IMG/VR virus record: IMGVR_UViG_3300029288_000149
Location: 11,317 to 75,316 of that record
Reading direction: 5' to 3' (one strand)
DNA from: a virus
Taxonomy: Duplodnaviria; Caudoviricetes
Length of the DNA stretch: 64,000 bases
A model generated the notes under the pieces. It was not told the origin of the DNA and ran no database searches. It worked only from the letters and a program-made list of their open reading frames with translations. The translations under genes and the position numbers were made by a program. Shown piece by piece: positions 1-64,000 of this stretch; position 1 is the stretch's first letter, and every line of letters begins with the position of its first letter.

Positions 1-1090
1 AGTCTTTTGCTGAGTAAGGCAATAAGATTTTCAAAGGCATCTTCGCGTACGTACCTTTACGTTTAGCATCAGCTTCTGGATGTTCACGAGCATATTCATC
101 CATCTCACTCTCATGATCATACCAGCCTAAGTAAGTAGCAGACAATCGTTTCAAACCGTGCTTACCTGGTGCTGGATCAATAAGAGAACTGAGTAACATT
201 GTGTCATCACAAGCTCTGTACATTTTACCAAATTGTGCTCTTGTGTGAAGTAAGTCAAATTTTATGTTCTGTCCCTCTAACTTACCGTCATGTTCGTCCA
301 ATATCTCACATATTATCTTTTCAACTCTTACTAAATCCGAGCCTTTCCAGTATGATTCCGGATGTCTAGTCGGAAGACTGAACATCTTATTACCAGCTGC
401 GAATGACACAGCTAACATAAAATTGCTCTTGGAATATGGATCTAATGAGGATGTCTCAACATCGTACGCTATCTTCTCATATTTTGATAAATACTCTTGC
501 ATGTCCTGTACTTGTGCTATCGTATTCGGTAATACAATCTGTAATGACGAACCAACTTCTTCCTCAAACACACCTTCAAGAGCATCACAAGCCTTCAGTA
601 AACTTTCCAACCATTCGTCAGTAGCTGTCTTATTACGTAATATGTAAGCTGGGTGGTAAACAGGTACATAAATCCTGCCATTCTTCTCTATGATGTTACC
701 ACTCCAATCCTTTATGCCATTCTCACCTAAGATACCTTGCAAGGCACTATTCCCGGTAACAATAACCATTTCCGGATTGTAAGTTTCTATGTCTTCGAGT
801 GCAAATTGACTGCAATAATTTATGGCAGTCTGAGTTATTTTGTTATTAGGAGGTCTACACCGAACGACGTTGGTAAATCTCATGTCGTCTAGGTTGAACC
901 CAACTTCTGACAAGACATTCCTGAATAATTCACCTGCAGTACCTACGAAAGGTTCGTTTCTTTTGTCTTCAGTTTCTCCTGGTGCTTCACCGATTACCAA
1001 CACACGTGGAGAAACTGAACCTGAAGAGTCCATAAAGGGATTCTTGCAAGTTTCGTGTAATTTACACTTAAGACAGATTTCACCTTTCAT
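1..1090 (-). CDS. DNA polymerase (family A, SPO1-like), N-terminal part: family-4 uracil-DNA glycosylase domain + 3'-5' exonuclease domain; runs off window
   Basis: Not in the ORF track because it has no stop in the window. Manual translation from ATG at 1090 (overlaps the upstream TAA): MKGEICLKCKLHETC..VLVIGEAPGETED..PFVGTAG..TNVVRCRPP..YHPAY (UDG family 4), then YDVETSSL..GQNIKFDL..DTMLL..YSAKD (Exo I/II/III). Confidence 0.9.
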   Translation of the reverse strand, partial: MKGEICLKCKLHETCKNPFMDSSGSVSPRVLVIGEAPGETEDKRNEPFVGTAGELFRNVLSEVGFNLDDMRFTNVVRCRPPNNKITQTAINYCSQFALEDIETYNPEMVIVTGNSALQGILGENGIKDWSGNIIEKNGRIYVPVYHPAYILRNKTATDEWLESLLKACDALEGVFEEEVGSSLQIVLPNTIAQVQDMQEYLSKYEKIAYDVETSSLDPYSKSNFMLAVSFAAGNKMFSLPTRHPESYWKGSDLVRVEKIICEILDEHDGKLEGQNIKFDLLHTRAQFGKMYRACDDTMLLSSLIDPAPGKHGLKRLSATYLGWYDHESEMDEYAREHPEADAKRKGTYAKMPLKILLPYSAKD

Positions 1091-1512
1091 TAGAGTTTAT
1101 CTGTAATATCAGGTTGTGGATCATGTCCCTCATTGACATCAGGAAGACTTTGGATAATCAATTCTTCAGGGACAAGATTCGAATCTCCCAAGTCAGGATT
1201 ATTCCTCAACTTCAACAGAGCAAGAAGACCATATCCAACAATATCCTGTAAAGTGTCTACGATGTTCTCGCTTGCTACCATAGCCTGTGCACCACCAGAC
1301 AAGGTTTTGACACGCAGAATTTTATCATTTATTCTGATCAGAGGTGTGAAGATGCCGTATCTCTGCCAAGCATCACCATAATCAGCATTCTTTGCTAACA
1401 ACACCTTGACAATTTCTCGAGTGTCAATGTGTGATCTCTTTGTGAATGCTTCAACAGCCTCTTCTGAGACCTGATCCAGACTAACCTTTGTTACGTTCAC
1501 CATATTGTCCAT
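1090..1512 (-). CDS. Nucleotide-modification-associated domain 1 (DUF1599/Nmad1-like) protein
   Basis: KNADYGDAW..LIRINDKILR..DTLQDIVGYGLL motif; start reassigned to MDNM behind GGAGG RBS. Confidence 0.7.
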   Translation of the reverse strand: MDNMVNVTKVSLDQVSEEAVEAFTKRSHIDTREIVKVLLAKNADYGDAWQRYGIFTPLIRINDKILRVKTLSGGAQAMVASENIVDTLQDIVGYGLLALLKLRNNPDLGDSNLVPEELIIQSLPDVNEGHDPQPDITDKL

Positions 1513-1550
1513 CTTTACCTCCGATGATAATTTCTGCTTAATACAACTTG

Positions 1551-1796
1551 TCAACGGTCATGTTCAATTGCCGGAAATAACATTATTGTATGTCTTTGAT
1601 GACCAGTAGACTTTGCTTTACACACGATTCCCGGTATATCAATGACACCATCTTCTATTCTGTATTCAATTCGTGTTGGCATATAGCCATACTTTCTTTT
1701 GAAGTACTCAACACCTTCCTCAGCAAATTTTTGGAAAGTTTGCTTTGGATGTGGAGATCCCCACATCAAACCTATATTATCACTTGCTGGGTACAT
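1551..1796 (-). CDS. hypothetical protein
   Basis: 81-aa ORF overlapping both neighbours in operon style. Confidence 0.6.
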   Translation of the reverse strand: MYPASDNIGLMWGSPHPKQTFQKFAEEGVEYFKRKYGYMPTRIEYRIEDGVIDIPGIVCKAKSTGHQRHTIMLFPAIEHDR

Positions 1797-2670
1797 ATCT
1801 CATTCTAGGCTTGCCTTCCCCCAACCTTGTGCGCTCATACTTGTCAAATTCACACAAGGTGTGTTCGATGTCACGCAATTCTAATTGTGGAAATTGGTCA
1901 GGCAAATAGTCCTTACTCATAAGTAATAAATTCTTCATACAATCTAGGCTATAATCGTCAGACACAATCCTGTCTAATAATCTCCCATAGAAGATGCGCA
2001 TAATTCCACGTTTAGCACCATTACCTGGATTTGCCCAAGTATAAATATCACTAGCGTTCTTAAGATAACGTGTGTGCCTAAGGTCTGTAACAATCTCATA
2101 AGCAAGGAATCTACCAATAGCAGGTATTTTACCAATTACCAATCGTTCAAATGCTGTTTGCAAATTATCATAACTTTTAGGTTCTAATTCCCTGCGATTG
2201 TCCCACAAGAACCTCCAAGTCTTGTCAGTATACATTTCTATCTTGTCTGAACCACCAACTCCTGATAACATGTGAGCACCAGTAAAGATAGGTTTACCAA
2301 GCATTTTTCTGTGATTCAAAGTCAGCTTAACACGTTCGGAGACGTATTCTGTTATAAATCGCAAACCAGTATAACTTTGTTCTACCTCGTAAATATCTTC
2401 CCAAGATTCCAAACGATTTATTGATCTGTAAGCAGCTATATTGAAGAATAATTCAGGATGATTTGCAAACGGTTCAATAATATGTTCTCTACACCAAACA
2501 GTCCCTGTGTCTAATTCCCTGAAGACATTACAGAATTTGTATCTCCGTAGAATAGGATCATCTGTCCAAGGGAATGGTAATCCAGCTACCTTACTGAGAT
2601 AAATAGTATGACGCTCCAACATAAATTTGAAGAATCTTGACACAGAGGATGGTGTATCTTGACTAAGCAT
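1780..2670 (-). CDS. aGPT-Pplase1 / 5-hmdU DNA kinase helical-domain family protein (HhH-glycosylase-like)
   Basis: FFKFMLERH..PWTDDPILRRYKFCNVFRELD signature; HhH-like IPAIGRFLAYEIVTDL; IEHTLCEFDKY. No Walker A seen. Confidence 0.8.
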   Translation of the reverse strand: MLSQDTPSSVSRFFKFMLERHTIYLSKVAGLPFPWTDDPILRRYKFCNVFRELDTGTVWCREHIIEPFANHPELFFNIAAYRSINRLESWEDIYEVEQSYTGLRFITEYVSERVKLTLNHRKMLGKPIFTGAHMLSGVGGSDKIEMYTDKTWRFLWDNRRELEPKSYDNLQTAFERLVIGKIPAIGRFLAYEIVTDLRHTRYLKNASDIYTWANPGNGAKRGIMRIFYGRLLDRIVSDDYSLDCMKNLLLMSKDYLPDQFPQLELRDIEHTLCEFDKYERTRLGEGKPRMRYVPSK

Positions 2671-3850
2671 ACAACACCTCACTCATCAAAGACTGCCACG
2701 TAGGTAATAAACTACGTTGGTATTTAACAACTTCATTGAATTTATCTTGAGATGCTGTGTATGTGTCCAATAATCTGCAAACATCTTCAACTTTGTGAAC
2801 AATAAACTCACTACCAACCATACGGTCTGCACCAGCAATCATATTATCACACATCGCAAGGCAGCCTGATTGAATAACCTGTGGAACTCTTGTTACCTCA
2901 GTACCATTAATAGCTAAATCCTTGCTTACACATATCACACAGGCTAGTCCTTTCTCGTAATGAGACTGAACATTGCCGTGATGCTTGTCTGCTCCAGGTA
3001 TCGTTATATTGTCTTTATATCTCCACCTCAGAGTATCCCATTCTTTACCAACTACAAGCGAGGTATACTCGTCTGTGTCATAGAATCTCTGAACACGTTC
3101 ACCTCTGAATGCTGTACCAACCTTACCGACGAATACAAGATCGAATAGAGCATCCTTTATACTTCTAGGTTCAAACCTCTTGTCATAACGAGGAGAATAT
3201 CCAAGACGTGTATTGACAGTACGATAGAATTTCAAATCAGATAATTTGTAATTCGATGAATTCTTTATGACATGTTGTGAACTCGCTGCGAATGTCCAAA
3301 GAATCCACTTATGATCCCTGTAATCGAATCCTTTGAAAATGTTATGCATATTGTTAGGACTGACAGACTTAAGATAGTCTTCACCATACTTGTTAGGATC
3401 AGACTGCATTCTACCTAATGGTAATTCTAGGCTATTTGGACCGTGCTGTATGATTACAATCGGAATACCCTTAGACTTCTCGAGAATATTCGCAAATTGT
3501 TTGAAGTGTGGAGTAAGTCCTCCCCAAAATTCAGTAACAATTCCACTATTGTACGAGTACATAGCATTTGCAGCAGCTGGTTCTACGAATATGTAATCAA
3601 ACTTATCCATGTCAGGATTGAGATCATACTTCAACATAGTCATCCATTTGTTGTCAAAATTTCCAAGACTTTCACCACGCAAAGCGTGTCTGTGTTTGTC
3701 AGGAACGTAAGAAGTTATAGTAACCTGATGACCTTCTTCTATCAATCCTTCCAACACACCAAGTCTGATATCTGTACCTAACATATTTACGGATGCAATC
3801 TCGTAATCCAATTCGGTAGGTTGATTGGAACGCATATACGCAATTTTCAC
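2663..3850 (-). CDS. GT-B glycosyltransferase resembling T4 beta-glucosyltransferase (DNA glycosyltransferase candidate)
   Basis: C-terminal FDLVFVGK..FRGERV..YEKGLACVI..TRVPQVIQSGCLAMCD pattern parallels BGT; lies in the base-modification cluster. Confidence 0.6.
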   Translation of the reverse strand: MKIAYMRSNQPTELDYEIASVNMLGTDIRLGVLEGLIEEGHQVTITSYVPDKHRHALRGESLGNFDNKWMTMLKYDLNPDMDKFDYIFVEPAAANAMYSYNSGIVTEFWGGLTPHFKQFANILEKSKGIPIVIIQHGPNSLELPLGRMQSDPNKYGEDYLKSVSPNNMHNIFKGFDYRDHKWILWTFAASSQHVIKNSSNYKLSDLKFYRTVNTRLGYSPRYDKRFEPRSIKDALFDLVFVGKVGTAFRGERVQRFYDTDEYTSLVVGKEWDTLRWRYKDNITIPGADKHHGNVQSHYEKGLACVICVSKDLAINGTEVTRVPQVIQSGCLAMCDNMIAGADRMVGSEFIVHKVEDVCRLLDTYTASQDKFNEVVKYQRSLLPTWQSLMSEVLYA

Positions 3851-3851
3851 A

Positions 3852-4604
3852 TTAACCTCGTATCTTTGCTCTAGCAGTCCGTTTCATGTACTCAGGCTTG
3901 TACTTCTCAATATTCTCAGCCTTACGCACAGCCTCAGCCATATTCATAACATCCAACCGTTCGTTGGTCTCACTACGTCTCCAGACTACACCAAGTTTAT
4001 CAGCATATGCTTTCTTCTCAGTGTATGTCATCTTACCCCACTTCTCAACCCACTCTGTAAATTCTGGATTAAGGACTTCGATCCAATATTGTTTACCAGT
4101 AATGCCTTTCTTCAAATATCGAAATCCTGTCTTTGAGACAATAATATCATTCGGTATGATAGACACCTGATAAGAATTCAGTCCATCACACTTAATCATA
4201 ATGGCTTCACCAGAACGCATTGCCTTCATGATGTCTTCTACAGGATTTGTCCCAGTCTTCTTACCTTTGAACTTCTTCTCAACCTTCACAGGTTCAGTCT
4301 CTGTAAAAGACTCTTCTTCTGAAGGTTCTTCTTCAGAAGAAATTACTTTTACCTTTGAAGGTTTGCTGAACCTGACTGTATTGTGTGGTATTCTACGTGT
4401 AGTAGGTTCTTCAAGTTTAGCTACTTCTTCAATAGGCGTATCATCATACTCTTCAACACCCTCGGCTTCAAGAGCTTCTTCCAACTGTGCCTGAGCCTGT
4501 TCACCACCAAATACAGCAGACGGTGGTGGTAATAATTCAGCTGGTAACGTACCTCTTGTGATCAATCTTCTACGTACGTTAGGATTCTTTATTATTGGTG
4601 TCAT
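3852..4604 (-). CDS. hypothetical protein (acidic low-complexity N-half)
   Basis: 250-aa ORF with RBS, operon-coupled. Confidence 0.7.
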   Translation of the reverse strand: MTPIIKNPNVRRRLITRGTLPAELLPPPSAVFGGEQAQAQLEEALEAEGVEEYDDTPIEEVAKLEEPTTRRIPHNTVRFSKPSKVKVISSEEEPSEEESFTETEPVKVEKKFKGKKTGTNPVEDIMKAMRSGEAIMIKCDGLNSYQVSIIPNDIIVSKTGFRYLKKGITGKQYWIEVLNPEFTEWVEKWGKMTYTEKKAYADKLGVVWRRSETNERLDVMNMAEAVRKAENIEKYKPEYMKRTARAKIRG

Positions 4605-5089
4605 TTACTTAACTCCTCACATTTCACACACTCAAGACATATCGCACATTCTGGTGCTGTGCTTGAGTATTCTTTACCATAACAGGGAGGCTTAATTTGT
4701 TCGTGCTTTACCAAACAAGATTCAACAACCTTACACCTGTTACAGGCTGGATCTTTCAAGTCTGCAAAACCATAACAGTCGGGATAATCTATCTCGCTGT
4801 CGCTTGCAACTTCCTTTGCGGTTTCCTCGACAGCTTCTGTGTCGATCAATTCTCCAGTAGCATCTGTTATCTTTGCTGTCATAAGAAACTTTCTCAATAA
4901 TTTTGAGCAGTCTCCCCACTCAGGCACACCATTGTCATCGAAGTCTTTGACAATCAAGTCGACAACTTGTGAGTACCGTGTTGCCATCTCAACTTCTTCC
5001 ATATTAAGTTCGATAACAATATCCAGCAAATCCTTCTTGGTAAGTGCTTCTTGTATTGCATCCTTCTCAGTATCATCCAAAATTGTCAT
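4601..5089 (-). CDS. hypothetical protein with two tandem Cys4 modules
   Basis: CYGFADLKDPACNRCKVVESC and CYGKEYSSTAPECAICLECVKC. Confidence 0.7.
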   Translation of the reverse strand: MTILDDTEKDAIQEALTKKDLLDIVIELNMEEVEMATRYSQVVDLIVKDFDDNGVPEWGDCSKLLRKFLMTAKITDATGELIDTEAVEETAKEVASDSEIDYPDCYGFADLKDPACNRCKVVESCLVKHEQIKPPCYGKEYSSTAPECAICLECVKCEELSK

Positions 5090-5675
5090 CGCTCATCACC
5101 TCAGCATATATGGTCTTAATTTCTCGTATTCCAGCTGCTGCATCTTGCAGTGTAATACCGACAATACTTGCAATATCCTCGATACGCATACGATTATAAA
5201 CCGTAACCTCTTTATTCGAGGATTGAAAATCCTTTTCAATTATTATTTTCTTGAATATGAGTTTCGCTGCTTCTGACTCTAATGACTCAAATACTTTGAC
5301 AACTCTTTGTGAACTGTCAAACAACTTCTCAGGATTACCCTCATCAGTAGCTACGTCGAGTGCAATCTTAACTTCCAACGAAACTGAAGTCTTCTCGTGT
5401 CTGCGATAAGTTACATAATACCTATATCGCAACTCACTTATCCTGTTGTAACACATACGTTTTATTATGTTGATCATATCCTTTAGTGGATAATTATTAC
5501 CAGCATAATACCCCAAACCTTTAAGAATCTCCTCATGTAATTCTGCAATAATATCATCAGTTGACATCATCACATTATCATCATTTCTGTACAAATTCGC
5601 TAAATACACAACTAAACCTTCCAAACCTTTCATAACGTCTGTTACATATTGCTGGTCGATGCTTGTCAATTTCAT
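5073..5675 (-). CDS. phage sigma-70/ECF-like transcription factor (putative)
   Basis: Region-2-like DDIIAELHEEILK..IKRMCYNRISELRYRY and C-terminal HTH RIEDIASIVGITLQDAAAGIREIK; start reassigned to MKLTS (GGAGG RBS). Confidence 0.55.
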   Translation of the reverse strand: MKLTSIDQQYVTDVMKGLEGLVVYLANLYRNDDNVMMSTDDIIAELHEEILKGLGYYAGNNYPLKDMINIIKRMCYNRISELRYRYYVTYRRHEKTSVSLEVKIALDVATDEGNPEKLFDSSQRVVKVFESLESEAAKLIFKKIIIEKDFQSSNKEVTVYNRMRIEDIASIVGITLQDAAAGIREIKTIYAEVMSDDNFG

Positions 5676-5703
5676 CTGATCCTCCAGTTTATAATACAAC
5701 TTG

Positions 5704-7296
5704 TCATGCTACTAAAATCAATTGGTCTAGGCTGCGTGTGTAAGCCACATACTTTATATTATTCTCCTGTGCCTTCTCCCAATCATGCTTCGCATTAGGA
5801 TGAGGCATCAAACCAGGTTCTAGAATGAAAACCTTCTCAGCTTCAAGTCCCTTTGCCTTATGTACAGAAGAGAATACTACACCTGCATTGTTGTCAGAGA
5901 AGATGGTTTCAATCTTGTCCTCCAATTCAGATATTGTACCAGTCCCATCCATAAGAGCATGAATGGTATCAACTTTGTCCTGTAAACTTTGAGCAGCTAT
6001 ATTCTTATCTCTGTCCACCAGTTTACCAACTTCTTTACGGCAATATTCTACTAATTTTATGTTGAGTTCGGAGATGGAATCTGCCTTAAGTTTACGTATT
6101 ATGGTCATAAGATTGTTACCAATATCACGACCACGTATAATAGCCTTGATACCTCTCTTTATGAGTTCAAATGCTGGAGGTACAAGAGGTGCATTACATC
6201 TACACAAGACCATGTTACCTGCTACTACTTCCTTCAAGAAATCACTTTTAGCAATATGTCTGATTTCACCGTCTTTAGCAGTGTCTGCGCATTCGAGTGG
6301 TATGTCAGGAAACATTTCGTTGATCAACCTAACTTGTGATCTTGGACAACGATATGTTATTGAAAGTGGTAAAGTTTCAGCCTCCAAATTCTCAATTAGA
6401 TTGGGAATTGCATTGACATCAGCTCCACGAAAACCATAGATAGATTGGTAACGGTCACCTACGGCTACTATCCTGCCATTAGGTTTCACACTCATAAGAG
6501 CTAAAGCAATCTGGTTCTTGTTAGTGTCTTGTGCCTCATCGATAAAAATAAAATCATACTTACGTGTCGGTAAGTTGTGGAATACAGGAAGCCAGCACAT
6601 ATCATCGAAATCAATCACATTGGTCTTCAAGGCTGCTAACTTTATCACCTCAGCAACAGCTAAGAAGATTAGTTCACGGTCACCATTCAGTTCTATGTTA
6701 TAATGTGTTGACAAGTCATCAAGCTCCTCTGGTGAAGTTCCGGTTAAATTACCCTTTACCAAAGAGACAAGATGTTTGATGCTAGCAAACAGATGCTTAT
6801 GTGTGTACCTATCAAGTATGTCATCCAACAAATTATCCACCTTGTACTCGTCAAGTTTTACGTCTCCATAAGCATTGTGTACTGCTGAGTTACCCAGACC
6901 GTGATAAGTCATAACCCTTACGTTTGACGGTACTCTGGTTTTCAATTCCTCAGCTATGTGTCTATTGAAGGCAACATAAACGATATCCAGATTACGTGGG
7001 ACATATTTCAGCATCTGCACACCAGTAGTTGTTTTACCACTTCCTGCTAGTGCCTCTACGACAAGAGACTTACCGTTACCTTTTACCCAATCAAATATAG
7101 CTTGCTGGTAAAGTGACGGTTTGAATTCCTTCTCAACTTCTACTTTCCTGTCGGAAATTATTTGTGAGGCTTGTCCCATTGGCATAGTTGCCTTACAATC
7201 AGGAAATCTTGAACAACCTAAGAATTTACCTCTGTCTGACTTTCTTACTCTGATAACCATTAGGCTTCCACATTGCGGACAATTAATGGCTGTCAT
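5704..7296 (-). CDS. UvrD/Rep-like SF1 helicase with N-terminal topoisomerase-type C4 zinc finger
   Basis: CPQCGSLMVIR..GKFLGCSRFPDC; ALAGSGKTT; FIDEAQD; VGDRYQSIYGFRGA; SSVHKAKGLE; YVAYTRS. Confidence 0.9.
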   Translation of the reverse strand: MTAINCPQCGSLMVIRVRKSDRGKFLGCSRFPDCKATMPMGQASQIISDRKVEVEKEFKPSLYQQAIFDWVKGNGKSLVVEALAGSGKTTTGVQMLKYVPRNLDIVYVAFNRHIAEELKTRVPSNVRVMTYHGLGNSAVHNAYGDVKLDEYKVDNLLDDILDRYTHKHLFASIKHLVSLVKGNLTGTSPEELDDLSTHYNIELNGDRELIFLAVAEVIKLAALKTNVIDFDDMCWLPVFHNLPTRKYDFIFIDEAQDTNKNQIALALMSVKPNGRIVAVGDRYQSIYGFRGADVNAIPNLIENLEAETLPLSITYRCPRSQVRLINEMFPDIPLECADTAKDGEIRHIAKSDFLKEVVAGNMVLCRCNAPLVPPAFELIKRGIKAIIRGRDIGNNLMTIIRKLKADSISELNIKLVEYCRKEVGKLVDRDKNIAAQSLQDKVDTIHALMDGTGTISELEDKIETIFSDNNAGVVFSSVHKAKGLEAEKVFILEPGLMPHPNAKHDWEKAQENNIKYVAYTRSLDQLILVA

Positions 7297-7523
7297 TTTG
7301 ACCCCAAATTTCTGTTTATTCTCTCCAACATGTATTCACACTTACCAAGACTAGACTGTATGTTGACAATTCTTCTATGGTCAGACTCGTTGAAGTAAAA
7401 TACAGACTTTGTTTGGAGTTCATGAAGCTCTGAATTCAATTTCTCCATGGTGTGAAGAACCATTTCTTTTCTTTGTTCCCAAATTGTTGTGTTGTTCTTT
7501 TGTGTCTTAATTACGTTTGTCAT
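7293..7523 (-). CDS. hypothetical protein (probable early gene)
   Basis: ATG at 7523 behind AGGAGG, directly downstream of a sigma70-like promoter. Confidence 0.65.
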   Translation of the reverse strand: MTNVIKTQKNNTTIWEQRKEMVLHTMEKLNSELHELQTKSVFYFNESDHRRIVNIQSSLGKCEYMLERINRNLGSK

Positions 7524-7559
7524 TTGATCCTCCTGTTGAATATAACTTGTCATAACATT

Positions 7560-7588
7560 ATTATACACCCATTTTCTGTAAAAGTAAA
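7560..7588 (-). promoter_or_regulatory. sigma70-like promoter (TTTACT-N17-TATAAT)
   Basis: Read on the minus strand; near-identical cassette at 46716-46745 and a related one at 42092-42119. Confidence 0.8.
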
Positions 7589-7649
7589 TGGTTTGTCACG
7601 GTTTTATCGTCCTAAATCCACGTGTTAATCGTGCCATAACTAATATACG

Positions 7650-8561
7650 TTACAACATCATTTTTAGTTTCGAACCAAAGGAGTAAGGTAATTCCTCATA
7701 AACACCACCATCAGCAGGATCACGCTCGTCTTTAAATTTCCACAACTTGACAGACTTACCACCCTTGTACAGACTGTCAGCAACAGACACAGCGAATTTA
7801 CCTGCACCATAATCGAGTGCTATAATAAAGTCCTTTACAGGAGACTCCAGGAGCCTCTGTAGTTTCTCATAAGGTAATTCCTTACCTATTAACGCTACAG
7901 CATTCCTACCGACCGCCATAGCACTGAATGCACCCTCACAAATAACAACCTCGTCGTACAATTCCAAAGCTGCTGAGTTAAATAAGTAATATCTAGCTTC
8001 GGACTTAGGATTTAAGTACTTAGGCTCCAACCAACTGGGTATAGCTCTTGCTTGATAATAACCATCTTCAATTGGTATAACTGCTCTCATAGGCAAAGTC
8101 GCGATACAAATACCTATATTGTAGAATTCCCAATCTTCCTTTGTGAATCCTCTCACTTTCGACATGTACCTAATTGCCTGTCTTGCAGCATGTGAGTCTG
8201 AATCTCCAAGAAGTGTAAAATCTTCAGGAAGTTTCAAATCTTCTTTATTGTGTGTAATCGGCTTCTTCTGTAATTCCTTAATCAACGTGTCTGTTATGTC
8301 ATGTCTTATCTTCGGCACAACATACAATTCACTTAATGCTTTAACATAACTACAACCCAGTACATCCATAACGAACGTTATCCAACTACCTCCATAACCA
8401 CACTTGAAGCAGTGAACAACATTCTTTACTATGCTGACGTGCATATGCAACTTATTGTTTGACACACAGAATGGACAACTTATCTGCAAATCAGTAACAG
8501 GATTACCATAATCCTTGGCTTCTGGATAATTATTGTAAATAAATCTGGTTATGTCAAACAT
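7650..8561 (-). CDS. DNA primase (CHC2 zinc finger + TOPRIM)
   Basis: CPFC..HMHV..HCFKCG; VVICEGAFSAM; FIIALDYG; DPAD. Confidence 0.9.
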   Translation of the reverse strand: MFDITRFIYNNYPEAKDYGNPVTDLQISCPFCVSNNKLHMHVSIVKNVVHCFKCGYGGSWITFVMDVLGCSYVKALSELYVVPKIRHDITDTLIKELQKKPITHNKEDLKLPEDFTLLGDSDSHAARQAIRYMSKVRGFTKEDWEFYNIGICIATLPMRAVIPIEDGYYQARAIPSWLEPKYLNPKSEARYYLFNSAALELYDEVVICEGAFSAMAVGRNAVALIGKELPYEKLQRLLESPVKDFIIALDYGAGKFAVSVADSLYKGGKSVKLWKFKDERDPADGGVYEELPYSFGSKLKMML

Positions 8562-9831
8562 CTGTCTCTTTGTCCTTATTCTTCGACAAACCAGTTGTTA
8601 TGATAGCCTGAGACTTACCATAATATTTCGCATCAAACATCATCTTCTTATTACCATCACGAACCTTTGCCATAAACAGTCTGCAAGCATTCAACTGTTC
8701 TTCATCACGAGTCTGACACAAAGCAACAATTACGTCAGCAATAGCAGCCTTGCCGATATCTTCTGCAATATCTTGGATGGTAATAACTTCCTTTGACAAT
8801 GAACTTCTACCAGATTGTGAAGCACCCCAAACTGGTACATCGTACTTGGTGCCAAGGTCTCTGAATTCCTTGTAAACCTCTGATAACTCAAATCTTCTCT
8901 CAGTATATTTCCTCGTAGAAGCTACCAAATCAGGATAATCGTCTATTATTAGATCAAATTTGAATCCCTCGTCAATAAGTCTCTCAAGTTGAGAATCAAT
9001 TCTGTCAATATTAGAACTGCTCATACCGATAACTTTTATTTTACCAGTGAGGATGTGTGAGGCTGCCTTCTTCAGAGACAGTTCATAATCTTCAAGGTCA
9101 CCATCACGTGATGGAAATTTGAACAGTGTGCGAGCAGCATACCTCTTCGCAGTAATTTCCTGACTCATCTCGTGTGTGAAATGCACAACATTACAATTTG
9201 AACCTATGGAAGCTGCTCCAAAGCCAATATTGATAAGACTCATAGACTTACCTGCATTCATAGGAGCGAGCATTATTCCTAATTCTCCTGCTCCTAAACC
9301 ACCTTCAAGTAAAGAGTCTATATGGTACCAACCAGTTCTAACTTTATGTGTCCATAATTCATACAACCACTTATCAATATCCTTTATCACTTCCAAACCA
9401 GTATTCTGTATACTTTCACCAACACGTAAGGCTTCTTTAATCCTGACTATTGTGTTTTGTAAATTACCTTTAGCAATATCATCAACAGAATCCAAAATTG
9501 CTATCTTAGCAGCCTGTTCTCTTGCCCACTGTAGTGCTTTATCACCTGCTAACCTCTTCTCTTGTGATGGAATTGCATACAAATACTCGAGAAACTCGAC
9601 GTAACCGTCACCTAATAAAGTCGTCAAGTCGTTCATACTTGTAGGACACATCTTGTAATCTGTCCAATATTTTACAATAACTTTTGCAACAGCTTCCTCA
9701 TCGTCCTTCTCAAAGAATTCAGGTCTTATTACAGTTGTACCATATTGACTCATCCAATATCTGTCAAGCATGAGACTTAATATCTTTAATCTGAATTCTC
9801 TATCGAATGGATATATGTCTACTTCCGGCAT
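8554..9831 (-). CDS. replicative DnaB-like (SF4) helicase
   Basis: ELGIMLAPMNAGKS Walker A; IIDDYPDL; VWGASQ; IGKAAIADV; AKVRDG; start reassigned to MPEVD. Confidence 0.9.
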   Translation of the reverse strand: MPEVDIYPFDREFRLKILSLMLDRYWMSQYGTTVIRPEFFEKDDEEAVAKVIVKYWTDYKMCPTSMNDLTTLLGDGYVEFLEYLYAIPSQEKRLAGDKALQWAREQAAKIAILDSVDDIAKGNLQNTIVRIKEALRVGESIQNTGLEVIKDIDKWLYELWTHKVRTGWYHIDSLLEGGLGAGELGIMLAPMNAGKSMSLINIGFGAASIGSNCNVVHFTHEMSQEITAKRYAARTLFKFPSRDGDLEDYELSLKKAASHILTGKIKVIGMSSSNIDRIDSQLERLIDEGFKFDLIIDDYPDLVASTRKYTERRFELSEVYKEFRDLGTKYDVPVWGASQSGRSSLSKEVITIQDIAEDIGKAAIADVIVALCQTRDEEQLNACRLFMAKVRDGNKKMMFDAKYYGKSQAIITTGLSKNKDKETDV

Positions 9832-10415
9832 TGCAATCTCCCTATAAGCGCATTGTAATCTTTGACAGGTTTGATTCCATATTCTCCACACAATATTTCA
9901 GTAACTTCAGCACTTGGTCGTTCTTCTTTATCACAATTCAACCAGTGTTTACTCAAGAGTGGTTTCAAATCCTTTACAATTTCAGTCATCCTGCATACTT
10001 CCTTCAAATTACTGTCTACATATTTCCTTGCGACTAGTAATTCGGACTGTAATATTTCTGTCTTAATATCATCATCTACGTCAGGCACACTTACATAATC
10101 ACTCTTATTAATAGTCTGAAACTTCTTGAGTGCCCAATCTCCACAAAATACATTTATTGGTATCCGATAAAATTTCTTCTCCTTCAACCACTTCTCTAAT
10201 AGCTTTACAACAGTTTGTGCATAATCACGATAACCTATGTTCAATTCTCGTAAATCGTCCATAAACGTCTCAAACACAGCATATTCACCAGGACGTATAA
10301 AGCACTTCCTGCTAAGAATCTGTTTGTGTGCAGATTCATAATGAGAGGCAAGAGCTGGTTTATTTGACAACGATTGTCTCGAATTTCTCAGAGGCATAAG
10401 TATCTGCCCTTTCAT
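9819..10415 (-). CDS. hypothetical replication-region protein
   Basis: 198-aa ORF between two helicases; true start uncertain. Confidence 0.6.
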   Translation of the reverse strand: MKGQILMPLRNSRQSLSNKPALASHYESAHKQILSRKCFIRPGEYAVFETFMDDLRELNIGYRDYAQTVVKLLEKWLKEKKFYRIPINVFCGDWALKKFQTINKSDYVSVPDVDDDIKTEILQSELLVARKYVDSNLKEVCRMTEIVKDLKPLLSKHWLNCDKEERPSAEVTEILCGEYGIKPVKDYNALIGRLQCRK

Positions 10416-11706
10416 GAGAATGTTCTAATAAGTACATATTTGTATCATCAAGAAAGTCATGAACAGTAAGAATATTCTCCTTATCTTCCTTCTTACGTAA
10501 TCCTCTGCCAATACGTTGCAGCAACTTAACATGACTTTTACCACCTGCAGCCAGGACAATTGTGTCAACTGCTGGGACATCTATTCCTTCATCGTAAATT
10601 GGGGTAGCTATGAAAACTCCCGGATCACCAGTTCTCATCCTGTCAAGCACAGAATTTCTGTATTCAGCTTCATCATTACCAGACACAAATACAGAATTTG
10701 GTAATAAGTCTGTCAATATCTTACCGTGCTCTATACGATTGACAAGTATGAGTACCAAACCCTTTGACTCTTTAGCTAACTTTGTAATCAATTTGTTACG
10801 AACCTCACCATTAACAATAAGTTTGTCGTAAGCAGATTGGTAATCCAACTCCCATTCGTCAACGTCATAAGATTCAACAACGTGCACATAAACTTTTGGA
10901 ACTGCAGAGTAACCCTCTTTTACGAGAAATGCATTGGAAGTTGTGCAGAGTATGTCACCAGTAGCTGCTGCTAGTTTCATGTCAGCCAATACTTCATACT
11001 TCAATGGTGTACCACTAAATCCATATCTGTAACTTCCAGGAATCTTGAACATAATGTCCATCATCTGATTACTTGACAGGTGGTGACACTCATCACTTAT
11101 CACAACCTGATTACCGGTAAAATCAATCTTCTTATCTCTTGCTAAAGTCTGTATCATAGCAACAGTTATGTTCTTCTTAGACTTTACACCATCACCATAA
11201 ATTCCCACCTTACATCCAAGACGCTTCTCCAAACGTCTAGCAGTCTGGTACATCAACTCTTTACGGTGTACAATAACCACAGTTTGAGGTAAATACAATG
11301 ACCACAATATCGCAGCCACAACTTCTGTCTTACCAGAATTCGTAGCCATTCCTGCTACACCTCTGCGGTAATTCGTCATTGTCTCAGCAGCCTCATGTTG
11401 GTAATCTCTGAGTTTTATTCCATGTAACGAATCTACTAGGATGTGTCTGTGTGGAAGTACAACCGTATTATCTATGACATTTACTTCCCAACCAGCTTTC
11501 TCCAATCCATTCACTACAAGTGATAATAAACCTGTAGGAAATTCTTTCAAACCTCTCATAAGAGATATGTAACCGTCCCACATACCAGACCTGTACTTCG
11601 GCATGTGATAAAACCCTTCAGGTCTAGCTCTGCAAATTTGTCTGATAATTGGTAATGCTTTCATTTCAGGAGTTGTTGAGTAACGATCACCTACTATTAT
11701 GTCCAT
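10360..11706 (-). CDS. SF2 helicase (UvsW/XPB-like)
   Basis: LRDYQ; MATNSGKTE; ISDECHH; GFSGTP; DEGIDVP; QRIGRGLR. Confidence 0.9.
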   Translation of the reverse strand: MDIIVGDRYSTTPEMKALPIIRQICRARPEGFYHMPKYRSGMWDGYISLMRGLKEFPTGLLSLVVNGLEKAGWEVNVIDNTVVLPHRHILVDSLHGIKLRDYQHEAAETMTNYRRGVAGMATNSGKTEVVAAILWSLYLPQTVVIVHRKELMYQTARRLEKRLGCKVGIYGDGVKSKKNITVAMIQTLARDKKIDFTGNQVVISDECHHLSSNQMMDIMFKIPGSYRYGFSGTPLKYEVLADMKLAAATGDILCTTSNAFLVKEGYSAVPKVYVHVVESYDVDEWELDYQSAYDKLIVNGEVRNKLITKLAKESKGLVLILVNRIEHGKILTDLLPNSVFVSGNDEAEYRNSVLDRMRTGDPGVFIATPIYDEGIDVPAVDTIVLAAGGKSHVKLLQRIGRGLRKKEDKENILTVHDFLDDTNMYLLEHSHERADTYASEKFETIVVK

Positions 11707-11764
11707 TGTCTCTCTTCAGACAGCATTGCAGATATAATCTGCATAATAGAATTTATTGTCGGTA

Positions 11765-11850
11765 TTCGAGTAGTCAGTTGGATAATATAGGCTGACAATG
11801 ACCTATAAGCTGTGAACCAGGAGGATCAGAAATCCAACTGACTGTTCGAA
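11765..11850 (-). other. intergenic long inverted repeat / multibranch hairpin
   Basis: 19-nt arms 11765-11783 and 11832-11850 pair at 17/19 positions and enclose two small hairpins. Confidence 0.6.
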
Positions 11851-11900
11851 CACTGACTAATAATGTAAATGTTCACATAATATAACTTGTGACTCAAAAG

Positions 11901-12398
11901 TTATGTAGAGGCGACCTTTCTTACCATCATCCTCACTAACATGTCATCAGCAGCTGCTGCAATTACAGCTTTGTCATATATCCTTACCGTATAACCAGGT
12001 AATAATATAAGACCATTCGGTATTGGATTCGCAAGATGTGATGTATCTCTGAATGCAGTCATGTCTGGCAATCCAACGGCAAAGTTGTAATTTCTTGTCA
12101 AACTAGCAGCTTGTACAATACCTGCCATAATTCTCTGAATGACATTCGTACCGTCTGTCAATTCAATACACAATTGCCTATTACCAGCATCAGCAGACGA
12201 TGTGTAATCAACTCGTATTGACAATATCTCCCACGTAAATCCAGCAGGTACAGTAAATGTCTTGTCAGAATCATCTTCTGTAACATCTGACTGTTGCTCA
12301 ATAACACCAGCAGGTACTACAATCTGCTGACCTGCTGAGTTGACAAGTAAGGCATAATAAATTCCACTACCATCCTTTGCAGTATTTCCAGAAGCCAT
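11901..12398 (-). CDS. hypothetical virion-module protein (beta-rich)
   Basis: Last gene of the tail operon. Confidence 0.6.
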   Translation of the reverse strand: MASGNTAKDGSGIYYALLVNSAGQQIVVPAGVIEQQSDVTEDDSDKTFTVPAGFTWEILSIRVDYTSSADAGNRQLCIELTDGTNVIQRIMAGIVQAASLTRNYNFAVGLPDMTAFRDTSHLANPIPNGLILLPGYTVRIYDKAVIAAAADDMLVRMMVRKVAST

Positions 12399-12401
12399 AA
12401 C

Positions 12402-13241
12402 TCACACTCCTCCTACAACATGTCGTGTAAATTCTATATCAAATTCATTCTCAAGTGCTCCTAAAGCATTCTGAAGTGTTGTATCATTTATTGTGTATAA
12501 TGGTCTTATGTCTAATACAATATCAGATTCATTCAGAAGAGTAGCAGTAGAAGACAATTTCACATAAGCTAGTGGTAATATATTCAAAGGCACATCCGGA
12601 TAAACTATTGAAGTCTCAATAACAGCTGCTGTGCCTACAACAGAAGCTACAGCATTTGTAATCGGATTGAGATATATTAATATACCAACATAACCACCAG
12701 CTGGTTTGTATGCAGTCAAATCATAATCATCTTCACCTTCATAATAAGCAAGTTTACTCCCAACTATATAAAATCCTTGTACAATATCTACCTTCAGGTC
12801 TCCCAATTTGGCAGGGTACACACGTAATGGTATCAATGCTCTTGGATAAATTGATATTGCATCAGCACCTGGATATGTATCTTGCCATTCATGAGAAGTT
12901 GCATGATTGTAAACAGTTGGAGAATTTTGAACAGGAGATTCTGATGTCATGGGAGTTATATCCCAATCCATACTGATTACCATTGTTCTGAAAGGATTAC
13001 CATATTCTGATGACACTAGTACATTCAAACCAACAAGACGTTTCACTGAAGTATTAAAGACTTGGAATACAGCACCACTCGAGCCTTGTTCTTGTACCCA
13101 AATGTAACCAGGTCTGTTCTTTACAGCACAATCATTCGGATAATCTATCCCTACAGTAACACAACGTAATACTGACACCTTTGGTTGTAACTTGGAGTCT
13201 CGTTCTCTTCTACTGCGTAAGATATCTCTTATATTCTTCAT
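12402..13241 (-). CDS. putative minor tail/tail-tip protein
   Basis: Position after the large tail protein; start reassigned to MKNIR (ATGA overlap). Confidence 0.55.
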   Translation of the reverse strand: MKNIRDILRSRRERDSKLQPKVSVLRCVTVGIDYPNDCAVKNRPGYIWVQEQGSSGAVFQVFNTSVKRLVGLNVLVSSEYGNPFRTMVISMDWDITPMTSESPVQNSPTVYNHATSHEWQDTYPGADAISIYPRALIPLRVYPAKLGDLKVDIVQGFYIVGSKLAYYEGEDDYDLTAYKPAGGYVGILIYLNPITNAVASVVGTAAVIETSIVYPDVPLNILPLAYVKLSSTATLLNESDIVLDIRPLYTINDTTLQNALGALENEFDIEFTRHVVGGV

Positions 13242-16126
13242 GAGTGTGAACACACATTCCACAATAATAATGAGTCAATGGTTATTTTAGGTACTATGGG
13301 AGTAAGCCATGAAAATTGAGTTACCCAGGCTTCATTTATGTTAGTAAAATATACTCTATATCTTAATTGCCATTTATCGTACAAACTGCCGTGTGATGGA
13401 TACTTAATTTTTGTGCTGAATTGGTCAGTATCATTAGTAATAACTACTAATCCCCAAGGAGTCTTAGCTTCCATATAATGTGATACAAGTCCTTCTTCTG
13501 AATTTTGTAGAATTGTCACCCAATTGAACCAAGCAGGATATTTCGTCAAATTCCATACAGAAGACAAAGTCACATTACTGTTAACACTATAAATCCAAGG
13601 AGGATTAGCAACACCACAAGACAATTTATCCAATTGTTGTACTAAACCACCATCTGCATTCTCTATGTAAGTATATTCACCAAAACTTGTCGAGTACGGA
13701 TATACTGCAGGGTACCACCCGTCATTATCATTTAATGTGTGTGCATGACTAGCTAATGTAGGCACCTCACAAACAAATTCTATCGCAGATATATCAACAC
13801 CAGCAGCCACATTGAAGCGACCAGTACGCTGATAACCACTCCCAACGACAGGATCTTTTACTCCTGTTGCAACTCTTGTACCAGTAGCATCTAACGCATA
13901 AATCTCGTAAAAGTCATCATCTGTAGTTATCTCGTATTCACCAGTATCGTCGTCTACGTCATAGAAATAACCATTAAGTGTGTACCTTGTATAATTTGTA
14001 TAATTCGTACCTCGTAAGAAGAAGCTAATTGGTATTATAGTACTACCTCCTGGAGCTTCTCCAGAGTATACAAAATAAGGACCATTTGGTGAGTATGCTA
14101 AATTTGTACGACACAATGCACTTATAGCAGGTATAGTAGCTGGAGACGGCACAATGGTAGTAGGAGAACCTCCAGGATAATTTGGATATGGTTGCATTGG
14201 TACAATTGGGTATATTGGTGGAATATTCGGAACATAAGGTATCGCAGGTGTGTATGCAGGTATTGGAGAGTATGGAGTTTCGGGTTCCTCAGTATACTCT
14301 ACTGTTATGCCGTCCAGAGAGTCAACATCGACTTCAAATATGCATAAAGGATATATTGTCCCTGATGTAATTGAAACTCTGTAAGTGACCTCCCTGCACA
14401 ACATACGGACATCTATGTCTATGCCTCTACGAGTATAAGAGGCAGGGATTGTTAATGTGTACCAAACTTTTGGTGATAATGTAATTGGATAATCACCAAC
14501 AAAAGATAATCCGATTTCAGATATCTCAGAATTTGCTATTGCATATAATCTACCAACTAAAGTATTCAATTGTGATTGACTATACAAAACAAGTCTCTCA
14601 ACATTTATTATGTCATTACCAACATTATTCGGAATAACACCAGGAGATTGTGCTATAAGAGGAGTAAATGTGCCTGAAATATTAGCAACTCCAGATGCAG
14701 ACACCAATGCTGCTTTAGGATCTTTATTTCTGTCAATTCGTAAACCCTCTTCAAGTCTCCAATCTTGTGTAGTAATGTCAAAGTACGTTTCCAAGGCATC
14801 TCTAGTAGTGTCATCAAGTATAAGAGAATCTATGTCGAGATGCACACCACTTACTTGATCACAATACAATTTAGCAAATATACCATTTTCGTATACCCAA
14901 TCTGTCAATGTAAACAAATTACCATCTGTCATATCATCACAAGCTGTCATTGTATACAAATTTTCAGTAGGTAAGAATACATCTGCAATTTCAAATAATG
15001 TACTGTGCCATTTCCATAAATGGTGTACTGCTCTAGCTACTGTTAATGTATTGTAAGGAAATTGATACCACGTCACTGCAAGACTTCCAGAAGGTACTGC
15101 CTCAAGAGACAATGAAAACATTCTCATATTCTTCATAAGAGCATCAATCGTTCCAATATCGAACGACACTTCATTGGCAGTAACTGTTCTTTGTATAGAT
15201 TCAGAAAGGATATAACCAACAAACCTTACCTCATTGAAAGCACCAATATTCTGTTTTGTATTATTATACCAATTCTCACTCCAAATTACAACAAGTGCAC
15301 CATCTTCTATGTCTTCAATATTAGCAGCTTCCTTCAATATTGTACTCAAAGTACATCCACCAGAAGACCAACTACAATCAATTGATTCCAATGTAAAATT
15401 CAAATGAGGAGAATCTGCACCGGTTCTAGTGTGTACAAAGAATATTCTGTATGTGCTTTGACTAGAATCCATACTGTCAGTTACAGTCAATTTTACAATA
15501 TGCTGACCAGCAGCCGTAAATGTTATTGTTGTTGTCTCACTTGTTGCAGAATCTATCACACCAGTATCACATGACCACAAATAAGTCATTGTAGCAGATG
15601 CTCCATGTGCTATTGGATATGAATCACTGCAATCCAAATCGAATGTAATACTACCACCATCTAAGAATCCTGCTCTGTGTGATCCTGCTATAGCTACAGG
15701 TGGTATACGTATATTCTGATCAGAATATGCTATGTCATAATCTTTGTAAAATCTGTAATCGTCAGCAGCATCTATGTATGGAAATATAGTCCACAACTCG
15801 TACTGTCTGTAAACTTCGATTGTATAGCTTACACTCCATGACACAACATTCTCATCCAATTTCAATATCTGTCCTACCCTAGAACGATATCTACGTTTAC
15901 AAACTAAATTACCATCAGCGTCCTTTACTTTAACTGTAAATCCTTCTTCAATATCCGCAATGTCACCAGATATATCTGTGACAGTTATCTCTCTTGCACC
16001 ATAAGCTGGAGTACCTGCAACTTGTCCAGTGTATACCAATTCAGGCTTGAATATTGACATATAAAATGTTGACTTATGAGGATGTGATCGTAATGCAACC
16101 AAATCAGCAGGTGATAATACTGTCAT
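13238..16126 (-). CDS. large minor tail / hub-like protein (PKD/Ig-like segment, Pro-rich linker)
   Basis: 962 aa, second gene after tape measure; TYLWSCDTG..TITFTAAGQHIVKLTVTDS PKD-like motif. Confidence 0.65.
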   Translation of the reverse strand: MTVLSPADLVALRSHPHKSTFYMSIFKPELVYTGQVAGTPAYGAREITVTDISGDIADIEEGFTVKVKDADGNLVCKRRYRSRVGQILKLDENVVSWSVSYTIEVYRQYELWTIFPYIDAADDYRFYKDYDIAYSDQNIRIPPVAIAGSHRAGFLDGGSITFDLDCSDSYPIAHGASATMTYLWSCDTGVIDSATSETTTITFTAAGQHIVKLTVTDSMDSSQSTYRIFFVHTRTGADSPHLNFTLESIDCSWSSGGCTLSTILKEAANIEDIEDGALVVIWSENWYNNTKQNIGAFNEVRFVGYILSESIQRTVTANEVSFDIGTIDALMKNMRMFSLSLEAVPSGSLAVTWYQFPYNTLTVARAVHHLWKWHSTLFEIADVFLPTENLYTMTACDDMTDGNLFTLTDWVYENGIFAKLYCDQVSGVHLDIDSLILDDTTRDALETYFDITTQDWRLEEGLRIDRNKDPKAALVSASGVANISGTFTPLIAQSPGVIPNNVGNDIINVERLVLYSQSQLNTLVGRLYAIANSEISEIGLSFVGDYPITLSPKVWYTLTIPASYTRRGIDIDVRMLCREVTYRVSITSGTIYPLCIFEVDVDSLDGITVEYTEEPETPYSPIPAYTPAIPYVPNIPPIYPIVPMQPYPNYPGGSPTTIVPSPATIPAISALCRTNLAYSPNGPYFVYSGEAPGGSTIIPISFFLRGTNYTNYTRYTLNGYFYDVDDDTGEYEITTDDDFYEIYALDATGTRVATGVKDPVVGSGYQRTGRFNVAAGVDISAIEFVCEVPTLASHAHTLNDNDGWYPAVYPYSTSFGEYTYIENADGGLVQQLDKLSCGVANPPWIYSVNSNVTLSSVWNLTKYPAWFNWVTILQNSEEGLVSHYMEAKTPWGLVVITNDTDQFSTKIKYPSHGSLYDKWQLRYRVYFTNINEAWVTQFSWLTPIVPKITIDSLLLWNVCSHS

Positions 16127-16563
16127 AGATAACCTGCTACTTCTACTAAATTGACAAATTGTAATTTAACAGACTGCATTGCATAAGGAGACCTTACGAT
16201 AGGATTACCATCCTGTCCGAATAATAATGGCTTCCACATAACAGCACTAAATACTTTGAATGCATTAGCAGCCACAGCGTGTGTGCCATCTCTTATGTCA
16301 GTTCTAATATAGAGATTGACATAATCTGCACCTTCAAGATACTCCAATAATTTTGACAGTCTGTCTATAGATATGACATCCCAAATCCACGCAGCTATCG
16401 AATATCCATCACCAACTCTCGACATGTCAGCTCTTATTGTATAAACTGAAGCAGCCTGATACGTAACTTGGTCTGGAGCAGCAAGTCCTAAATTCTTCAG
16501 TGTAGTCAATTTACTAGGATCTGTGCCTATTTTGTAAAGTGTATCAACTTGATAATTTCTCAT
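16123..16563 (-). CDS. putative distal tail (Dit-like) protein
   Basis: Position immediately after tape measure; size ~146 aa. Confidence 0.45.
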   Translation of the reverse strand: MRNYQVDTLYKIGTDPSKLTTLKNLGLAAPDQVTYQAASVYTIRADMSRVGDGYSIAAWIWDVISIDRLSKLLEYLEGADYVNLYIRTDIRDGTHAVAANAFKVFSAVMWKPLLFGQDGNPIVRSPYAMQSVKLQFVNLVEVAGYL

Positions 16564-16564
16564 T

Positions 16565-19081
16565 CTAACCTTTATTTCTCTCAACTTCTATAAGTGCATT
16601 GACAACAAGACGTTGTACATAAGGTTCCAAACCTGTTCCATCAACTGTTATGTGCATATTTCTAGTAGCTTGAGATTCAGAAGGAGCGACAGAAGGTATA
16701 CGCTTAAGATTGTAAGAATTCAATGAATTTATTAATCCTGAATCTATCAATTCAGAAGATACTTGACCTGCTTGTCCAACATTTCTTGTAAGATACTTTC
16801 CTGGTGATGTTTGTGATGTGCCTACTGGTATGACAGTTTTGGAACTACTTTGTGGTACAGAAATTCCTAACATACTATTGTATGCATTTACCAAAGCACT
16901 TAGACTTTCAAAATAGACACCCCAATCTTGCAACAATCTGTTAAGACCAGTCTGTGTCATACCATCCATGGCTATAAAGCTATTCCACATGTCACGTAAT
17001 ATTCTGTCTAACTTACGTCTTCTATCCTCTTCTGCCCACTTATCGTACAGATTCTGTAATTCAGCCTGTCTTCTAAGATTCCTGTTCATAGACTCATACT
17101 CTTTTTGTCTAGCTTCCTCAGCCTTCCTGAGTTGAGTCTGCAGACTTTCGTCCATGTCTTGTATTGTCTTCAGATACTCTTCACGAGCTTTCGTTCTTCT
17201 CTCAGCAACAGCACGTTCTTCCTCACTTATCTGTCGTTTATTCTGTCTTACCAAGGACAGTAAACCAACAGCATCACGCTTCCTTGCTAATTCACCAGCC
17301 TCATAATTGAAGGTTATCAATAATTCCTGTAATCTCTTCTGGTGATCCTTCTCAATCTGTAAAGACTGTTCAGCAGCTTGTATAGCTAATTCACTCTTTG
17401 CCTCAGCAGCATTTTCCAAAATAGATTGTATTCTCTCAGAATTATTACGTTCAATATCTTCAATTTGTCTAGCTCTAGATATAGCAGCCAGTATGTCATC
17501 TCTACCCTTCTGTATTGAACGTTCAAGTGCTTCATCCTCAAGAGATGTCTTAAGTTCAGTAAACTTGTAATTTGCACTGATCAAAGCATTCTGTAATTTC
17601 TGTGCTGCAACAAGTTGACGTTCAACAGCAGTTTCACGCTCTCTGGCAAGTTCTTTTTCCGTTTCAAGTGCTTTCTTCTCTTCTTCTGTCAATTGTTTAG
17701 TTTTATCTATTATCTCACCAGTCTTCTCATCTACCAAACCGTACGTTATTGACAATTCGTGGAATGTGTCAGCATATGCCTTCTGATATTCTTCCATGAA
17801 TGACAAAGCTCTTGTGGAATATACTCCTGTTGCAGATTCTAACATTGCCACTTCAATTTCTGATGCAGTATAACCATAACTTTTGAGAATTTCAAATGCT
17901 TTCTCTGTCGCAGTAACAGATGCCTTAAACAACGTTAAACTCTTTAAGAGTGTTGTCATAGCAGAATCAGAATTCTCTATTTGTTCTGCTGTCATACCAA
18001 ATGCTGGTGCTAACTCTTTGGCAATGGCTTCGGAAAGGTCTGGTATAAGAGTTATCAATTTAGGTATAACATCTACAAGGTTTAATAATAATTCATACAA
18101 CAATTTTCCTGAACCTTCGACAAACTCTGCTATGTCGTATCCAAGTTGATTTATTTCATCTTCATTATCACGTAACCATTCAACCAAATTCTTAAGGAAT
18201 TTCTCCCAATCTCCAATAGCTGCTGTATAAACAGGCTCGAATGCAGCACCTATTGCATATTTCACTTCTTCGTAGTATCCAGGCAATGCTTTGATTATTC
18301 TGGAAGATGAATCTTGTGCACTCTCATAAGCACCAGTAATTTGAGTACCAGCCTCAATGGCAGCATTAAGAGCAATCTGTTGTCTCTCAACAGCAGTAAG
18401 TTGTTCGACTATTCTACCAGATTCGAGCGCAGCTTTCTGATAAGCAGCTTGAAAATCTACATAAAGTCCTAAAGACTTTAGCATTTGAGCACTTTGTCTA
18501 TTACTCTGTTTAGCACTAGCTTCAGTCTGTGCTGCAATTACTTGAATAAGTTGCAACATAGCATCAGAAACTTTCATTCCAGACACAATAGAAGCATCTT
18601 GTGCTACAGTAACAAGTTCAGTAGCTCTGCTCAAATCCAATTCCCCATCAACCATTTTCTTCAAGGTTTGTAATGATTCTCTTGTGGTAAAACTTTGATC
18701 CTTCAAAGATTCTACATATTTATTTATTTGTTCAGATGAATATCCAGCCTGTCCTGCTGTAATTTCAAGTGATCTGTTAAGAGCATCTGTCTCAGTACGT
18801 AACTGTACTGCTACTTTTATAAGGTCTCCAAAACCACTAATACCACCAGTAACAGCTTTCACAAACATACTAGCTAAAGTACCAAATACACCTCCAACAA
18901 CACCAACCACAGCACCAACTTTTAATAGGCTGTTACTCATACCACCTGATTTAGCAGCTACTGTCTTATCAGTCTTCTCAACATTCTTATTGAAATTATC
19001 AAAGAATTTACCGGTCTGGTCATCTATTGATGCCTTCCACAGTAAATCTTCCTCATTATTCCCAGCAAATTCGTCAGACAT
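16565..19081 (-). CDS. tape measure protein
   Basis: 838 aa, Ala/Gly-rich N-terminus, long coiled-coil, downstream of chaperone pair. Confidence 0.85.
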   Translation of the reverse strand: MSDEFAGNNEEDLLWKASIDDQTGKFFDNFNKNVEKTDKTVAAKSGGMSNSLLKVGAVVGVVGGVFGTLASMFVKAVTGGISGFGDLIKVAVQLRTETDALNRSLEITAGQAGYSSEQINKYVESLKDQSFTTRESLQTLKKMVDGELDLSRATELVTVAQDASIVSGMKVSDAMLQLIQVIAAQTEASAKQSNRQSAQMLKSLGLYVDFQAAYQKAALESGRIVEQLTAVERQQIALNAAIEAGTQITGAYESAQDSSSRIIKALPGYYEEVKYAIGAAFEPVYTAAIGDWEKFLKNLVEWLRDNEDEINQLGYDIAEFVEGSGKLLYELLLNLVDVIPKLITLIPDLSEAIAKELAPAFGMTAEQIENSDSAMTTLLKSLTLFKASVTATEKAFEILKSYGYTASEIEVAMLESATGVYSTRALSFMEEYQKAYADTFHELSITYGLVDEKTGEIIDKTKQLTEEEKKALETEKELARERETAVERQLVAAQKLQNALISANYKFTELKTSLEDEALERSIQKGRDDILAAISRARQIEDIERNNSERIQSILENAAEAKSELAIQAAEQSLQIEKDHQKRLQELLITFNYEAGELARKRDAVGLLSLVRQNKRQISEEERAVAERRTKAREEYLKTIQDMDESLQTQLRKAEEARQKEYESMNRNLRRQAELQNLYDKWAEEDRRRKLDRILRDMWNSFIAMDGMTQTGLNRLLQDWGVYFESLSALVNAYNSMLGISVPQSSSKTVIPVGTSQTSPGKYLTRNVGQAGQVSSELIDSGLINSLNSYNLKRIPSVAPSESQATRNMHITVDGTGLEPYVQRLVVNALIEVERNKG

Positions 19082-19326
19082 TATTTTCTAACTTTCTGCA
19101 TAGCGTACTCTTCCTGCAAGCTGTGTAACCACTCTTTTCCTAATTTCGTAGCTACCATATAAGTTCTTGATTTGACAGGTATCTCAAACCATCTCTCATC
19201 ATAAGGGATACTAAATGCATATGCTGTGCTGGCTTCAATAAATCTCATACTTGTAAAAGACATAGTATCTTCACCTGCATTCTTGTCAAAAATTACCTTA
19301 TGTAACGGTTTTTCGTCCCATTTCAA
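19081..19326 (-). CDS. tail assembly chaperone, gpT-like (probable frameshift extension)
   Basis: TTG start without clear RBS; overlaps the end of the upstream chaperone in the +1 frame; abuts tape measure. Confidence 0.5.
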   Translation of the reverse strand: MKWDEKPLHKVIFDKNAGEDTMSFTSMRFIEASTAYAFSIPYDERWFEIPVKSRTYMVATKLGKEWLHSLQEEYAMQKVRK

Positions 19327-19864
19327 GTTGAAACCCTAACAAGGCATCTATTATGCCTTGTAGGTTCACCTCCTGATAACACGCAGATTCTACAATTGCC
19401 GAACGTTCTTTAGCATCAACTATTACATTACTCTTCAAGAATGCTAACAAACGCTTTCCAGGGTGTGTTGACACTTTGTAATTTGGGAATGCTGCCTCAA
19501 CTCTGTTAACCCAATCTTCGCTGGACAATTCTATTGGACCGGACTCAATTACAACACAATTTGAAAGTAAGAAGTCAGTACGTGCTTTCTCACGTAACAC
19601 TTCTATCTCATCATTCTTTACTTCTGCATTCTTGTAAGAGATATACAATTCATATTCTTCGACATTACTGGCTTCTGGTACAGCATTCGGTATAAGGTAT
19701 TCTATGTCGATAGTATCACCTGCCATCAACTTCATCTTACGAGTTGGGTACTTTACTAGTGGAAATTGTTCTTCAATAAAGTCCAGGTAATATGGAGGTA
19801 AAGGCTTCACTAAGACAGTGAAGCCTGAGGATAATGTTAATCGTATACCTTTCTGCTCTACCAA
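19298..19864 (-). CDS. tail assembly chaperone, gpG-like
   Basis: Position between major tail and tape measure genes. Confidence 0.6.
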   Translation of the reverse strand: MVEQKGIRLTLSSGFTVLVKPLPPYYLDFIEEQFPLVKYPTRKMKLMAGDTIDIEYLIPNAVPEASNVEEYELYISYKNAEVKNDEIEVLREKARTDFLLSNCVVIESGPIELSSEDWVNRVEAAFPNYKVSTHPGKRLLAFLKSNVIVDAKERSAIVESACYQEVNLQGIIDALLGFQLEMGRKTVT

Positions 19865-19883
19865 GTTTTCTCCTCACGATAGA

Positions 19884-19922
19884 ATGTAGGAGAGTTGAGT
19901 GGAAGGTACAACCCTCCTACAT
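19884..19922 (-). terminator. hairpin after the major tail gene
   Basis: ATGTAGGAG...CTCCTACAT inverted repeat. Confidence 0.45.
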
Positions 19923-19932
19923 ATTGGGTATG

Positions 19933-21426
19933 TTAGATGCCAACGAAATTGCTGATTGTCTTGGAGATAAAGGCAGTACCACCGTGAGGCTCACCACCAA
20001 CAAAGACAACGTTCGGATCAACGACTGCTAGTGCATTGAGACCAGAATTGGTTGGCAAACCAAGAGCCCACAACCTGAAGGAAGCTCCACCATCAACGGA
20101 TCTGAATACACGACTACCTGAGGCAGTTGTGGCAATGACCCAAATAATTGAGTCACCCCACGAGGCAATTCTGTCAATTGATGTGACAGCAATACCTTGC
20201 ACAGCCAGAGTAGTCCACTCATCACCATTATCATAAGAACCATACAATTCACCAGCATTATTGCCGATTAAGACAGTTCCATCAGGAGTCAGACAAACAG
20301 ACATATTATCGTCACCAGAACCGGCAACGGGACCAGTTACGACAGTCCAAGAAGCACCATAATCTGAGCTATACAACACAAGATTGGACTCACCAACTGC
20401 CCACAATGTGCCGTCTCGGTAACCTGTAATGTCATACAAATCAGCAGCACCAGCATACACAGATTCCCAAGTCACACCACCATCACCAGACATATAGATA
20501 TTACCTAAGTCTGTGACAGCATACACATGAGTCCAATCCATACAGTACAACTTGTTGATGTATTCATCATCAGTTGTGCCAACTTCAACCTGTACCCAGG
20601 TAGTCGTTCCCATGACGGTAACATCAGCGTATGCAACGATAGCATGTTCTCCAGCACGAGTAGTACCACCTGACACAATCAGACGATGAGCTTTCTTTGT
20701 ACCAATAGCCAAGATATCAGAGATATCCACACCTGCTGGTAATGGATTTGAGCTAGTCTGTAACCAGGTCTCACCTTTGTCACCAGTGTACCAAACATTC
20801 GCTGTGTTGAGAGCAGAACCCACCAACTTCAAGGTTGCAAGATAACCATTCTCACCAGCATCTGCTTGAGACCTACAATCTTCAAGACATTCAGATTCAA
20901 GGAACGCCATAGCACTGACAGCTTCTGTCTCGAGAATTGTGCGAGGTGAGGTAAACTCGACACCAAAGTCAACGGGAATTGGACCAACTTCAGCCACAAA
21001 CGGTACAGTGGTCTGTACAGGAGCGTCGTCACCTTCGATCATTGCCATACGGTCGATCGACAAATCACCACGGTGAGAACGTTCCCACAACAGCATTGAG
21101 GATGAACCATAATAATCGTCAGCTCTACCACACTTACCAAGATGACATTGGAAGTTGGAAGTACAATCCTTCAGTCCTAACATATAGTTGAATGTGTTCT
21201 GAAGTCTTGTATCAATTTGGAATTGTGGTAACGCAGGTTCACCCTTTGTAATATCCACAATAACACTTTCACCACGCTTCGATGCTGACGGCTCCCTGAT
21301 GGCAGTAAGGTTACCAACCGGATCTGTGATACCAGTTATGCCATAAGGCAGAAGAAGTTGATAAGGTTCAAATTTCTTCCGCTGAAGCCAAATTCTACCA
21401 CTCTTATACTTGAAAGATCCAGACAT
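19933..21426 (-). CDS. major tail protein candidate with C-terminal BNR/Asp-box beta-propeller
   Basis: Position upstream of chaperones; Asp-box repeats TGDKGETW, SGDGGVTW, SSDYGASW, SYDNGDEW, SVDGGASF. Confidence 0.6.
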   Translation of the reverse strand: MSGSFKYKSGRIWLQRKKFEPYQLLLPYGITGITDPVGNLTAIREPSASKRGESVIVDITKGEPALPQFQIDTRLQNTFNYMLGLKDCTSNFQCHLGKCGRADDYYGSSSMLLWERSHRGDLSIDRMAMIEGDDAPVQTTVPFVAEVGPIPVDFGVEFTSPRTILETEAVSAMAFLESECLEDCRSQADAGENGYLATLKLVGSALNTANVWYTGDKGETWLQTSSNPLPAGVDISDILAIGTKKAHRLIVSGGTTRAGEHAIVAYADVTVMGTTTWVQVEVGTTDDEYINKLYCMDWTHVYAVTDLGNIYMSGDGGVTWESVYAGAADLYDITGYRDGTLWAVGESNLVLYSSDYGASWTVVTGPVAGSGDDNMSVCLTPDGTVLIGNNAGELYGSYDNGDEWTTLAVQGIAVTSIDRIASWGDSIIWVIATTASGSRVFRSVDGGASFRLWALGLPTNSGLNALAVVDPNVVFVGGEPHGGTAFISKTISNFVGI

Positions 21427-21845
21427 TATGTGCCTCCTATTATATCATGCACTGTTTTATATAAATTTGCAGAAGTCTTACGTGTAATTGCACCAATTAC
21501 ACTTGCGACTCCATTCGGATTACGTTCCATGTCTTCTATTGTAAATATACCTTGAGCATATAAAGCACTTTGCAATTCTTCAGGAGATATGGTAATACCG
21601 TCAGGATAGATCAACTTCCAGTCTATACCATGCTCTGTTCCTGTGGAAATTGCCTCAGGTAAGATATTGACATTCATACCTGGTCTTGAACCTGTTACAT
21701 AATCCCTAGCCACAATGTAAGTCTTATTGTCATATCTGACAACTGCAATCTTGCCTGTTAGAGAAATTATCTTTACCGTAAGTTTGTCAGTCACATTAAT
21801 CTCACAATCTTCTTGAAACTGTGCCACCCATCTTATGAGCAACAT
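21426..21845 (-). CDS. hypothetical virion-module protein
   Basis: 139-aa ORF in structural operon. Confidence 0.6.
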   Translation of the reverse strand: MLLIRWVAQFQEDCEINVTDKLTVKIISLTGKIAVVRYDNKTYIVARDYVTGSRPGMNVNILPEAISTGTEHGIDWKLIYPDGITISPEELQSALYAQGIFTIEDMERNPNGVASVIGAITRKTSANLYKTVHDIIGGT

Positions 21846-22305
21846 CTGTCAGTGTCGTATTCATGTCATTCAAAAGACTCTGCAGATTACCATTTTCAAA
21901 TCTAAGTCTCGGAGCCATGCCTGGAATTGAGTATTCCAGATCAGTTATTGAGCCATCAAGATTTATTTCTCCATGCCAATTTCCATCTTCTCTCTTATCT
22001 ACTATCAAATTAAGTCTGGATGGGAAATCATAATTTGTAGCTCTGCTTCTGGCACGTGATGTCACAGGCTTCAACATTACTTGCTTATCATAAAATTGTG
22101 CACTCTTTGAATATCCAGCTCTGTAAAGTTTATTATTTTCCAAATCAGAAATAACAGACTTTGAAGAACCTTTATCCATAACAACAGGTGTTCCTGGTGA
22201 TGAACCTTTAGGAGCTGACCCACCTACTTCACCAGGTCTACCCTTATGACCATGGAAGCCTGAACCAGCACCACCTTTGAGTCTGATAGTTAGTTTAACC
22301 ATCAC
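21802..22305 (-). CDS. KGGxGSG-tagged protein, unknown cargo
   Basis: N-terminal LKGGAGSGFHGHKGRPGEVGGSAP. Confidence 0.8.
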   Translation of the reverse strand: MMVKLTIRLKGGAGSGFHGHKGRPGEVGGSAPKGSSPGTPVVMDKGSSKSVISDLENNKLYRAGYSKSAQFYDKQVMLKPVTSRARSRATNYDFPSRLNLIVDKREDGNWHGEINLDGSITDLEYSIPGMAPRLRFENGNLQSLLNDMNTTLTDVAHKMGGTVSRRL

Positions 22306-23360
22306 AATCTCCTTATATTCCCTGGGAATTTACCACCTTGTCCAACCTTTGCTCTTGAATCTGCAACCCATGCATCAACAGCACCACTCTTTGAACCATA
22401 TGGAGTGATAATACTGTTAGGATTCTCTTCGACATCATCTGACCAATATCGATGTTCTGCATCACAAGAGCAAGGCTCGAATGGCATAAGACAATGTGCC
22501 AATCTAAGAGTTTGCATCTCTGTCATGACAGACTCCTGTCTGCCTGACAAGTAAGATACTCTAACGACAGCTTTGGAAGAATCTGAGCATGCTGCAAATC
22601 CGATAACACACAGTAAATTGTATATGTCTAAGTCAATGATTGACAACCGTTTGCTCTTTATCAATGCTGCTCCTGCTGTTGGTGTCTCAGCAAATGCATC
22701 ACCGAAGGTTATGTAATGCACACCCTCTGTTGCATCATAACTGACATATTTCACATCAACAGTTGTCAATAAGTTTGTATCATCATCGTACTGTAATGGA
22801 TCCTCACGGTCGTCATTCAGGGATGGTAATACTAATCTAGACCTCGGTATTTTTATCGTCAATACACCTGCTAATAATGATATGTAACTCGGATGGATTG
22901 GAACTGACTCACCAGGATAATAAACTACAATATCAGAAGTCGGTACAACCAAGGCTGTTGCAATAGTTAACACAACCGGGTCAATAATATTACCACTACC
23001 ATCGCGATGAGTAATTGCTACAGCAGTCTGTATATCTGTTATCGTCTTCAATCCCACACTAATAAGATGCTTCTTGTTCAGAACAAGAGGAGTGGTAATT
23101 GGGTATTCTTCACTTTCGATATACTTAGGAGCTATAAAGTAACCCAATTCCTGTTCACGCTTCTCCTCAGCTATGGCTAGATATCTTGCAAGATTATCTC
23201 TGTTAGATTGTCTCCAGATTGTAGTACAACTGTACACAGGAACTTCACCCGGTTTGTTCAAACCATTGAAGGCAGCGATAGGTAAACTCAACAATTCCTG
23301 ATAACGATCAAGAGTTAGACCAGTTTGCTGAGTAAGAGATATGTCCTGTGTTCTAGCCAT
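22302..23360 (-). CDS. putative head-tail connector/completion protein
   Basis: 352 aa, position between head and tail genes. Confidence 0.45.
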   Translation of the reverse strand: MARTQDISLTQQTGLTLDRYQELLSLPIAAFNGLNKPGEVPVYSCTTIWRQSNRDNLARYLAIAEEKREQELGYFIAPKYIESEEYPITTPLVLNKKHLISVGLKTITDIQTAVAITHRDGSGNIIDPVVLTIATALVVPTSDIVVYYPGESVPIHPSYISLLAGVLTIKIPRSRLVLPSLNDDREDPLQYDDDTNLLTTVDVKYVSYDATEGVHYITFGDAFAETPTAGAALIKSKRLSIIDLDIYNLLCVIGFAACSDSSKAVVRVSYLSGRQESVMTEMQTLRLAHCLMPFEPCSCDAEHRYWSDDVEENPNSIITPYGSKSGAVDAWVADSRAKVGQGGKFPGNIRRL

Positions 23361-23362
23361 TG

Positions 23363-24448
23363 TTAGTCCAGAATTGGGTTCCCTAATTGATAACTACCTT
23401 GACTCAACATTGATGATAAATCCTCACGTTCCTGCTTGTTGAACCTCATATTATTAATCTTTTGATAATCTCTGATAAGTAATCGAACAGATGGTGTTAA
23501 ACCTCGTTTTCTCATCTTATCAGCAATATCATACATTTGATTTGTTATGTCATCAAGAACTTGTTCATAAGCATCTTGTGCTTGTGACTCTTGCCCTGTA
23601 GTATCATACTCACCAGATGCAATTCTTCTGTTATGTAAAATTTTCATATTTTCTGTAACATTACTGGTATCATCCCTAAACATATTAGCATATGCCTCGT
23701 GAGCACTACCTCTACTCAATTCTCCATCCTCATTGGGGATACGTGATCTAATTCCTGGTAAATCTCCAGGTTTATCATCTGGAGAATGAACTTCTCTACG
23801 ATTGAGTTTAGTAGTCTTCCTACCACTCGCTTGACCACCAGCAGGAAGGGATCCACCATGATGACCGGGAATGCCTCTGTGTCCATGATGTCCTGAACCG
23901 GGACCACCTTTGAGCCGCATAACATAAGATTTACCAATAAATTCCTTCTGACCTGTCCAGTAATCTTCGAGTGACTTTGTGTCTGGAGGAGTTACGAGTA
24001 TGCCGTACTTCTCAGGACCGAGCATAGCCTTGTATCCAAAACCCTTCAGATAGTTAATCATTCCTTGCACTTGCTTAGGTGTCTCTGCACCATAAGCAAC
24101 CATAGGGAATGATCCAAGATCATGTGTGCCATCCTCAGATAAATGAGAAGTATCACTACCATAAACAGTATAACCAACTTTAGTTCTACTGTTTATGAGC
24201 TCAGCAGCACCTCTTGCAATGTCCTTAACAATTCTTCTGTCTGTAAAAGATTTGATGCCAAGAGCAATTGCCTTCTTACCAATGGCTATAAGTTCCTTAG
24301 AATAAGGATCCAAACCTGATTCATCAGGAGCTTGGGAACCAGATGCCGAGCTACCTTCAGGAGAACTCCCACCAACAAAACCAGGACGACCTTTATGACC
24401 ATGAAATCCTGATCCAGGACCACCTTTGAGTCGAATTGTATAAGCCAT
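23363..24448 (-). CDS. double-tagged protein (two KGGxGSG tags, two unknown cargo domains)
   Basis: LKGGPGSGFHGHKGRPGFVGGS at N-terminus and LKGGPGSGHHGHRGIPGHHGGSLP internally. Confidence 0.8.
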   Translation of the reverse strand: MAYTIRLKGGPGSGFHGHKGRPGFVGGSSPEGSSASGSQAPDESGLDPYSKELIAIGKKAIALGIKSFTDRRIVKDIARGAAELINSRTKVGYTVYGSDTSHLSEDGTHDLGSFPMVAYGAETPKQVQGMINYLKGFGYKAMLGPEKYGILVTPPDTKSLEDYWTGQKEFIGKSYVMRLKGGPGSGHHGHRGIPGHHGGSLPAGGQASGRKTTKLNRREVHSPDDKPGDLPGIRSRIPNEDGELSRGSAHEAYANMFRDDTSNVTENMKILHNRRIASGEYDTTGQESQAQDAYEQVLDDITNQMYDIADKMRKRGLTPSVRLLIRDYQKINNMRFNKQEREDLSSMLSQGSYQLGNPILD

Positions 24449-24449
24449 A

Positions 24450-24776
24450 TTAGACCACCTTCTCAGCTAAAAATCCTGACACACCTACGCTCCCAGGAAT
24501 AAGCCAGATTAACGACACGTAATTACCACTAACTAAATATACGTAAGTTAGTGAGAGTAAAATCGCTATCCATGTGCCTGTACACCAATGACATACCAAT
24601 AATTTAGCAAAGAATTTCGTCGGAGGATCATACACTTCCTCATCACCAATAAAGGAGTAATGTACTCCAGCCAAAATTCTGACCTTCTTGAAGATATCTT
24701 TTGGACCATCCGTATAACATATCAGATAAGTCAATCCAAAGGTTGCCAATCCTATAACAAGTATAGACTCAAGCAC
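24450..24776 (-). CDS. DUF1360-like membrane protein
   Basis: Hydrophobic helices and LLVCHWCTGTW motif. Confidence 0.65.
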   Translation of the reverse strand: MLESILVIGLATFGLTYLICYTDGPKDIFKKVRILAGVHYSFIGDEEVYDPPTKFFAKLLVCHWCTGTWIAILLSLTYVYLVSGNYVSLIWLIPGSVGVSGFLAEKVV

Positions 24777-25998
24777 CGTCTTTACCTGCCTTCTTACCTA
24801 ACCAAAACAACACTCCTGATCTACCTTTGCCTCTCTTCTCACGCTCCAGAAGTACTGCAGCTGTCTCTTCTGTCACATCCAAGTCACGAATATCACCGAC
24901 GGTCAATGCTGCGACATCAGGAAGTGACTCCTCAACAACAGGTTCTACGACAGGTTTCCGAACAACGTCAACAACTGGAGTTCTTGTTACAACCTCTTCC
25001 AGCTTCTGCTCTTCAACCTTCTCGACAACAGCTTCCTTCTCGACCTTCACAAAGAATGATCTTCTGCCTGGAGTTTCAGGACTGGTAGCATCGTTAGGGT
25101 CAACATAATAGTAATTACCATATTCGACCTTGTATGCAAAGTGTGTGAACACACCCTTGTAATAATGTGCAGCTTGACCTTTACCACCAGTGTAAAAAGC
25201 AAGTATACGACCATCCTGTGTACCAGGAAGATTATTCACATTAGCAGCAGCAGCAACTTGAGCTTTACTTGCAATAGCCTCTGCTGACGTACGTCTCTTA
25301 CCACCACATGCTGGGCAACTCACTTGGAACCTCCTTAAACTATTCAATATGTCACGAGAAATTTGCACTGATATTGCTGTGTCTTTTATGTTACGAGTCC
25401 TCTGTTTATCATGTTGTCTGTAACGTAATAAAGGTTCGTGTAAATTTTTACCACAATATGTTAGCATCAACCTAGAATTGTACTCAGCATCCTCATACAA
25501 ATCCAGATTCTCATTCCAACCACCAATTGCTCTCCATTGATCAACAGCATGTAAGACAGTCACAGAGGCAATACCCAATTTCTCCTGTGCTAATTTACAT
25601 GAAAAATCAAGAAGACGATAATGTGCTACTTCCTGTGTGCCGAACTTTGCCAAATCAGGATAAACAGGTGTGCCATCCCAAGTACTCAACAACTTATCTA
25701 CAGCACCATCAACAAGTTTGTCATCACAATCAAGTGGTAATATGAGACTTGTAGTAACCTGTTCGACTGCACGATTTCTTGTGTGAGACACACCCTTGTG
25801 CACAGAACTTTTGAAGACTTTCAAATTACTGACATTCTCAAAGTGCAATTTCAATAACTCTGTGTCCAATTGTGAATAATCATCATAAACAATAACCTGA
25901 CAATCCTGTCTCAAAGCAGAATCGATACATTCATACAACCAAGTAGTTGATTGTTCGTCTATAACATAAGCAGGAATTATAATCGTAACATCTTTCAT
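24769..25998 (-). CDS. GT2 glycosyltransferase fused to CxxC segment and C-terminal helical virion-type domain
   Basis: VTIIIPAY; GVSHTRN; LPLDCDD; EDAEY; CPACGG; C-terminal LTVGDIRDL..EREKRGKGRSGVL. Confidence 0.8.
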   Translation of the reverse strand: MKDVTIIIPAYVIDEQSTTWLYECIDSALRQDCQVIVYDDYSQLDTELLKLHFENVSNLKVFKSSVHKGVSHTRNRAVEQVTTSLILPLDCDDKLVDGAVDKLLSTWDGTPVYPDLAKFGTQEVAHYRLLDFSCKLAQEKLGIASVTVLHAVDQWRAIGGWNENLDLYEDAEYNSRLMLTYCGKNLHEPLLRYRQHDKQRTRNIKDTAISVQISRDILNSLRRFQVSCPACGGKRRTSAEAIASKAQVAAAANVNNLPGTQDGRILAFYTGGKGQAAHYYKGVFTHFAYKVEYGNYYYVDPNDATSPETPGRRSFFVKVEKEAVVEKVEEQKLEEVVTRTPVVDVVRKPVVEPVVEESLPDVAALTVGDIRDLDVTEETAAVLLEREKRGKGRSGVLFWLGKKAGKDGA

Positions 25999-27695
25999 TA
26001 TAATAATATACCCCTGACTCTGTTAGAAGTTGATAACAATTTCTTGAACAATTCGTCTACCCTAACGTCGAAGCTGTGTTTAGTCATGACAAATTCCTGT
26101 CCTTCTTTGGCAATCTTCAACCGCTTATCTTCATTCTTCATCCAGTATTTTATAAGGTCTGGAATCTCTTCTATGGAGTCCCAGGTAACAAGATGCACAC
26201 CATTCTTCAGACCTGTGTACTTCTCCATACCCTTGAAGCTCTGCTGCAGCATGAATGTACCAGCATACAAACATTGAAGAATTCTGTTCGACACATAACC
26301 CACAGAATCTCTCCACTGGCAATCTCCGAGAGCTATTTTACAATTCATATACAACCTCTGACCTTCATCGAAGTTGTACAAATTCATGCCTTCAACCCTT
26401 ATTGACTTCCAATCTCCATAAATTCCAACATTAACACCACGTAAATTCCTTAACATATTCCCAAATACTTTACGCTTCTCCGAGTACTCATTCCCTAAGA
26501 ATAATACATCATGTTTTCTAGTAGTAACAGTCGGCAAAGCGTCTGACTCTTCATAACCAATCTGCCAATACATCCAATTCTTGTATTTCTTGTGTACGTC
26601 AGCACAGACAAATGAGGCAACATCGAATTCGTGCATAAGACGTATATAACTCTCAGAATACAATATGCTGGGATTATAATCACCATTCCAATTTACAAAT
26701 ACAGCGTCCTTGTGTTCTTGTCTCAATTCCTTCATCAAGTTTATTGGGAATACATCACTATTGTGTAATTGTAATAAGAATACATCAGGCTTGAACATAT
26801 TCGCAACATCAAATATCAGAAGAGGATTATTCATGTAATCCACTTCTGACACAGCAGACCGTCTTGCAAGAGCGTCCCTTAACCCTCGCTTTGTAGTCAA
26901 TTGCATCCTTATTCTGTGCTCATAAATTGGAGCATACAAGATTCGTAATTTACGTTTCAATGGATTCGGTACAAGAGGTTTTGACACAATATTTGGACCG
27001 TGTCTTCCAACTAACCATTTCTTCATGTAAGCAATAGAATCTGGATGTTGTCCTTTGTTCAGTTCTACAGAACCTGTATTCTTGATCCGTAATTCATCCA
27101 TTGGCATCTTGTCGTGAATACAAGCACAAGGTACAGGTTCAATCTTGTATCCTAATTCATAAATATTACAAGACAGTTCGTTGTCACCACCATATGTCTT
27201 TGTGTAATTACCCCACCATCCAACCTTATCACCAAGCCACTTCGGTACTATGCAAACCTGTCCGTAAGGTACACTAACGTGCACACCATCTCTGGTGGCA
27301 GCCAGCAATTCGACATGAAACTCCCTATTACCTCTGTCCTGATAAAAACAGCCTATGCCGACATCCTTGTGATCTTCCATGTAAGCATATGCTGCTTGAA
27401 TACTTTCAAATACAAATTCAATGTCATCATTACCGATAACTACATATCTACCTTTAGCTTGTGCAAACCCTGCATTGAACGCTTTGACAGCACCTAGCAA
27501 GGCACCCTGTTGTATGAAAACTATATCAGGTTGTGATTTACACCAAACTGGAGTTCCATCTTTTGATCCACCATCAACAACGATTATCTCATAAGGTATA
27601 CCTCTTCCTATGGATAATCTTGTGGATTCAACCATCTTTTGAAGATAATTTAAGCGATTGTACGTTCCTGTTACAACGCTTATTTCTATTCTCAT
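25998..27695 (-). CDS. bifunctional glycosyltransferase (GT2 + CgeB/YkvP-like GT-B)
   Basis: ISVVTGTYNR; IIVVDGGSKDGT; GNDD; C-half DVLFLGN..SNRILQCLYAGTFML. Confidence 0.85.
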   Translation of the reverse strand: MRIEISVVTGTYNRLNYLQKMVESTRLSIGRGIPYEIIVVDGGSKDGTPVWCKSQPDIVFIQQGALLGAVKAFNAGFAQAKGRYVVIGNDDIEFVFESIQAAYAYMEDHKDVGIGCFYQDRGNREFHVELLAATRDGVHVSVPYGQVCIVPKWLGDKVGWWGNYTKTYGGDNELSCNIYELGYKIEPVPCACIHDKMPMDELRIKNTGSVELNKGQHPDSIAYMKKWLVGRHGPNIVSKPLVPNPLKRKLRILYAPIYEHRIRMQLTTKRGLRDALARRSAVSEVDYMNNPLLIFDVANMFKPDVFLLQLHNSDVFPINLMKELRQEHKDAVFVNWNGDYNPSILYSESYIRLMHEFDVASFVCADVHKKYKNWMYWQIGYEESDALPTVTTRKHDVLFLGNEYSEKRKVFGNMLRNLRGVNVGIYGDWKSIRVEGMNLYNFDEGQRLYMNCKIALGDCQWRDSVGYVSNRILQCLYAGTFMLQQSFKGMEKYTGLKNGVHLVTWDSIEEIPDLIKYWMKNEDKRLKIAKEGQEFVMTKHSFDVRVDELFKKLLSTSNRVRGILL

Positions 27696-27736
27696 TTACA
27701 CAACCTCAGTCCATTAATATAACTTGTCAGCAATAA

Positions 27737-27767
27737 GAATTACAGGAGTTGTTAGCTCCTGTAATTC
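27737..27767 (-). terminator. intrinsic terminator after major capsid gene
   Basis: 12-bp stem GAATTACAGGAG/CTCCTGTAATTC followed by a short T-rich run on the minus strand. Confidence 0.65.
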
Positions 27768-27792
27768 GCCTTCAAGGAGAAACAGTGACTGA

Positions 27793-29169
27793 TTACGATA
27801 AGGCAGCAGCCTTGTAAAGCAAACCACCACCAGGCAGATAATCCGGTTGGAATGGATCACCTGAGACCGGACGTCTCATCTTGGCACAAGCCACATTACT
27901 GATACGCACCTGTGCCCACGGAGCAGCCAGATAGAGTTCAGGAGACATACCCATCATCAGGGTAATACACCAGTTGTCTTCCTTTGCCTTTGACACGAAC
28001 CGACCAGCAGCATCAGCACGTGCAGAGAATGAAGGTGCGTATTTCTTGACACGATTGGTGTATTCCCGAAGATCAAGATATTCACCATACAGAACATCCA
28101 AGTTGCCGATTCTGCGAGAGAGAATGTAGATGTCAGTTGAATATCCATACAGGGACTTGTTGATGTCCAAGGAGTCTTCCACGATGATTGGGAGCCGACG
28201 ACCGGATTTGAGATTGATAAATCCGACAGCACTGGCACCATCGTAAAGTGGACCACCGTTGAGTGCGAACCTTGCCTTACGTTGTTCTGCTCGCAGAGCC
28301 TGATCAGTGACATCGTTGCTGTCAGTAACACCACAAGTGGTGTAACAGGCATAAGCGTCCAGAAGGCAGGTTGCCATGAAGCGAGAGGTCAACAAGATCA
28401 TGTCAGTTTCGGTGATTGGACCAAGGTCTTGAGCACGATATTCAATTTCTGTGATGACTTCATCAAGATAATTGAAGAAGTTGCCAAAACCATTATTCTC
28501 ACCATCAAGGGTGTCGTTTGCCCAATTGACGAGAATACTGTCCAACATCGGTGCTGGTTGACCGTCATCGTCAACGTATCCGGTTTTGATGATGGTCTCG
28601 AGACCATTCATCTCATTGGCAGAGAGGTGAGAATCGTGAATAACACCACGCCGCAGGGACTGTTGCATTGCGGTCATGATGCCGTTCATCTGCCATTCGA
28701 TGTCATCAGCGATAACCTTACCGTTGAGACGATAACGAGGACTGGTTTCACAACGATCCTGATTGATGGTATGAGGATCAAGTGGATCACCAATTCGGTG
28801 GTACCATGAAGAGTGCAGGAGCTCATATCCAGCATGACCGTACTCAAAACCAACAGTAGGATCAGCACAGGGAGCACCAGCACCTGTCGTAGCACCTTGT
28901 CCAGAAGTTCCTTCAGGACCAAACCAGGTAATGAAGTCAACACGTCTGCGATAGAATCGATTTGGACGCCAGCCAAGCCAGTTGATCAGACCGTGTGATT
29001 GAACTTGCAGACCAAACACATCTCCCTGAACACAGGGATCGAAGATCGAATACCGACCATAGATGTTGACAGTTGAAGGATCTCCGAGATCCTGCTCCTT
29101 CAACACCGTACGACCAGAATCGAAGAAAGTTACGAGAGCATTACTGGGTTTAACAATAGGTTGTACCAT
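27793..29169 (-). CDS. major capsid protein
   Basis: 458 aa, after protease/scaffold; visibly C-ending codon bias of a highly expressed gene; followed by a terminator. Confidence 0.8.
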   Translation of the reverse strand: MVQPIVKPSNALVTFFDSGRTVLKEQDLGDPSTVNIYGRYSIFDPCVQGDVFGLQVQSHGLINWLGWRPNRFYRRRVDFITWFGPEGTSGQGATTGAGAPCADPTVGFEYGHAGYELLHSSWYHRIGDPLDPHTINQDRCETSPRYRLNGKVIADDIEWQMNGIMTAMQQSLRRGVIHDSHLSANEMNGLETIIKTGYVDDDGQPAPMLDSILVNWANDTLDGENNGFGNFFNYLDEVITEIEYRAQDLGPITETDMILLTSRFMATCLLDAYACYTTCGVTDSNDVTDQALRAEQRKARFALNGGPLYDGASAVGFINLKSGRRLPIIVEDSLDINKSLYGYSTDIYILSRRIGNLDVLYGEYLDLREYTNRVKKYAPSFSARADAAGRFVSKAKEDNWCITLMMGMSPELYLAAPWAQVRISNVACAKMRRPVSGDPFQPDYLPGGGLLYKAAALS

Positions 29170-29210
29170 AGTTTTACCTCCAATTACAGAATGTGATACG
29201 GCATTATCAC

Positions 29211-30731
29211 TTAATCATGTCTGAGGAACTCAGTCATGCTGCCAGAGACATGACCGTCGGCATCAATGATCTTGCCGCTCAATTCCTTCTTTTTCTTCAC
29301 AGGGACGGTAACCTCTTCTTCACCATCCTCTTCTTCATCCTCTACCTGATCTTCAGGTTTGAGGAGTTTAGGAATCTTGGAAGATTTGAATCTTGAAATG
29401 CGCAGTGTGCTGCCACGAGGAGTTTCAGCAATGAGTTCCTTGAGACGATCTTCGTCCTTCTCAAGCAATCGTTCAATAACGTCTCGCAATCCTTGCACTT
29501 CTTCCTTCAACTCTTCGATGGTTTCGATTTCCTTGGTGACTTCATCACCCTCAGTTTCGAGAGTAGCACCTTCAAGCAATTCCTTGAGGACAAAACTTGC
29601 CTGTTCATTGGCAATTTTTGCAAATTCCTTGAGAACAGTGGGATCAAGGACAAACACCTGCTCTTTGTCTCTGTATTCCTTCTCACCAACCTCTTCAGAA
29701 TCTTCGTCCTCAGAAGGATCATCTTCCGGGTCGTCGATAGGATCATCTTCTTCATCCTCATCAGAATCTTGCTTGAATTCCTTGAGGACTTCAGCCATAG
29801 GGACATTATCGAAGGATTTCAAGGTCTCATCGGTAATGTCTTTTAACCGTTCGTCGATCACGTCTTCTGAAAGTCCAGCCTTCAGAAGTCTCTTCTTCAA
29901 AATTTCCTTTTTCATAACAGCCTCCTGTTTATTTGTATGCACGAATGCAGCAACACCTGTCCACGGTACAGCAGGAACATCAGTAACCGTAATGTCAAAT
30001 GTTTTGGTCTTTAAGAATCTCGTATCATCTAGAGACCCTTTAAATCCTGAATTTACTTTCAAACACTTTGGGCATCTGAACCCAGCAGTCATATGCTTTT
30101 CACGAATCAACAGAGATTCTCCACAATGTGGACAACCACCTGAGGCTTCCAGCACTTTGAATCCTCTTGATGTCTTCCACTTCCCAGTATTGTGTGACAA
30201 CATCTTCTCACACACTTCTAATGAGAACGGATCATCGTAAGATTCACCCTCTTCGACAGCGAATATCCCGACACGTTTCATGCTCTTCACTCTGCCAATT
30301 CCTAATGGCCTTTTGTGAAATACCCTAAACTCGGGATACTCGCCAGTCTTCAATGCTTGTGCTATTTCGTAGTCTATGGCATCGACCGTAAAGGTCTCGC
30401 CTTCTCTATCTTTGAGTGCAGCAGTTGATACACTGATAATCTTGTATCTACCATTATCCTGCTTATTAACATACAAATCAGCAGGTACACTGAGTGAACC
30501 GTCTACTTGTAATTTGGAATATTCCTTCTCTTTTGTGTCTCGTCTCTTCCACGAACTTCCATCAATAACAAATGATTTCTTGAATTTGGAAATTGCAATT
30601 GCCCAACTATACTTCTTGTCAGGAATAGCATCAGCTACTCTAGCAATCCAATTCATCTGCTCGAGTGTAAGACTTACACCATTCAGTTCCTGGATATTCG
30701 CTGGTGCTTCAGAAGTCTTAGACCAAGGCAT
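29211..30731 (-). CDS. prohead protease/scaffold fusion (ChaB-like N-terminus, XkdF-like protease, Zn ribbon, acidic scaffold)
   Basis: WAIAISKFKK ChaB-like segment; STAALKDREGETF..FHKRP; CPHC..CPKC; long E/D-rich coiled-coil C-terminus; directly upstream of MCP. Confidence 0.65.
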   Translation of the reverse strand: MPWSKTSEAPANIQELNGVSLTLEQMNWIARVADAIPDKKYSWAIAISKFKKSFVIDGSSWKRRDTKEKEYSKLQVDGSLSVPADLYVNKQDNGRYKIISVSTAALKDREGETFTVDAIDYEIAQALKTGEYPEFRVFHKRPLGIGRVKSMKRVGIFAVEEGESYDDPFSLEVCEKMLSHNTGKWKTSRGFKVLEASGGCPHCGESLLIREKHMTAGFRCPKCLKVNSGFKGSLDDTRFLKTKTFDITVTDVPAVPWTGVAAFVHTNKQEAVMKKEILKKRLLKAGLSEDVIDERLKDITDETLKSFDNVPMAEVLKEFKQDSDEDEEDDPIDDPEDDPSEDEDSEEVGEKEYRDKEQVFVLDPTVLKEFAKIANEQASFVLKELLEGATLETEGDEVTKEIETIEELKEEVQGLRDVIERLLEKDEDRLKELIAETPRGSTLRISRFKSSKIPKLLKPEDQVEDEEEDGEEEVTVPVKKKKELSGKIIDADGHVSGSMTEFLRHD

Positions 30732-30781
30732 TGTGTGTCTCCTAAGATAATATACCTGTCAATTACACGATAAAATGATTA

Positions 30782-31261
30782 TCATGAATTGTAATACACA
30801 TCAAAATTCTTATCAACCTTAGTAAGATTCTTTGGCACAAGTCTTCCCATATCATCACGCAACATCGCATGAGTAGGTTCAAAGAATCTTACCTTCTCAG
30901 CAACATTCTGACCTTTCCTTATCATAAAATTTCCTCCTGGAATAACACACAGTATGTCGCCAGATTTAGTAGTAACAACATCATAAGTATTGTCAAGTAC
31001 TTGTGCAGCACCGTACCACACACCAGATCTCTGAGTACCTGTCTTAATCCAAACTTTTATTCCCTTTGGAAGTTTATAATTACCATTACTAACATTGTAC
31101 TCATATGTTACTTCAGATCTCTCCAATTGTCTTCCTGCAAACTTAGGTGCTGCAGATGCTTGACCATCTCTTGGAAGGGATCCACCGTGATGACCAGGAA
31201 TACCTCTGTGTCCATGATGCCCTGAACCAGCACCACCTTTAAGTCTGATTGTGAATTTCAT
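30782..31261 (-). CDS. KGGxGSG-tagged protein, unknown beta-rich cargo
   Basis: MKFTIRLKGGAGSGHHGHRGIPGHHGGSLP. Confidence 0.8.
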   Translation of the reverse strand: MKFTIRLKGGAGSGHHGHRGIPGHHGGSLPRDGQASAAPKFAGRQLERSEVTYEYNVSNGNYKLPKGIKVWIKTGTQRSGVWYGAAQVLDNTYDVVTTKSGDILCVIPGGNFMIRKGQNVAEKVRFFEPTHAMLRDDMGRLVPKNLTKVDKNFDVYYNS

Positions 31262-31342
31262 ACCGATTCTCCTTAATTTCTGAACATCCTTCTCAGAGAT
31301 GGGAAGTTGCTTCTCAACACAATGTTCTTTGTTTATAAATAA

Positions 31343-32113
31343 TTAATTAGATTTTTCATCGACAATTTTTATCTGTTTAGGGTCGAAAACCACCCACTCT
31401 GTTTGTCTCCTTCCAGAAGAGTCCTTTACATAGTTAACAATTCCATCATAACCTTGTCTTTTCAAATTTTCTATCTTTGTCATGGCTGCTCTCTGGCGTG
31501 CTTTTGAATCTTCTGAGCTTCCATATCTTAAGTCAAGAGGATTTTTGACAGACAGAATCGCACTATATATCTTTGCTCCCACTCCAGTCTTTGTGTATGT
31601 CTTTTCTAGAAGTGGGTCATACGTTCTTGTTGATACAAAGTAACTGGCAAAATCTTTTGATGGTGTAAAATATATTCCACCCTTAGCATCATTTGATTCT
31701 GTATTACTGCCACTTTTATCCAAGTCAAATTCTGTAAATGGTGAAGTTTGTTTAATAATATCACCACCATTCTTAATTTGATAATCTCTGTATGCTCTCC
31801 CCCATCCGTCTAAATCTTTATTAATATCATCTATACTTGGAGGATTTATTCTTCCAGTATCTTTGTATATTCTTACTATAGCATTGTGCAATTCTTTTGA
31901 GTAATTAGTGTTATAAACAAGAGAATTTGGTGTTCCATGATAAACCGTTATAGGATTCCCTTTTGTATCTACTACCTTACTACCAGAGAACCATTTATCA
32001 ACAGCACTAGCTGAACTTCCTTCAGGCAAACTCCCACCCTGATGACCAGGACGACCTTTATGACCATAATGTCCAGATCCTAGACCACCTTTGAGTCTTA
32101 GTGTGAATTTCAT
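31343..32113 (-). CDS. KGGxGSG-tagged ADP-ribosyltransferase (ART-PolyVal-like)
   Basis: Tag, then WFSGSKVVD..VYHGT..GIYFT..KNP..GYDG..EWVVFDPKQIK. Confidence 0.75.
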   Translation of the reverse strand: MKFTLRLKGGLGSGHYGHKGRPGHQGGSLPEGSSASAVDKWFSGSKVVDTKGNPITVYHGTPNSLVYNTNYSKELHNAIVRIYKDTGRINPPSIDDINKDLDGWGRAYRDYQIKNGGDIIKQTSPFTEFDLDKSGSNTESNDAKGGIYFTPSKDFASYFVSTRTYDPLLEKTYTKTGVGAKIYSAILSVKNPLDLRYGSSEDSKARQRAAMTKIENLKRQGYDGIVNYVKDSSGRRQTEWVVFDPKQIKIVDEKSN

Positions 32114-32682
32114 GCCGATTCTCCTTTACTTATCTTACGATATGCACGTTTTACAGATGCTTCAATAATACTTCTGAACGCTCCAGCCTCTTTACTCTTT
32201 GCCCACTTTATAATTGTCTCTGTAAAATTACGAGGATAAATACCAGGATGGTGCACAACTTCAACATTCAGAAATTTAGGATCTCCAGTAGGTGGAAATC
32301 CTTGAATACTAGGATTTGGTAGAGTAATTGGAGTGTGTGGAACTTTGAATGACAAATAATTACTCTTCTTTGGTCGAATCTCATAATCCTTACCACCACC
32401 TCTAGAACCTGTGCCTTTATCTACCCAACCATAAATTTTACCAATCTTTGTTGTCTTTGCAACTTTGGCTATAACAGACCAACGTCTCTTAGTAACTTTA
32501 ATACTTACTGTGAAGATAGGTTTCTCACCCCAATTGTTTACAGTGTCTTCAAATTTACCCTTCACAACTTTGGAAAATTCTGTAAGACCACTCTCAACTT
32601 CCTTCTGCACAAGTTCATGCTGACGTCTTTTGGTACCTGGTCTTACTTTACGCTTGAGAACTAACATTGGTGGCATTGTCAA
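32110..32682 (-). CDS. HK97 gp10-like head-tail/neck protein
   Basis: YGWVDKGT..YEIRPK..LSF..VHHPGIYPRNF pattern. Confidence 0.55.
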   Translation of the reverse strand: MTMPPMLVLKRKVRPGTKRRQHELVQKEVESGLTEFSKVVKGKFEDTVNNWGEKPIFTVSIKVTKRRWSVIAKVAKTTKIGKIYGWVDKGTGSRGGGKDYEIRPKKSNYLSFKVPHTPITLPNPSIQGFPPTGDPKFLNVEVVHHPGIYPRNFTETIIKWAKSKEAGAFRSIIEASVKRAYRKISKGESA

Positions 32683-33017
32683 TCCTTGTTGAATGCATCA
32701 AATACCCAAGCATCGAAGTACTGACCAAGTTCATCCCAATCACCATCAGAGAGTTTGATGTTCGATCTGTCCAACAAATCTTCAACAGCCTTGTAAAACC
32801 TCTTCTCTTCAGAAGAATAAATTTCTGGAAATATTGTGTCAAAATAATTCTTGACAGTCTTGCTCAATGCAAAGACATCCTTACCGTCCCAAGAAATTGT
32901 GTCTGTTGAAGAATTCATACTTTTGCCTGGAAGAGATCCACCCTCTTGTCCTTTACGACCAGCATGACCATGATGACCACTACCGAGACCACCTTTGAAA
33001 CGAATCGTAAGTTTCAT
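32679..33017 (-). CDS. KGGxGSG-tagged small protein, unknown helical cargo
   Basis: MKLTIRFKGGLGSGHHGHAGRKGQEGGSLP. Confidence 0.75.
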   Translation of the reverse strand: MKLTIRFKGGLGSGHHGHAGRKGQEGGSLPGKSMNSSTDTISWDGKDVFALSKTVKNYFDTIFPEIYSSEEKRFYKAVEDLLDRSNIKLSDGDWDELGQYFDAWVFDAFNKD

Positions 33018-33019
33018 GC

Positions 33020-33550
33020 TTATCCTTTCTTCCACACATAATTATACTGATTAGGATGAGTATTATCTTTATGAAATCCAAATTTCTCATACCATTTGTC
33101 AGAATTCTTTGAAGAAGACATAACATATAAGAACACATTCTTACGTTTCAATTCATTCAATAACTTTATACCTTCTCCAGCTTGTGTGCTGCTAATAGAT
33201 AAAATTTCTGTACCAAAACCTCTTTGCTTAGTTGTAGCTCCAGCAATCAATTTACCTGCATTATCTCTGATTATGTAATACTTCGCATTAAGTTCTCCAC
33301 TAACATCCCAGAAAGGACCACCTGTTCGTACCTTGTAAGTTTTATCCCATTCGGTATTCAATTTCTTCGCATTAGACAGACTGGAATCAAGAATTTCTAT
33401 TTTTGGAAGTGTAATTGTGTTATAATTCTTATTATCAAGAGTTATAGATAAACTGTCTGAAGACAAAGAACCACCCTGTTGTCCAGGTCTACCTTTGTGT
33501 CCAAAGTGTCCAGATCCTATTCCACCCTTTAATCTCAACATAAATCTCAC
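33020..33550 (-). CDS. KGGxGSG-tagged GNAT acetyltransferase
   Basis: Tag, then ILSISSTQAGEGIKLL (motif A-like) and WYEKFGF. Confidence 0.65.
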   Translation of the reverse strand: MRFMLRLKGGIGSGHFGHKGRPGQQGGSLSSDSLSITLDNKNYNTITLPKIEILDSSLSNAKKLNTEWDKTYKVRTGGPFWDVSGELNAKYYIIRDNAGKLIAGATTKQRGFGTEILSISSTQAGEGIKLLNELKRKNVFLYVMSSSKNSDKWYEKFGFHKDNTHPNQYNYVWKKG

Positions 33551-35577
33551 AACACACCTCTTCCAATGTACTTAGGCACCACAGTATCTTTAGGTACAAC
33601 AAACATTTCCACATGACCATTTCTCTCAAGACAATCCTCACAATGTTCTGCAGGTGATAATCTCCACACTGCTTTTACAGTCTTGTCTCCAGATTTCTTA
33701 TCAACCTTTATTATCTTCAAATCCCAACGACAACGACAATTCACAAGACAATTTGTCGATCCATCACCAGGAATCCAAGGTAACAAACTTTCAATAATAG
33801 CACCAGCTTGAATAAGTGCAGCTGTATTGCCTGTGGCACGACCATACATCCTAGCACGTGCTTGTATTGCCTTCAATGATATTGTGTCAGACTGTTCAGC
33901 GATCGTAGTGGCAAAACCATGCAAATATTTGTACTGTTCACGAAGAGGTGTGCCCAAACGTCCCCAATCTGCTGAAGTCATCTGATCCCAACCACCCTTT
34001 GCGATCGCAGCAGCAGAAGAATGCAATTGTCTCAACTCAGCACGCATTGCTTCTTCCCAAGCACCAATTGTCAAGTCACCAGTAAATACCTGTTCAGAAA
34101 GTTTGTCAGATTTGTCATAGAAAATGTTTACTCGCAAATTCAATAACTTCTGTATGTCCTTGTCAGAGATAGGAAGTTGCTTCTCCACTCTAAAATATTT
34201 CCACCAATCAGGATCAGTCTTGTCAACACCACCACCAACAGGAGTATCATCTGAAACAACAGCAGCATGTATTGTGACAATATCCTGTTCAAGATCTATC
34301 TCTCCAAGTCTTAATTTCATTCTTCTTGTAATAAATTCCTGCTCAGATTTTATAGGAAACAATTCTGGAGTGATTTTCGAACTGACAATAATTTTAGACA
34401 CAGGAATGTTTGCAATGATCTTATATCTATATTTAGAATATTCTTTTGGACCAGATCCTTCTGACATACTAAACACATCATCAATCTCAATTACTTGACC
34501 CACAACATAAGGATTTACAACACCAGAAAGATTTTGTGTTCTATGAACACCAAGAACAGAATTTATTCCCAGTCTCTTCAAACCACTTTGCGTATCATTT
34601 ATAAAAGCATCCATACTTCCAGAATTAAGAATATTAACTAAATCAGATTTTGAATAATCTACAAGATTTGTATAATTGACAACGGCATCAGTTAATACAG
34701 AAGTATACAAACTGTCTGAAGGTAAACTCCCACCCTGATGACCGGGAATGCCTTTATGACCAAAATGTCCTGAACCTGGACCACCCTTTAGGACAACAAT
34801 GTTCTTAGAAGTAAAAGATTCCTTGAAGACCATAACATTGTTGTCAAATCCATCAAATTCACCAGAATCAACAACATGATCTGCCATCAATAAATCATCC
34901 ATTGAAAAGTCTGTCAATATGGCAGTTTGTGAATTCGGTACTGGAGAATTTAGTGACACTCTGTTGAATGTCTCATAAGTTGTCCAATCAATATTTATAG
35001 GATTACCATTTGAACTTCTTGCAGGCAATTTACCGTCATCTACTAAATTCTGCAGTTTACGTAACGCAATTTTGTCTATCTTATTGGTTGATATTGCAAT
35101 TCCTGTAAGCATATTATTAGTATCATAAAATGCTCTAACTCTTATTAACTTCTCGCGCATCTCTTTAGAGAACATAAATGGTAATTTACCAAATGCGGCA
35201 TAAGATGTGTAATTGTCTTCAAATTCCTTTATTGAAGATTCATCAATACCATTAAACAATTCAGGTTTGTTACGAATAGCCTGTATAACAGTTATGGTAT
35301 GTTCTTGTTCAGTACCAGAATCAAGCAATGTTCCATCTGGTAATATGGTATATCCAAATCCTTGCATATCATCAAAGTGATTAAGTTTTGACACATTACG
35401 TTCTTCAAGTTCTTTGAATGAATTAGCAGTCAATATAGGATTATCGTCTGAGTAAGGTTTATAATTACTAACACCTTCTGATACTGATCCACCTACCTCA
35501 CCAGGACGTCCCTTATGACCATAAAATCCTGACCCCACACCACCTTTGAGGACAACGACTGCTCTCATAACCATCAA
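33547..35577 (-). CDS. MuF-like minor head protein with two tags, an unknown domain and an R-S-E ADP-ribosyltransferase-like domain
   Basis: Directly after portal; C-terminal PGDGSTNCLVNCRCRW..HCEDC MuF Cys motif; internal GVHR..FSMS..SEQEF. Confidence 0.75.
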   Translation of the reverse strand: MMVMRAVVVLKGGVGSGFYGHKGRPGEVGGSVSEGVSNYKPYSDDNPILTANSFKELEERNVSKLNHFDDMQGFGYTILPDGTLLDSGTEQEHTITVIQAIRNKPELFNGIDESSIKEFEDNYTSYAAFGKLPFMFSKEMREKLIRVRAFYDTNNMLTGIAISTNKIDKIALRKLQNLVDDGKLPARSSNGNPINIDWTTYETFNRVSLNSPVPNSQTAILTDFSMDDLLMADHVVDSGEFDGFDNNVMVFKESFTSKNIVVLKGGPGSGHFGHKGIPGHQGGSLPSDSLYTSVLTDAVVNYTNLVDYSKSDLVNILNSGSMDAFINDTQSGLKRLGINSVLGVHRTQNLSGVVNPYVVGQVIEIDDVFSMSEGSGPKEYSKYRYKIIANIPVSKIIVSSKITPELFPIKSEQEFITRRMKLRLGEIDLEQDIVTIHAAVVSDDTPVGGGVDKTDPDWWKYFRVEKQLPISDKDIQKLLNLRVNIFYDKSDKLSEQVFTGDLTIGAWEEAMRAELRQLHSSAAAIAKGGWDQMTSADWGRLGTPLREQYKYLHGFATTIAEQSDTISLKAIQARARMYGRATGNTAALIQAGAIIESLLPWIPGDGSTNCLVNCRCRWDLKIIKVDKKSGDKTVKAVWRLSPAEHCEDCLERNGHVEMFVVPKDTVVPKYIGRGVL

Positions 35578-37511
35578 GCCTTCAACTTCAAGTCTGTGAC
35601 TTCTTCATCAGTCAAGGCATGAGGAGCTAGCTCATCATTCCCATTCCAAACTTGCATTTCAGCCTTGACAGTCTTCTTTGTGACAGCAGTACCTCTTGAA
35701 ACTTCCTCATCCGATATTGGTGTACCCTTTATACCACGCTTTATCTTGAAGGATTTATCTTCAGGAACTTCATCTTCCTTCTCGATAACTTCAGCAACAG
35801 TGTATGTGTTTACCTCAGTACCAGGAGTTCGGAGTTCCTTCAGAATACCATTTCTCCACTCAAAGCATGCAACATCCTCAGGATGTCCTCCCAATTCCTT
35901 CATGTGAATATCTGAATCCTGAATGGCAATCCTTGTGTCCTTAACCAGTCGATCCGGCAGGACGCCTTTATCAGCGAGTAACCGTAGAAACTCCCCAACA
36001 CTAAGAATTGGTTTACCCTTGACCGTTACAGGAGTGTTCATCCCTCCTGCACGATCACCTGTACCGGTATAATTTGCAGACTTTCCAGGCATTCCATTCT
36101 TCGCTGGATTTATCTTCTCCTTCAACGCTTCATCAGCATTCTCTGCCATTGTAGAAGTAATATGGTCAGATGGTTTCTGTGCCTTTATGACATTACCACT
36201 CTCGTCAATGGATGTTGTAACCAGTGGAAGGAACGCATCTATCCACAATTTGGCTGTTGTAGCAGCAGTCGCATCTTCTTCAATGTCCTGAGTATCATAA
36301 CCAAAATCAGCATCCTCAGGAAGTAATGAGTTCAAACGTCTCTCAGTAATGGTAATAAATTCACCAGAACCTTTACCCTTTGCCTTCAGGTGTTGAATTT
36401 CAGATTCTGAGGCTGTGCCTAAACTGCCTGAGGAAATTGCCCAGAATTCACGAGCATCAACACCAAAACACATAGCAAGTGTGTTGATGTACTGGTTAAT
36501 AACGTCCTTCCTGTCAAAGGACTCAGGAAGTTGTGAGAATCCTTGGAACCCAACTTTTATGTCTGTATTTGGTTGTGATCCAATAAGCCATAAAACTTGT
36601 GGGAATGTCAGTGAATTATCAGCCTTCCTACGATTCTGCCATAAGGTAAGAGCATCCATGAACTCATCCATAGTCAGACCTGTGACAGTAGCAACACCTT
36701 CAGGTGGAAGATTATTCAATTTCTCAGCATCGTAATCATGTAAACCAATCAGAAGTTTCGCAGCACGTAAAGCTCTAGACACAGCACAGAAGCCAATACC
36801 TAAATCAGCCTCACGAGGAGATGGCATACTCGTGAAATGTACATATTCCCACGGTTTGAATTCCACACCACTTTGACCAGTAGTATCAGAATTGTATTCC
36901 ATAGGTTTCAGTGTATTACCAGTAAGAGTACACATCATAGCATCAATGTGTCCAATATCGGCAAGTTTGCCGTACTCAACATCACCTACTCTAGGAGTCT
37001 CCCAGAATACACCACGGTTTGTTGTATAGAAATCCTGAGTCGTTGAGGACAGGAAGCCGTCCCATGAAGTACCATCCATGTGAGCAGCATTAGCAAACAT
37101 TCTGGCATGTCTCAAGGCAATCTGTCGTTTACCAGTCACTCTCCAACTCATGGCTGTCATCTTTGCAGACATTGAGTATATAGCACCAGCCAATATAGGT
37201 TCAGTTCTCCAAAGTGTTGAGTAGACTTCATCCTCACCAGCAGAACCGTACAAAGGAATTTCCTGGTACCTGCTGGTGAATAGTTTCAGTTGATTATACA
37301 GACCAACGTATGCCAAATCGTGGTCTGTATCACGAACATCAAGTTTTGACTTTGTACCAATAGATTTGTTAACTTCATCAAAAACTGGGATAACTCCTGC
37401 CTCGATACCAGCGTCTAACGCTGCAGACACAGACTTCATGTCTGGTGCACTCGCTCTAGCAGCTTTCAAACCAGCCCTGAATCCTGTGTTAAGTCTTTGA
37501 AATAAATTCAT
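35574..37511 (-). CDS. portal protein
   Basis: 645 aa, upstream of MuF/protease/MCP; portal-like segments (DFYTTNRGVFWE, GIGFCAVSRAL, CFGVDAREF). Confidence 0.8.
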   Translation of the reverse strand: MNLFQRLNTGFRAGLKAARASAPDMKSVSAALDAGIEAGVIPVFDEVNKSIGTKSKLDVRDTDHDLAYVGLYNQLKLFTSRYQEIPLYGSAGEDEVYSTLWRTEPILAGAIYSMSAKMTAMSWRVTGKRQIALRHARMFANAAHMDGTSWDGFLSSTTQDFYTTNRGVFWETPRVGDVEYGKLADIGHIDAMMCTLTGNTLKPMEYNSDTTGQSGVEFKPWEYVHFTSMPSPREADLGIGFCAVSRALRAAKLLIGLHDYDAEKLNNLPPEGVATVTGLTMDEFMDALTLWQNRRKADNSLTFPQVLWLIGSQPNTDIKVGFQGFSQLPESFDRKDVINQYINTLAMCFGVDAREFWAISSGSLGTASESEIQHLKAKGKGSGEFITITERRLNSLLPEDADFGYDTQDIEEDATAATTAKLWIDAFLPLVTTSIDESGNVIKAQKPSDHITSTMAENADEALKEKINPAKNGMPGKSANYTGTGDRAGGMNTPVTVKGKPILSVGEFLRLLADKGVLPDRLVKDTRIAIQDSDIHMKELGGHPEDVACFEWRNGILKELRTPGTEVNTYTVAEVIEKEDEVPEDKSFKIKRGIKGTPISDEEVSRGTAVTKKTVKAEMQVWNGNDELAPHALTDEEVTDLKLKA

Positions 37512-37527
37512 TTGTTCTCCATAACCG

Positions 37528-37729
37528 TGTCAGTGACGGTCTAACCGTGTTTTCGCTTTAATACTTAAGTTCTTAAGTTCTTAATTGTATTGATTGTATT
37601 AAATACATTAAGTCTAATCAAATATACTCCATTATTGTGTGCAATAATGTAATGTGCAATGCACGTGGAGAGAAAATTTGTGTGGAAAACAATTGACGGT
37701 TATGCATTGTCAGTGACGGTCTAACCGTG
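37528..37729. repeat. 22-bp direct repeats flanking an AT-rich spacer with an 8-bp tandem repeat
   Basis: TGTCAGTGACGGTCTAACCGTG at 37528-37549 and 37708-37729; CTTAAGTT tandem at ~37564-37584. Confidence 0.85.
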
Positions 37730-38818
37730 AGGAAATTGTTCAAGGAATTCTCTCTCAGTTTTTGAGATATCAATAAAATTCTCCAAATCCTTCCAATTAT
37801 CCTGTCTGTGAAGGTATTCCAGTGCAGCGACACGGAAATCACCTCCGTGAGTCATTTGTGTAAGGACTTTATCGATCACACCTTTGTCGGCATTCAACAA
37901 TTTATGCAGAACTAACATCCATCCACACTCGACAAGGAATGTATCTTCAAGTTCGTTTACAATCGTAGCATTCAGTGTGTTGGTGTCAATGGCTTCAAGT
38001 AGGAAACGTAATTGGTTGTCGAAGTCATCAAAGTCACCATTTATTCTTGACGTGATAGGAGTGCTACCGAATCCCATCTCGTACATACTGATCAAACCGT
38101 GTTGGATGACGTTATCGATAATCTTATTAGCACGTTCATAATGTCTAGAATAGACATGACAGGAATCGGCAAGATAATGTAATTCACCAACTTTAGTGTC
38201 TGTGCTAGAGGCAAAGAGTTCCATGAGCACAGACCACTCAAACAGATTTATGCCACTCATACCCCAAACTACATCATTGGATCTGACAGCAACTGTTGTG
38301 TTGACTTTATCATGCCTGATCATGGTGTGAATCCAATTCGAGCAGGGCACATCTTTACTCCAACGGACAAAGTCCTCGCTCGGATCAAATATAGACATAA
38401 CCGCTCGACGAGTTGTGTTGTCTTCATTCAAGAGATCAATGTTCTCTTTTATCTGATCAACAAAGTCGTCCATACTAATACTTCCAGTATCGAAATTTCT
38501 CAACCGCTTTCCGTATCCTGCTCTCCAAACAACATTATCATCACTGAAGTCTTTAGCTCGAGGTAAGTACTTGCTCAGAAAGGCAATGTCGTTACGACCA
38601 GCCAGAACCCACAACGTCTCTGCAATGGTGGCAAAGATGTTGTTGTTACGGTACGGCATACAGATAACACGTTGAGCAGGATTTGTGATCTGCATAACCA
38701 TAGTCTGAATTTCTCTGGTTTCCTGTTCTCTTACTGTTACTGTGTCACCGTTCGTCATTACTTCTCTTAAGGCTTCAAAGAATGCCTGTTGTAAATTTGT
38801 TACAGTTGTCGAGTACAT
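37721..38818 (-). CDS. thymidylate synthase-fold enzyme, probably dUMP hydroxymethylase
   Basis: DVPC catalytic Cys; VRSNDVVWGMSGIN with Asn at the dUMP-specificity position; HVY. Confidence 0.8.
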   Translation of the reverse strand: MYSTTVTNLQQAFFEALREVMTNGDTVTVREQETREIQTMVMQITNPAQRVICMPYRNNNIFATIAETLWVLAGRNDIAFLSKYLPRAKDFSDDNVVWRAGYGKRLRNFDTGSISMDDFVDQIKENIDLLNEDNTTRRAVMSIFDPSEDFVRWSKDVPCSNWIHTMIRHDKVNTTVAVRSNDVVWGMSGINLFEWSVLMELFASSTDTKVGELHYLADSCHVYSRHYERANKIIDNVIQHGLISMYEMGFGSTPITSRINGDFDDFDNQLRFLLEAIDTNTLNATIVNELEDTFLVECGWMLVLHKLLNADKGVIDKVLTQMTHGGDFRVAALEYLHRQDNWKDLENFIDISKTEREFLEQFPHG

Positions 38819-38884
38819 CGTTTCTCCTTGTAGAACACTAAAAGACTGTCTTAGACAGTCTATGATGATAAGTTTGGTTAAGTA

Positions 38885-39553
38885 TTATCTTTTGAAATAC
38901 ATAACTCGTATCCACAATTTGTCCTGAGTACAATCCACCTCATCAAATTTGAATCCTTGTTTCTTCAGATTCTTCTGAATTAAGTTGGCATTGTCCCTCC
39001 ATTCTTTGTGTCCAAAGTGGAATTCAATAATTATTTGTCTTACACAATCAGGCAATTTCAGACTGTCAAATATGTCATACTCAGCTCCTTCAACATCACA
39101 TTTGATAATTGTTGGTTGTATATCTTCAAGTACTTCTTCAATTCCTATCGATTCTGCTTTAAATGGTCCCTCTCTGCCTCTCTTTATGTGGGATGAAGTA
39201 GCACCACTGTTCTTTGCTCCGAGATAATATTCTACTTGCTGACCTGCAGTTTTCTGAGACACACAAGCGTAATTGTATACTTGTATGTCTTTGTAAGGTT
39301 TTGTGTTCAATTCCAATAATTCATAATTATCCTTTGCCATCTCAATGCTGATAACCTGATCAACTTTCAAGGACGTAGGTATGGCAAACGTTCCGATATG
39401 TCCACCAATGTCAAGAACAACATCCTGCATTGTAAGTTCCAAAGCACCATATTGTTTACCATATAAGTTTTCCTTCATGGTAAGTAAGTCACCATAATTT
39501 CCTTCACGATAATGGAATGGTTTACCATTGAATTCTGTTGTGACAATGTTCAT
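38885..39553 (-). CDS. FkbM-family SAM methyltransferase
   Basis: VLDIGGHIGTF; IIKCDVEGAEY; IIEFH. Confidence 0.85.
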   Translation of the reverse strand: MNIVTTEFNGKPFHYREGNYGDLLTMKENLYGKQYGALELTMQDVVLDIGGHIGTFAIPTSLKVDQVISIEMAKDNYELLELNTKPYKDIQVYNYACVSQKTAGQQVEYYLGAKNSGATSSHIKRGREGPFKAESIGIEEVLEDIQPTIIKCDVEGAEYDIFDSLKLPDCVRQIIIEFHFGHKEWRDNANLIQKNLKKQGFKFDEVDCTQDKLWIRVMYFKR

Positions 39554-39768
39554 TGTTTTCTCCTAAATTTGTCAGGTTTCAATTTCTTTGTCAACCAGAT
39601 GTATACGTCTATCATTGTACGACATCCGATAATTTCACCTTTATACTGAATTACGTACACACGATTACCTTTAGGATCAGTACGTCTCTCAGGTTCTAAT
39701 GTAGCTCCAATGCTTGCACAAGCCATTATCATCAAAGTCTTTGACTTCCATGGTTGATTCTTTGCCAT
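39550..39768 (-). CDS. hypothetical protein
   Basis: Start reassigned to MAKNQ behind AGGAG. Confidence 0.55.
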   Translation of the reverse strand: MAKNQPWKSKTLMIMACASIGATLEPERRTDPKGNRVYVIQYKGEIIGCRTMIDVYIWLTKKLKPDKFRRKQ

Positions 39769-39775
39769 AATGCTC

Positions 39776-40039
39776 CTAAAGTATCTGTGTTCTGTATTTA
39801 GCAAGTGCTTGCATAATTGTTGACATAAATGTTGGTGTACTGACAAGAATTTCTGTGTCAGGACTCTTAATTCTGACAGTATAACCTTCAACATTGATTA
39901 CAGGAAGTTTACCACAATACTTCATCGTAAATGTGCAATCTTTGTTCTTCTGTAAGTATTGCAGAAGTTTTGCTAGATTCTCTTGTTCAACTTTACCTGT
40001 CTCAATAAATTTGTCAAAGACTTCTGCATATTCAATCAT
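39776..40039 (-). CDS. hypothetical protein
   Basis: RBS and upstream intergenic motif. Confidence 0.6.
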   Translation of the reverse strand: MIEYAEVFDKFIETGKVEQENLAKLLQYLQKNKDCTFTMKYCGKLPVINVEGYTVRIKSPDTEILVSTPTFMSTIMQALAKYRTQIL

Positions 40040-40066
40040 CGGTTATTCTCCCACTAATACAACTTG

Positions 40067-40306
40067 TTATGTGATGGTCATATGTTGTAGACGGTCTATT
40101 TCAGCATAAATTTCCTTCAGCTTTGACACAGTGAAAGTTTTCTTTGCTGGATAATCTATATACAGCTTATTCATCTCAAGATTTGTGAGCATAAATAGTT
40201 CTTTGAGTTTGTCTGGAGGTATCCTATAAGGTTTTCTGTTTATGTAAAATCTTGATCTTTGAGTAGGACATCTCTCGATGGTTACACTACGTAATTCTTC
40301 ATCCAT
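40067..40306 (-). CDS. hypothetical protein
   Basis: Start reassigned to MDEEL overlapping the resolvase stop. Confidence 0.55.
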   Translation of the reverse strand: MDEELRSVTIERCPTQRSRFYINRKPYRIPPDKLKELFMLTNLEMNKLYIDYPAKKTFTVSKLKEIYAEIDRLQHMTIT

Positions 40307-40784
40307 GTTTATCCACCTCATACGCATACCTCGCAATGCAGATCGCATCAGCAATGCCCGTATGTGCCTTTTGACTTCTAGGAGTTGCCAGAAGAGAGAT
40401 GTACGGGTATACACGAGCACAATATTCAATCGCTGCATTCTTGTCCTTGACTGTGTCATACAGAATCTTCTTCTTCCAGGTTTGTGGAGAGACAAGGAAT
40501 CGTGGAATTCCCAAAGCTGCAACAACTCCATGGATCATACCAGTTGTCATACCGAATGAGAACATTGAAGCCACACCTTGTCCTGGCATACTGTGCACTT
40601 TCTCAATTGTAGCCTGAACAGTTCCTTGCTCTTGTAATAATTTCAGTAATGATGCCAATTCTGATAAATTAATTTCATTATCTCCAGACATAGGGTATGT
40701 ATGTTCTGTCATACACTCACCATTTTCTGATATTGCAGCAAATGCACCAGCCTTGCCGGGATCAAATCCTACATAAATCTTCAT
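40299..40784 (-). CDS. ruvC: RuvC-like Holliday junction resolvase
   Basis: VGFDPG; IEKVHSMPGQGVASMFSFG; WKK; ADAICIA. Confidence 0.85.
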   Translation of the reverse strand: MKIYVGFDPGKAGAFAAISENGECMTEHTYPMSGDNEINLSELASLLKLLQEQGTVQATIEKVHSMPGQGVASMFSFGMTTGMIHGVVAALGIPRFLVSPQTWKKKILYDTVKDKNAAIEYCARVYPYISLLATPRSQKAHTGIADAICIARYAYEVDKHG

Positions 40785-40823
40785 AATTGTATACTCCTAT
40801 GTAATACAACTTGTATTATGCAA

Positions 40824-40854
40824 AAGACCTGACAACGACGGTTTGTCAGGTCTT
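40824..40854 (-). terminator. intrinsic terminator closing the tRNA/ncRNA unit
   Basis: 12-bp stem AAGACCTGACAA/TTGTCAGGTCTT followed by T run on the minus strand. Confidence 0.7.
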
Positions 40855-41013
40855 CTAGGCGATTATGGTTTGGTTGAGCTAATGCCCTAAGTTGTGGGTT
40901 ACCATCCTACACAACGTTCTTGAGAGCGGACAGTGGTGATCACCATCCATCACCTATCACAATCGTATCGGAAGAAGTTCTCAGGCTTCAGCACCAACAA
41001 TTGTAGCTCTTTG

Positions 41014-41101
41014 TGGAGTAGACGAGATTCGAACTCGCTCGGGTAATGAACCCTCTTACCAGTATGTCGGTTGGTCTTATTTAGACACAACTACTTACCC
41101 C
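41014..41101 (-). ncRNA. tRNA-like RNA (88 nt) with canonical T-arm but no pairable anticodon arm
   Basis: GGGGTAAG...GCGAG-TTCGAAT-CTCGT-CTACTCC-A; G3:U70 pair and A73. Confidence 0.5.
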
Positions 41102-41237
41102 AGAGAGGCTCAGTGTGTACACAAGAGCCTCTTGTTAAGCTCGTAAACTTGACTGCTAATAGCATACCTTCAGCATGACGAGATGTATAGCGACACCTGA
41201 TGCATTTTAGTCTTTGCCGGGAAGTCTCGTTTACTTG

Positions 41238-41310
41238 TGGAGGAGGGAGGGATCGAACCTTCAACCGACACGTTATGAGCGTGCTGCTCTGACCATTGAG
41301 CTACTTCTCC
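41238..41310 (-). tRNA. tRNA with CAT anticodon (Met elongator or lysidine Ile)
   Basis: Cloverleaf by eye: GGAGAAG acceptor, GCACG-CTCATAA-CGTGT anticodon arm, GGTTCGATCCC T-loop; no encoded CCA. Confidence 0.9.
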
Positions 41311-41460
41311 GTGCCGTCTCTCCGGCTGTCACGTCTCGTCAGGTTTATTTCACGACGTTCTGGTTTTATCTCACTCTCAAGGTTGTGGACAACCTTTCTC
41401 CGTCAGGGTTACAGGACTGGGACTCACCACTGTGCTGATCGTCAAGAGCTTACAGAGAAG

Positions 41461-41533
41461 TACCACCAGCTGGAGTCGAACCAGCAACCATCGGATTAGA
41501 AGTCCGGTGCTCTATCCATTGAGCTACGGTGGT
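41461..41533 (-). tRNA. tRNA-Arg(TCT)
   Basis: ACCACCG/TGGTGGT acceptor, CT-TCT-AA anticodon loop, GGTTCGACTCC T-loop; 73 nt. Confidence 0.9.
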
Positions 41534-42091
41534 ATGACTTAGCAATTTATTTGATGTCTAACCTCGACTGTCTGATTGGCAGTATCGCTACGTCATCATT
41601 CGACTGTCTGTACAGACATCAAAGAAATTGCCAAATTTACATCGGAGAGGTTTTGGAAGCTCAGCCGATGAGCTGTCACTCACCGCCAGCCACTTCATGG
41701 GAGTCCTGCACCTTTCTCTCAGTGAAGCCAGATACGAACTTTTTCATGTCAATGACATATACTTTGGCTCTTATCCTTCTCACAGACAGCTATGTTCGAT
41801 CAAGGTTTGTCTCCCGACCATCGGCTGGAGAATTCCACTCCAACTCGCTGATCCTCTCTTCTGTCTTATTCTCACCACAGGCAGCAGCCTTGTCCAAGGT
41901 TACACACGTAAAGTGAGAACGTAGGTAACTCCCCTGGACTGGGGAGAAACTTTCTATTCAGTTTGTAAAGTTCTTGAGGGAGCAGGGATTGAGGGGGGCA
42001 ACCACTGCTCCCTTGCAAATGGGAGAGGAGGGCAGCCTCTCCTGATAATACAACTTGTTGACCAAAACTTTTGGTTCAAGTTGCAAATAAT

Positions 42092-42119
42092 ATTATATAC
42101 TCATTTCTGTAAAAGTAAA
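42092..42119 (-). promoter_or_regulatory. sigma70-like promoter for the tRNA/ncRNA cluster (TTTACT-N16-TATAAT)
   Basis: Homologous to the promoters at 7560 and 46716. Confidence 0.7.
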
Positions 42120-42141
42120 GGGTTAGCACGATATTAGTTTA

Positions 42142-42813
42142 CTAACTTGACGGTTGTACCGTGTTCAAATCTTCATGTATCCAGATAGTATTCAAACCGT
42201 CAGTCTGAATCTTCACATAAGGTTTGTCGATAAAGTAAGCATTTATAGCATCAGAATGAAACGACTTACGTTTGTCAGGATGATTCTCGTGTGTCTCTAC
42301 AATAACCATTCTTGGAAGCCACTCCATTATGTCAAATCCTGCAAGTACTTGAAGTTCTGCACCTTCAACGTCGATACTCAGGACTTCAAATTTCTTAGGT
42401 ATTTGAAGTTCTTCAAGCGATTTGTTCAGAGTTGTTACTTCACTCATTATGAATTTGGTGTCGTCATACTTCTCATCCCATGGAGACCGCTCCACAGTCT
42501 CAAGGTCAATCGTTGGATTAGAACTGGTATAAAGTCTTACTGTACCTTCTGAATTCCCAACACACTTGTTTATTGTTGCAACATTGTGACACTTACTGAC
42601 ATGAAGATTCCTGCAACTTTCGTACAGGTTTGGCATAGGTTCGTAGCACACTCCAGCCCAACCAGCTTCAGCAAGTCCGTAGGTATTTGAGAATGTGAAA
42701 CCGTCATGTGCTCCAACATCCACAAAGGTCGCACCAATCACAAATGAGAAGTACTTCTCATAAAGTTCAGCAAGATTCTTAATTTGACAAGAGTCAGGCA
42801 TCTTGTACATCAT
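42142..42813 (-). CDS. FkbM-family SAM methyltransferase
   Basis: FVDVGAHDG..SNT; YEP; LSIDVEGAE; VIVE. Confidence 0.85.
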   Translation of the reverse strand: MMYKMPDSCQIKNLAELYEKYFSFVIGATFVDVGAHDGFTFSNTYGLAEAGWAGVCYEPMPNLYESCRNLHVSKCHNVATINKCVGNSEGTVRLYTSSNPTIDLETVERSPWDEKYDDTKFIMSEVTTLNKSLEELQIPKKFEVLSIDVEGAELQVLAGFDIMEWLPRMVIVETHENHPDKRKSFHSDAINAYFIDKPYVKIQTDGLNTIWIHEDLNTVQPSS

Positions 42814-43457
42814 GATATTCTCAATAAATCACTGAAGTTGTTATCATGGAATCCTGTGACTTCTACACAAGGCTGCTTATGCTTTGTAAGAATGTTTGTT
42901 AAGATACTTTGATCATGTCTGTGTGCTTTGAATGTTGGGAAGTTGTCTTTTGACGTAGTGTCTGATACAGTTCTATAATTCAGACAATACTCTCTCCACT
43001 CTTCGATTAACCCAATTCCCTGTCTTTTAGCACATACAACTCCTGCCCAAACTTGAGTTGTATCCCAGTATTCCTCAGTATCACAATCCATATCTCTGAA
43101 GCACGAACGTTTAGTCCAGTCTTTGTTTATGAATGAGGTCTTCACAGCAGACAATAATTTCGTCTCAGTAAAGATTCTTAGTATTGCTTCACGATTTGGG
43201 TACACAACTGAGGAGTCGAGATACAAGACCTCTTCTGACAATTTGAGAGCATCAAGAATTATTAGTGGCTTCCATGTCCAATAACCACCACCTTTATGTG
43301 TTGAAAAGATTTCTGGATGTTCTGTGAATTCAGGATGATTTACTAACCATCCTCTGTCATATGCCTTGAACGGTAAGTTGTCAGACTTACACATATTCTC
43401 AAGTCTTCTGACCATGTTCAAATAACCCTGATTGTCTGAATATGCAATGATTAGCAA
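42810..43457 (-). CDS. putative GT-A glycosyltransferase
   Basis: GGGYWTWKPLII; LYLDS; VWAG; HRHDQSIL. Confidence 0.6.
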   Translation of the reverse strand: MLIIAYSDNQGYLNMVRRLENMCKSDNLPFKAYDRGWLVNHPEFTEHPEIFSTHKGGGYWTWKPLIILDALKLSEEVLYLDSSVVYPNREAILRIFTETKLLSAVKTSFINKDWTKRSCFRDMDCDTEEYWDTTQVWAGVVCAKRQGIGLIEEWREYCLNYRTVSDTTSKDNFPTFKAHRHDQSILTNILTKHKQPCVEVTGFHDNNFSDLLRIS

Positions 43458-43458
43458 A

Positions 43459-43629
43459 CTAATCTCCCATATCGAACGGTAATTCTATCTCCCAACCATT
43501 CTTCTTTGCGAGTGCTAAATCAACTTCAAGTTTCTTCCTGAATTCATCAGCTTCTTCTCCCTTGATTCTTGGAGGTTTTCCATTTATCATGTCGACTGTG
43601 ATCTTCTCTATGTCATCTGATGTAAGCAT
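43459..43629 (-). CDS. small charged hypothetical protein (56 aa, below ORF-track cutoff)
   Basis: Manual translation MLTSDDIEKITVDMINGKPPRIKGEEADEFRKKLEVDLALAKKNGWEIELPFDMGD; GGAG RBS. Confidence 0.6.
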   Translation of the reverse strand: MLTSDDIEKITVDMINGKPPRIKGEEADEFRKKLEVDLALAKKNGWEIELPFDMGD

Positions 43630-43638
43630 AATAGGCTC

Positions 43639-44544
43639 CTAATATCTTCCCTTATTTAAGAAACTTGCATAAGCATTAGTGTCTAATATCTTCAATTCTG
43701 TTCCAACTGCAGATGCAATTAATTTCGGTGTATTACCATTTGTGTCATACAAGTCCACTGATGACATACCACTATACTTTACAATATCTTCAAAGACTCT
43801 TGAGACAGAAGCATGATTCTCACGCAAGACAGACTCAGGTATATATCTTCCAGTCTTCTTTGCTCTTGAGATGCTTCTAGCAACAGCAGTCTCGACATCA
43901 ACCGTAACATAAATACCTTTCACTGGTTGTCCATTTCTGCTGAGTTTCTCGACCTTTGAGAGTACTGACTTTATACCACCATCACCAGTCCCATCCATTA
44001 ACACATTGTAACCATTGTCTGATGCTTCTGCCATTATTTCTTTTGCCAAATATGATGATTCTTCATGTACAAATGGTGCTCTATTTGGATCCTTAGGATC
44101 TCCAAATTCGTATTCAGGTAACATTCCCTTTATGTCATCACCAGATGCAAGCACAGTATTATCAGGAATTTTGACAAAACCACTATTTACAATTGTGGAT
44201 TTACCAGAAGCAGGACCACCTCCTAAAATATATGAGACAGGATCTTTTACAGGAGTCTTGTCTTCAAAAAATTTCTTCTTTATTTTATCATGTAAGACTT
44301 GACGTTCTTTTGTCCAAGTACCATCAGAATTTCTGTACTGTTCCATTGTATCTAAACCATCAGGATTTGCCATCTTACCTGTGAACACACTCTTCTTATC
44401 TACAATTTTAGTCTTTTTGTCTGAAGACAATTTACCTCTTGCTGAACTTCCTGAAGGTAAGGATCCACCATGATGACCTGGTATACCTTTATGTCCATGG
44501 TGTCCTGAACCTTCACCACCCTTGAGTCTGATTATGTACTTCAT
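43639..44544 (-). CDS. KGGxGSG-tagged zeta-toxin-like P-loop kinase
   Basis: MKYIIRLKGGEGSG tag; GGGPASGKST; DDIKGMLPEY; VHEESS; VLMDGT. Confidence 0.8.
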   Translation of the reverse strand: MKYIIRLKGGEGSGHHGHKGIPGHHGGSLPSGSSARGKLSSDKKTKIVDKKSVFTGKMANPDGLDTMEQYRNSDGTWTKERQVLHDKIKKKFFEDKTPVKDPVSYILGGGPASGKSTIVNSGFVKIPDNTVLASGDDIKGMLPEYEFGDPKDPNRAPFVHEESSYLAKEIMAEASDNGYNVLMDGTGDGGIKSVLSKVEKLSRNGQPVKGIYVTVDVETAVARSISRAKKTGRYIPESVLRENHASVSRVFEDIVKYSGMSSVDLYDTNGNTPKLIASAVGTELKILDTNAYASFLNKGRY

Positions 44545-44545
44545 G

Positions 44546-45802
44546 TCAAAGCTCCTTATTCCTCGAGTCACCGACAGCATACTTATCACGAAATGCTTTA
44601 CTTTGATATGTAATTACACCAAACATACCTGTCTCTGACAAAACTGATGAAATAAATGCATCTTCAAATGGGACTCCATAGTAAGCATTACCAGCAGTCT
44701 TCCATGTGTTGTCAACAACATTACCACTCTTATCTACACACCATGCATGTTCTATCGGTATGTCAGCAAAGTCAGGAATGGCAAGACCTTCAACATATTG
44801 CAATTCATCATGTGCTGATGCTAGATAATATGCATTCATATAGCACAGCTTTGGCTTGCCTAATTTATACTTCTTAGGTAATTCTTGAGGAATATAAAAC
44901 TTACCATGCCTCTTTACGACACCATAAATGGAATTCTCTTGCATATTTGATACTTTGTCCACAAAGTCAGTCAAGACTCTCTTACTATCATTTGAGGAAG
45001 ATACTAATACACCTCTTGGTAAGCTACCACCTTCTTGTCCAAGACGTCCCTTATGACCATGAAAGCCACTTCCTACACCACCTTTATACTGATGTGCTAA
45101 TTTACCTATTAGTTGTTGGAATTCTTTGTTTTTGTAGGTAATAGTCTTCAAATTAGTAATAAATGAATCCCACATATTAGAAACTTTTGTATCGTCTATA
45201 AGTTTACCACCATGCTTGTCTATAAGATCTTCAAGTGTCGCTTCTCTTTTAGGCAGCCATGTACTTAAGAATTTGTCCGTACCTATGACTTTGTAATCAC
45301 CACCAGAAAATTTATCAGCAACAGCATTAGCTTGATCTCTTAATACATCGAAACTAGACATATCATTGGTGTACGGCATTCTAACAGTAATTGCAGGTGA
45401 GAAGAATATGTCATTCTCTCCAATATACATACCAGAAGCAATTGCAGCATCTTTTATGGACTGTAATTGTTCAGGAGTATTTTTATGCTTCCAAAATGCT
45501 ATATAGCCTACACCTCTTGAGCGTCTATCAGGATAAGGATAATCAACCATTAATCCTGATGCACTTTGTGCAGAATTATATCCCATCTTATGTAATTCTT
45601 CAAGAGTGTCAGCAATTCCTGCATCAACTCCTTTAGCAACACCTTCAGCATCTCTTACTCTAACTCCCATAGAATCAATTGTTATTGGCTTGTCTGTTGT
45701 CGATAAAACACCACGTGCGATAGATCCACCAACTTCTCCCTTACGACCTTTGTGTCCATGAAAACCTGAACCTAAACCACCCTTCAATCTACCAATAATC
45801 AT
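44546..45802 (-). CDS. double-tagged protein: unknown cargo + Cys-His-Asp (transglutaminase/papain-like) cargo
   Basis: LKGGLGSG and YKGGVGSG tags; CYMNA..YVEG..IEHAWCVD..VVDNTW. Confidence 0.7.
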   Translation of the reverse strand: MIIGRLKGGLGSGFHGHKGRKGEVGGSIARGVLSTTDKPITIDSMGVRVRDAEGVAKGVDAGIADTLEELHKMGYNSAQSASGLMVDYPYPDRRSRGVGYIAFWKHKNTPEQLQSIKDAAIASGMYIGENDIFFSPAITVRMPYTNDMSSFDVLRDQANAVADKFSGGDYKVIGTDKFLSTWLPKREATLEDLIDKHGGKLIDDTKVSNMWDSFITNLKTITYKNKEFQQLIGKLAHQYKGGVGSGFHGHKGRLGQEGGSLPRGVLVSSSNDSKRVLTDFVDKVSNMQENSIYGVVKRHGKFYIPQELPKKYKLGKPKLCYMNAYYLASAHDELQYVEGLAIPDFADIPIEHAWCVDKSGNVVDNTWKTAGNAYYGVPFEDAFISSVLSETGMFGVITYQSKAFRDKYAVGDSRNKEL

Positions 45803-45981
45803 TTCGGATCCTCTGACTTGACTGTGTTGTGATCTCGAAATACACAAGTACACGGTAATACACCATGTTCTGTATCACACTCACCCTTACCATGACACCA
45901 ATAGCAGTCAGGCTTAGGGTCATTATACATATAATCTTTGAATTGTGGATATTTCTTTAGGAGTTGAGTCAGATTCATCAT
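45799..45981 (-). CDS. small CxxCxGxG zinc-finger protein
   Basis: PDCYWCHGKGEC..PCTCV. Confidence 0.6.
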   Translation of the reverse strand: MMNLTQLLKKYPQFKDYMYNDPKPDCYWCHGKGECDTEHGVLPCTCVFRDHNTVKSEDPK

Positions 45982-46181
45982 TACCTCTTTTTATAATATA
46001 CCTTCACATGGTCAATCAAAGTAGGAGAACGTATTCTTACAAGTCTATGAACGTTACGCTGATCAGATAACGGTGGAAATGTTCTACCAATAATTGGCCA
46101 ATGTCTCCACCGGAATCTCCATAAGGAGTAGTCTACGCTGACTGTTCTGATAAAATCAGAATATGACCAATGAATAGTCAT
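45981..46181 (-). CDS. hypothetical protein
   Basis: Operon-coupled 66-aa ORF. Confidence 0.45.
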   Translation of the reverse strand: MTIHWSYSDFIRTVSVDYSLWRFRWRHWPIIGRTFPPLSDQRNVHRLVRIRSPTLIDHVKVYYKKR

Positions 46182-46601
46182 CTACCATCCAGAGAGTTCT
46201 TTGCCGAAGTCAACAGCATCAGAACAACTGTTTATTCCCATATCCTGGTCGTTCTGATATTCGTCAGGATCAGGTTCATCAAATTTGATTCCATAAGCCT
46301 CAGCTGCTGCTCTGAACTCGGGAAGTGAGGCATATTGTGGATACAATCCTATGAGATAAGTATACACAATAGATTGTAAGTGATGATTATGGATCACAAT
46401 ACACTCGAATGGTGTAGCTTCAGAGTTTGCCTTTGTTCGTAATTCATCCGAATTAGGGAAGAAGTACCGACAGAAGGCAAAGGTGTCTGTAATCTTTGTT
46501 ACAAAACCGAACTGTACGTCCGGATGTTCGAAATTACCTTCAGCATGAGTCGGTACCATTGCTATTTGTGTGCCAATTTTCAAATCTTTAGGATCAGTCA
46601 T
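46182..46601 (-). CDS. hypothetical protein
   Basis: Start reassigned to MTDPK behind AGGAGG and the intergenic motif. Confidence 0.65.
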   Translation of the reverse strand: MTDPKDLKIGTQIAMVPTHAEGNFEHPDVQFGFVTKITDTFAFCRYFFPNSDELRTKANSEATPFECIVIHNHHLQSIVYTYLIGLYPQYASLPEFRAAAEAYGIKFDEPDPDEYQNDQDMGINSCSDAVDFGKELSGW

Positions 46602-46715
46602 TGTGTCCTCCTGACTAATACAACTTGGTTTGCGAAACTTATTATGAGAAGTGACGTATATTAAGTATGACAAGGTTAAACCGTGACGACTTGACGATAA
46701 AACCGTGCCAAACCC

Positions 46716-46745
46716 TTTACTTTTTACAGAGTAACGGTGTATAAT
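46716..46745 (+). promoter_or_regulatory. sigma70-like promoter (TTTACT-N18-TATAAT) driving the plus-strand island
   Basis: Near-duplicate of the 7560 cassette, including downstream motif and RBS. Confidence 0.8.
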
Positions 46746-46781
46746 AATGTTATGACAAGTTATATTACTCAGGAGGATCAA

Positions 46782-46976
46782 ATGGCAGAAATGTTGAAAG
46801 AAATTTTCGAAGCATCAGAGTTAGGTTGGAAACCAGGAAAGTATGCAGACAAGATCACAATCGGAGAAAGTGTCTACACTCTAAAAGATACTAAGCGTGA
46901 TCCAGATGGTGACGTTATAGCCTGGATTTACCGTAACGTCGCAGAAACTGCACAAATAACCGTTTTGAATGACTAA
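46782..46976 (+). CDS. hypothetical early protein
   Basis: AGGAGG RBS, first gene after the promoter. Confidence 0.7.
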   Translation: MAEMLKEIFEASELGWKPGKYADKITIGESVYTLKDTKRDPDGDVIAWIYRNVAETAQITVLND

Positions 46977-46986
46977 GGAGGATCAA

Positions 46987-47268
46987 ATGACAAACAGAAC
47001 AGATATCCCAGAAACTGAAGATGGAGTAGATCGAGCCTTTGATCGTTACAACAAGAATGTTAGCATTATTCAAAAGAACACAATTTGGAATGGTGCTAAA
47101 GAACTTACAGAGAAGAGTCAAGTTGGATTTACTCGTGAACAACTTGCAAAACACATAAACTTCAACATCAATATTGTGAACTACTGGGTACGTGTGCTTA
47201 TTGACAGTAATGACATCCTAGTAGATACTTCTGGGATGCTTTCAGTTGATCAAAAGTTCTTAGGATAA
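46987..47268 (+). CDS. hypothetical protein, possible winged-helix
   Basis: AGGAGG RBS; FTREQLAKHINFNINIVNYWVRVLIDSNDI pattern. Confidence 0.55.
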   Translation: MTNRTDIPETEDGVDRAFDRYNKNVSIIQKNTIWNGAKELTEKSQVGFTREQLAKHINFNINIVNYWVRVLIDSNDILVDTSGMLSVDQKFLG

Positions 47269-47283
47269 TAAGGAGAAAACGAA

Positions 47284-48384
47284 ATGACTGCATATATTTT
47301 TGGTGAAAGATTTTTCGGACATCGTGAACCGGCATGGCACGGTCTTGGAACAGTACTTGATGAAGACCTGTCAGTAACCGATGCATTCACAAAAGTGGGA
47401 TTGAATTATGAAGTCAATAAATTCCCACTTATCGCAAACGTACAACTCGATGAATTTGTCAGTTCGAGCGAAGAGACCAAGGTCGTTATGCCTCTTCCTA
47501 CTGACAAATTTGCGATTGTGCGTAACCCAACTCCTGACGACAATCAGCATCGTATCTTCGGCATCTGCTCCAACGATTACGAGATCGTTCAGAACTCAGA
47601 AGTTGCAAGACTTCTGGATCCTCTGGCTGAGACCTGGAGTACTGAGACAGTCGGAGCTATCGATGACGGTAAGACCATCTTTGTCACCCTTGATGCAGGT
47701 GCTGCAGCTATCAAAGCCAAGAACGGTAAGACTGTCGACAACATCGCAAAGTACTTCCTCATCACCGAGACCAAGGATGGTGGCAGTGCGATGAAATTTG
47801 CCTTTACACCTGTCCGTGTGGTCTGTCAGAATACTCTGGTTACTGGTCTCAAAGCTGCTGTTGTGTCTTCAAGCCTTACTCACCGTACTGGTCTCAGAAA
47901 CGAGATGGAATGGCGTCTGAAGCTGATCGCAGGTATGGCAAAGGCAGAGAATGTTGTTCTCGAGAATATGCAGCGTATGGCAAAGGTTGTCCTTGACAAC
48001 TCAAACCTTGTGGAAATCATTGAAGCTGCCTATCCTACTCCGAAGAAATCCAGCAAGGCTGTAATGCTCGAGAGCTTCGAAGATCCTGAGAAGGAACTCG
48101 CTGATTACACAGAACTCCTCAACGAAATGACTGAGGCTCAGGCAGGTTTTGAGTATTGGGCAAATCGGACACAGATATTCCGCACCAATGCTACTGACCT
48201 CTTCAAGAAGTTCAACGATGAGCAACCAGCATTTGCCAACACACCCTGGGCAGCTTACAATGCTGTTGTAGAGACTGAAGATTACCGTTCAGGTAAAGCC
48301 TCTCTTGCTGAATCTGCTTTGTGGGGTGCTCGTGCTGCTGCAAAGAAACGTGCATTCGCAAAGGCAATGGAATTTGTGTTGTGA
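47284..48384 (+). CDS. DUF932/DUF945-family (TIGR03299-like) protein
   Basis: REPAWHGLG; YEIVQN; ETVGAIDDGK; FTPVRVVCQNTL; WAAYNAVVE; ALWG. Confidence 0.85.
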   Translation: MTAYIFGERFFGHREPAWHGLGTVLDEDLSVTDAFTKVGLNYEVNKFPLIANVQLDEFVSSSEETKVVMPLPTDKFAIVRNPTPDDNQHRIFGICSNDYEIVQNSEVARLLDPLAETWSTETVGAIDDGKTIFVTLDAGAAAIKAKNGKTVDNIAKYFLITETKDGGSAMKFAFTPVRVVCQNTLVTGLKAAVVSSSLTHRTGLRNEMEWRLKLIAGMAKAENVVLENMQRMAKVVLDNSNLVEIIEAAYPTPKKSSKAVMLESFEDPEKELADYTELLNEMTEAQAGFEYWANRTQIFRTNATDLFKKFNDEQPAFANTPWAAYNAVVETEDYRSGKASLAESALWGARAAAKKRAFAKAMEFVL

Positions 48385-48402
48385 TCACCACAATCTGAAC
48401 AG

Positions 48403-48428
48403 AAGAGGACTGAGAAATCAGTCCTCTT
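48403..48428 (+). terminator. intrinsic terminator, probably bidirectional
   Basis: AAGAGGACTGA-GAAA-TCAGTCCTCTT followed by T-rich tail; between convergent genes. Confidence 0.8.
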
Positions 48429-48710
48429 TTATTTATTCCTACCAAATCTTTTACTGAAGATACCTTTCCTCTGTACAGGCTGTTCTTCTGGTGCCTGTGT
48501 GACTTTGTCAGTTGTGATAGACTCAGAGGTATAGAACTCAGACTCAAGAGGTATGACAGGCATCTCAGGTTCTGATACGTCAAGAGGAGTCACAGGTTCT
48601 GGTATATCAATAGGTAATTCAGGTTTTGGTGTACTAAGAGGAGTCACAGGTAATTCAGGTTGTGACACAGTTGGAAGATGCCTTACCTTACCACGCTTCA
48701 TGTTATTCAT
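48429..48710 (-). CDS. Pro/Glu-rich repeat protein
   Basis: PVTPL / PVIPL repeats; GGAG RBS. Confidence 0.6.
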   Translation of the reverse strand: MNNMKRGKVRHLPTVSQPELPVTPLSTPKPELPIDIPEPVTPLDVSEPEMPVIPLESEFYTSESITTDKVTQAPEEQPVQRKGIFSKRFGRNK

Positions 48711-48778
48711 AATATATTCTCCTGTAACAAATATACCTATTCTTACCTAAACAAGTTGTATTATGTCGGAGAATTGCA

Positions 48779-48934
48779 ATGGCAGAATTACTTGACGTAA
48801 GGAAATTAACAAATGAAGAACTTGTCGAACACCTGAAGAAAGTTGTATGGTCAGGTGGTTGGGACAAGACAATAAAGGAAATTGAACGTCGACTAAAGAA
48901 GTTGACAGAGTTGGAGAAGAATGACAAAGCATAA
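48779..48934 (+). CDS. small hypothetical protein (51 aa)
   Basis: Manual translation MAELLDVRKLTNEELVEHL..; GGAG RBS and upstream motif. Confidence 0.55.
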   Translation: MAELLDVRKLTNEELVEHLKKVVWSGGWDKTIKEIERRLKKLTELEKNDKA

Positions 48935-49544
48935 CTCATTTGAAGAGTGGCAACAAACTGTCCAAGCAAGATTAAGCAGTCCTAATGAGGGCACAATTAA
49001 CAATATCATGAAAGCGTGGGCATCTGACAGGACCCACCTAATGAACATAAATACTGAGGTAAATAGTAAACTTGATGATGCCAACAAAACATTCGAAGAC
49101 CTACTCAATTATGCCTGGGGTATATTGTATCCTGGTAAGACTGATTGGGAGTATCCCGGTCAGGTGATCAATCACCTGTGGTCTGAGATCAAAATTCAAA
49201 GGAAGAAAGTTTCTGATCTCAATAAGATAATAAGAGAGATGATGTTGTCTGGAAATTTCCTTTATGACACAGTGTGTGACATGCACGGTGGTGATTGGGA
49301 GATGACAAAGGTGTGGAAACTTCTCACTTCAAAGGTAGAAGAACTATTGAAGGTTGATCAAGGTAAACTCCCCGAGCCTGTCATCATAGCGATTGACCTT
49401 GCCCTGCCTGGAGACGTTACAGCACTGACACAAGTACTTGATAAGACATCAAAAGAAATTGCAACAGCATTCGGTATGTCTGAAGAGCAGTTGTCTGATG
49501 ACACACAGAGGAAACCTGCGACAGATAATCCGGAACTTCAATAA
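48921..49544 (+). CDS. hypothetical protein
   Basis: 207-aa ORF coupled to the upstream small ORF. Confidence 0.65.
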   Translation: MTKHNSFEEWQQTVQARLSSPNEGTINNIMKAWASDRTHLMNINTEVNSKLDDANKTFEDLLNYAWGILYPGKTDWEYPGQVINHLWSEIKIQRKKVSDLNKIIREMMLSGNFLYDTVCDMHGGDWEMTKVWKLLTSKVEELLKVDQGKLPEPVIIAIDLALPGDVTALTQVLDKTSKEIATAFGMSEEQLSDDTQRKPATDNPELQ

Positions 49545-49624
49545 TACGGGTCGCAGATGGTGTGTACCAGTTGTCAAAACTATTCGAGAAGAATAAGAAG
49601 TAATAATTAACAAGAGGAGTAATT

Positions 49625-49810
49625 ATGAAACCAGACGGTACAAAAGATGCGTACGAAATTATTGAAGACCAAGTAAGAGAAGACTTCAAGAACTTACATC
49701 TCCCGACAGGTGCAGAGATGGCAGCGAGAATTAGAGCAAAAGAAGTTGCAGCCAAAGGTCGTGTGACAGAAAAGCCGCACATTGTACTGATTCATTCCGA
49801 TAAGGAATAG
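49625..49810 (+). CDS. hypothetical protein
   Basis: GAGGAG RBS. Confidence 0.6.
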   Translation: MKPDGTKDAYEIIEDQVREDFKNLHLPTGAEMAARIRAKEVAAKGRVTEKPHIVLIHSDKE

Positions 49811-49918
49811 TTGTAGATTAGCATAACACAACCGTCAGTAAACACAATTAGACCGTGACAAACGCATCTCGAGCGTCCACACGGTCTATTTTATGGAGCA
49901 ATGCAAAATCAGTCTGAA

Positions 49919-50218
49919 TCACACAAATCTAAGAACTTTTGACGGCTTTACTGTCTTTTTTGGACGAGAAACACGTGTCTTACCGACGATTCTACCACTT
50001 GTATGCACTAGTCTGTTCTCTTGTGCCATCCTGTTGAATGCTTCTTGGGCAATATCAGCAAACTCATGCATTATGCATGTGCACACGCAAGGACGTTCAG
50101 GATGATCTTTATTAGCAGTCTTCTTGACTCCTGTACCGTGACACCACTTGCAGTCAGGATTTGGTTCATAGATGACTTCCCATTGTGGAAACTTCTCTTG
50201 AATCTCGTCTTTAGTCAT
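49919..50218 (-). CDS. small CxxCxGxG zinc-finger protein (paralog of 45799..45981)
   Basis: PDCKWCHGTG..PCVCTC. Confidence 0.6.
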   Translation of the reverse strand: MTKDEIQEKFPQWEVIYEPNPDCKWCHGTGVKKTANKDHPERPCVCTCIMHEFADIAQEAFNRMAQENRLVHTSGRIVGKTRVSRPKKTVKPSKVLRFV

Positions 50219-50318
50219 ATTCTAATCCAATTCCTTATCAAGTACAAGTATAACAGAAGATAAATGTTTTTCCAGTAATCTCATCCAAATCAAATAATCT
50301 CGTGTTGATTATACCCAA

Positions 50319-50624
50319 TTACAACTTCTTAAGACACTTCTTAAGACACTTCTTACAGTAGCGTAAATCAGAATTATGTCCAATCATATAATCAGGATCA
50401 CAACCAGATTGTGTATCTGTATGTACACCACACAACGTAGTCTTAGTAGACCAAGGATACTTAGGCTTCATATTTGTGTTAATCAGGTGCATAATAGTTC
50501 CTGAAATCCAGCCGAGTTTGTCCATAACTAATGTAACTTGTAATAGCAAAGAGTCCCTAAACATTACATTAGGGACTCTTCTAGAACTGCATCGGATGAA
50601 GGAATTCCACCTTATTTTTACCAC
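50319..50624 (-). CDS. hypothetical protein (start uncertain)
   Basis: C-terminal TLCG..YCKKC zinc-binding-like motif. Confidence 0.4.
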   Translation of the reverse strand: MVKIRWNSFIRCSSRRVPNVMFRDSLLLQVTLVMDKLGWISGTIMHLINTNMKPKYPWSTKTTLCGVHTDTQSGCDPDYMIGHNSDLRYCKKCLKKCLKKL

Positions 50625-50700
50625 TTGTATCGCTGAATCCTAGGACAGCCACCATTCTGCGACTATAACGCTCCGACAGTTAATACAACTTGTCAGACAA

Positions 50701-50730
50701 AGAGTCTTGAGTAAGCTAGCTCAAGACTCT
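50701..50730. terminator. hairpin/terminator downstream of terminase
   Basis: AGAGTCTTGAG/CTCAAGACTCT 11-bp stem. Confidence 0.6.
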
Positions 50731-50964
50731 CTTTGTTCGTAAGCAAATAACGGAACGGTCAGATCTGAAGACAGCCACATAAGTTCCGTAACTTACCTGC
50801 TTCATAATCTACCTTTGATGTTGATACTCAACACTACATATCTGCTTACAGATAATACAACTTGGCATCATAACATTTATATCACACACTGGAAAATCAC
50901 TCTGATAAGTTGTATTGAATGGAGAATGCAAGAAGAAGGTATGGTACCTAACTTACACAACCTG

Positions 50965-52518
50965 TTAGAACACCACTCCTCCACCACCTGACTGATTCCA
51001 GAATGCTAAACAGCACGCATCACCGTAGTCAGTGGAGCGTCCCAATCTCTTCTTCAATGAGTCCTTCGACTCTATAAGTATCACAGCATCACGTGTTATC
51101 GTCCACTTAGGAGTAATCAGGTCTCCTTCTAATAGTGGTTCTGGAGGTAGCATCATCTCGACACCTGAATTGGGATCAAGGTTCTCCCTCATCTTCCACC
51201 ACATCGCAGCACGAACGTTCGCAAATTTCATCTCGCCTGTCTTATCGTGTAAATACGTCTTAGCTCCTACTGTAATTGGTTTGAGTCCCGGCACTCCATC
51301 CTTCTTAAGGATATCATATACAGCTGCACCGAGTCCACCATCCATTTCAATATGACAGTCATACTGTCCCTGTGCACGTGTGCGTGCGTGGGACATCCCA
51401 ATCGTGCCTCCTGACGATAATAGCTTCACTTTCTCGGCAGTCATCGTGGTCGGAAGTTTTGTGAAACCGTGGATATCCACGAGTGCCCAGGCATTACGCA
51501 CAGCAATGACCGTTGAGTCTTCCCCGCTTCGCGCGGTATCAATCCCCAGAACCCTTCGTCCCATCTGTTCGGGACGACCCTTCTGATCCCACTCCTTCCA
51601 ACGTGCAATCGCAGCAAGCACCCAACTTCTAGGGATAATGCCCTCTTCAGTGTCGTCAGCAAATTCTCCTAACACACGATTCTGATACATAGCACTGTTC
51701 TCTCCCCACTGCAATGCCCTCTGACGTGCCCACTCACGTGACACACGTCCTGCTCGTATACTATCCTCGAGTGTGACATGCTTAGTCCACCAGTCCTCAT
51801 AACCTGGCTTATGCATTTGAATGTCATAGAATCGTCCTGAAGGATCACCTGGTGTAGAGATAGCGAACGCACGACACTCCTCTCCTCCTGCTAGTCCTTC
51901 AGTAGAGAATGCTCCTTCAGCTGCGTCCCACATTGACACAGGAATTGCCTTTGCTTCATCAAACACATAGAACAGTTTCTTTGCGTGTGCTCCCTCAATG
52001 CTTGTGTGGTTGTCTGCTGCCACGGCAAATGCCTCAACGATTCCGTTGTTCAGACGAATTGACTGTCCGAGTAGTTCGGCATTGGCAGTCCGCTGGCTGT
52101 AAGGAGGACGACAGACGACCGACCATGCTACCTTCAATGCCACTTTATGTACCTCTGGCCATAGATACTTCTCTAATTGCCTCCACGCACTGGCTGTAGT
52201 AGGCACCTTACAGTCGTCTCGAGCAGTAAGAACGGCATGGTGTATTAGCATAGCAGCAACGAACGTCTTACCTAGTCCATGTGGTCCCCTTACAGACACT
52301 CTCCTATGCCCCTCATCGAATGCCCCGAATATCTCGTCCTGGTAGAACGTGATCGTGTGGTTGTACTCAGGGAATACGTCGTGCACGAAAGCTATCCTAT
52401 CGTTCTCGTACATTTGCTTGAATCGTACTGATTCGTTCGAACTCCCTACTTGCAGATTTATGCCCTGCAGGATTGATTGCATTGTGACGGCATTATTGTC
52501 CAACTTAGACGGTGCCAT
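50965..52518 (-). CDS. terL: terminase large subunit
   Basis: VRGPHGLGKT Walker A; VFDEA Walker B; ISTP; nuclease LGIDTARSGEDST; STDYGDA. Confidence 0.92.
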   Translation of the reverse strand: MAPSKLDNNAVTMQSILQGINLQVGSSNESVRFKQMYENDRIAFVHDVFPEYNHTITFYQDEIFGAFDEGHRRVSVRGPHGLGKTFVAAMLIHHAVLTARDDCKVPTTASAWRQLEKYLWPEVHKVALKVAWSVVCRPPYSQRTANAELLGQSIRLNNGIVEAFAVAADNHTSIEGAHAKKLFYVFDEAKAIPVSMWDAAEGAFSTEGLAGGEECRAFAISTPGDPSGRFYDIQMHKPGYEDWWTKHVTLEDSIRAGRVSREWARQRALQWGENSAMYQNRVLGEFADDTEEGIIPRSWVLAAIARWKEWDQKGRPEQMGRRVLGIDTARSGEDSTVIAVRNAWALVDIHGFTKLPTTMTAEKVKLLSSGGTIGMSHARTRAQGQYDCHIEMDGGLGAAVYDILKKDGVPGLKPITVGAKTYLHDKTGEMKFANVRAAMWWKMRENLDPNSGVEMMLPPEPLLEGDLITPKWTITRDAVILIESKDSLKKRLGRSTDYGDACCLAFWNQSGGGGVVF

Positions 52519-52586
52519 CGTGCTCCTTTAAGACCTTTGGAAATACTTGACGGTAACACGGTTTTGACCGTGCTAATGTCACGTGT

Positions 52587-53066
52587 TTATTCATTGATAA
52601 TATATCCTTCTTGACAATCTGGACAAGGTGTAACAGTAGGATAAAACGTAATGGTATCGTAACCTGGAATGACACCTGTTCCATTACACCTACTACATTT
52701 TACCTTTCTTGATAATAATTTATTGAGTTTTCTCAATAACGTGTTAGTACATTGGATAACAGGCTCTCCTGTGTTCTTGATAATTTGGACACACCTGTCG
52801 TCATACAACAGAATCATATCCAAGTCCTTGACATTGGTTATTTCCAAAATAGGTAAACCGTTTTCCTCTAACCAATCCTGAATGATTCTAATTTGTTGGG
52901 GATAAGGTGCTCGTGCTGTGAATATCTTGATAAGGTGTCCTTCTGATAATAACTTTTTCACTTTCTTTAACATAAGAGGAACTGGCTTACCTATTCCACC
53001 ATCGTCCACCCAACCGTTGAATTCAGCTAATGTGCCGTCAAGGTCAACTCCTATCCATCCGCTCAT
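52587..53066 (-). CDS. HAD-superfamily hydrolase with C-terminal CxxCxGxG zinc finger
   Basis: IGVDLDGTL; IFTAR; YDDR; CSRCNGTG..CPDC. Confidence 0.75.
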   Translation of the reverse strand: MSGWIGVDLDGTLAEFNGWVDDGGIGKPVPLMLKKVKKLLSEGHLIKIFTARAPYPQQIRIIQDWLEENGLPILEITNVKDLDMILLYDDRCVQIIKNTGEPVIQCTNTLLRKLNKLLSRKVKCSRCNGTGVIPGYDTITFYPTVTPCPDCQEGYIINE

Positions 53067-53223
53067 TTGTTCTCCCTGTTGTGCCTTGATAATGCTTCTG
53101 CGGCATAATGTATCAAAGCACCTACTACGACTGCAATGATAACAATTCCAATGATAATAAAGATTTTCTTTAGCATATCTGCTGCTATAAGAGCTATATC
53201 AATTTCCACGGTGTTCTCCTATC

Positions 53224-53577
53224 TCATAATATCTTGTAAACCTTACTATCCTTACGTGGTTTTCCAAGAAGCCACCGTCTTGGGTGCTTATGTGCCTCTT
53301 GAATATCCTTTACCATAATAGCCATCAAATTTCTGACCTTCTCATCGTCGAATGACATTATAAAACCGTGACAACGACTACAATGCAAGTCAATACCTTG
53401 GAAATAATTCATCTTACTGTGACCAAAGATTCGACACATTAAGATTTTGCTGTGCTTGATAAAATGAACTCTGAATCTGCCTATCTTCCACTCGAGACCA
53501 AGGTAAATTTTGTAGAACACCTTAGCTGACTTGTGTTTGTTGATAAAAGATATCCAGTTTTCGTCTAGTCTTTTCAT
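53224..53577 (-). CDS. hypothetical protein
   Basis: RBS; part of a run of small accessory ORFs. Confidence 0.55.
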   Translation of the reverse strand: MKRLDENWISFINKHKSAKVFYKIYLGLEWKIGRFRVHFIKHSKILMCRIFGHSKMNYFQGIDLHCSRCHGFIMSFDDEKVRNLMAIMVKDIQEAHKHPRRWLLGKPRKDSKVYKIL

Positions 53578-53599
53578 GAGCCTCCGACTGCCTATATAT

Positions 53600-53818
53600 C
53601 TAGGTTATCTCCTTATACCTTGGAGGGAATGATAATATTATCGGCAGCATGGGAATCAGACATACGTATAACGTGAGCGTATTCTCCCACTTATAGTATG
53701 TTATCAATTCACCACGATTCATGTCTGTTCTTGATACTACCTTATGTGATACTACTTTCCAATAACAGCCTACCCAAATGTCTCTTGGTTCAAATTTTAT
53801 TGACACCTTAATTTTCAT
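53600..53818 (-). CDS. hypothetical protein
   Basis: Operon-coupled small ORF. Confidence 0.55.
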   Translation of the reverse strand: MKIKVSIKFEPRDIWVGCYWKVVSHKVVSRTDMNRGELITYYKWENTLTLYVCLIPMLPIILSFPPRYKEIT

Positions 53819-54014
53819 GTGGTGCCTCTATATAATGTACAACTTGGATATAACCACAAGTTTCACACTTTGCGTGTGCTTCATACATAATATTTGGAGC
53901 GTATATGCTGCTAGGAATTGAACTCCTCTGTGCTGTGTGAGATATAATGTGACTATTACCACCACAGTTTGTGCACACATAATCTATAATTGAAAGATCA
54001 ACTTTTTGTGTCAC
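53808..54014 (-). CDS. small zinc-ribbon protein
   Basis: CTNCGG..CETCG. Confidence 0.55.
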   Translation of the reverse strand: MTQKVDLSIIDYVCTNCGGNSHIISHTAQRSSIPSSIYAPNIMYEAHAKCETCGYIQVVHYIEAPHEN

Positions 54015-54201
54015 TTGACAATTTCTCCCTCTGTGCTAATTCCAGATTATAAACTTTATATCCCCAATAAGTCAGACCACACTGAAGACATTCAAACATA
54101 CCTGCTGTCATAGCAGGTCTTCCTATACTGCTGCACGAGGGACAACAACGGTAAGAAGTATTATCTTTGTCCAACTTATTTATCGTCATTTGCTGGGACA
54201 C
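53998..54201 (-). CDS. small zinc-ribbon protein
   Basis: CPSCS..CLQCG. Confidence 0.55.
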   Translation of the reverse strand: MSQQMTINKLDKDNTSYRCCPSCSSIGRPAMTAGMFECLQCGLTYWGYKVYNLELAQREKLSSDTKS

Positions 54202-54439
54202 CTTCCAAACCTTTCTTAGCTCGTGCTAAACAGACCTTACACACACCCTGTCTGCCGTAATTACCTCGCCATATTGAGTAAGCTGTACCACCGTCACGAT
54301 TCCAACCGTGTCTGCACATCGGTAATTCAGGGTTTTCCAAGTCACCCTTATACAGGTGAGACAGTTTGGGATGAGGATAATCTCTTCCCAATCCGACAAT
54401 GTATCCTTTAGGCACCAGAGATTCGAATGCTTCTCTCAT
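54176..54439 (-). CDS. hypothetical Cys-containing protein
   Basis: PMCRHGW..CKVC. Confidence 0.55.
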   Translation of the reverse strand: MREAFESLVPKGYIVGLGRDYPHPKLSHLYKGDLENPELPMCRHGWNRDGGTAYSIWRGNYGRQGVCKVCLARAKKGLEGVPANDDK

Positions 54440-54529
54440 CTCGTTCTCTCTCTGCGACTAATTTGGATATCCCTCTCCCTTTCTCTTAGTACCTTACGTA
54501 GGTGCTTCTGTGCTGCAGATAGTGTCATT

Positions 54530-54952
54530 CTACTCCAGTGTCGTATTCATAAACATTGAGTCAGGAATTTCGACTGGGACATAATTTACCAACTTGAGTT
54601 CAATTATTTCCAAGTCAGACATTCTGCCACCATACCGTTCGGCAACTGCCTTAAGTGCTTGCTGTCTGTTGAATTCATCACTGTAATTCTTAACTCGGGG
54701 TATTCTGACAATCCAAGTCTTATTCCTTTTGATAGAATGTAGTTCACCTGGAACGCTTACGTACACATTCGCATTGATAAGATAATCAGTGACTAATATA
54801 ACAGTTTCAGGATTTATTGGTCTCTCATACTGACTCTTATCAGCTTCATGTTGTGTCAACATTTCCAAGAATGCTTTGTAAATCTTTTCTGCATTTAAGT
54901 CATCACCCTCGAAAAGTAAAGTAACTTTTGATAATTTCGACATTTTGTTCAC
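54530..54952 (-). CDS. hypothetical protein
   Basis: AGGAG RBS and upstream motif. Confidence 0.6.
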   Translation of the reverse strand: MNKMSKLSKVTLLFEGDDLNAEKIYKAFLEMLTQHEADKSQYERPINPETVILVTDYLINANVYVSVPGELHSIKRNKTWIVRIPRVKNYSDEFNRQQALKAVAERYGGRMSDLEIIELKLVNYVPVEIPDSMFMNTTLE

Positions 54953-54982
54953 TCCTAATATCTTGATAATAAATATAACTTG

Positions 54983-55294
54983 TCAGACTGCTTGTTGTTC
55001 AACTTCACTGTCGCTCTTCTTACGAGCATTTTCAATTTCGTTCAAGAAGTACAATGCCCAGTAATTGGTCATCCCTATGGTATACCACTTATTATCAATA
55101 GGATTCAAGTACCACCATGTGGCTTGTGTACTGTTCATAAACTTGTGGTCTATTCGAGAGAATTCACCACGTTGTACTTCCAAGCCTAATTCAACAGCCT
55201 TGGAAATAACGTCTCTGTCTGTGACCTTCTGACAATTTTCGGGATTGACTTTGTGTCTGCCTCCCCAATCCTGTCCCATTGTGTGTCTTCCCAT
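54983..55294 (-). CDS. hypothetical protein
   Basis: Operon-coupled ORF. Confidence 0.5.
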   Translation of the reverse strand: MGRHTMGQDWGGRHKVNPENCQKVTDRDVISKAVELGLEVQRGEFSRIDHKFMNSTQATWWYLNPIDNKWYTIGMTNYWALYFLNEIENARKKSDSEVEQQAV

Positions 55295-55680
55295 TATATT
55301 ACTCGCAATCTACGTACTGCATTATAATCTGCAACAGCAGCAGTTAGTGTCGATGAGGTTGATAATGTGTAAATACGTACTCGGTTTACACCAAGAGCCT
55401 TGGTGCCTCCGACATTGGTACCAACCCAATGTGCCTTTACTAATTTCATCTTGACTAAACCATTCAAGACACGTAAACGTTTATCTGTTATGTGTGTTTG
55501 AATAAGTTCAGCATCTTTTGGTAATCCAGTTGTGCCATTCTCTATTGCCTTGATAATAATTTGTTCAGATACTTTGTCTCCGATTATCTTCGCAAATCTA
55601 GCGTCAGCCTCTAAGTCAATTGAAGCCTGGCTTCCATTATTTTCAAGGTCTGTGAGAAGTAACCGCTTAACTTTATGCAT
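55294..55680 (-). CDS. hypothetical protein
   Basis: Operon-coupled ORF. Confidence 0.55.
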   Translation of the reverse strand: MHKVKRLLLTDLENNGSQASIDLEADARFAKIIGDKVSEQIIIKAIENGTTGLPKDAELIQTHITDKRLRVLNGLVKMKLVKAHWVGTNVGGTKALGVNRVRIYTLSTSSTLTAAVADYNAVRRLRVI

Positions 55681-56335
55681 TTTGATAATCCTTCAGTTCA
55701 CCCTTCTCGAACACAGATTCACCAGAATTTGGTGTCAGGTTGATAATCCTGCGACCGTCTTCTTCAAATACTCTTCTGGCTTCAGTATAAGAAATTTCTG
55801 ATTGAACTAAATCTGGGTTATTCCACTTTGTGCCGGGTGGGAAGTAGTTACCTACAAAATGGTTAGTGTCGTTTCCTTCCATTACGACTTCTTCGTTTGG
55901 TAATCCTGTGTATTGATAATAGTGGTCAAGTCCTACTAATAAAATTGTCTTGAATCCCATGAAGTAAGCCAGCTGTAATGCCACGTAGGTGACTGTACCA
56001 CCCTCGTAAATCCAATTCTTCGGATCAAAACTGAAGATACTGTCTCCTTGCCAATCAGAAAACAAAGGTATTGCATTCAACTCCTCTGCGTATCTGTGTC
56101 TAATAAACTTAAGACTCAATAAGCACTTTATATTCAAATAAAATTGCTGTATTACTAATTCGTTTACGGCTACATAATATGTTGGTATAAAGGGTAATTT
56201 GAATATACCATTTGTACCAATTGAAGGAAATTTTGATAAAAATTTATCTGGTATGTCCTTAAGGGAGTAACCATTACAGATTATCAAACCTGTATCACCC
56301 TTATGCCTGTTCTCAAGTACAGTCCACCACTCCAT
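55673..56335 (-). CDS. DUF115/MptE-like (Maf/sialyltransferase-related) protein
   Basis: LIICNGYSL; IGTN; GGTVTYVALQLAYFMGFKTILLVGLDH. Confidence 0.7.
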   Translation of the reverse strand: MEWWTVLENRHKGDTGLIICNGYSLKDIPDKFLSKFPSIGTNGIFKLPFIPTYYVAVNELVIQQFYLNIKCLLSLKFIRHRYAEELNAIPLFSDWQGDSIFSFDPKNWIYEGGTVTYVALQLAYFMGFKTILLVGLDHYYQYTGLPNEEVVMEGNDTNHFVGNYFPPGTKWNNPDLVQSEISYTEARRVFEEDGRRIINLTPNSGESVFEKGELKDYQNA

Positions 56336-56338
56336 TTA

Positions 56339-56599
56339 TTAATCTCCCCACTCCAAACTATTATCAAGAGTTGGAAATAATCCAGCTGCAATTTCGTGTG
56401 AGACAGAATCTCCACTTCTTGCAACTTCTTCATCCGACCAATCTGTTAAACCACGATATGCACACCAATAACCATTACGAATTACAGCCACTATTTTATA
56501 GCCGAATCTGTCACGGTCTGTAAGTTCTTCCGGTGTAATGTTGTATGCATTCAAGGTACCTTGAGAATTAGCTATTCTAGTCATTGTTAAATTCTCCAT
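56339..56599 (-). CDS. hypothetical protein
   Basis: Operon-coupled ORF. Confidence 0.55.
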   Translation of the reverse strand: MENLTMTRIANSQGTLNAYNITPEELTDRDRFGYKIVAVIRNGYWCAYRGLTDWSDEEVARSGDSVSHEIAAGLFPTLDNSLEWGD

Positions 56600-56927
56600 T
56601 CATAAAGGCAACAAATACTTCTTCAGATGTTGGTAATTTGTTCGGTACCACAACTGGTTGTACTGCAGGTACCCAGCGTCTGTCTACCATTTTACCAACA
56701 ACACCCTCATAATACTCAGGTACGCTGTAACCATTCAAACACTTGACCAAATAACTCACACTAAAGTTTCTTGGTATACGTAATTCCACAATACTACCGT
56801 GTGCACCTTCTGTAAATTGCACAGACTGTTCTTCCTCAGGGAAGTAAGGTAATTTAGTTGAATACCAAACTATTACCTGGTTTGGTAATGTCACCGTCCA
56901 TCTGTAAATTCGGAAATATTCTTCCAT
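56577..56927 (-). CDS. hypothetical protein
   Basis: RBS; operon-coupled. Confidence 0.55.
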   Translation of the reverse strand: MEEYFRIYRWTVTLPNQVIVWYSTKLPYFPEEEQSVQFTEGAHGSIVELRIPRNFSVSYLVKCLNGYSVPEYYEGVVGKMVDRRWVPAVQPVVVPNKLPTSEEVFVAFMNGEFNND

Positions 56928-56937
56928 AATCTATCTC

Positions 56938-57264
56938 CTAACAGTAATCGCAAAGTATTTTCACATCAGGCAATACAGTAGAATGTATGTCAATTGGAGT
57001 CTCAGCGTCTACCAATTCGTTATAATGATAATCACACACATACTTTCTACCTTCTATGGTAGAACCTTTAAGGACAATCATATGTGTAGCAAAAGATATC
57101 TTGGAAATCTGTTCACCAATTTGCTCTTCCGAAGAGGTATTATTACCTAATTTGTCCATACGACGCTCCACGAGGTGCATAGAGGCTTCCACAGAGAGAC
57201 AGAAGCCAGGTTGTAAGCAGCCACATCTTATACATTCGATTCCCCAACATCGAGTTTGTACCAA
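56938..57264 (-). CDS. hypothetical Cys-rich protein (start uncertain)
   Basis: CIRCGC..CDYH..CDYC. Confidence 0.45.
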   Translation of the reverse strand: MVQTRCWGIECIRCGCLQPGFCLSVEASMHLVERRMDKLGNNTSSEEQIGEQISKISFATHMIVLKGSTIEGRKYVCDYHYNELVDAETPIDIHSTVLPDVKILCDYC

Positions 57265-57797
57265 GAGACTAGAATGTCCTTCTCAGCTGCATTACTGTCT
57301 TCGCAAATAATTTGATTATCTGGATTGATATCCTGTAGGAGGATGATAATGTCAGCTTCTTGAATATCCTTCCAGTAACCACCTTTACCAAACAGTCGAC
57401 GGTCATCAACCATTATCGTATCGTGCATACCATGTCGGTACTTCTTCAATACTTCCAATTCTTGGATAAGAGGTACTGGGTAATTACCGACGACGGCACT
57501 TTCTTGGATATGAGCGTCCAACCAGAAGGTAATAGGATCTTTGATAAACTGTAACAAGAAAGGTAATTCCCTTACAGAATCACCTAAATGGATAAACACA
57601 TTACCAAGGCTGTCAAATTCCTTATCGACAGCACTGTGTAAAGTAGGATCTATCTCAATACTTACGATTTTTGAGAATCCACAGCTTAACGCTAGTTTGA
57701 CACCACCACCCTTGAAGGTGCCAGTTTCCAAGAAGACAGGATTCATATACTTCTGAAGAGTTTCTTTGCGTAATGTAATTGAAGAATCCATCAACAT
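57228..57797 (-). CDS. class I SAM-methyltransferase-like protein
   Basis: FLETGTFKG; SIEID; GDS; FWLDAH; IMVDD. Confidence 0.7.
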   Translation of the reverse strand: MLMDSSITLRKETLQKYMNPVFLETGTFKGGGVKLALSCGFSKIVSIEIDPTLHSAVDKEFDSLGNVFIHLGDSVRELPFLLQFIKDPITFWLDAHIQESAVVGNYPVPLIQELEVLKKYRHGMHDTIMVDDRRLFGKGGYWKDIQEADIIILLQDINPDNQIICEDSNAAEKDILVSWYKLDVGESNV

Positions 57798-57842
57798 AAT
57801 CGTTCTCCCTTTATAATATTATTCATAATAAATACAACTTGT

Positions 57843-58532
57843 TTAGGGATTATCTTCTTGCCACTCATTCTTTTGGATAACGTTGACTCTGTCTCCAATG
57901 CTCACACCTGACATGCGGTTTGTCAATTCCTTCACTGCTCTGTCACGCACAGCAGGGTCTGAGATGTTCTTCAAAAGAATATCAGCAACTGTGGCTTGAA
58001 GGTACATAGCCTGTGCTGCTGTCAACGTATTACGATTCTCAATCTTGGAAATCTTCTCAAGCAGTGTGCCAATAGCAGCCACCAACTTTGTAGCTCTTGA
58101 TATTGCGATACCATAATTGTCTTCGTCTACATTAGGAAAGTTTTCAAGAAATTCGTGGAATATGGCTCGCATACTAGCAAGTTCGATTGATAAATCTGAC
58201 AAATCTGAGGAATCACCTGTTAGGAATTCCTCAATCTTGTCCTGAAGTACTGCTCTTGTAACAACTGCATTCTTACCACTTCTTATACTGGCTGTTATAT
58301 TAGTATTACCTCCATGCAGACGACAGGCTCCAGTACCATAATGGCTTGTACCCATACCAGCAGGACGATTACAACGCAGTCCTTTGCCTCTATTATCAAC
58401 ACCGTTCAAAGTCCTGAAACAAAGAGCAGTTTCTGACCTCTCAAGATCATCATTGTGGGTAATCCAATAAGTAACACCACCAGGTGTGCCCTGCTCTTCG
58501 CGGATTGTAACCTTATCTTTACTAATTGGCAT
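57843..58532 (-). CDS. terminase small subunit candidate (C..HGG type)
   Basis: LRCNRPAGMGTSHYGTGACRLHGG motif followed by helical oligomerisation-like region. Confidence 0.6.
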   Translation of the reverse strand: MPISKDKVTIREEQGTPGGVTYWITHNDDLERSETALCFRTLNGVDNRGKGLRCNRPAGMGTSHYGTGACRLHGGNTNITASIRSGKNAVVTRAVLQDKIEEFLTGDSSDLSDLSIELASMRAIFHEFLENFPNVDEDNYGIAISRATKLVAAIGTLLEKISKIENRNTLTAAQAMYLQATVADILLKNISDPAVRDRAVKELTNRMSGVSIGDRVNVIQKNEWQEDNP

Positions 58533-58725
58533 TGGGTTGGAAATCCTTCTCCATTTTCAAGATAACTCTGGCGTCTGGTCTGTCTCTGTTTACGACACCA
58601 TAAAGAGTGCGACCATCCTTCAATCTTATGCGTATCATGTCTGCCTTGTCTTCCTCAACGAGTTGGTATTTGTTGTTGAGGAAAACTTTCTCTTCAATCT
58701 CTTCTTGCAGGATAGTACTTCTCAT
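58522..58725 (-). CDS. hypothetical protein
   Basis: Operon-coupled 67-aa ORF. Confidence 0.55.
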   Translation of the reverse strand: MRSTILQEEIEEKVFLNNKYQLVEEDKADMIRIRLKDGRTLYGVVNRDRPDARVILKMEKDFQPNAN

Positions 58726-59735
58726 CCCTTACTCCTTGATAGTGGTACATACTTTGGTATCAATTTGTGTTCATACAAACCTTGATTTATCTCATTGTAT
58801 AGATTAGTCCATCTTTTTGAGATAAACACATTCGGATCACCATTATAGGCTGCTACTTCTGCAAGATTCTCACCAATCGCATTACTTACAGCAAGACCAT
58901 AATTTGCCGTCCTTGCTACTTCGATATAAGACTTACCATAATTTGTAACTGGGATTTGGTACAACAGTGAGCGCAGTTCTGTATATCCATAATATCGCTG
59001 TTTTATGTCAATTGCCCAATACTGACTGATGAATTCAGGTCTTACATTTCCTTGCTTATCCAATACGACAGAATCAGAATCCCATGGATCTTGTAACTTC
59101 TTCAACAAGGCTTCCTGTCTGTGTAATTGCTTCTCAAACAAGTGAAATCTGTGGTGCATAACTTCATGTGCTATCAGTCTCTTGTTTATGTGAGGAATGC
59201 CATTCTCGTCATAAGTCAGACTATTTGAGAAGACTGTTATCTCTCCTGTCTTAGGTTGATAAGACATAGCAGTTTCATAATTATTCTCACCAACTATGAA
59301 TGCAGAACCTTTGTAATTGAAGTAGACCATCTTGTCTCTTGGAAATCCAAGTTCGTCAGCATACTCTTCCAATTCCTGTCTTATCTGATTCTTATGCTCT
59401 TCAGGCACCTCATCAGCATTCAGGAATTTGACTTCTCGTACCTTCTTAGCAGCAGATGCACCCTTTGGTAAACTCCCACCTACCTCACCTGGTCTACCCT
59501 TATGTCCATGATGACCGCTACCAGCACCACCTTTGAGTATGATAAGATCTTTGTTGATATACTTATACCCACCATCATTATTAATATTATCTGTATGTAA
59601 ATTCTTACCAGACAGTATGTCTTCAGGTATCCCATTCGGGAATGCTAAGCATACAGGAGTTATACCATCCCCTAAGAATCCTATAAAGAATTTGCATCCT
59701 CGTTGCTGACAGATTACTGGATTTGGTACAGTCAT
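58722..59735 (-). CDS. Cys-rich module + internal KGGxGSG tag + HExxH zincin metallopeptidase
   Basis: CQQRGC..CLAFPNGIP..H module; LKGGAGSGHHGHKGRPGEVGGSLP; LIAHEVMHH..ENLAE. Confidence 0.7.
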   Translation of the reverse strand: MTVPNPVICQQRGCKFFIGFLGDGITPVCLAFPNGIPEDILSGKNLHTDNINNDGGYKYINKDLIILKGGAGSGHHGHKGRPGEVGGSLPKGASAAKKVREVKFLNADEVPEEHKNQIRQELEEYADELGFPRDKMVYFNYKGSAFIVGENNYETAMSYQPKTGEITVFSNSLTYDENGIPHINKRLIAHEVMHHRFHLFEKQLHRQEALLKKLQDPWDSDSVVLDKQGNVRPEFISQYWAIDIKQRYYGYTELRSLLYQIPVTNYGKSYIEVARTANYGLAVSNAIGENLAEVAAYNGDPNVFISKRWTNLYNEINQGLYEHKLIPKYVPLSRSKG

Positions 59736-59745
59736 GTTATACCTT

Positions 59746-60819
59746 TCACCACTTAGGTACCACTAATTTATTCTTCTTCAAAAATTCAATATCTTGACTT
59801 ATGTAATCTAATCTGTCTTTCAATTTCTCATAATTAGTACCAACAATCAAGTTAACAAATGACTCAGCGTAATCTTCCATGGTGTTAGTGAACGCATACA
59901 TGCTTGGTCGCATTCCTTTATTGAATATCTCATTATGTAAAATGTCTCTACTTTTATCACTAGACTTGTCTTCACGATAAAATCTTGAATCATCCAATAT
60001 ATGACCAAGCTCATGTATAAACGCTGAAGGACTTGATCCATATCGCTCATTGTGTATTCTAATATCTCTTCCTGTTACAGATGCAGCAGCACCATCACTT
60101 TTATCGTAAATTATTGCACGTAATGCTCCACTCTTCAAAATAGTATCAATTCTTGGATCATAATTTGCTAACTTTACAACATCTGATAATAAACGATCAG
60201 ATGTCTCTTGACTCATGCCCTCAGGTACAAGTCTGTGTGTCATTATCCCATACTTATCATACAATATATGTGCAGCATTTTCAATATTTGGGACAACATT
60301 TGTGTCAGTAACATACTTCATACCAACTTTGTGAAAGTACTCAGGAGGTACTGGTACCATGTCTGTTGAATAACCTTCTTTATCCTTTATTGTCCACTTA
60401 ACTCGCCACAAATAAATGTTACGCTTTGCTGCTAATTCAGCATCATTATACTTTTGCACATACTTGTGTGATTCAAGTTTTATTTCCTCAGTATACCAAT
60501 CTGCATTTCTGTACAAATAATCTAATTCTTCAGGATTGCCTAATGTAATGTACTGTGCAGTTTGGTCAGCAACCTCTTCCGAGATTCCCTTACTTTGTAA
60601 GTACTTAGAATATTCATCCTGTATGTTCCTGCAGTCTGAATAACTTTGAGTAACTATGTATGACAATTTACCAATATCAACCTTTGTCTGCATAATTACT
60701 CTAACACTTGAACCTCTTGGTAAACTTCCACCAACTTCACCAGGTCTCCCACGATGACCGAAGTGTCCACTTCCAATTCCACCTTTGAGAACAACAATTA
60801 CTGGCAAATTTGACTCCAT
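59746..60819 (-). CDS. KGGxGSG-tagged zincin (anthrax-LF-like) metallopeptidase
   Basis: LKGGIGSGHFGHRGRPGEVGGSLP; FIHELGH..YAFTNTMEDYAESF. Confidence 0.75.
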   Translation of the reverse strand: MESNLPVIVVLKGGIGSGHFGHRGRPGEVGGSLPRGSSVRVIMQTKVDIGKLSYIVTQSYSDCRNIQDEYSKYLQSKGISEEVADQTAQYITLGNPEELDYLYRNADWYTEEIKLESHKYVQKYNDAELAAKRNIYLWRVKWTIKDKEGYSTDMVPVPPEYFHKVGMKYVTDTNVVPNIENAAHILYDKYGIMTHRLVPEGMSQETSDRLLSDVVKLANYDPRIDTILKSGALRAIIYDKSDGAAASVTGRDIRIHNERYGSSPSAFIHELGHILDDSRFYREDKSSDKSRDILHNEIFNKGMRPSMYAFTNTMEDYAESFVNLIVGTNYEKLKDRLDYISQDIEFLKKNKLVVPKW

Positions 60820-60874
60820 GAATGAGTTTGATAATAGCTATCAGGGAGGTCAGATTACTCCAACCTCCCCACAA

Positions 60875-61225
60875 TCACGCAACTGATTTTGCTTCAAGAC
60901 TGTACGATTTACCGATCACAGGTAATCCCTTTACTGCAATATGAGTAAGTTTGGAAATACCTAGTGACATAACGTAACTGAGGACATATGTGCCGATCGT
61001 AGCAATAGTTAATAGGGTTTGATCAATGCCACTGACATCAAAAGTAGGCAAGAAGAGACGTGTGATAAACAGAGCGAGGATTCCCAACAAGTTGAGACCA
61101 CCACTCCACTTCACAGCGTCACCGTCCTTGATAAACCCGATCAGTTTGCCGACATTAACCAGTAATGCTACCAACGCAGCAAATCCTGCTAATGCTATTA
61201 CTTCCACAACAATTTCATTGAACAT
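60875..61225 (-). CDS. holin-like membrane protein
   Basis: Three hydrophobic helices; directly after the endolysin. Confidence 0.65.
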   Translation of the reverse strand: MFNEIVVEVIALAGFAALVALLVNVGKLIGFIKDGDAVKWSGGLNLLGILALFITRLFLPTFDVSGIDQTLLTIATIGTYVLSYVMSLGISKLTHIAVKGLPVIGKSYSLEAKSVA

Positions 61226-61286
61226 ACGTACTCCTTTCTCAAGCACAATCTGACTGATAACCAATACAACTTGTTTAGCTTATATG

Positions 61287-62756
61287 TCACTCTCCTGGAA
61301 TAGGATGCTTGAGTTCTGGAGCTGAAAACCCTTGTGTCTTTGCCCAATCACTCAACATTTGAATCCACTTAACAAACTCGATAGGTTCTTCAGGCACACT
61401 GGGTAAGACAACTATAACATATTCTGGATAGGTTATGTTGATCCACTCATTCAGCAGCTTGGAAATCCTGACAAATTTCTCGCCTCCAATGGTACGTTCT
61501 TCGTACACATTGAACTCACCTAAACCAGCATTACGTAAGACAGAAGCGTGTCTGCCTGCTCCTGCTCTTACTGTTAGGTTGGAAATCAATGTCCTTACAA
61601 GATAAAGTGGTTTGGCTTCTTCACCACCATAATCATGACTGACCAATAAAGGTTCAGGATCAATTGCACCATAAGCATAACCTCCAGGAACTTGTGGTGC
61701 TCCAGATGACAGTCTTATCTCAAAGTGTAAATGAGGTCCCGTAGAATAACCAGAATATGGATCAGACGTTGCCCCACCTGTTTTACCAATAAGCTGTTTA
61801 CCTGTTACAATGTCGTCAACCTTTACCAAACGTTCAGTCAGATGACCATAGATAAGCGTAATACCATTCGCACATTGTATACGTATCTGACGTCCGTACC
61901 CGGTCTTCTCTTTTCTGTCTTCAGAGACAACTACTATGCCGTCCATAGCACAGTAAACATTACTTCCCACAGGAGTTGCCCAATCGATACCATTATGCCC
62001 TTTGGATTGAGTGTACCATTGTGGATTCTCACCAAATTTTTGTGAGATTGTAAACACACCCTCATCAACAGGATAAAACATTTTCATTGTGTCCTCCACT
62101 TCAGAATTTCTCTCTACTATTACGTCAATGTCTTTGGTAATCTCTTTGAGATTTAATGCTCTTGGACCAAGAACTTGCATATAGTGTGGTACCTTACCAT
62201 AAGGTAACATCTCAGCCCAACCGCCACTTATTCCACCAAGTAATTTAACAACCCACGGTTCAATGTCAGACAACTTCTTGATTGACCTACCACCTGCATA
62301 CAAGTGTTGTGCTAACATAAATTCGTGATTCCAACACCAACCGGGTGCAGCTGGTGCTATATTCTGCTCCCACCAAGGACGAAAGGTATAAATTATTGAT
62401 AATCTATCAAGTGCTGTATCAATTCTTGTCAACAATTCGTGCAATTCGTCAGCTTGTTGTCGTGGAGGTTTTATGTTATCCTTCTCCATGTCCAGTAAGA
62501 AAGGTAATTCACCGTCCCTTGCTGGATACAAAGCCATTATTCTGTCATAATTACGTATTGGAGACCACTCTGATTTTGGAAAGGCATAAACACCTCTTGG
62601 AAATATTCCTAAAGACTTTCCAAATTGCTCATCAAATAGAGGATCTTTAGGATTATCTCCATCAACCAACTTGAACCAAACACCATTTATGTGACCAGCA
62701 ATGGCTTCATAATTGATAATCTTATTAGCTTGCCACAAATCTAGATATACTTTCAT
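61287..62756 (-). CDS. endolysin: GH25-like muramidase + M23 peptidase + SH3b-like domain
   Basis: LDLWQAN..GVYAF..LDME..IYT (GH25-like); HNGID..YGHL..TGPHLHFEIR (M23); LTVRAGAG (SH3b-like). Confidence 0.8.
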   Translation of the reverse strand: MKVYLDLWQANKIINYEAIAGHINGVWFKLVDGDNPKDPLFDEQFGKSLGIFPRGVYAFPKSEWSPIRNYDRIMALYPARDGELPFLLDMEKDNIKPPRQQADELHELLTRIDTALDRLSIIYTFRPWWEQNIAPAAPGWCWNHEFMLAQHLYAGGRSIKKLSDIEPWVVKLLGGISGGWAEMLPYGKVPHYMQVLGPRALNLKEITKDIDVIVERNSEVEDTMKMFYPVDEGVFTISQKFGENPQWYTQSKGHNGIDWATPVGSNVYCAMDGIVVVSEDRKEKTGYGRQIRIQCANGITLIYGHLTERLVKVDDIVTGKQLIGKTGGATSDPYSGYSTGPHLHFEIRLSSGAPQVPGGYAYGAIDPEPLLVSHDYGGEEAKPLYLVRTLISNLTVRAGAGRHASVLRNAGLGEFNVYEERTIGGEKFVRISKLLNEWINITYPEYVIVVLPSVPEEPIEFVKWIQMLSDWAKTQGFSAPELKHPIPGE

Positions 62757-63142
62757 GGGATAATCAACTCCTCACAATCGGCAACTTTTACATCTTCCAT
62801 CTTGGTAGGAGCTATATTTGCTTTTTGTAATTGACCAACCAAGGCATTGATCAAGGCTTGATAATTCTTTATTTGACACTTAAGATAGACAACAGTCTGA
62901 GTTGTTTTCTTCTGCTCATCCTGAATTCTTGTAATGTCATTCCTAAGTTCCTCAAGAGTTTTCTCAAGTTTCTCAGTATAAGTAAGTTCTTCTCCCTTCG
63001 CTTGGAATTTCTCTTTATTGATGGTGTACTTATCCATCTTCCTAGACTTCAACCACAAGGCACCAGACGACAAGAGGGATACTAACAGCAGTATAATCCC
63101 TATCCATTCTTTTACAATGCTTACTGTTGTGTTAGATTCCAT
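62753..63142 (-). CDS. membrane-anchored coiled-coil protein (lysis cassette)
   Basis: N-terminal TM helix then heptad-rich region. Confidence 0.55.
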   Translation of the reverse strand: MESNTTVSIVKEWIGIILLLVSLLSSGALWLKSRKMDKYTINKEKFQAKGEELTYTEKLEKTLEELRNDITRIQDEQKKTTQTVVYLKCQIKNYQALINALVGQLQKANIAPTKMEDVKVADCEELIIP

Positions 63143-63145
63143 TAT

Positions 63146-63496
63146 TTATCTCCTGTGTATGTTTCTTACGTTCGCACCTGTCGCCATCACAACTGTAAAC
63201 AGTGTAATCAAAATTCTAATAGGAACTGCTCCAAACCAATAAATCTCACTTGTACTCATAGGAATAAATGTCCTCACCAATAAATAAGAATAAGTTATAG
63301 AAGTCAATCCAAGCACAACAGCTGAGGCAATCTTTATCCAAGCATAAGAATAATTTTTGTTCAGCTTTAACCACCTAACAGTATCTAATACACCCTTTAT
63401 ACCAAAGAATATAATTACCAACTTAATAGGTATTCCAATTATTTCGATTATGTTCACTGTACTCCAAATTAATCTGTTGGTAAGACAAACATCCAT
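63146..63496 (-). CDS. membrane protein (holin/antiholin-like)
   Basis: Three hydrophobic segments, in lysis cassette; start uncertain. Confidence 0.5.
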   Translation of the reverse strand: MDVCLTNRLIWSTVNIIEIIGIPIKLVIIFFGIKGVLDTVRWLKLNKNYSYAWIKIASAVVLGLTSITYSYLLVRTFIPMSTSEIYWFGAVPIRILITLFTVVMATGANVRNIHRR

Positions 63497-63843
63497 TCCA
63501 ACATGGTAAGTTGCATCAAAGATAGTCGAAAATCTTCATAATCTTCAAGAACAATAATTTTTATATCTAATTCAACTTCTGATTCACCTAACTTAGTCAT
63601 TTCAACTGAGAATTCTCCCAAATTTTCTGGTGGTACTTCATATTCGTCTTTGTCCTTCTGCTTGACTCCATATTTCGTTCTTATTAAATCAAGACGAACT
63701 TTTTCAAATGTTTCCGCTTCTGTTTGTAACAATCTCATATTACGGTACAAAGTAAACAAAAGTTTAGTAGGTAATTTTTCCGTAATACTTTGTTGTAAAG
63801 CAAAGTAACCATTTACGATCTGTATCAATTTCAATTTCATCAC
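63469..63843 (-). CDS. hypothetical protein, possible fibre assembly chaperone
   Basis: Follows a fibre-like C-terminus; acidic 124 aa. Confidence 0.45.
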   Translation of the reverse strand: MMKLKLIQIVNGYFALQQSITEKLPTKLLFTLYRNMRLLQTEAETFEKVRLDLIRTKYGVKQKDKDEYEVPPENLGEFSVEMTKLGESEVELDIKIIVLEDYEDFRLSLMQLTMLEWMFVLPTD

Positions 63844-64000
63844 GCAGCTCCTTTCATCAATCCAACATTTACTAATGCTGTTCTCATTGCAACTACTAAA
63901 TCATATAACGCTTGCATATTAGCATCTGAATCTAGTCCAAAAGCTCCTGTCGCATATGCAGCTGGAGCAACTTGTGCTGCTCCTGAAGGCTGTATAATAG
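63840..64000 (-). CDS. C-terminus of a fibre-like virion protein (partial)
   Basis: Manual translation ..ANMQALYDLVVAMRTALVNVGLMKGAA*, resembling phage fibre C-terminal caps. Confidence 0.4.
   Translation of the reverse strand, partial: IIQPSGAAQVAPAAYATGAFGLDSDANMQALYDLVVAMRTALVNVGLMKGAA

Follow-up and report, generated by a model that had tools for sequence, protein, structure and literature searches.

An uncultured tailed phage with a candidate thymidine hypermodification island and a BGT-like glycosyltransferase in its replication operon

Introduction

Does a tailed phage that carries a relative of T4 beta-glucosyltransferase (BGT) next to its DNA polymerase attach a sugar to the thymine of its DNA? 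The window analysed here is a stretch of 64,000 nucleotides (positions 11,317 to 75,316) of the contig IMGVR_UViG_3300029288_000149. The contig has 75,316 bp and belongs to an uncultured phage, with a completeness of 96% estimated by CheckV. From its sequence, the best explanation is that the locus forms an island of thymidine hypermodification genes inside the replication operon. Thymine in the phage DNA is probably replaced by a sugar-bearing hydroxymethyluracil, since a BGT-like glycosyltransferase and a hypermodification protein lie beside the polymerase and no DNA kinase was found. More precisely, we consider it reasonably likely that 5hmdU is formed before replication and then directly O-glycosylated on the DNA.

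Gene order of the island

The genes follow one another on the minus strand in the order UDG-fused PolA, DUF1599/Nmad1, an 81-aa ORF, the PF18723 protein and the 395-aa BGT-like glycosyltransferase (Table 1). The five items of the original prediction (Nmad1, PF18723 protein, glycosyltransferase, polymerase and TS) are all found where it had placed them, on this same strand.

Table 1. Features of the island and of the linked genes, in window positions unless indicated.
Feature	Position	Strand	Description
UDG-fused PolA	2..1090	-	N-terminal 363 aa of 850 aa; gene runs past window start
DUF1599/Nmad1	1090..1512	-	PF07659, "Nucleotide modification associated domain 1"
Promoter-like motif TTGACAAGTTGTATT	1540..1554	-	Between the glycosyltransferase-PF18723 unit and the DUF1599-polymerase unit
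81-aa ORF	1551..1796	-	Start overlaps PF18723 stop by 17 nt
PF18723 protein	1780..2670	-	Clade-1 aGPT-Pplase, M6 gp55-like; HhH-DNA-glycosylase-like helical fold
Glycosyltransferase	2663..3850	-	GT-B, T4 BGT relative, 395 aa; predicted DNA (5hmU) glycosyltransferase
250-aa protein	3852..4604	-	Directly upstream of glycosyltransferase, common transcription unit
TS-fold enzyme	37721..38818	-	Predicted dUMP hydroxymethylase (M6-type, C-terminal extension); PF00303, E 1.8e-25
FkbM-family methyltransferase	38885..39553	-	PF05050, E 2.2e-11; upstream of TS-like gene
dCTP deaminase	9316-9876 (genome G000; outside window)		Comes after polymerase gene

The complete polymerase ORF (genome 9854-12406) contains a family-4 UDG domain (PF03167, E 2.2e-28) and the 3'-5' exonuclease domain DNA_pol_A_exo1 (E 1e-10). 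Its GEAPG and HPA motifs correspond to an SPO1-like architecture, in agreement with the SPO1-type polymerase predicted originally. The ORF at 1090-1554 matches PF07659 over the cut-off (E 2.1e-11). The likely start of DUF1599 is the ATG at 1512, after the promoter-like motif and GGAGG. In this phage group, DUF1599 is always immediately upstream of the polymerase; L003, L004, L018-L020, L022, L082 and the P0008 contig show the same position. The window contains 20 copies of ACAAGTTRTATT, against 1.65 expected.

The 81-aa ORF has no family match. Its position is conserved, with counterparts of 81-107 aa in L003, L004, L018, L022 and L082. Likewise, no family match was obtained for the 250-aa protein, whose place is taken by ORFs of similar size in L003 and L004. 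The phage encodes further glycosyltransferases in its structural module.

The glycosyltransferase resembles T4 BGT

The glycosyltransferase gene starts with GTG, preceded by GAGG. A single-sequence search with its product gave no match in Pfam, PHROG or NCBIfam. It does not match the Pfam T4 BGT model (PF09198) either, which counts against direct glycosylation of 5hmU. A profile of 43 family members matches T4 BGT (E 1.6e-14). The AF2 model (pLDDT 95.4, pTM 0.93) has T4 BGT structures as its top Foldseek/PDB matches (E 1.6e-12, TM 0.71-0.73). The BGT-like assignment of the original prediction is thus borne out. That prediction had also proposed HMM scans for PF18723, PF18724 and BGT; the first found its protein, PF18724 had no match on the contig, and PF09198 did not match the glycosyltransferase.

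The arginines that contact the UDP phosphates are kept. BGT R195 corresponds to R249 (42 of 43 members) and R269 to R321 (43/43); the position of E272 is occupied by Q324. The catalytic Asp100 of BGT is not conserved, and Q135-H136-G137 is found at that site. This replacement makes the catalytic base of the enzyme uncertain, and even its acceptor. We predict a DNA (5hmU) glycosyltransferase; T4 BGT itself is able to glucosylate 5hmU in DNA (PMC5741180).

The loss of Asp100 and the great diversity of GT-B enzymes would also fit an enzyme that glycosylates a target other than DNA (protein, virion component or host envelope molecule) and whose place in this operon is incidental. The generic model Glyco_trans_1_2 gives weak matches to nine family members, and the structural module holds other glycosyltransferases. 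We regard this explanation as quite unlikely. T4 BGT outranks all envelope glycosyltransferases by sequence profile and by fold, adjacency to PF18723, a TS-like gene, DCD and DUF1599 is repeated across different backbones, and relatives have a kinase in the same slot.

The PF18723 protein is not a kinase

The ORF 1780-2682 matches PF18723 with E 1.6e-50 (profile positions 4-278 of 281). Translation probably begins at the ATG at 2670, which gives an overlap of 8 nt with the glycosyltransferase stop. The protein is 39% identical to the clade-1 protein of AN14/M6. As noticed originally, it has no Walker A motif. Its placement in the 5hmdU-kinase family was mistaken: it is a clade-1 aGPT-Pplase, and the true 5-HMUDK is a different protein, the P-loop enzyme M6 gp54 (PMC8989533). 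We therefore reject a kinase role. The Pfam label "5-hmdU DNA kinase, helical domain" stems from the SP10 gp186 fusion (PMC5889632, Table 3). In M6, the clade-1 aGPT-Pplase is dispensable in vitro (PMC8989533).

The AF2 model (pLDDT 92) aligns with PaMx11 gp46/PUGT at a VIA Z of 10.7, equal with Mag1/Ogg-type glycosylases. E273-x3-C277 is invariant across the family of this protein. It aligns with the catalytic Cys region of amino-acid:DNA transferases (AADT), a match that alone is not significant. The protein is an HhH-glycosylase-like paralogue of AADT that apparently keeps the Glu-x3-Cys motif. Given this fold and the apparent Glu/Cys dyad, it probably also engages a flipped 5-substituted uracil through C6 chemistry. 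It may make another acceptor for the glycosyltransferase, a possibility that counts against direct glycosylation.

Such an acceptor would imply two steps. The Cys/Glu dyad would add a small nucleophile with a hydroxyl or amine to 5hmU in DNA, so that a different 5-substituted uracil results, and the glycosyltransferase would glycosylate the added group and not the hydroxymethyl oxygen. Besides the AADT fold and the invariant motif, which matches the stretch around catalytic Cys247 of AADT (PMC11472151), the overlapping genes, adjoining in several lineages, are consistent with it. SP-15, YerA41 and Carin-5 also join sugars to T by a linker and not directly (PMC12686479). Nevertheless, known AADTs require the phosphate leaving group made by 5-HMUDK, and group transfer in M6 lysates did not need the clade-1 protein (PMC8989533); the kinase was not found here. 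Moreover, most PF18723 loci have no glycosyltransferase, and P0008 and L007 have the glycosyltransferase with no PF18723 nearby. Two steps are, in our judgement, unlikely.

The TS-fold enzyme and the supply of 5hmdU

The TS-fold enzyme keeps the catalytic Cys and the Asn177 equivalent, so it is of the uracil type, as originally proposed. Cys, Asn and other core residues are invariant in all 75 PF18723-linked TS-like homologues. Its best PDB match is the CMP hydroxymethylase MilA (1.3e-20, compared with 5e-11 for any TS). Residues 8-339 align over nearly the full length to the AN14/M6-type enzyme, and the C-terminal extension is common to both. Phages with this type of enzyme carry 5hmdU-derived bases (PMC5889632). 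These features point to a predicted dUMP hydroxymethylase. The gene is 34 kb away from the glycosyltransferase in this genome, which counts against the proposed pathway.

It is very unlikely that the enzyme is a divergent thymidylate synthase in a phage with normal T, with PF18723 and the glycosyltransferase having some regulatory or unconnected function. It has the full residue set for C5 methylene transfer, and sequence alone does not prove a hydroxymethylase over a synthase. That the contig could be assembled from ordinary metagenome data shows that the DNA is not refractory to polymerases; sequencing also works on T4-type monoglucosylated DNA. However, the enzyme scores 71-91 bits and fails all NCBIfam TS equivalog cut-offs (174-327). 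The positions of TS Trp80/Trp83 are missing from its alignment. MilA is nearer, the M6-type extension is shared, and 70 of 80 PF18723 loci combine that gene with a TS-like gene.

The dCTP deaminase (DCD) belongs to the NCBIfam equivalog dCTP_deam (153 bits, cut-off 92.8). It shifts the dC pool to dU, which argues against T-even style glucosylation of 5hmC, the substrate of T4 BGT, the closest characterised relative. The sole TS-fold enzyme has Asn, and the 75,316-bp contig showed no hydroxymethylase of the dCMP type (Asp). Nor did the scanned ORFs reveal a cytosine-5 methyltransferase, and the PF18723 family is known from thymidine-modifying phages only (PMC5889632). We consider 5hmC extremely unlikely as the acceptor.

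A promoter-like motif at 40056-40067 precedes the FkbM gene. On the P0008 contig, an FkbM gene directly adjoins the glycosyltransferase homologue, and two further lineages have SAM methyltransferases flanking it. A tailoring role, such as O-methylation of the sugar, is possible, though weakly linked.

Gene contexts in other phages

In seven of the nine independent contexts (this window, L003, L004, L011-13, the P0012 contig, L014 and L092/93/95), no more than a few genes separate PF18723 from a member of the glycosyltransferase family. A TS-like gene and/or DCD is usually nearby, and PolIII-alpha replicase backbones are included. The clustering is not chance, given its recurrence in unrelated phage backbones. 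The P0008 and L007 contexts have no PF18723 near the glycosyltransferase.

The polymerases of L020 and L022 are 45-46% identical to this one. Both phages have a 5-HMUDK in the slot of the glycosyltransferase, immediately upstream of PF18723, and L022 carries the full kinase and AADT set on the same backbone. This swap fits two alternative enzymes for one hydroxymethyl group. In relatives, sugar-nucleotide genes lie beside the glycosyltransferase: epimerase/dehydratase, SIS with GHMP kinase, and NTP-transferase with APH. L004 has a DNA N6/N4 methylase near it. Of the 80 PF18723 loci, at least 60 lack both the glycosyltransferase and the kinase, so PF18723 is not specifically a glycosyltransferase partner. 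As a whole, the comparative sequence data support a link between the glycosyltransferase and thymidine modification.

Proposed pathway

The analysis shows which genes are present, which folds and conserved residues their products have and which genes occur together; we infer all chemical steps. The phage dCTP deaminase would provide deoxyuridine nucleotides. The TS-fold enzyme would turn dUMP into 5hmdUMP, not dTMP, and host or other kinases would convert it to 5hmdUTP; a 5hmdUMP kinase, dUTPase or dTTP-excluding enzyme was not identified among the phage genes, which counts against this scheme. The UDG-fused PolA would put 5hmdUTP in the place of T. After replication, the BGT-like enzyme would flip out 5hmU and glycosylate its 5-hydroxymethyl oxygen directly, with a host nucleotide-sugar (probably a UDP-hexose) as the donor. 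The product would be a base-J-like O-glycosyl-5hmU, which may protect the phage DNA against host nucleases. PF18723 accompanies the hydroxymethylase as a conserved partner, and the FkbM methyltransferase may modify the sugar.

Since neither a kinase nor an AADT gene was found, the pathway includes neither phosphorylation nor amino-acid transfer. A 5-HMUDK (M6 gp54-type kinase) or relative was not detected on the contig, and AADT (PF18724) had no match along its 75,316 bp. The lack of AADT and dCMP hydroxymethylase, noted originally for the window, thus extends to the whole contig. As for the sugar-substituted 5hmU first proposed, the gene set does point to a sugar on 5hmU, not 5hmC; the phospho-sugar variant lacks an enzyme here, with no gp54-type kinase.

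Comparison with known systems

We found no literature report of base-J-like chemistry in any phage. Earlier work on pelagiphages already noted TS together with Pplase1, in some cases alongside a putative glucosyltransferase (PMC9599517). HTVC023P-type pelagiphages share TS-like and clade-1 Pplase genes near PolA, with no kinase or AADT; some of the genomes also encode a 5'-deoxynucleotidase together with a putative DNA glucosyltransferase. They are SAR11 podoviruses, and there too the roles of these genes are predicted. Their glycosyltransferase was annotated as beta-glucosyl-HMC-alpha-glucosyltransferase-like.

SP-15, YerA41 and Carin-5 (PMC9023294, PMC12686479, bioRxiv 10.1101/2025.03.26.645540) have sugar-bearing thymidine derivatives, as predicted here, a UDG-fused PolA and glycosyltransferase genes adjoining it. 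Their relative RP13 has aGPT-Pplase1 and no detectable 5-HMUDK. On the other hand, they are jumbo myoviruses whose modification (~1 kDa) includes a pentyl linker, phosphate and several sugars, and their DNA resists sequencing. Here, there is one BGT-like glycosyltransferase and the DNA was assembled from a metagenome.

The predicted product class, O-glycosylated 5-hydroxymethyluracil in DNA, is that of kinetoplastid base J (JBP1/2 thymidine hydroxylase and JGT). In this phage, 5hmU would arise at the nucleotide level through the TS-fold enzyme, before replication, and substitution would be genome-wide. The transferase is a BGT-like GT-B and not JGT, and a Tet/JBP dioxygenase search returned no match.

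With T4 BGT (CAZy GT63; PDB 1BGT/1J39), the glycosyltransferase shares the GT-B fold, profile homology, best structural match and UDP-phosphate arginines. Both are phage-encoded among replication and nucleotide-metabolism genes. However, ours is about 11% identical, 45 aa longer, fails the Pfam model and has Q-H-G for Asp100; its genomic partners indicate 5hmU and not 5hmC as acceptor.

M6, ViI, PaMx11 and PhiW-14 use dUMP hydroxymethylase, 5-HMUDK and AADT (PMC5889632, PMC8989533). The M6-type TS-like hydroxymethylase and the clade-1 aGPT-Pplase are common to these systems and our phage, near PolA and a dC-to-dU deaminase. In contrast, P-loop 5-HMUDK, AADT, PLP and radical-SAM enzymes were not found in this phage. 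The glycosyltransferase occupies the position of the kinase, which implies that glycosylation takes the place of phosphorylation and amino-acid transfer.

Gene layout of the replication end

The contig has 75,316 bp and an estimated completeness of 96% (CheckV), and its bases 11317-75316 form the window. The minus strand carries nearly all genes of the window. Its first 8 kb gave a sole nucleotide match, of 66 bp, against 50,697 phage records, with no close cultured relative among them. The table gives the genes of the low-coordinate end in the direction of transcription, followed by other features of the window.

Features of the replication-end island and of the rest of the contig (window positions)
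Feature	Position	Strand	Remark
Promoter-like motif	5693-5704	-	first in this order
ORFs of 208, 162 and 250 aa	between the 5693-5704 motif and the glycosyltransferase	-	208 aa: weak sigma-70-like match
Glycosyltransferase	2663-3850	-	395 aa
PF18723 protein	1780-2670	-	
81-aa ORF	1551-1796	-	
Promoter-like motif	1540-1554	-	second copy
DUF1599/Nmad1	1090-1512	-	
PolA	extends past window edge	-	850 aa, N-terminal family-4 UDG domain
dCTP deaminase (DCD), then 95-aa and 203-aa ORFs	rest of contig, beyond polymerase		ORFs without family
gp32-like, Mre11-like phosphoesterase, RecA and 5'-3' exonuclease genes	next in contig after the 203-aa ORF		
GT2 (409 aa), GT2 + Glyco_trans_1_2 fusion (565 aa), DUF1360 membrane protein	24450-27695		structural module
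ART-PolyVal ADP-ribosyltransferase	31343-32113		repeat-encoded tag
TS-like enzyme	37721-38818	-	365 aa, PF00303
FkbM methyltransferase	38885-39553	-	upstream of TS-like gene, behind a promoter-like motif copy
Second FkbM-family methyltransferase	42142-42813		
Zeta-toxin-like P-loop protein	43639-44589		repeat-encoded tag
MptE-like protein	55673-56335		sub-threshold PF01973 match
M23-peptidase + GH25 lysin gene	61287-62756		other copy at L001, 1-1430

The gene cluster described in the original prediction is present. The PF18723 protein matches its family with 172.5 bits (gathering cut-off 25) over profile positions 4-278 of 281, and the glycosyltransferase is related to T4 BGT by profile (E 1.6e-14). 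PF00303, DUF1599 and the UDG-PolA fusion were also recovered. The glycosyltransferase stop overlaps the PF18723 start by 8 nt, and the PF18723 stop overlaps the start of the 81-aa ORF by 17 nt; these three genes are thus tightly linked. The ORFs of 81, 250, 162 and 208 aa show no Walker A and, except for the weak match of the 208-aa ORF, no informative family. An Atlas search with the 250-aa protein gave nothing informative, and a single-sequence search of the PDB with DUF1599 gave nothing usable. No sugar-nucleotide genes are present in the glycosyltransferase-PF18723 island of this contig. The fused polymerase keeps the UDG motifs GEAPG and HPA intact, and this SPO1-like UDG type is reported to be active (bioRxiv 10.1101/2025.03.26.645540).

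The motif ACAAGTTRTATT occurs at 20 sites in the window, with 1.65 expected, often preceded by TTG to give TTGACA. The sites include 1540, 5693, 7539, 11879, 27716, 40056, 40803, 42047, 50682, 54972, 57831 and 61263. Their orientation along the genes suggests a phage promoter. The contig ends (positions 1-2105 of the whole contig and window 61327-63408, genome 72643-74724) have in common a 2.1-kb segment with 88.7% identity, which includes the two lysin gene copies. Rather than a true duplication, it probably reflects a circular or concatemeric genome of ~72.6 kb whose assembly spans two strain variants.

The glycosyltransferase is a distant relative of T4 BGT

As a single sequence, the glycosyltransferase has no match in Pfam, PHROGs or NCBIfam. 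When 1.8 billion representative proteins were searched exhaustively with HMMER, 57 relatives came up, and every one is metagenomic. A tblastn search of phage records gave no match; all known members of the family come from metagenomes. The Pfam model of the T4 BGT family (GT63), PF09198, has no match in the genome at E<=1, nor among the members of this metagenomic family.

The original prediction had called this enzyme BGT-like, and profile and structure bear it out. The 43-member family profile aligns with T4 BGT (1BGT) over profile positions 80-370, which is most of the protein. The AlphaFold (AF2) model built from the family alignment is very confident (pLDDT 95.4, pTM 0.93) and shows a GT-B fold of two Rossmann domains. 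In a Foldseek search of the PDB, T4 BGT entries are the top match and six of the seven best, including 1QKJ, 1NZD and 1J39 (E down to 1.6e-12, TM 0.70-0.73). They rank above envelope and storage glycosyltransferases and T4 AGT.

The UDP-phosphate arginines of BGT, R195 and R269, align to R249 (42 of 43 members) and R321 (43/43). BGT E272 aligns to Q324, which is Q in 24 and E in 8 of the 43 members, and BGT Arg191 has no clear counterpart. Where BGT has its catalytic base Asp100, this protein reads Q135-H136-G137, and the Asp is not conserved. Position 136 is a histidine in 30/43 members, and an Asp is present at position 137 or 138 in a subset only. This histidine, or the near-invariant E90 or D85, may substitute as catalytic base. 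With a BGT-like profile, fold and R249/R321 but no Asp100, the glycosyltransferase is a distant BGT relative, with the same fold and donor-binding residues and a changed catalytic site. From its gene neighbourhood, the predicted acceptor is a 5-hydroxymethylpyrimidine in duplex DNA.

The structural module carries a separate glycosylation cassette (24450-27695), possibly with virion proteins as targets. Its GT-B-like C-terminal domain is probably the second, weak match of the glycosyltransferase HMM in the genome.

The PF18723 protein is a clade-1 aGPT-Pplase

The original interpretation paired a BGT-like transferase with a kinase-family protein. The relation of the transferase to BGT stands. 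The kinase label does not: the PF18723 protein belongs to the clade-1 aGPT-Pplases. Across 95% of its length it is 39-41% identical to the clade-1 proteins from Pseudomonas phages of the M6/Yua type, with 39% for the AN14/M6 protein annotated as clade 1. No Walker A is present in it or in its neighbours. The 5-hmdU DNA kinase (5-HMUDK, e.g. M6 gp54) is a P-loop kinase, distinct from the helix-hairpin-helix, glycosylase-like aGPT-Pplases, of which clade 2 (PF18724) is the amino acid:DNA transferase, AADT (PMC8989533; PMC5889632). The M6 clade-1 protein gp55 is dispensable for the reaction in lysates (PMC8989533), and SP10 gp186 is a kinase-Pplase fusion (PMC5889632, Table 3). The present family name, "5-hmdU DNA kinase, helical domain", is misleading here.

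The model of the PF18723 protein is all-helical (pLDDT 92). Foldseek alone gave no significant match for it, and VIA re-alignment was needed. The best VIA match is the AADT gp46/PUGT of PaMx11 (Z 10.7, rmsd 4.0, 218 residues aligned). Near-ties at Z 9-10.5 are Mag1, 3-methyladenine and 8-oxoguanine (Ogg) glycosylases and the queuine-salvage DUF2419; in this Z range helical folds can match by arrangement alone, and the matches form a coherent list. By VIA, the protein has the HhH DNA-glycosylase-like helical fold in common with AADT. A profile search against PDB sequences gave nothing usable.

Residues E273, H274, C277, E278, D280 and K281 are invariant in a 40-homologue alignment. Against M6-type AADT, hhalign pairs a single segment, PF18723 268-281 with AADT 238-251. 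The pairing is not significant (probability 0.2%) and was used to place the common motif, not as homology evidence. It puts C277 on AADT Cys247 and E273 on the Glu four residues earlier. In PUGT, catalysis uses Cys247 as the nucleophile (PMC11472151). M6 gp51 and ViI gp247 each depend on a conserved Cys and a Glu close to it (PMC8989533). Probably, the clade-1 protein likewise acts as an enzyme, attacking C6 of a flipped 5-substituted uracil.

Nucleotide supply

The TS-like enzyme has the equivalents of Glu58, Tyr94, Cys146, Arg166, Ser167, Asp169, Asn177, His207 and Tyr209. The dUMP-type Asn noted originally holds: C159 and N191 align to Cys146 and Asn177 (E. coli N177 position, uracil-type Asn). 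In the same alignment the CMP hydroxymethylase MilA has Asp at the Asn177 column. MilA is nevertheless its best solved relative (E 1.3e-20), ahead of every thymidylate synthase (5e-11), and the enzyme reaches 71-91 bits against NCBIfam TS equivalog cut-offs of 174-327. Its residues 8-339 of 365 align with the TS-like enzyme of M6-type phages, reaching into the non-TS C-terminal extension. In thymidylate synthase, Trp82 (L. casei numbering) keeps water away from the methylene intermediate, and enzymes mutated at this residue form hydroxymethyl-dUMP. The TS-like enzyme has no Trp at the W80/W83 columns. From its sequence, it is not a canonical thymidylate synthase, and its predicted product is 5hmdUMP. 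The DCD passes its equivalog cut-off (153 vs 92.8 bits).

An FkbM methyltransferase gene lies upstream of the TS-like gene, and in three other lineages the glycosyltransferase has methyltransferase genes beside it. Sugar methylation by this enzyme is therefore possible, as a weak link.

Searches for kinase, AADT and dioxygenase genes

A tblastn search with the kinase AN14 gp13 gave nothing in the genome at E<=1. The 5-HMUDK HMM, positive at 13 other loci, is also negative here. AADT, which the original prediction had not seen in the window, gave no match in the genome, neither by tblastn nor by an HMM positive at 6 other loci. Of the scans proposed at that time, PF18723 matched, and PF09198 and PF18724 did not, the latter finding nothing in the control genomes either. 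PF12851 (Tet/JBP) has no match in the genome, nor in any control genome.

The sole small-molecule-type P-loop kinase is the Zeta-toxin-like protein, which is related to polynucleotide kinases and to a "head morphogenesis" protein from a cyanophage. It was considered as a hidden 5-HMUDK and rejected, with no similarity to the M6-type kinase. It bears an N-terminal tag common to many otherwise unrelated proteins, including the ADP-ribosyltransferase. The tag is encoded by direct DNA repeats of 60-130 nt, 74-86% identical, mostly at the 5' ends of minus-strand genes (22204-22296, 23821-23914, 24345-24432, 31158-31274, 31995-32126, 33432-33535, 34709-34791, 35484-35550, 44433-44557 and 59475-59544). 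It resembles a tag of packaged cargo proteins, of the capsid-targeting or propeptide type.

Gene neighbourhoods in related loci

We collected the best 80 of 585 confirmed IMG/VR matches to PF18723, each with 10-kb flanks. A TS-like gene is present at 70 of these 80 loci. Only 13 have 5-HMUDK, 6 have AADT and 4 have the glycosyltransferase. The Asn is kept in all TS-like homologues from these loci (75/75). On these counts, PF18723 goes constantly with the hydroxymethylase and not with the kinase. The kinase, AADT and glycosyltransferase are optional additions to this pair.

Loci L020 and L022 have the same PF18723-small ORF-DUF1599-PolA backbone, with polymerases 45-46% identical to that of this phage. 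Both place 5-HMUDK directly upstream of PF18723, the slot of the glycosyltransferase in this phage. L022 also has AADT and a myo-inositol-1-phosphate synthase upstream. Other genes occupy or approach this slot elsewhere: a radical-SAM gene in L019, and a dual-specificity phosphatase two ORFs upstream in L082. These changes mark the site upstream of PF18723 as a hypervariable tailoring island, in which kinase and glycosyltransferase behave like alternatives that act on one substrate. The order in L022 (6793-10894) is myo-inositol-1-phosphate synthase-AADT-151 aa-5-HMUDK-PF18723, and its modification may use an inositol-derived or other unusual nucleophile.

A narrow-alignment search for loci related to this phage returned only two close relatives. 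Across the glycosyltransferase homologues, the gene lies within a few genes of PF18723 in 7/9 independent contexts with usable flanks.

Gene contexts of glycosyltransferase (GT) homologues in metagenomic virus loci, from every homologue with a readable contig
Locus	Relation	Gene context
L003, L004	GT 77-79%, polymerase 71% identical	same backbone plus insertions
L003		radical-SAM/SPASM gene (11151-12155) between GT and PF18723
L004		insertion is a DNA N6/N4 methylase
P0008 contig	42% relative	GT-FkbM methyltransferase-epimerase/dehydratase-DUF2284-DUF1599-UDG/PolA
L005		epimerase-GT
L011-13	30% relative	NTP-transferase/APH-HAD-GT2-GT-HAD-TS-like-PF18723-DCD
P0012 contig	PolIII-alpha replicase phage	DCD-PF18723-GT-SAM methyltransferase-TS-like-RNR-HD nucleotidase
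L014		DCD...PF18723-(homing endonuclease)-methyltransferase-GT-SIS isomerase-GHMP kinase; heptose-type sugar set
L092/93/95		PF18723-GT-radical SAM/SPASM-TS-like
One 3.5-kb contig		AADT-208 aa-GT

Sugar-nucleotide genes adjoin distant homologues in L014 (7297-11844; SIS isomerase, GHMP kinase) and L011 (767-5494; NTP-transferase/APH fusion, GT2 and two HAD-type phosphatases). They suggest heptose or disaccharide versions of the modification. Radical-SAM/SPASM genes adjoin the glycosyltransferase in L003 and L092 (11813-12853), and PF18723 in L019 (3309-4301). In L007 (1867-3699), a plain radical-SAM gene follows the glycosyltransferase. DUF2284 accompanies it in L007 and the P0008 contig.

Proposed pathway and comparison with known systems

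The best explanation, which we consider fairly probable as a prediction, is that 5hmdU is made before replication and then directly O-glycosylated on DNA. The dC nucleotides would be deaminated to dU nucleotides, and dUMP would be hydroxymethylated. The UDG-fused polymerase would incorporate 5hmdUTP. Finally, the BGT-like enzyme would glycosylate the hydroxymethyl group of 5hmU in DNA, with a host nucleotide-sugar as donor. T4 BGT is able to glucosylate 5hmU in DNA (PMC5741180), so its fold is compatible with a 5hmU acceptor.

A wider reading is more doubtful, and we offer it tentatively. The TS-fold hydroxymethylase, acting before replication, and the BGT-like transferase would replace T genome-wide with O-glycosylated (possibly O-methyl-hexosyl) 5hmU, and PF18723 would be a Cys-dependent, phosphorylation-free enzyme on 5hmU-type bases. 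If true, thymidine hypermodification would have a branch that is independent of the kinase, and the glycosyltransferase and 5-HMUDK would be interchangeable as first tailoring enzymes within a single hypervariable island. The modified base would also be a bacterial-virus counterpart of base J by a different route.

If true, a compact, kinase-free route of hydroxymethylase and BGT-like enzyme would extend the natural DNA base chemistries of phages by a new one and supply a new enzyme that labels 5hmU selectively. The exchange of anti-restriction chemistries at one genomic hot-spot within a phage group would then have an explanation as well. For the widespread, uncharacterised PF18723, the role is narrowed to a hydroxymethylase partner with an AADT-like Glu/Cys motif. 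The new points are the confirmed BGT relation, the exclusion of PF18723 as a kinase, its Glu/Cys motif and the positional swap of kinase and glycosyltransferase.

BGT-like transferases, TS-fold hydroxymethylases and clade-1 aGPT-Pplases are each of a known kind, and the O-glycosyl-5hmU predicted from sequence would be a variant of known components. In the literature searched, no O-glycosyl-5hmU is reported in a phage, and a direct sugar on 5hmU in DNA is found only in base J of kinetoplastids. Pelagiphages have TS and Pplase1 pairs, at times with a putative glucosyltransferase (PMC9599517). For phage T-dioxygenases that act after replication and are associated with glycosyltransferases, the published description gives no product (PMC13229309). 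The characterised phage thymidine hypermodifications in that literature proceed via a DNA kinase and amino-acid transferase, or via a long linker of the SP-15 type. SP-15, YerA41 and Carin-5 carry sugar-bearing thymidine derivatives on a pentyl-phosphate linker (PMC9023294, PMC12686479). Their sugars are thus attached through a linker, whereas direct attachment is predicted for this phage.

Follow-up and report, generated by a model that had tools for sequence, protein, structure and literature searches.

A conserved glycine- and histidine-rich tag precedes diverse, exchangeable cargo modules in uncultured tailed phages

Introduction

Why would a phage place one short peptide in front of a series of unrelated proteins? 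The question is raised by a 75,316 bp virus record of an uncultured phage, of which 64,000 nt (referred to here as the window) were analysed. A preliminary description of the window reported a Gly/His-rich peptide, or tag, fused to unrelated enzymes and proposed that it loads them into the phage head for injection.

Results and Discussion

Tag copies and sequence conservation

A six-frame scan and ORF translations recover the tag count first reported: 14 copies in the same 11 ORFs, all on the minus strand (Table 1). The consensus has 24 residues, hhh-[KR]-GG-x-GSG-xx-GH-x-G-[RI]-P-G-xx-GGS, with 13 positions invariant among the window's copies. A profile of the 14 copies searched against the whole record returned the same 14 sites (each with an E value of approximately 1e-18 to 1e-20) and no further tags. 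In 30 kb of Streptomyces phage TurkishDelight, used as a control, the profile found no significant tag (best full-sequence E value 0.17 at 6 bits; top single domain only 9.3 bits).

Table 1. Tagged genes and other features of the window
Feature	Coordinates	Strand	Tag core	Remarks
Tagged gene	21802..22302	minus	22216-22281	cargo ~135 aa, no family
Two-tag gene	23363..24448	minus	24365-24430 and 23849-23914	
Putative major capsid protein	27793..29169	minus		Atlas lead to SU10_MCP; PF17236 did not confirm
Putative protease/scaffold	29211..30731	minus		conserved N-terminal half, acidic coiled-coil C-terminal half
Tagged gene	30782..31261	minus	31178-31243	cargo without assigned family
Tagged ADP-ribosyltransferase (ART-PolyVal)	31343..32113	minus	32030-32095	Pfam PF18760, 2.4e-15
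Tagged gene	32679..33017	minus	32934-32999	cargo ~80 aa, unassigned
Tagged gene, weakly GNAT-like cargo	33020..33541	minus	33467-33532	
Two-tag gene	33547..35568	minus	35485-35550 and 34726-34791	directly after putative portal
Putative portal, untagged	35574..37511	minus		stop overlaps start of tagged 33547..35568
Tagged zeta-toxin-family kinase	43639..44544	minus	44461-44526	Pfam PF06414, 8.1e-23
Two-tag gene	44546..45802	minus	45722-45787 and 45023-45088	
Large terminase	50965..52518	minus		tblastn, 45% identity over 91% of query
Untagged 229-aa protein	57843..58532	minus		adjoins tagged zincin gene; no family
Tagged zincin-like gene	58722..59735	minus	59472-59537	AHExxH...ExLAE module
Tagged zincin-like gene	59746..60819	minus	60724-60789	HExGH...EDxAE module

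Between the window's tag copies, mean identity is 69% for nucleotides versus 77% for amino acids. Differences at codon positions 1, 2 and 3 number 481, 413 and 985, a different codon is used at 723 of 1,546 identical residues (47%), and Ser is encoded by both TCN and AGY codons. Selection on the tag is purifying and acts on the peptide rather than the DNA, as had been claimed from the excess of third-position differences. The same comparison bears on whether the tag is a DNA-level repeat or recombination hotspot, or a chance low-complexity feature without protein function. The closest pair of tags shares 89% DNA identity and cassettes are exchanged at tags, both of which would suit a repeat; however, the nucleotide identity, third-position excess and codon usage given above, together with the spread of the motif over 4,096 protein clusters, contradict this explanation, and we consider it extremely unlikely.

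Across 931 distinct tag instances, the G, S and H positions are 97-99% invariant. At the variable positions identity is 0.61 within genomes versus 0.375 between them, a value reached by none of 300 permutations, and synonymous sites are close to random (0.446 vs. a baseline of 0.328). Such a genome-specific signature suggests a reader of the tag that would co-evolve with it.

Novelty and distribution

The tag has no match in Pfam, NCBIfam or PDB sequences, in agreement with the claim that it belongs to no named family; no PHROG match covers it, and the motif strings were not found in the literature searched. A search of public metagenome proteins with the tag profile, as suggested in the preliminary description, recovered a wide spread and diverse cargo: 4,096 tag-bearing cluster representatives at E≤1e-3 (770 at E≤1e-10), with as many as 10 copies per protein. 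Tags are present in 72 IMG/VR loci and in all 19 whole virus records searched, these being sources of tag-bearing loci (1-16 tags each, spread over the full record length). The tag-bearing genomes here are 70-105 kb in size. A GTDB scan gave pattern matches at chance level only, cellular genomes being essentially without the tag; no cultured phage or virion proteome with the tag was found, and the BLAST low-complexity filter may have masked some. The tag-bearing phages form a broad set of uncultured tailed phages, in which the tag marks thousands of probable virion-carried effector proteins.

Cassette layout and exchange

Each cassette consists of a short hydrophobic strand, the tag (in the form K/R-GG-P-GSG-(N/H)(F/H)-GH-x-GRPG-xx-GGS), a Gly/Ser linker and the cargo. 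At least 80 aa lie beyond the last tag in 184 of 196 tagged ORFs, with a median tag spacing of 233 aa: the tag is a leader and not C-terminal. In several window genes, an aaggag Shine-Dalgarno site upstream of an ATG opening M-K-h-T-h-R-L-K-G-G places the tag within residues 1-30 (the clearest sites are those of the genes starting at 22302, 31261, 32113 and 44544); because of this placement, the tag is located at the extreme N-terminus in 9 of the 11 genes. The view of the tag as a portable peptide under selection, placed before unrelated cargo, is upheld.

The same cassettes of tag and cargo are laid out in two ways among related phages. In G001, G009 and the window, 11-14 tags each are distributed over numerous small genes, whereas other phages have polyproteins of 2,000–3,000 aa, such as a 2,728-aa ORF in G006 with at least 8 tags. 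The polyproteins have a tag at every module junction, spaced regularly by ~230 aa, and in the giant ones the cassettes are strung behind a portal, MuF or 'anchor' domain. Cassettes are swapped at the tag. Among 8 homologues of 23363..24448, module A, which precedes tag 2, is conserved, and module B, which follows it, has been exchanged. An in-frame remnant of an anchor domain, VEKQLPISEKDVQKL, lies between the ADP-ribosyltransferase (ART) gene 31343..32113 and gene 30782..31261.

Since the tag is also the inter-module junction of the polyproteins, the evidence for processing or a hinge function is as good as that for addressing. It is unlikely, in our estimation, that the tag serves solely for processing or as a flexible inter-domain hinge, with head loading achieved by portal, MuF or anchor fusion or by other signals. 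The polyproteins would then be cut into single effectors, either by a prohead protease or by a zincin or papain-like peptidase contained within them, and the N-terminal tags of single genes would have been carried along by cassette evolution. Counting for this possibility, [LIV]-x-G-G resembles the sites of the adenovirus and ASFV virion cysteine proteases. The regular junctional tags, including those placed exactly between a portal and the next module, also fit, as do the frequency of zincin and papain-like cargo, the predicted lack of tag structure (see below) and the zincin-mediated processing proposed for polyvalent proteins (PMC5512222). However, in single-module genes the N-terminal tags, which have nothing upstream that needs removal, are just as strongly conserved as internal tags, and this holds where codons have diverged synonymously. 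Furthermore, cleavage sites are usually much shorter than the 24 conserved residues; in 52-56% of copies the residue after GG is Pro, which disfavours cutting there; and no peptidase family is common to all tag-bearing genomes.

Cargo modules

Approximately 600 cargo module clusters were found; among the classes are ADP-ribosyltransferases, zeta kinases, 2H phosphoesterases, ParB, NUDIX, GNAT, zincins and papain-like enzymes, and the unknown domains number in the hundreds. The enzyme labels initially given to the window's cargo stand in part. Pfam supports one ART (ART-PolyVal) and the zeta kinase, whose gene also matches phrog_16619, a minor head protein. The second ART has an R-S-E motif but no Pfam match, and the GNAT label is weak (FR47/Acetyltransf_7 at E values of 0.02-0.03, below the cut-off). 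The two proposed HExxH peptidases have no Pfam match but do have motifs conserved in their respective families (Table 1); in 58722..59735, a 60-aa Cys-rich N-terminus precedes the tag and module. These two zincin families occur in 3/20 and 2/20 genomes and are not universal. The Cys-His-Asp label is borne out by conservation of ECYxNA, HAW and GxVxDxT in the family of this papain/transglutaminase-like module, the second cargo of 44546..45802; it is present in 18 sources and likewise not universal among tag-bearing genomes.

Head-gene neighbourhood

Two virion labels were not confirmed. Gene 33547..35568, called MuF, has no PF04233 match and an hhalign probability of 2% against a true MuF, and a Pfam MuF match is found in 0 of its 89 homologues; the XkdF protease label has no PF14550 match. 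The sole PHROG match of 33547..35568 is PHROG 24776, and its C-terminus (residues ~455-676) is a Cys4 'anchor' domain equivalent to the N-terminal domain of giant tagged polyproteins elsewhere. The putative portal has no match in Pfam, NCBIfam or PDB and is homologous to the gene directly upstream of anchor-led polyproteins in three loci (L020, L022 and L028). Gene order, homology to unannotated genes and one Atlas lead make this protein and the capsid protein putative assignments. The large terminase is confirmed by its similarity to annotated terminases, that of TurkishDelight among them (tblastn; Table 1), and PF06791 (5e-5) gives weak support to a candidate tape measure protein. The untagged protein 57843..58532 is conserved in 11 tag-bearing loci.

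It is in the relatives that the claimed tie to head-interior proteins finds support. There the tag stands directly behind Pfam-verified portals (PF04860 and PF06381), before MuF and in DUF2213 proteins. In at least 13 loci, the window among them, the gene that follows the portal gene and overlaps its stop codon carries a tag, and in L001 a 1,266-aa tagged gene lies ~1.2 kb downstream of a Portal_Mu gene and upstream of a Mu-like protease. Head genes differ among these phages: Portal_Mu occurs with a Mu-like protease in some, DUF2213 and a DUF2184 capsid protein accompany PF04860 or PF06381 portals in others, and those of the window were not recognised as members of known families. No single conserved reader of the tag was found across these head genes.

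Predicted structure and function of the tag

An AF2 model of the two-tag protein 23363..24448 (mean pLDDT 55, from a 12-sequence alignment) gives both tags a pLDDT below 50, with no tag structure or tag-tag contact. As the model is of low confidence, it does no more than suggest that the tags are disordered.

Gly at each third residue from GSG through GGS forms five consecutive Gly-x-x triplets, by which tags might bind one another in a collagen-like or polyglycine-II-like manner. All tagged proteins would then gather in a single mass resembling an inner body, with a tagged structural protein as its nucleation point; tags on portal, DUF2213 and anchor proteins and the within-genome signature fit such self-recognition. 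We find this very improbable. A stable triple helix needs more than five triplets, the tag is not matched by the collagen Pfam model, and no tag-tag contact appears in the AF2 model. In addition, G002 and G009 encode 4 and 14 tags, respectively, although the anchor in each stands alone and is untagged.

A leader acting at exit or after entry is less improbable, though still quite doubtful. The unstructured N-terminal segment could initiate the passage of each module along the portal and tail channel during ejection or, in the cell, bind DNA phosphates or the minor groove via K/H/GRP or recruit host chaperones for refolding. The Gly-rich character of the tag, its position N-terminal to cargo and its modelled lack of structure agree with this, as do both split and concatenated layouts and the GRP core (84-88% of copies); if the partner were universal (channel, DNA or host factor), conservation in phages with unrelated head genes would be accounted for. 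However, the full AT-hook core RGRP is uncommon, with R before GRP in 13% of one tag sample and outside the three commonest residues in a larger one, and the genome-specific signature argues for a phage-specific partner. We also know of no comparable ejection signal, which counts against this role.

With moderate confidence, we favour the tag as a leader by which portal-proximal, injected effectors are loaded and probably also processed, in partial agreement with the preliminary description. It would probably be a disordered linear motif, read by a phage head component during prohead assembly such that each cassette enters the shell close to the portal; where cassettes are concatenated, it would probably also mark separation or hinge points. 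We infer loading, cleavage and injection for a 'polyvalent protein' arsenal, portal-proximal and virion-carried, built from tag cassettes. Against loading, a peptide docking on a shell or scaffold, which evolve fast, would not usually show such extreme conservation between unrelated head systems; an address would be redundant on cargo already fused to a portal; and the head-gene families differ with no common reader found.

Comparison with known systems

In cargo repertoire, the cassettes match the polyvalent proteins of phages, for which packaging and injection are predicted (PMC5512222, Iyer et al. 2017). Common to both are ART-PolyVal, zeta-like kinases, 2H/LigT, ParB, NUDIX, GNAT, RelA/SpoT-like and zincin MPTase domains, fusion to or adjacency with portal and MuF genes, extreme domain shuffling, and the prediction of packaging and injection. 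Unlike polyvalent proteins, the cassettes have one invariant motif before every module, and the window's 'polyvalent' protein is split into 11 genes; the terms 'glycine', 'linker' and 'low-complexity' are absent from the text of PMC5512222, with no sign there of a conserved inter-module leader. One classical polyvalent head protein, gp030 of cyanophage PSS2, is a homologue of the zeta module in the window but has no tag.

The T4 capsid targeting sequence, restricted to T4-like phages, is a short N-terminal peptide on unrelated head-internal, injected proteins and Alt, and is both an address and a prohead-protease substrate; by analogy, the tag may combine these roles. Position and ART cargo are shared, but the two have no sequence similarity, and the tag lacks an L/I-x-E site, spans phages whose portals and proteases belong to different families, and also occurs internally and in repeated copies. 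The giant phages phiKZ and SPN3US also load large sets of paralogous or unrelated head-internal proteins (ejection and inner-body proteins), later processed by the prohead protease; their propeptide sites are short (S/A/G-x-E) compared with the 24-residue tag, and tag-bearing genomes are not jumbo-sized.

Encapsulin cargo-loading peptides (non-viral, usually C-terminal, consensus GSLxIGSLKG) target enzymes of unrelated kinds to the interior of a shell with the HK97 fold, as the tag may do. Both have a hydrophobic-x-hydrophobic-x-L-K-G flavour followed by Gly, but the consensus differs and no homology was detected. In polymorphic toxins, VENN (CdiA) and DPxGL (Rhs) similarly form a conserved border before a hypervariable, exchangeable module, at which cassettes are replaced. 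Each of these motifs marks a single C-terminal junction in a secreted bacterial toxin whose immunity gene lies alongside; the tag is phage-specific and forms many junctions per genome, and immunity genes were not seen.

Copies and sequence of the tag

All genes of this region lie on the minus strand. A six-frame scan recovers the 14 copies of the 24-residue Gly/His-rich tag in 11 open reading frames (ORFs) that the preliminary description had listed, and a profile built from these tags finds these 14 places and no others in the whole 75,316-bp record (E = 1.6e-20 to 6.6e-18), which is 96% complete according to CheckV and of which the window covers bases 11317-75316. In a control search of 30 kb from the GC-rich Streptomyces phage TurkishDelight, no match to the tag profile was significant: the best full sequence reached E = 0.17 (6 bits) and the best single domain scored 9.3 bits. 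Thirteen positions are invariant across all 14 window copies (K, GG, G, S, G, G, H, G, G, GG and S).

Mean identity among the window copies is 69% for DNA versus 77% for protein. Differences fall at the first, second and third codon positions 481, 413 and 985 times, respectively, and different codons are used at 723 of 1,546 identical residues, with Ser drawn from both codon families. These counts bear out the earlier claim that the copies diverge at third positions while the peptide is kept, and this combination of codon divergence and peptide conservation indicates that selection acts on the peptide. A DNA repeat is ruled out by the codon-level divergence among the window copies; that the tag is either a repeat or a product of chance is scarcely credible.

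Several window genes have an aaggag Shine-Dalgarno sequence upstream of the ATG opening M-K-h-T-h-R-L-K-G-G, and its position places the tag at the extreme N-terminus in nine genes. A 60-aa Cys-rich segment lies ahead of the tag in one gene, and three genes contain an internal second copy. In the AF2 model of the two-tag protein encoded at 23363-24448, both tags have pLDDT values below 50 (residues 1-42 and 169-252) and the module following tag 1 (module A) has values of 70-83; this model, which is weak overall (mean pLDDT 55, pTM 0.34), suggests that the tags are disordered.

Several known motifs were considered and set aside: a P-loop or Rossmann GxGxxG remnant (no helix follows and there is no K[ST]), a His-rich metal site (a single His is invariant) and a self-cleaving Gly-Ser motif (the model shows the tags without structure). 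Cleavage directly after KGG is discounted because over half of the copies have Pro at the P1' position. An AT-hook (R-G-R-P with basic flanks) was also rejected: the G-R-P triplet occurs in 84-88% of copies, but the preceding residue is mostly A, K or E, with R found there in 13% of a smaller sample and falling outside the three commonest residues in a sample of 931 instances.

Distribution of the tag

A profile search of 1.84 billion representatives of protein clusters (50% identity) matched 4,096 of them at E<=1e-3; the number falls to 770 under a cut-off of E<=1e-10 and to 100 under E<=1e-30. Tagged proteins among these representatives are up to 3,154 aa long, with up to 10 matched stretches each. 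A word-indexed search gave 609 tag matches among 8,000 candidates, with 1-6 copies per protein, usually about 200-300 aa apart. Conservation over 931 distinct instances is 97-99% at the G, S and H positions, 88% at R and 84% at P. The consensus reads [KR]GGPGSG[NH][FH]GHxGRPGx[VR]GGSxP, with a stretch rich in G and S after it.

There are 72 tag-bearing loci in IMG/VR, and each of the 19 whole records that are sources of such loci carries 1-16 tags over its full length. A search of 185,579 species genomes produced 69 pattern matches, approximately the number estimated by chance, and one confirmed tag, on a 1.8-kb MAG contig. Given these chance-level matches, the tag is essentially confined to viral contigs. 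Cultured phages gave no tblastn match when tagged proteins or the putative portal were used as queries; the tags themselves were also unmatched, a result that is weak evidence because of the low-complexity filter. Neither cyanophage PSS2 gp030 nor phage TurkishDelight carries a tag.

The earlier remark that no named family was known for the tag holds: all 14 tags match zero Pfam families at E<=10, including collagen (PF01391). There was no match over the tag in NCBIfam or among PDB sequences, nothing usable was returned from the ESM Atlas, and PHROG matches on tagged proteins cover the cargo only. Literature searches with motif strings found only unrelated GGPGSG occurrences (adenylate kinase, linkers), and a concept search found no description of such a tag. 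In the libraries and papers searched, the conserved leader thus seems not to have been described before.

Cargo modules

The tag is always a leader: at least 80 aa follow the last tag in 184 of 196 tagged ORFs, with a median tag spacing of 233 aa, and the three ORFs with fewer than 30 aa are probably contig ends. The cargo labels proposed for the window fared unevenly in Pfam searches, with ART-PolyVal (PF18760, 2.4e-15) and zeta (PF06414, 8.1e-23) recovered and the GNAT match weak (0.02-0.03). The two HExxH modules are zincin-like, with conserved AHExxH...ExLAE and HExGH...EDxAE motifs. In the module described as a Cys-His-Asp enzyme, the triad is conserved as ECYxNA, HAW and GxVxDxT. This module is approximately 165 aa long and widespread, occurring in 18 sources; its conserved triad and the lack of a Pfam match make it a candidate for a new family, either of thiol peptidases or transglutaminase-like. 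The remaining window cargoes have no family assignment.

In the tagged relatives, Pfam searches identify PF13563/PF02834, PF02195, PF18818, PF03496, PF00293 and PF00583. Precomputed Pfam assignments on the word-search matches are of kinds typical for polyvalent proteins and comprise PF03496, PF18760, PF06414, PF02195, PF13563/PF02834, PF00583, PF00454, PF07804, PF07737, PF18818 and PF04860. Cutting 392 tagged proteins at their tags yields 1,201 modules, which group into about 600 clusters, including 411 singletons. Only three of the ten commonest module clusters tested have a Pfam match, one of which is spurious.

Head genes and the anchor domain

Sequence identity of 45% to annotated terminases, including that of phage TurkishDelight, confirms the terminase large subunit (TerL) of this phage, and a tape measure protein is detected (PF06791, 5e-5). 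The genes initially called portal, MCP and XkdF protease find no support in Pfam, NCBIfam, PHROG or PDB sequences and are here termed putative. Portal families PF05133, PF12236 and PF06381 were not detected in the genome, nor were PF14550 and PF17236; the AF2 model of the putative protease/scaffold is too poor for use (pLDDT 42), and tblastn against 50,697 phage records finds nothing that matches the putative portal. As judged from sequence comparison, the head genes of this phage lineage are without a cultured relative.

The two-tag gene at 33547-35577 had been named MuF, an assignment that fails: PF04233 matches neither the protein nor the genome, and hhalign of its C-terminal anchor (A6) domain against true MuF gives a probability of 2%, so that membership is rejected at the sequence level. 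PF04233 is also absent from all 89 anchor-domain homologues. The anchor belongs instead to an unannotated Cys4 family (PGDGST-C-x3-C-x-C ... AEHC-x2-C) with no Pfam match of its own, found alone (approximately 215-250 aa), after cargo (2H, ART-PolyVal or Vsr) or opening giant tagged polyproteins. The gene shares MuF traits, being immediately downstream of the putative portal and fused to effector domains. The anchor is present in 7 of 20 genomes and PF04233 in 8 of 20, never together, which suggests that the anchor is either analogous to MuF, possibly in function, or related to it by very remote homology.

Features in the window and in tag-bearing IMG/VR loci (L numbers)
Feature	Source	Coordinates	Strand	Remark
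Putative portal	window	35574-37511	-	
Putative capsid protein	window	27793-29169	-	
Putative protease/scaffold	window	29211-30731	-	
Anchor domain	window	33550-34215	-	Cys4 motif family
Anchor domain	L028	5426-6136		Cys4 motif family
Anchor domain	L020	11396-12022		Cys4 motif family
Cys...His...Asp module	window	44549-45013	-	tagged
Cys...His...Asp module	L026	6639-7118		tagged
Cys...His...Asp module	L027	15219-15743		tagged
Cys...His...Asp module	L047	11913-12410		tagged
Portal-NUDIX fusion	L072	7778-9994		PF06381
Portal-NUDIX fusion	L054	7778-13360		PF06381
Spacer after ART gene	window	31262-31342	-	
Anchor-domain start matched by spacer	window	34144-34188		
GT2-type glycosyltransferase genes	window	24450-27695	-	
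229-aa protein	window	57843-58532	-	untagged
489-aa protein	window	61287-62756	-	untagged
tRNA gene	window	41237-41310	-	Met-CAT
tRNA gene	window	41460-41533	-	Arg-TCT

Gene layouts and cassette exchange

Tagged modules are arranged either in giant polyproteins (an ORF of 2,728 aa with at least eight tags in virus record G006; ORFs of 1,943 and 1,721 aa in G004) or in many small genes (11 tags in G001, 14 in G009 and 14 in the window). Among the untagged modules found at N-termini are portals (PF04860 and PF06381), MuF, the anchor and 2H/Acb1-like domains, and one portal has a NUDIX domain before the first tag. Such PF06381 portal-NUDIX fusions continue into tags and further cargo within a single ORF of up to 1,860 aa. 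The gene overlapping the portal stop codon is tagged in at least 13 loci, the window included. In locus L001, the gene for a tagged ART protein of 1,266 aa lies upstream of a Mu-like protease and approximately 1.2 kb downstream of a Portal_Mu gene, from which a single untagged gene separates it.

Exchange of cassettes at the tag is visible in eight homologues of the 23363-24448 protein, which have module A in common and differ in the modules after tag 2. A possible trace of such an event follows the window's ART gene, which shares its frame with the tagged gene that comes next and is separated from it by a single TAA: the intervening spacer encodes VEKQLPISEKDVQKL, and 38 of 45 nt match the start of the anchor domain. 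ART-anchor fusions are known in other sources (for example, the anchor homologue P0209), and the spacer looks like a relic of such a fusion displaced by a tag-cargo cassette.

Proposed role of the tag

Identity at the variable tag positions is 0.61 within versus 0.375 between genomes, a value reached by none of 300 label permutations, and four-fold degenerate Gly third bases, at 0.446, are close to the codon-bias baseline of 0.328. This within-genome signature fits a partner co-evolving with all tags of one phage; shared descent of the tags may be another cause. No universal partner was found. Portal and protease families vary between tag-bearing phages. Zincin families (3 and 2 of 20 genomes), the papain-like module (a minority of sources) and the Mu-like protease (1 of 20 genomes) were each rejected as a universal reader.

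We favour a dual role, in which a component of the head interior would recognise the tag and the modules would then be separated at it, because this covers both the polyprotein and the split-gene layouts; we give it an even chance of being correct. A processing site or hinge only is fairly unlikely, since a cleavage site alone leaves the conserved N-terminal tags of single-module genes unexplained, while an address as the sole role would be redundant for cargo behind a portal. A leader for ejection or post-entry function is distinctly unlikely, and bundling of tags with one another through their five Gly-x-x triplets very improbable. The broader proposal, that the leader is a universal plug-and-play signal for capsid loading (perhaps ejection) across tailed phages whose portal, protease and capsid families are unrelated, is tentative and on balance doubtful.

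Phage-type polyvalent proteins carry 2-15 effector domains in one polypeptide (PMC5512222). The tagged relatives show this trait, with as many as 10 tag-delimited modules and protein lengths reaching 3,154 aa, and the window genes, with one or two modules each, are a split form. Also like polyvalent proteins are the repertoire of the window and its tagged relatives (characteristically ART-PolyVal, MPTase, 2H and ParB, among others) and the position of tagged genes beside, or fused to, portal/MuF head genes; the words glycine, linker and low-complexity are absent from the paper describing them (PMC5512222). In cargo and context, the tag system belongs with polyvalent proteins and MuF/portal-effector fusions. 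By analogy, its mode of action would be most like that of the T4 capsid-targeting sequence, the propeptides of giant-phage ejection proteins or encapsulin cargo-loading peptides. The T4 sequence itself has a dual role, recognition by the head interior and then separation: a targeting sequence of this type loads a foreign protein into proheads by itself and is removed by the prohead protease. The tag is a short N-terminal peptide common to unrelated proteins, which, judged by their context, may be head-internal. The encapsulin peptide docks in a pocket on the lumenal face of an HK97-fold shell protein.

Virion-carried phage proteins are active in the first seconds of infection and are very hard to spot by sequence; the motif seems to be a direct marker for them. 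Should the loading role be confirmed, the tag would provide a sequence handle to catalogue injected effectors and counter-defence enzymes of uncultured phages, explain the assembly and cassette-wise exchange of 'polyvalent' arsenals, and be a candidate portable tag to package foreign proteins in phage capsids. If it is only a processing site, it would still set the unit boundaries in a large class of viral polyproteins. Were the signal universal, any tag-bearing cassette could switch phages and at once be a virion-delivered effector, and the tag HMM would be an index to thousands of injected anti-host and anti-defence proteins, of which about two-thirds have an unknown fold.

Other genes in the window

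The glycosyltransferase genes directly follow the putative capsid gene, and in TurkishDelight, the phage with the 45% identical terminase, the capsid gene is likewise closely followed by a glycosyltransferase. The tRNA pair has the thymidylate synthase region on one side and the tagged zeta gene cluster on the other. The 229-aa protein belongs to no family and is kept in 11 tag-bearing loci; it is encoded directly downstream of a tagged zincin-module gene in both the window and locus L006. The 489-aa protein, whose gene adjoins two tagged zincin genes, has an M23-type metallopeptidase domain; the PHROGs that this domain matches carry the annotations endolysin, tape measure or minor head protein, and the protein may act in the virion to degrade the cell wall.
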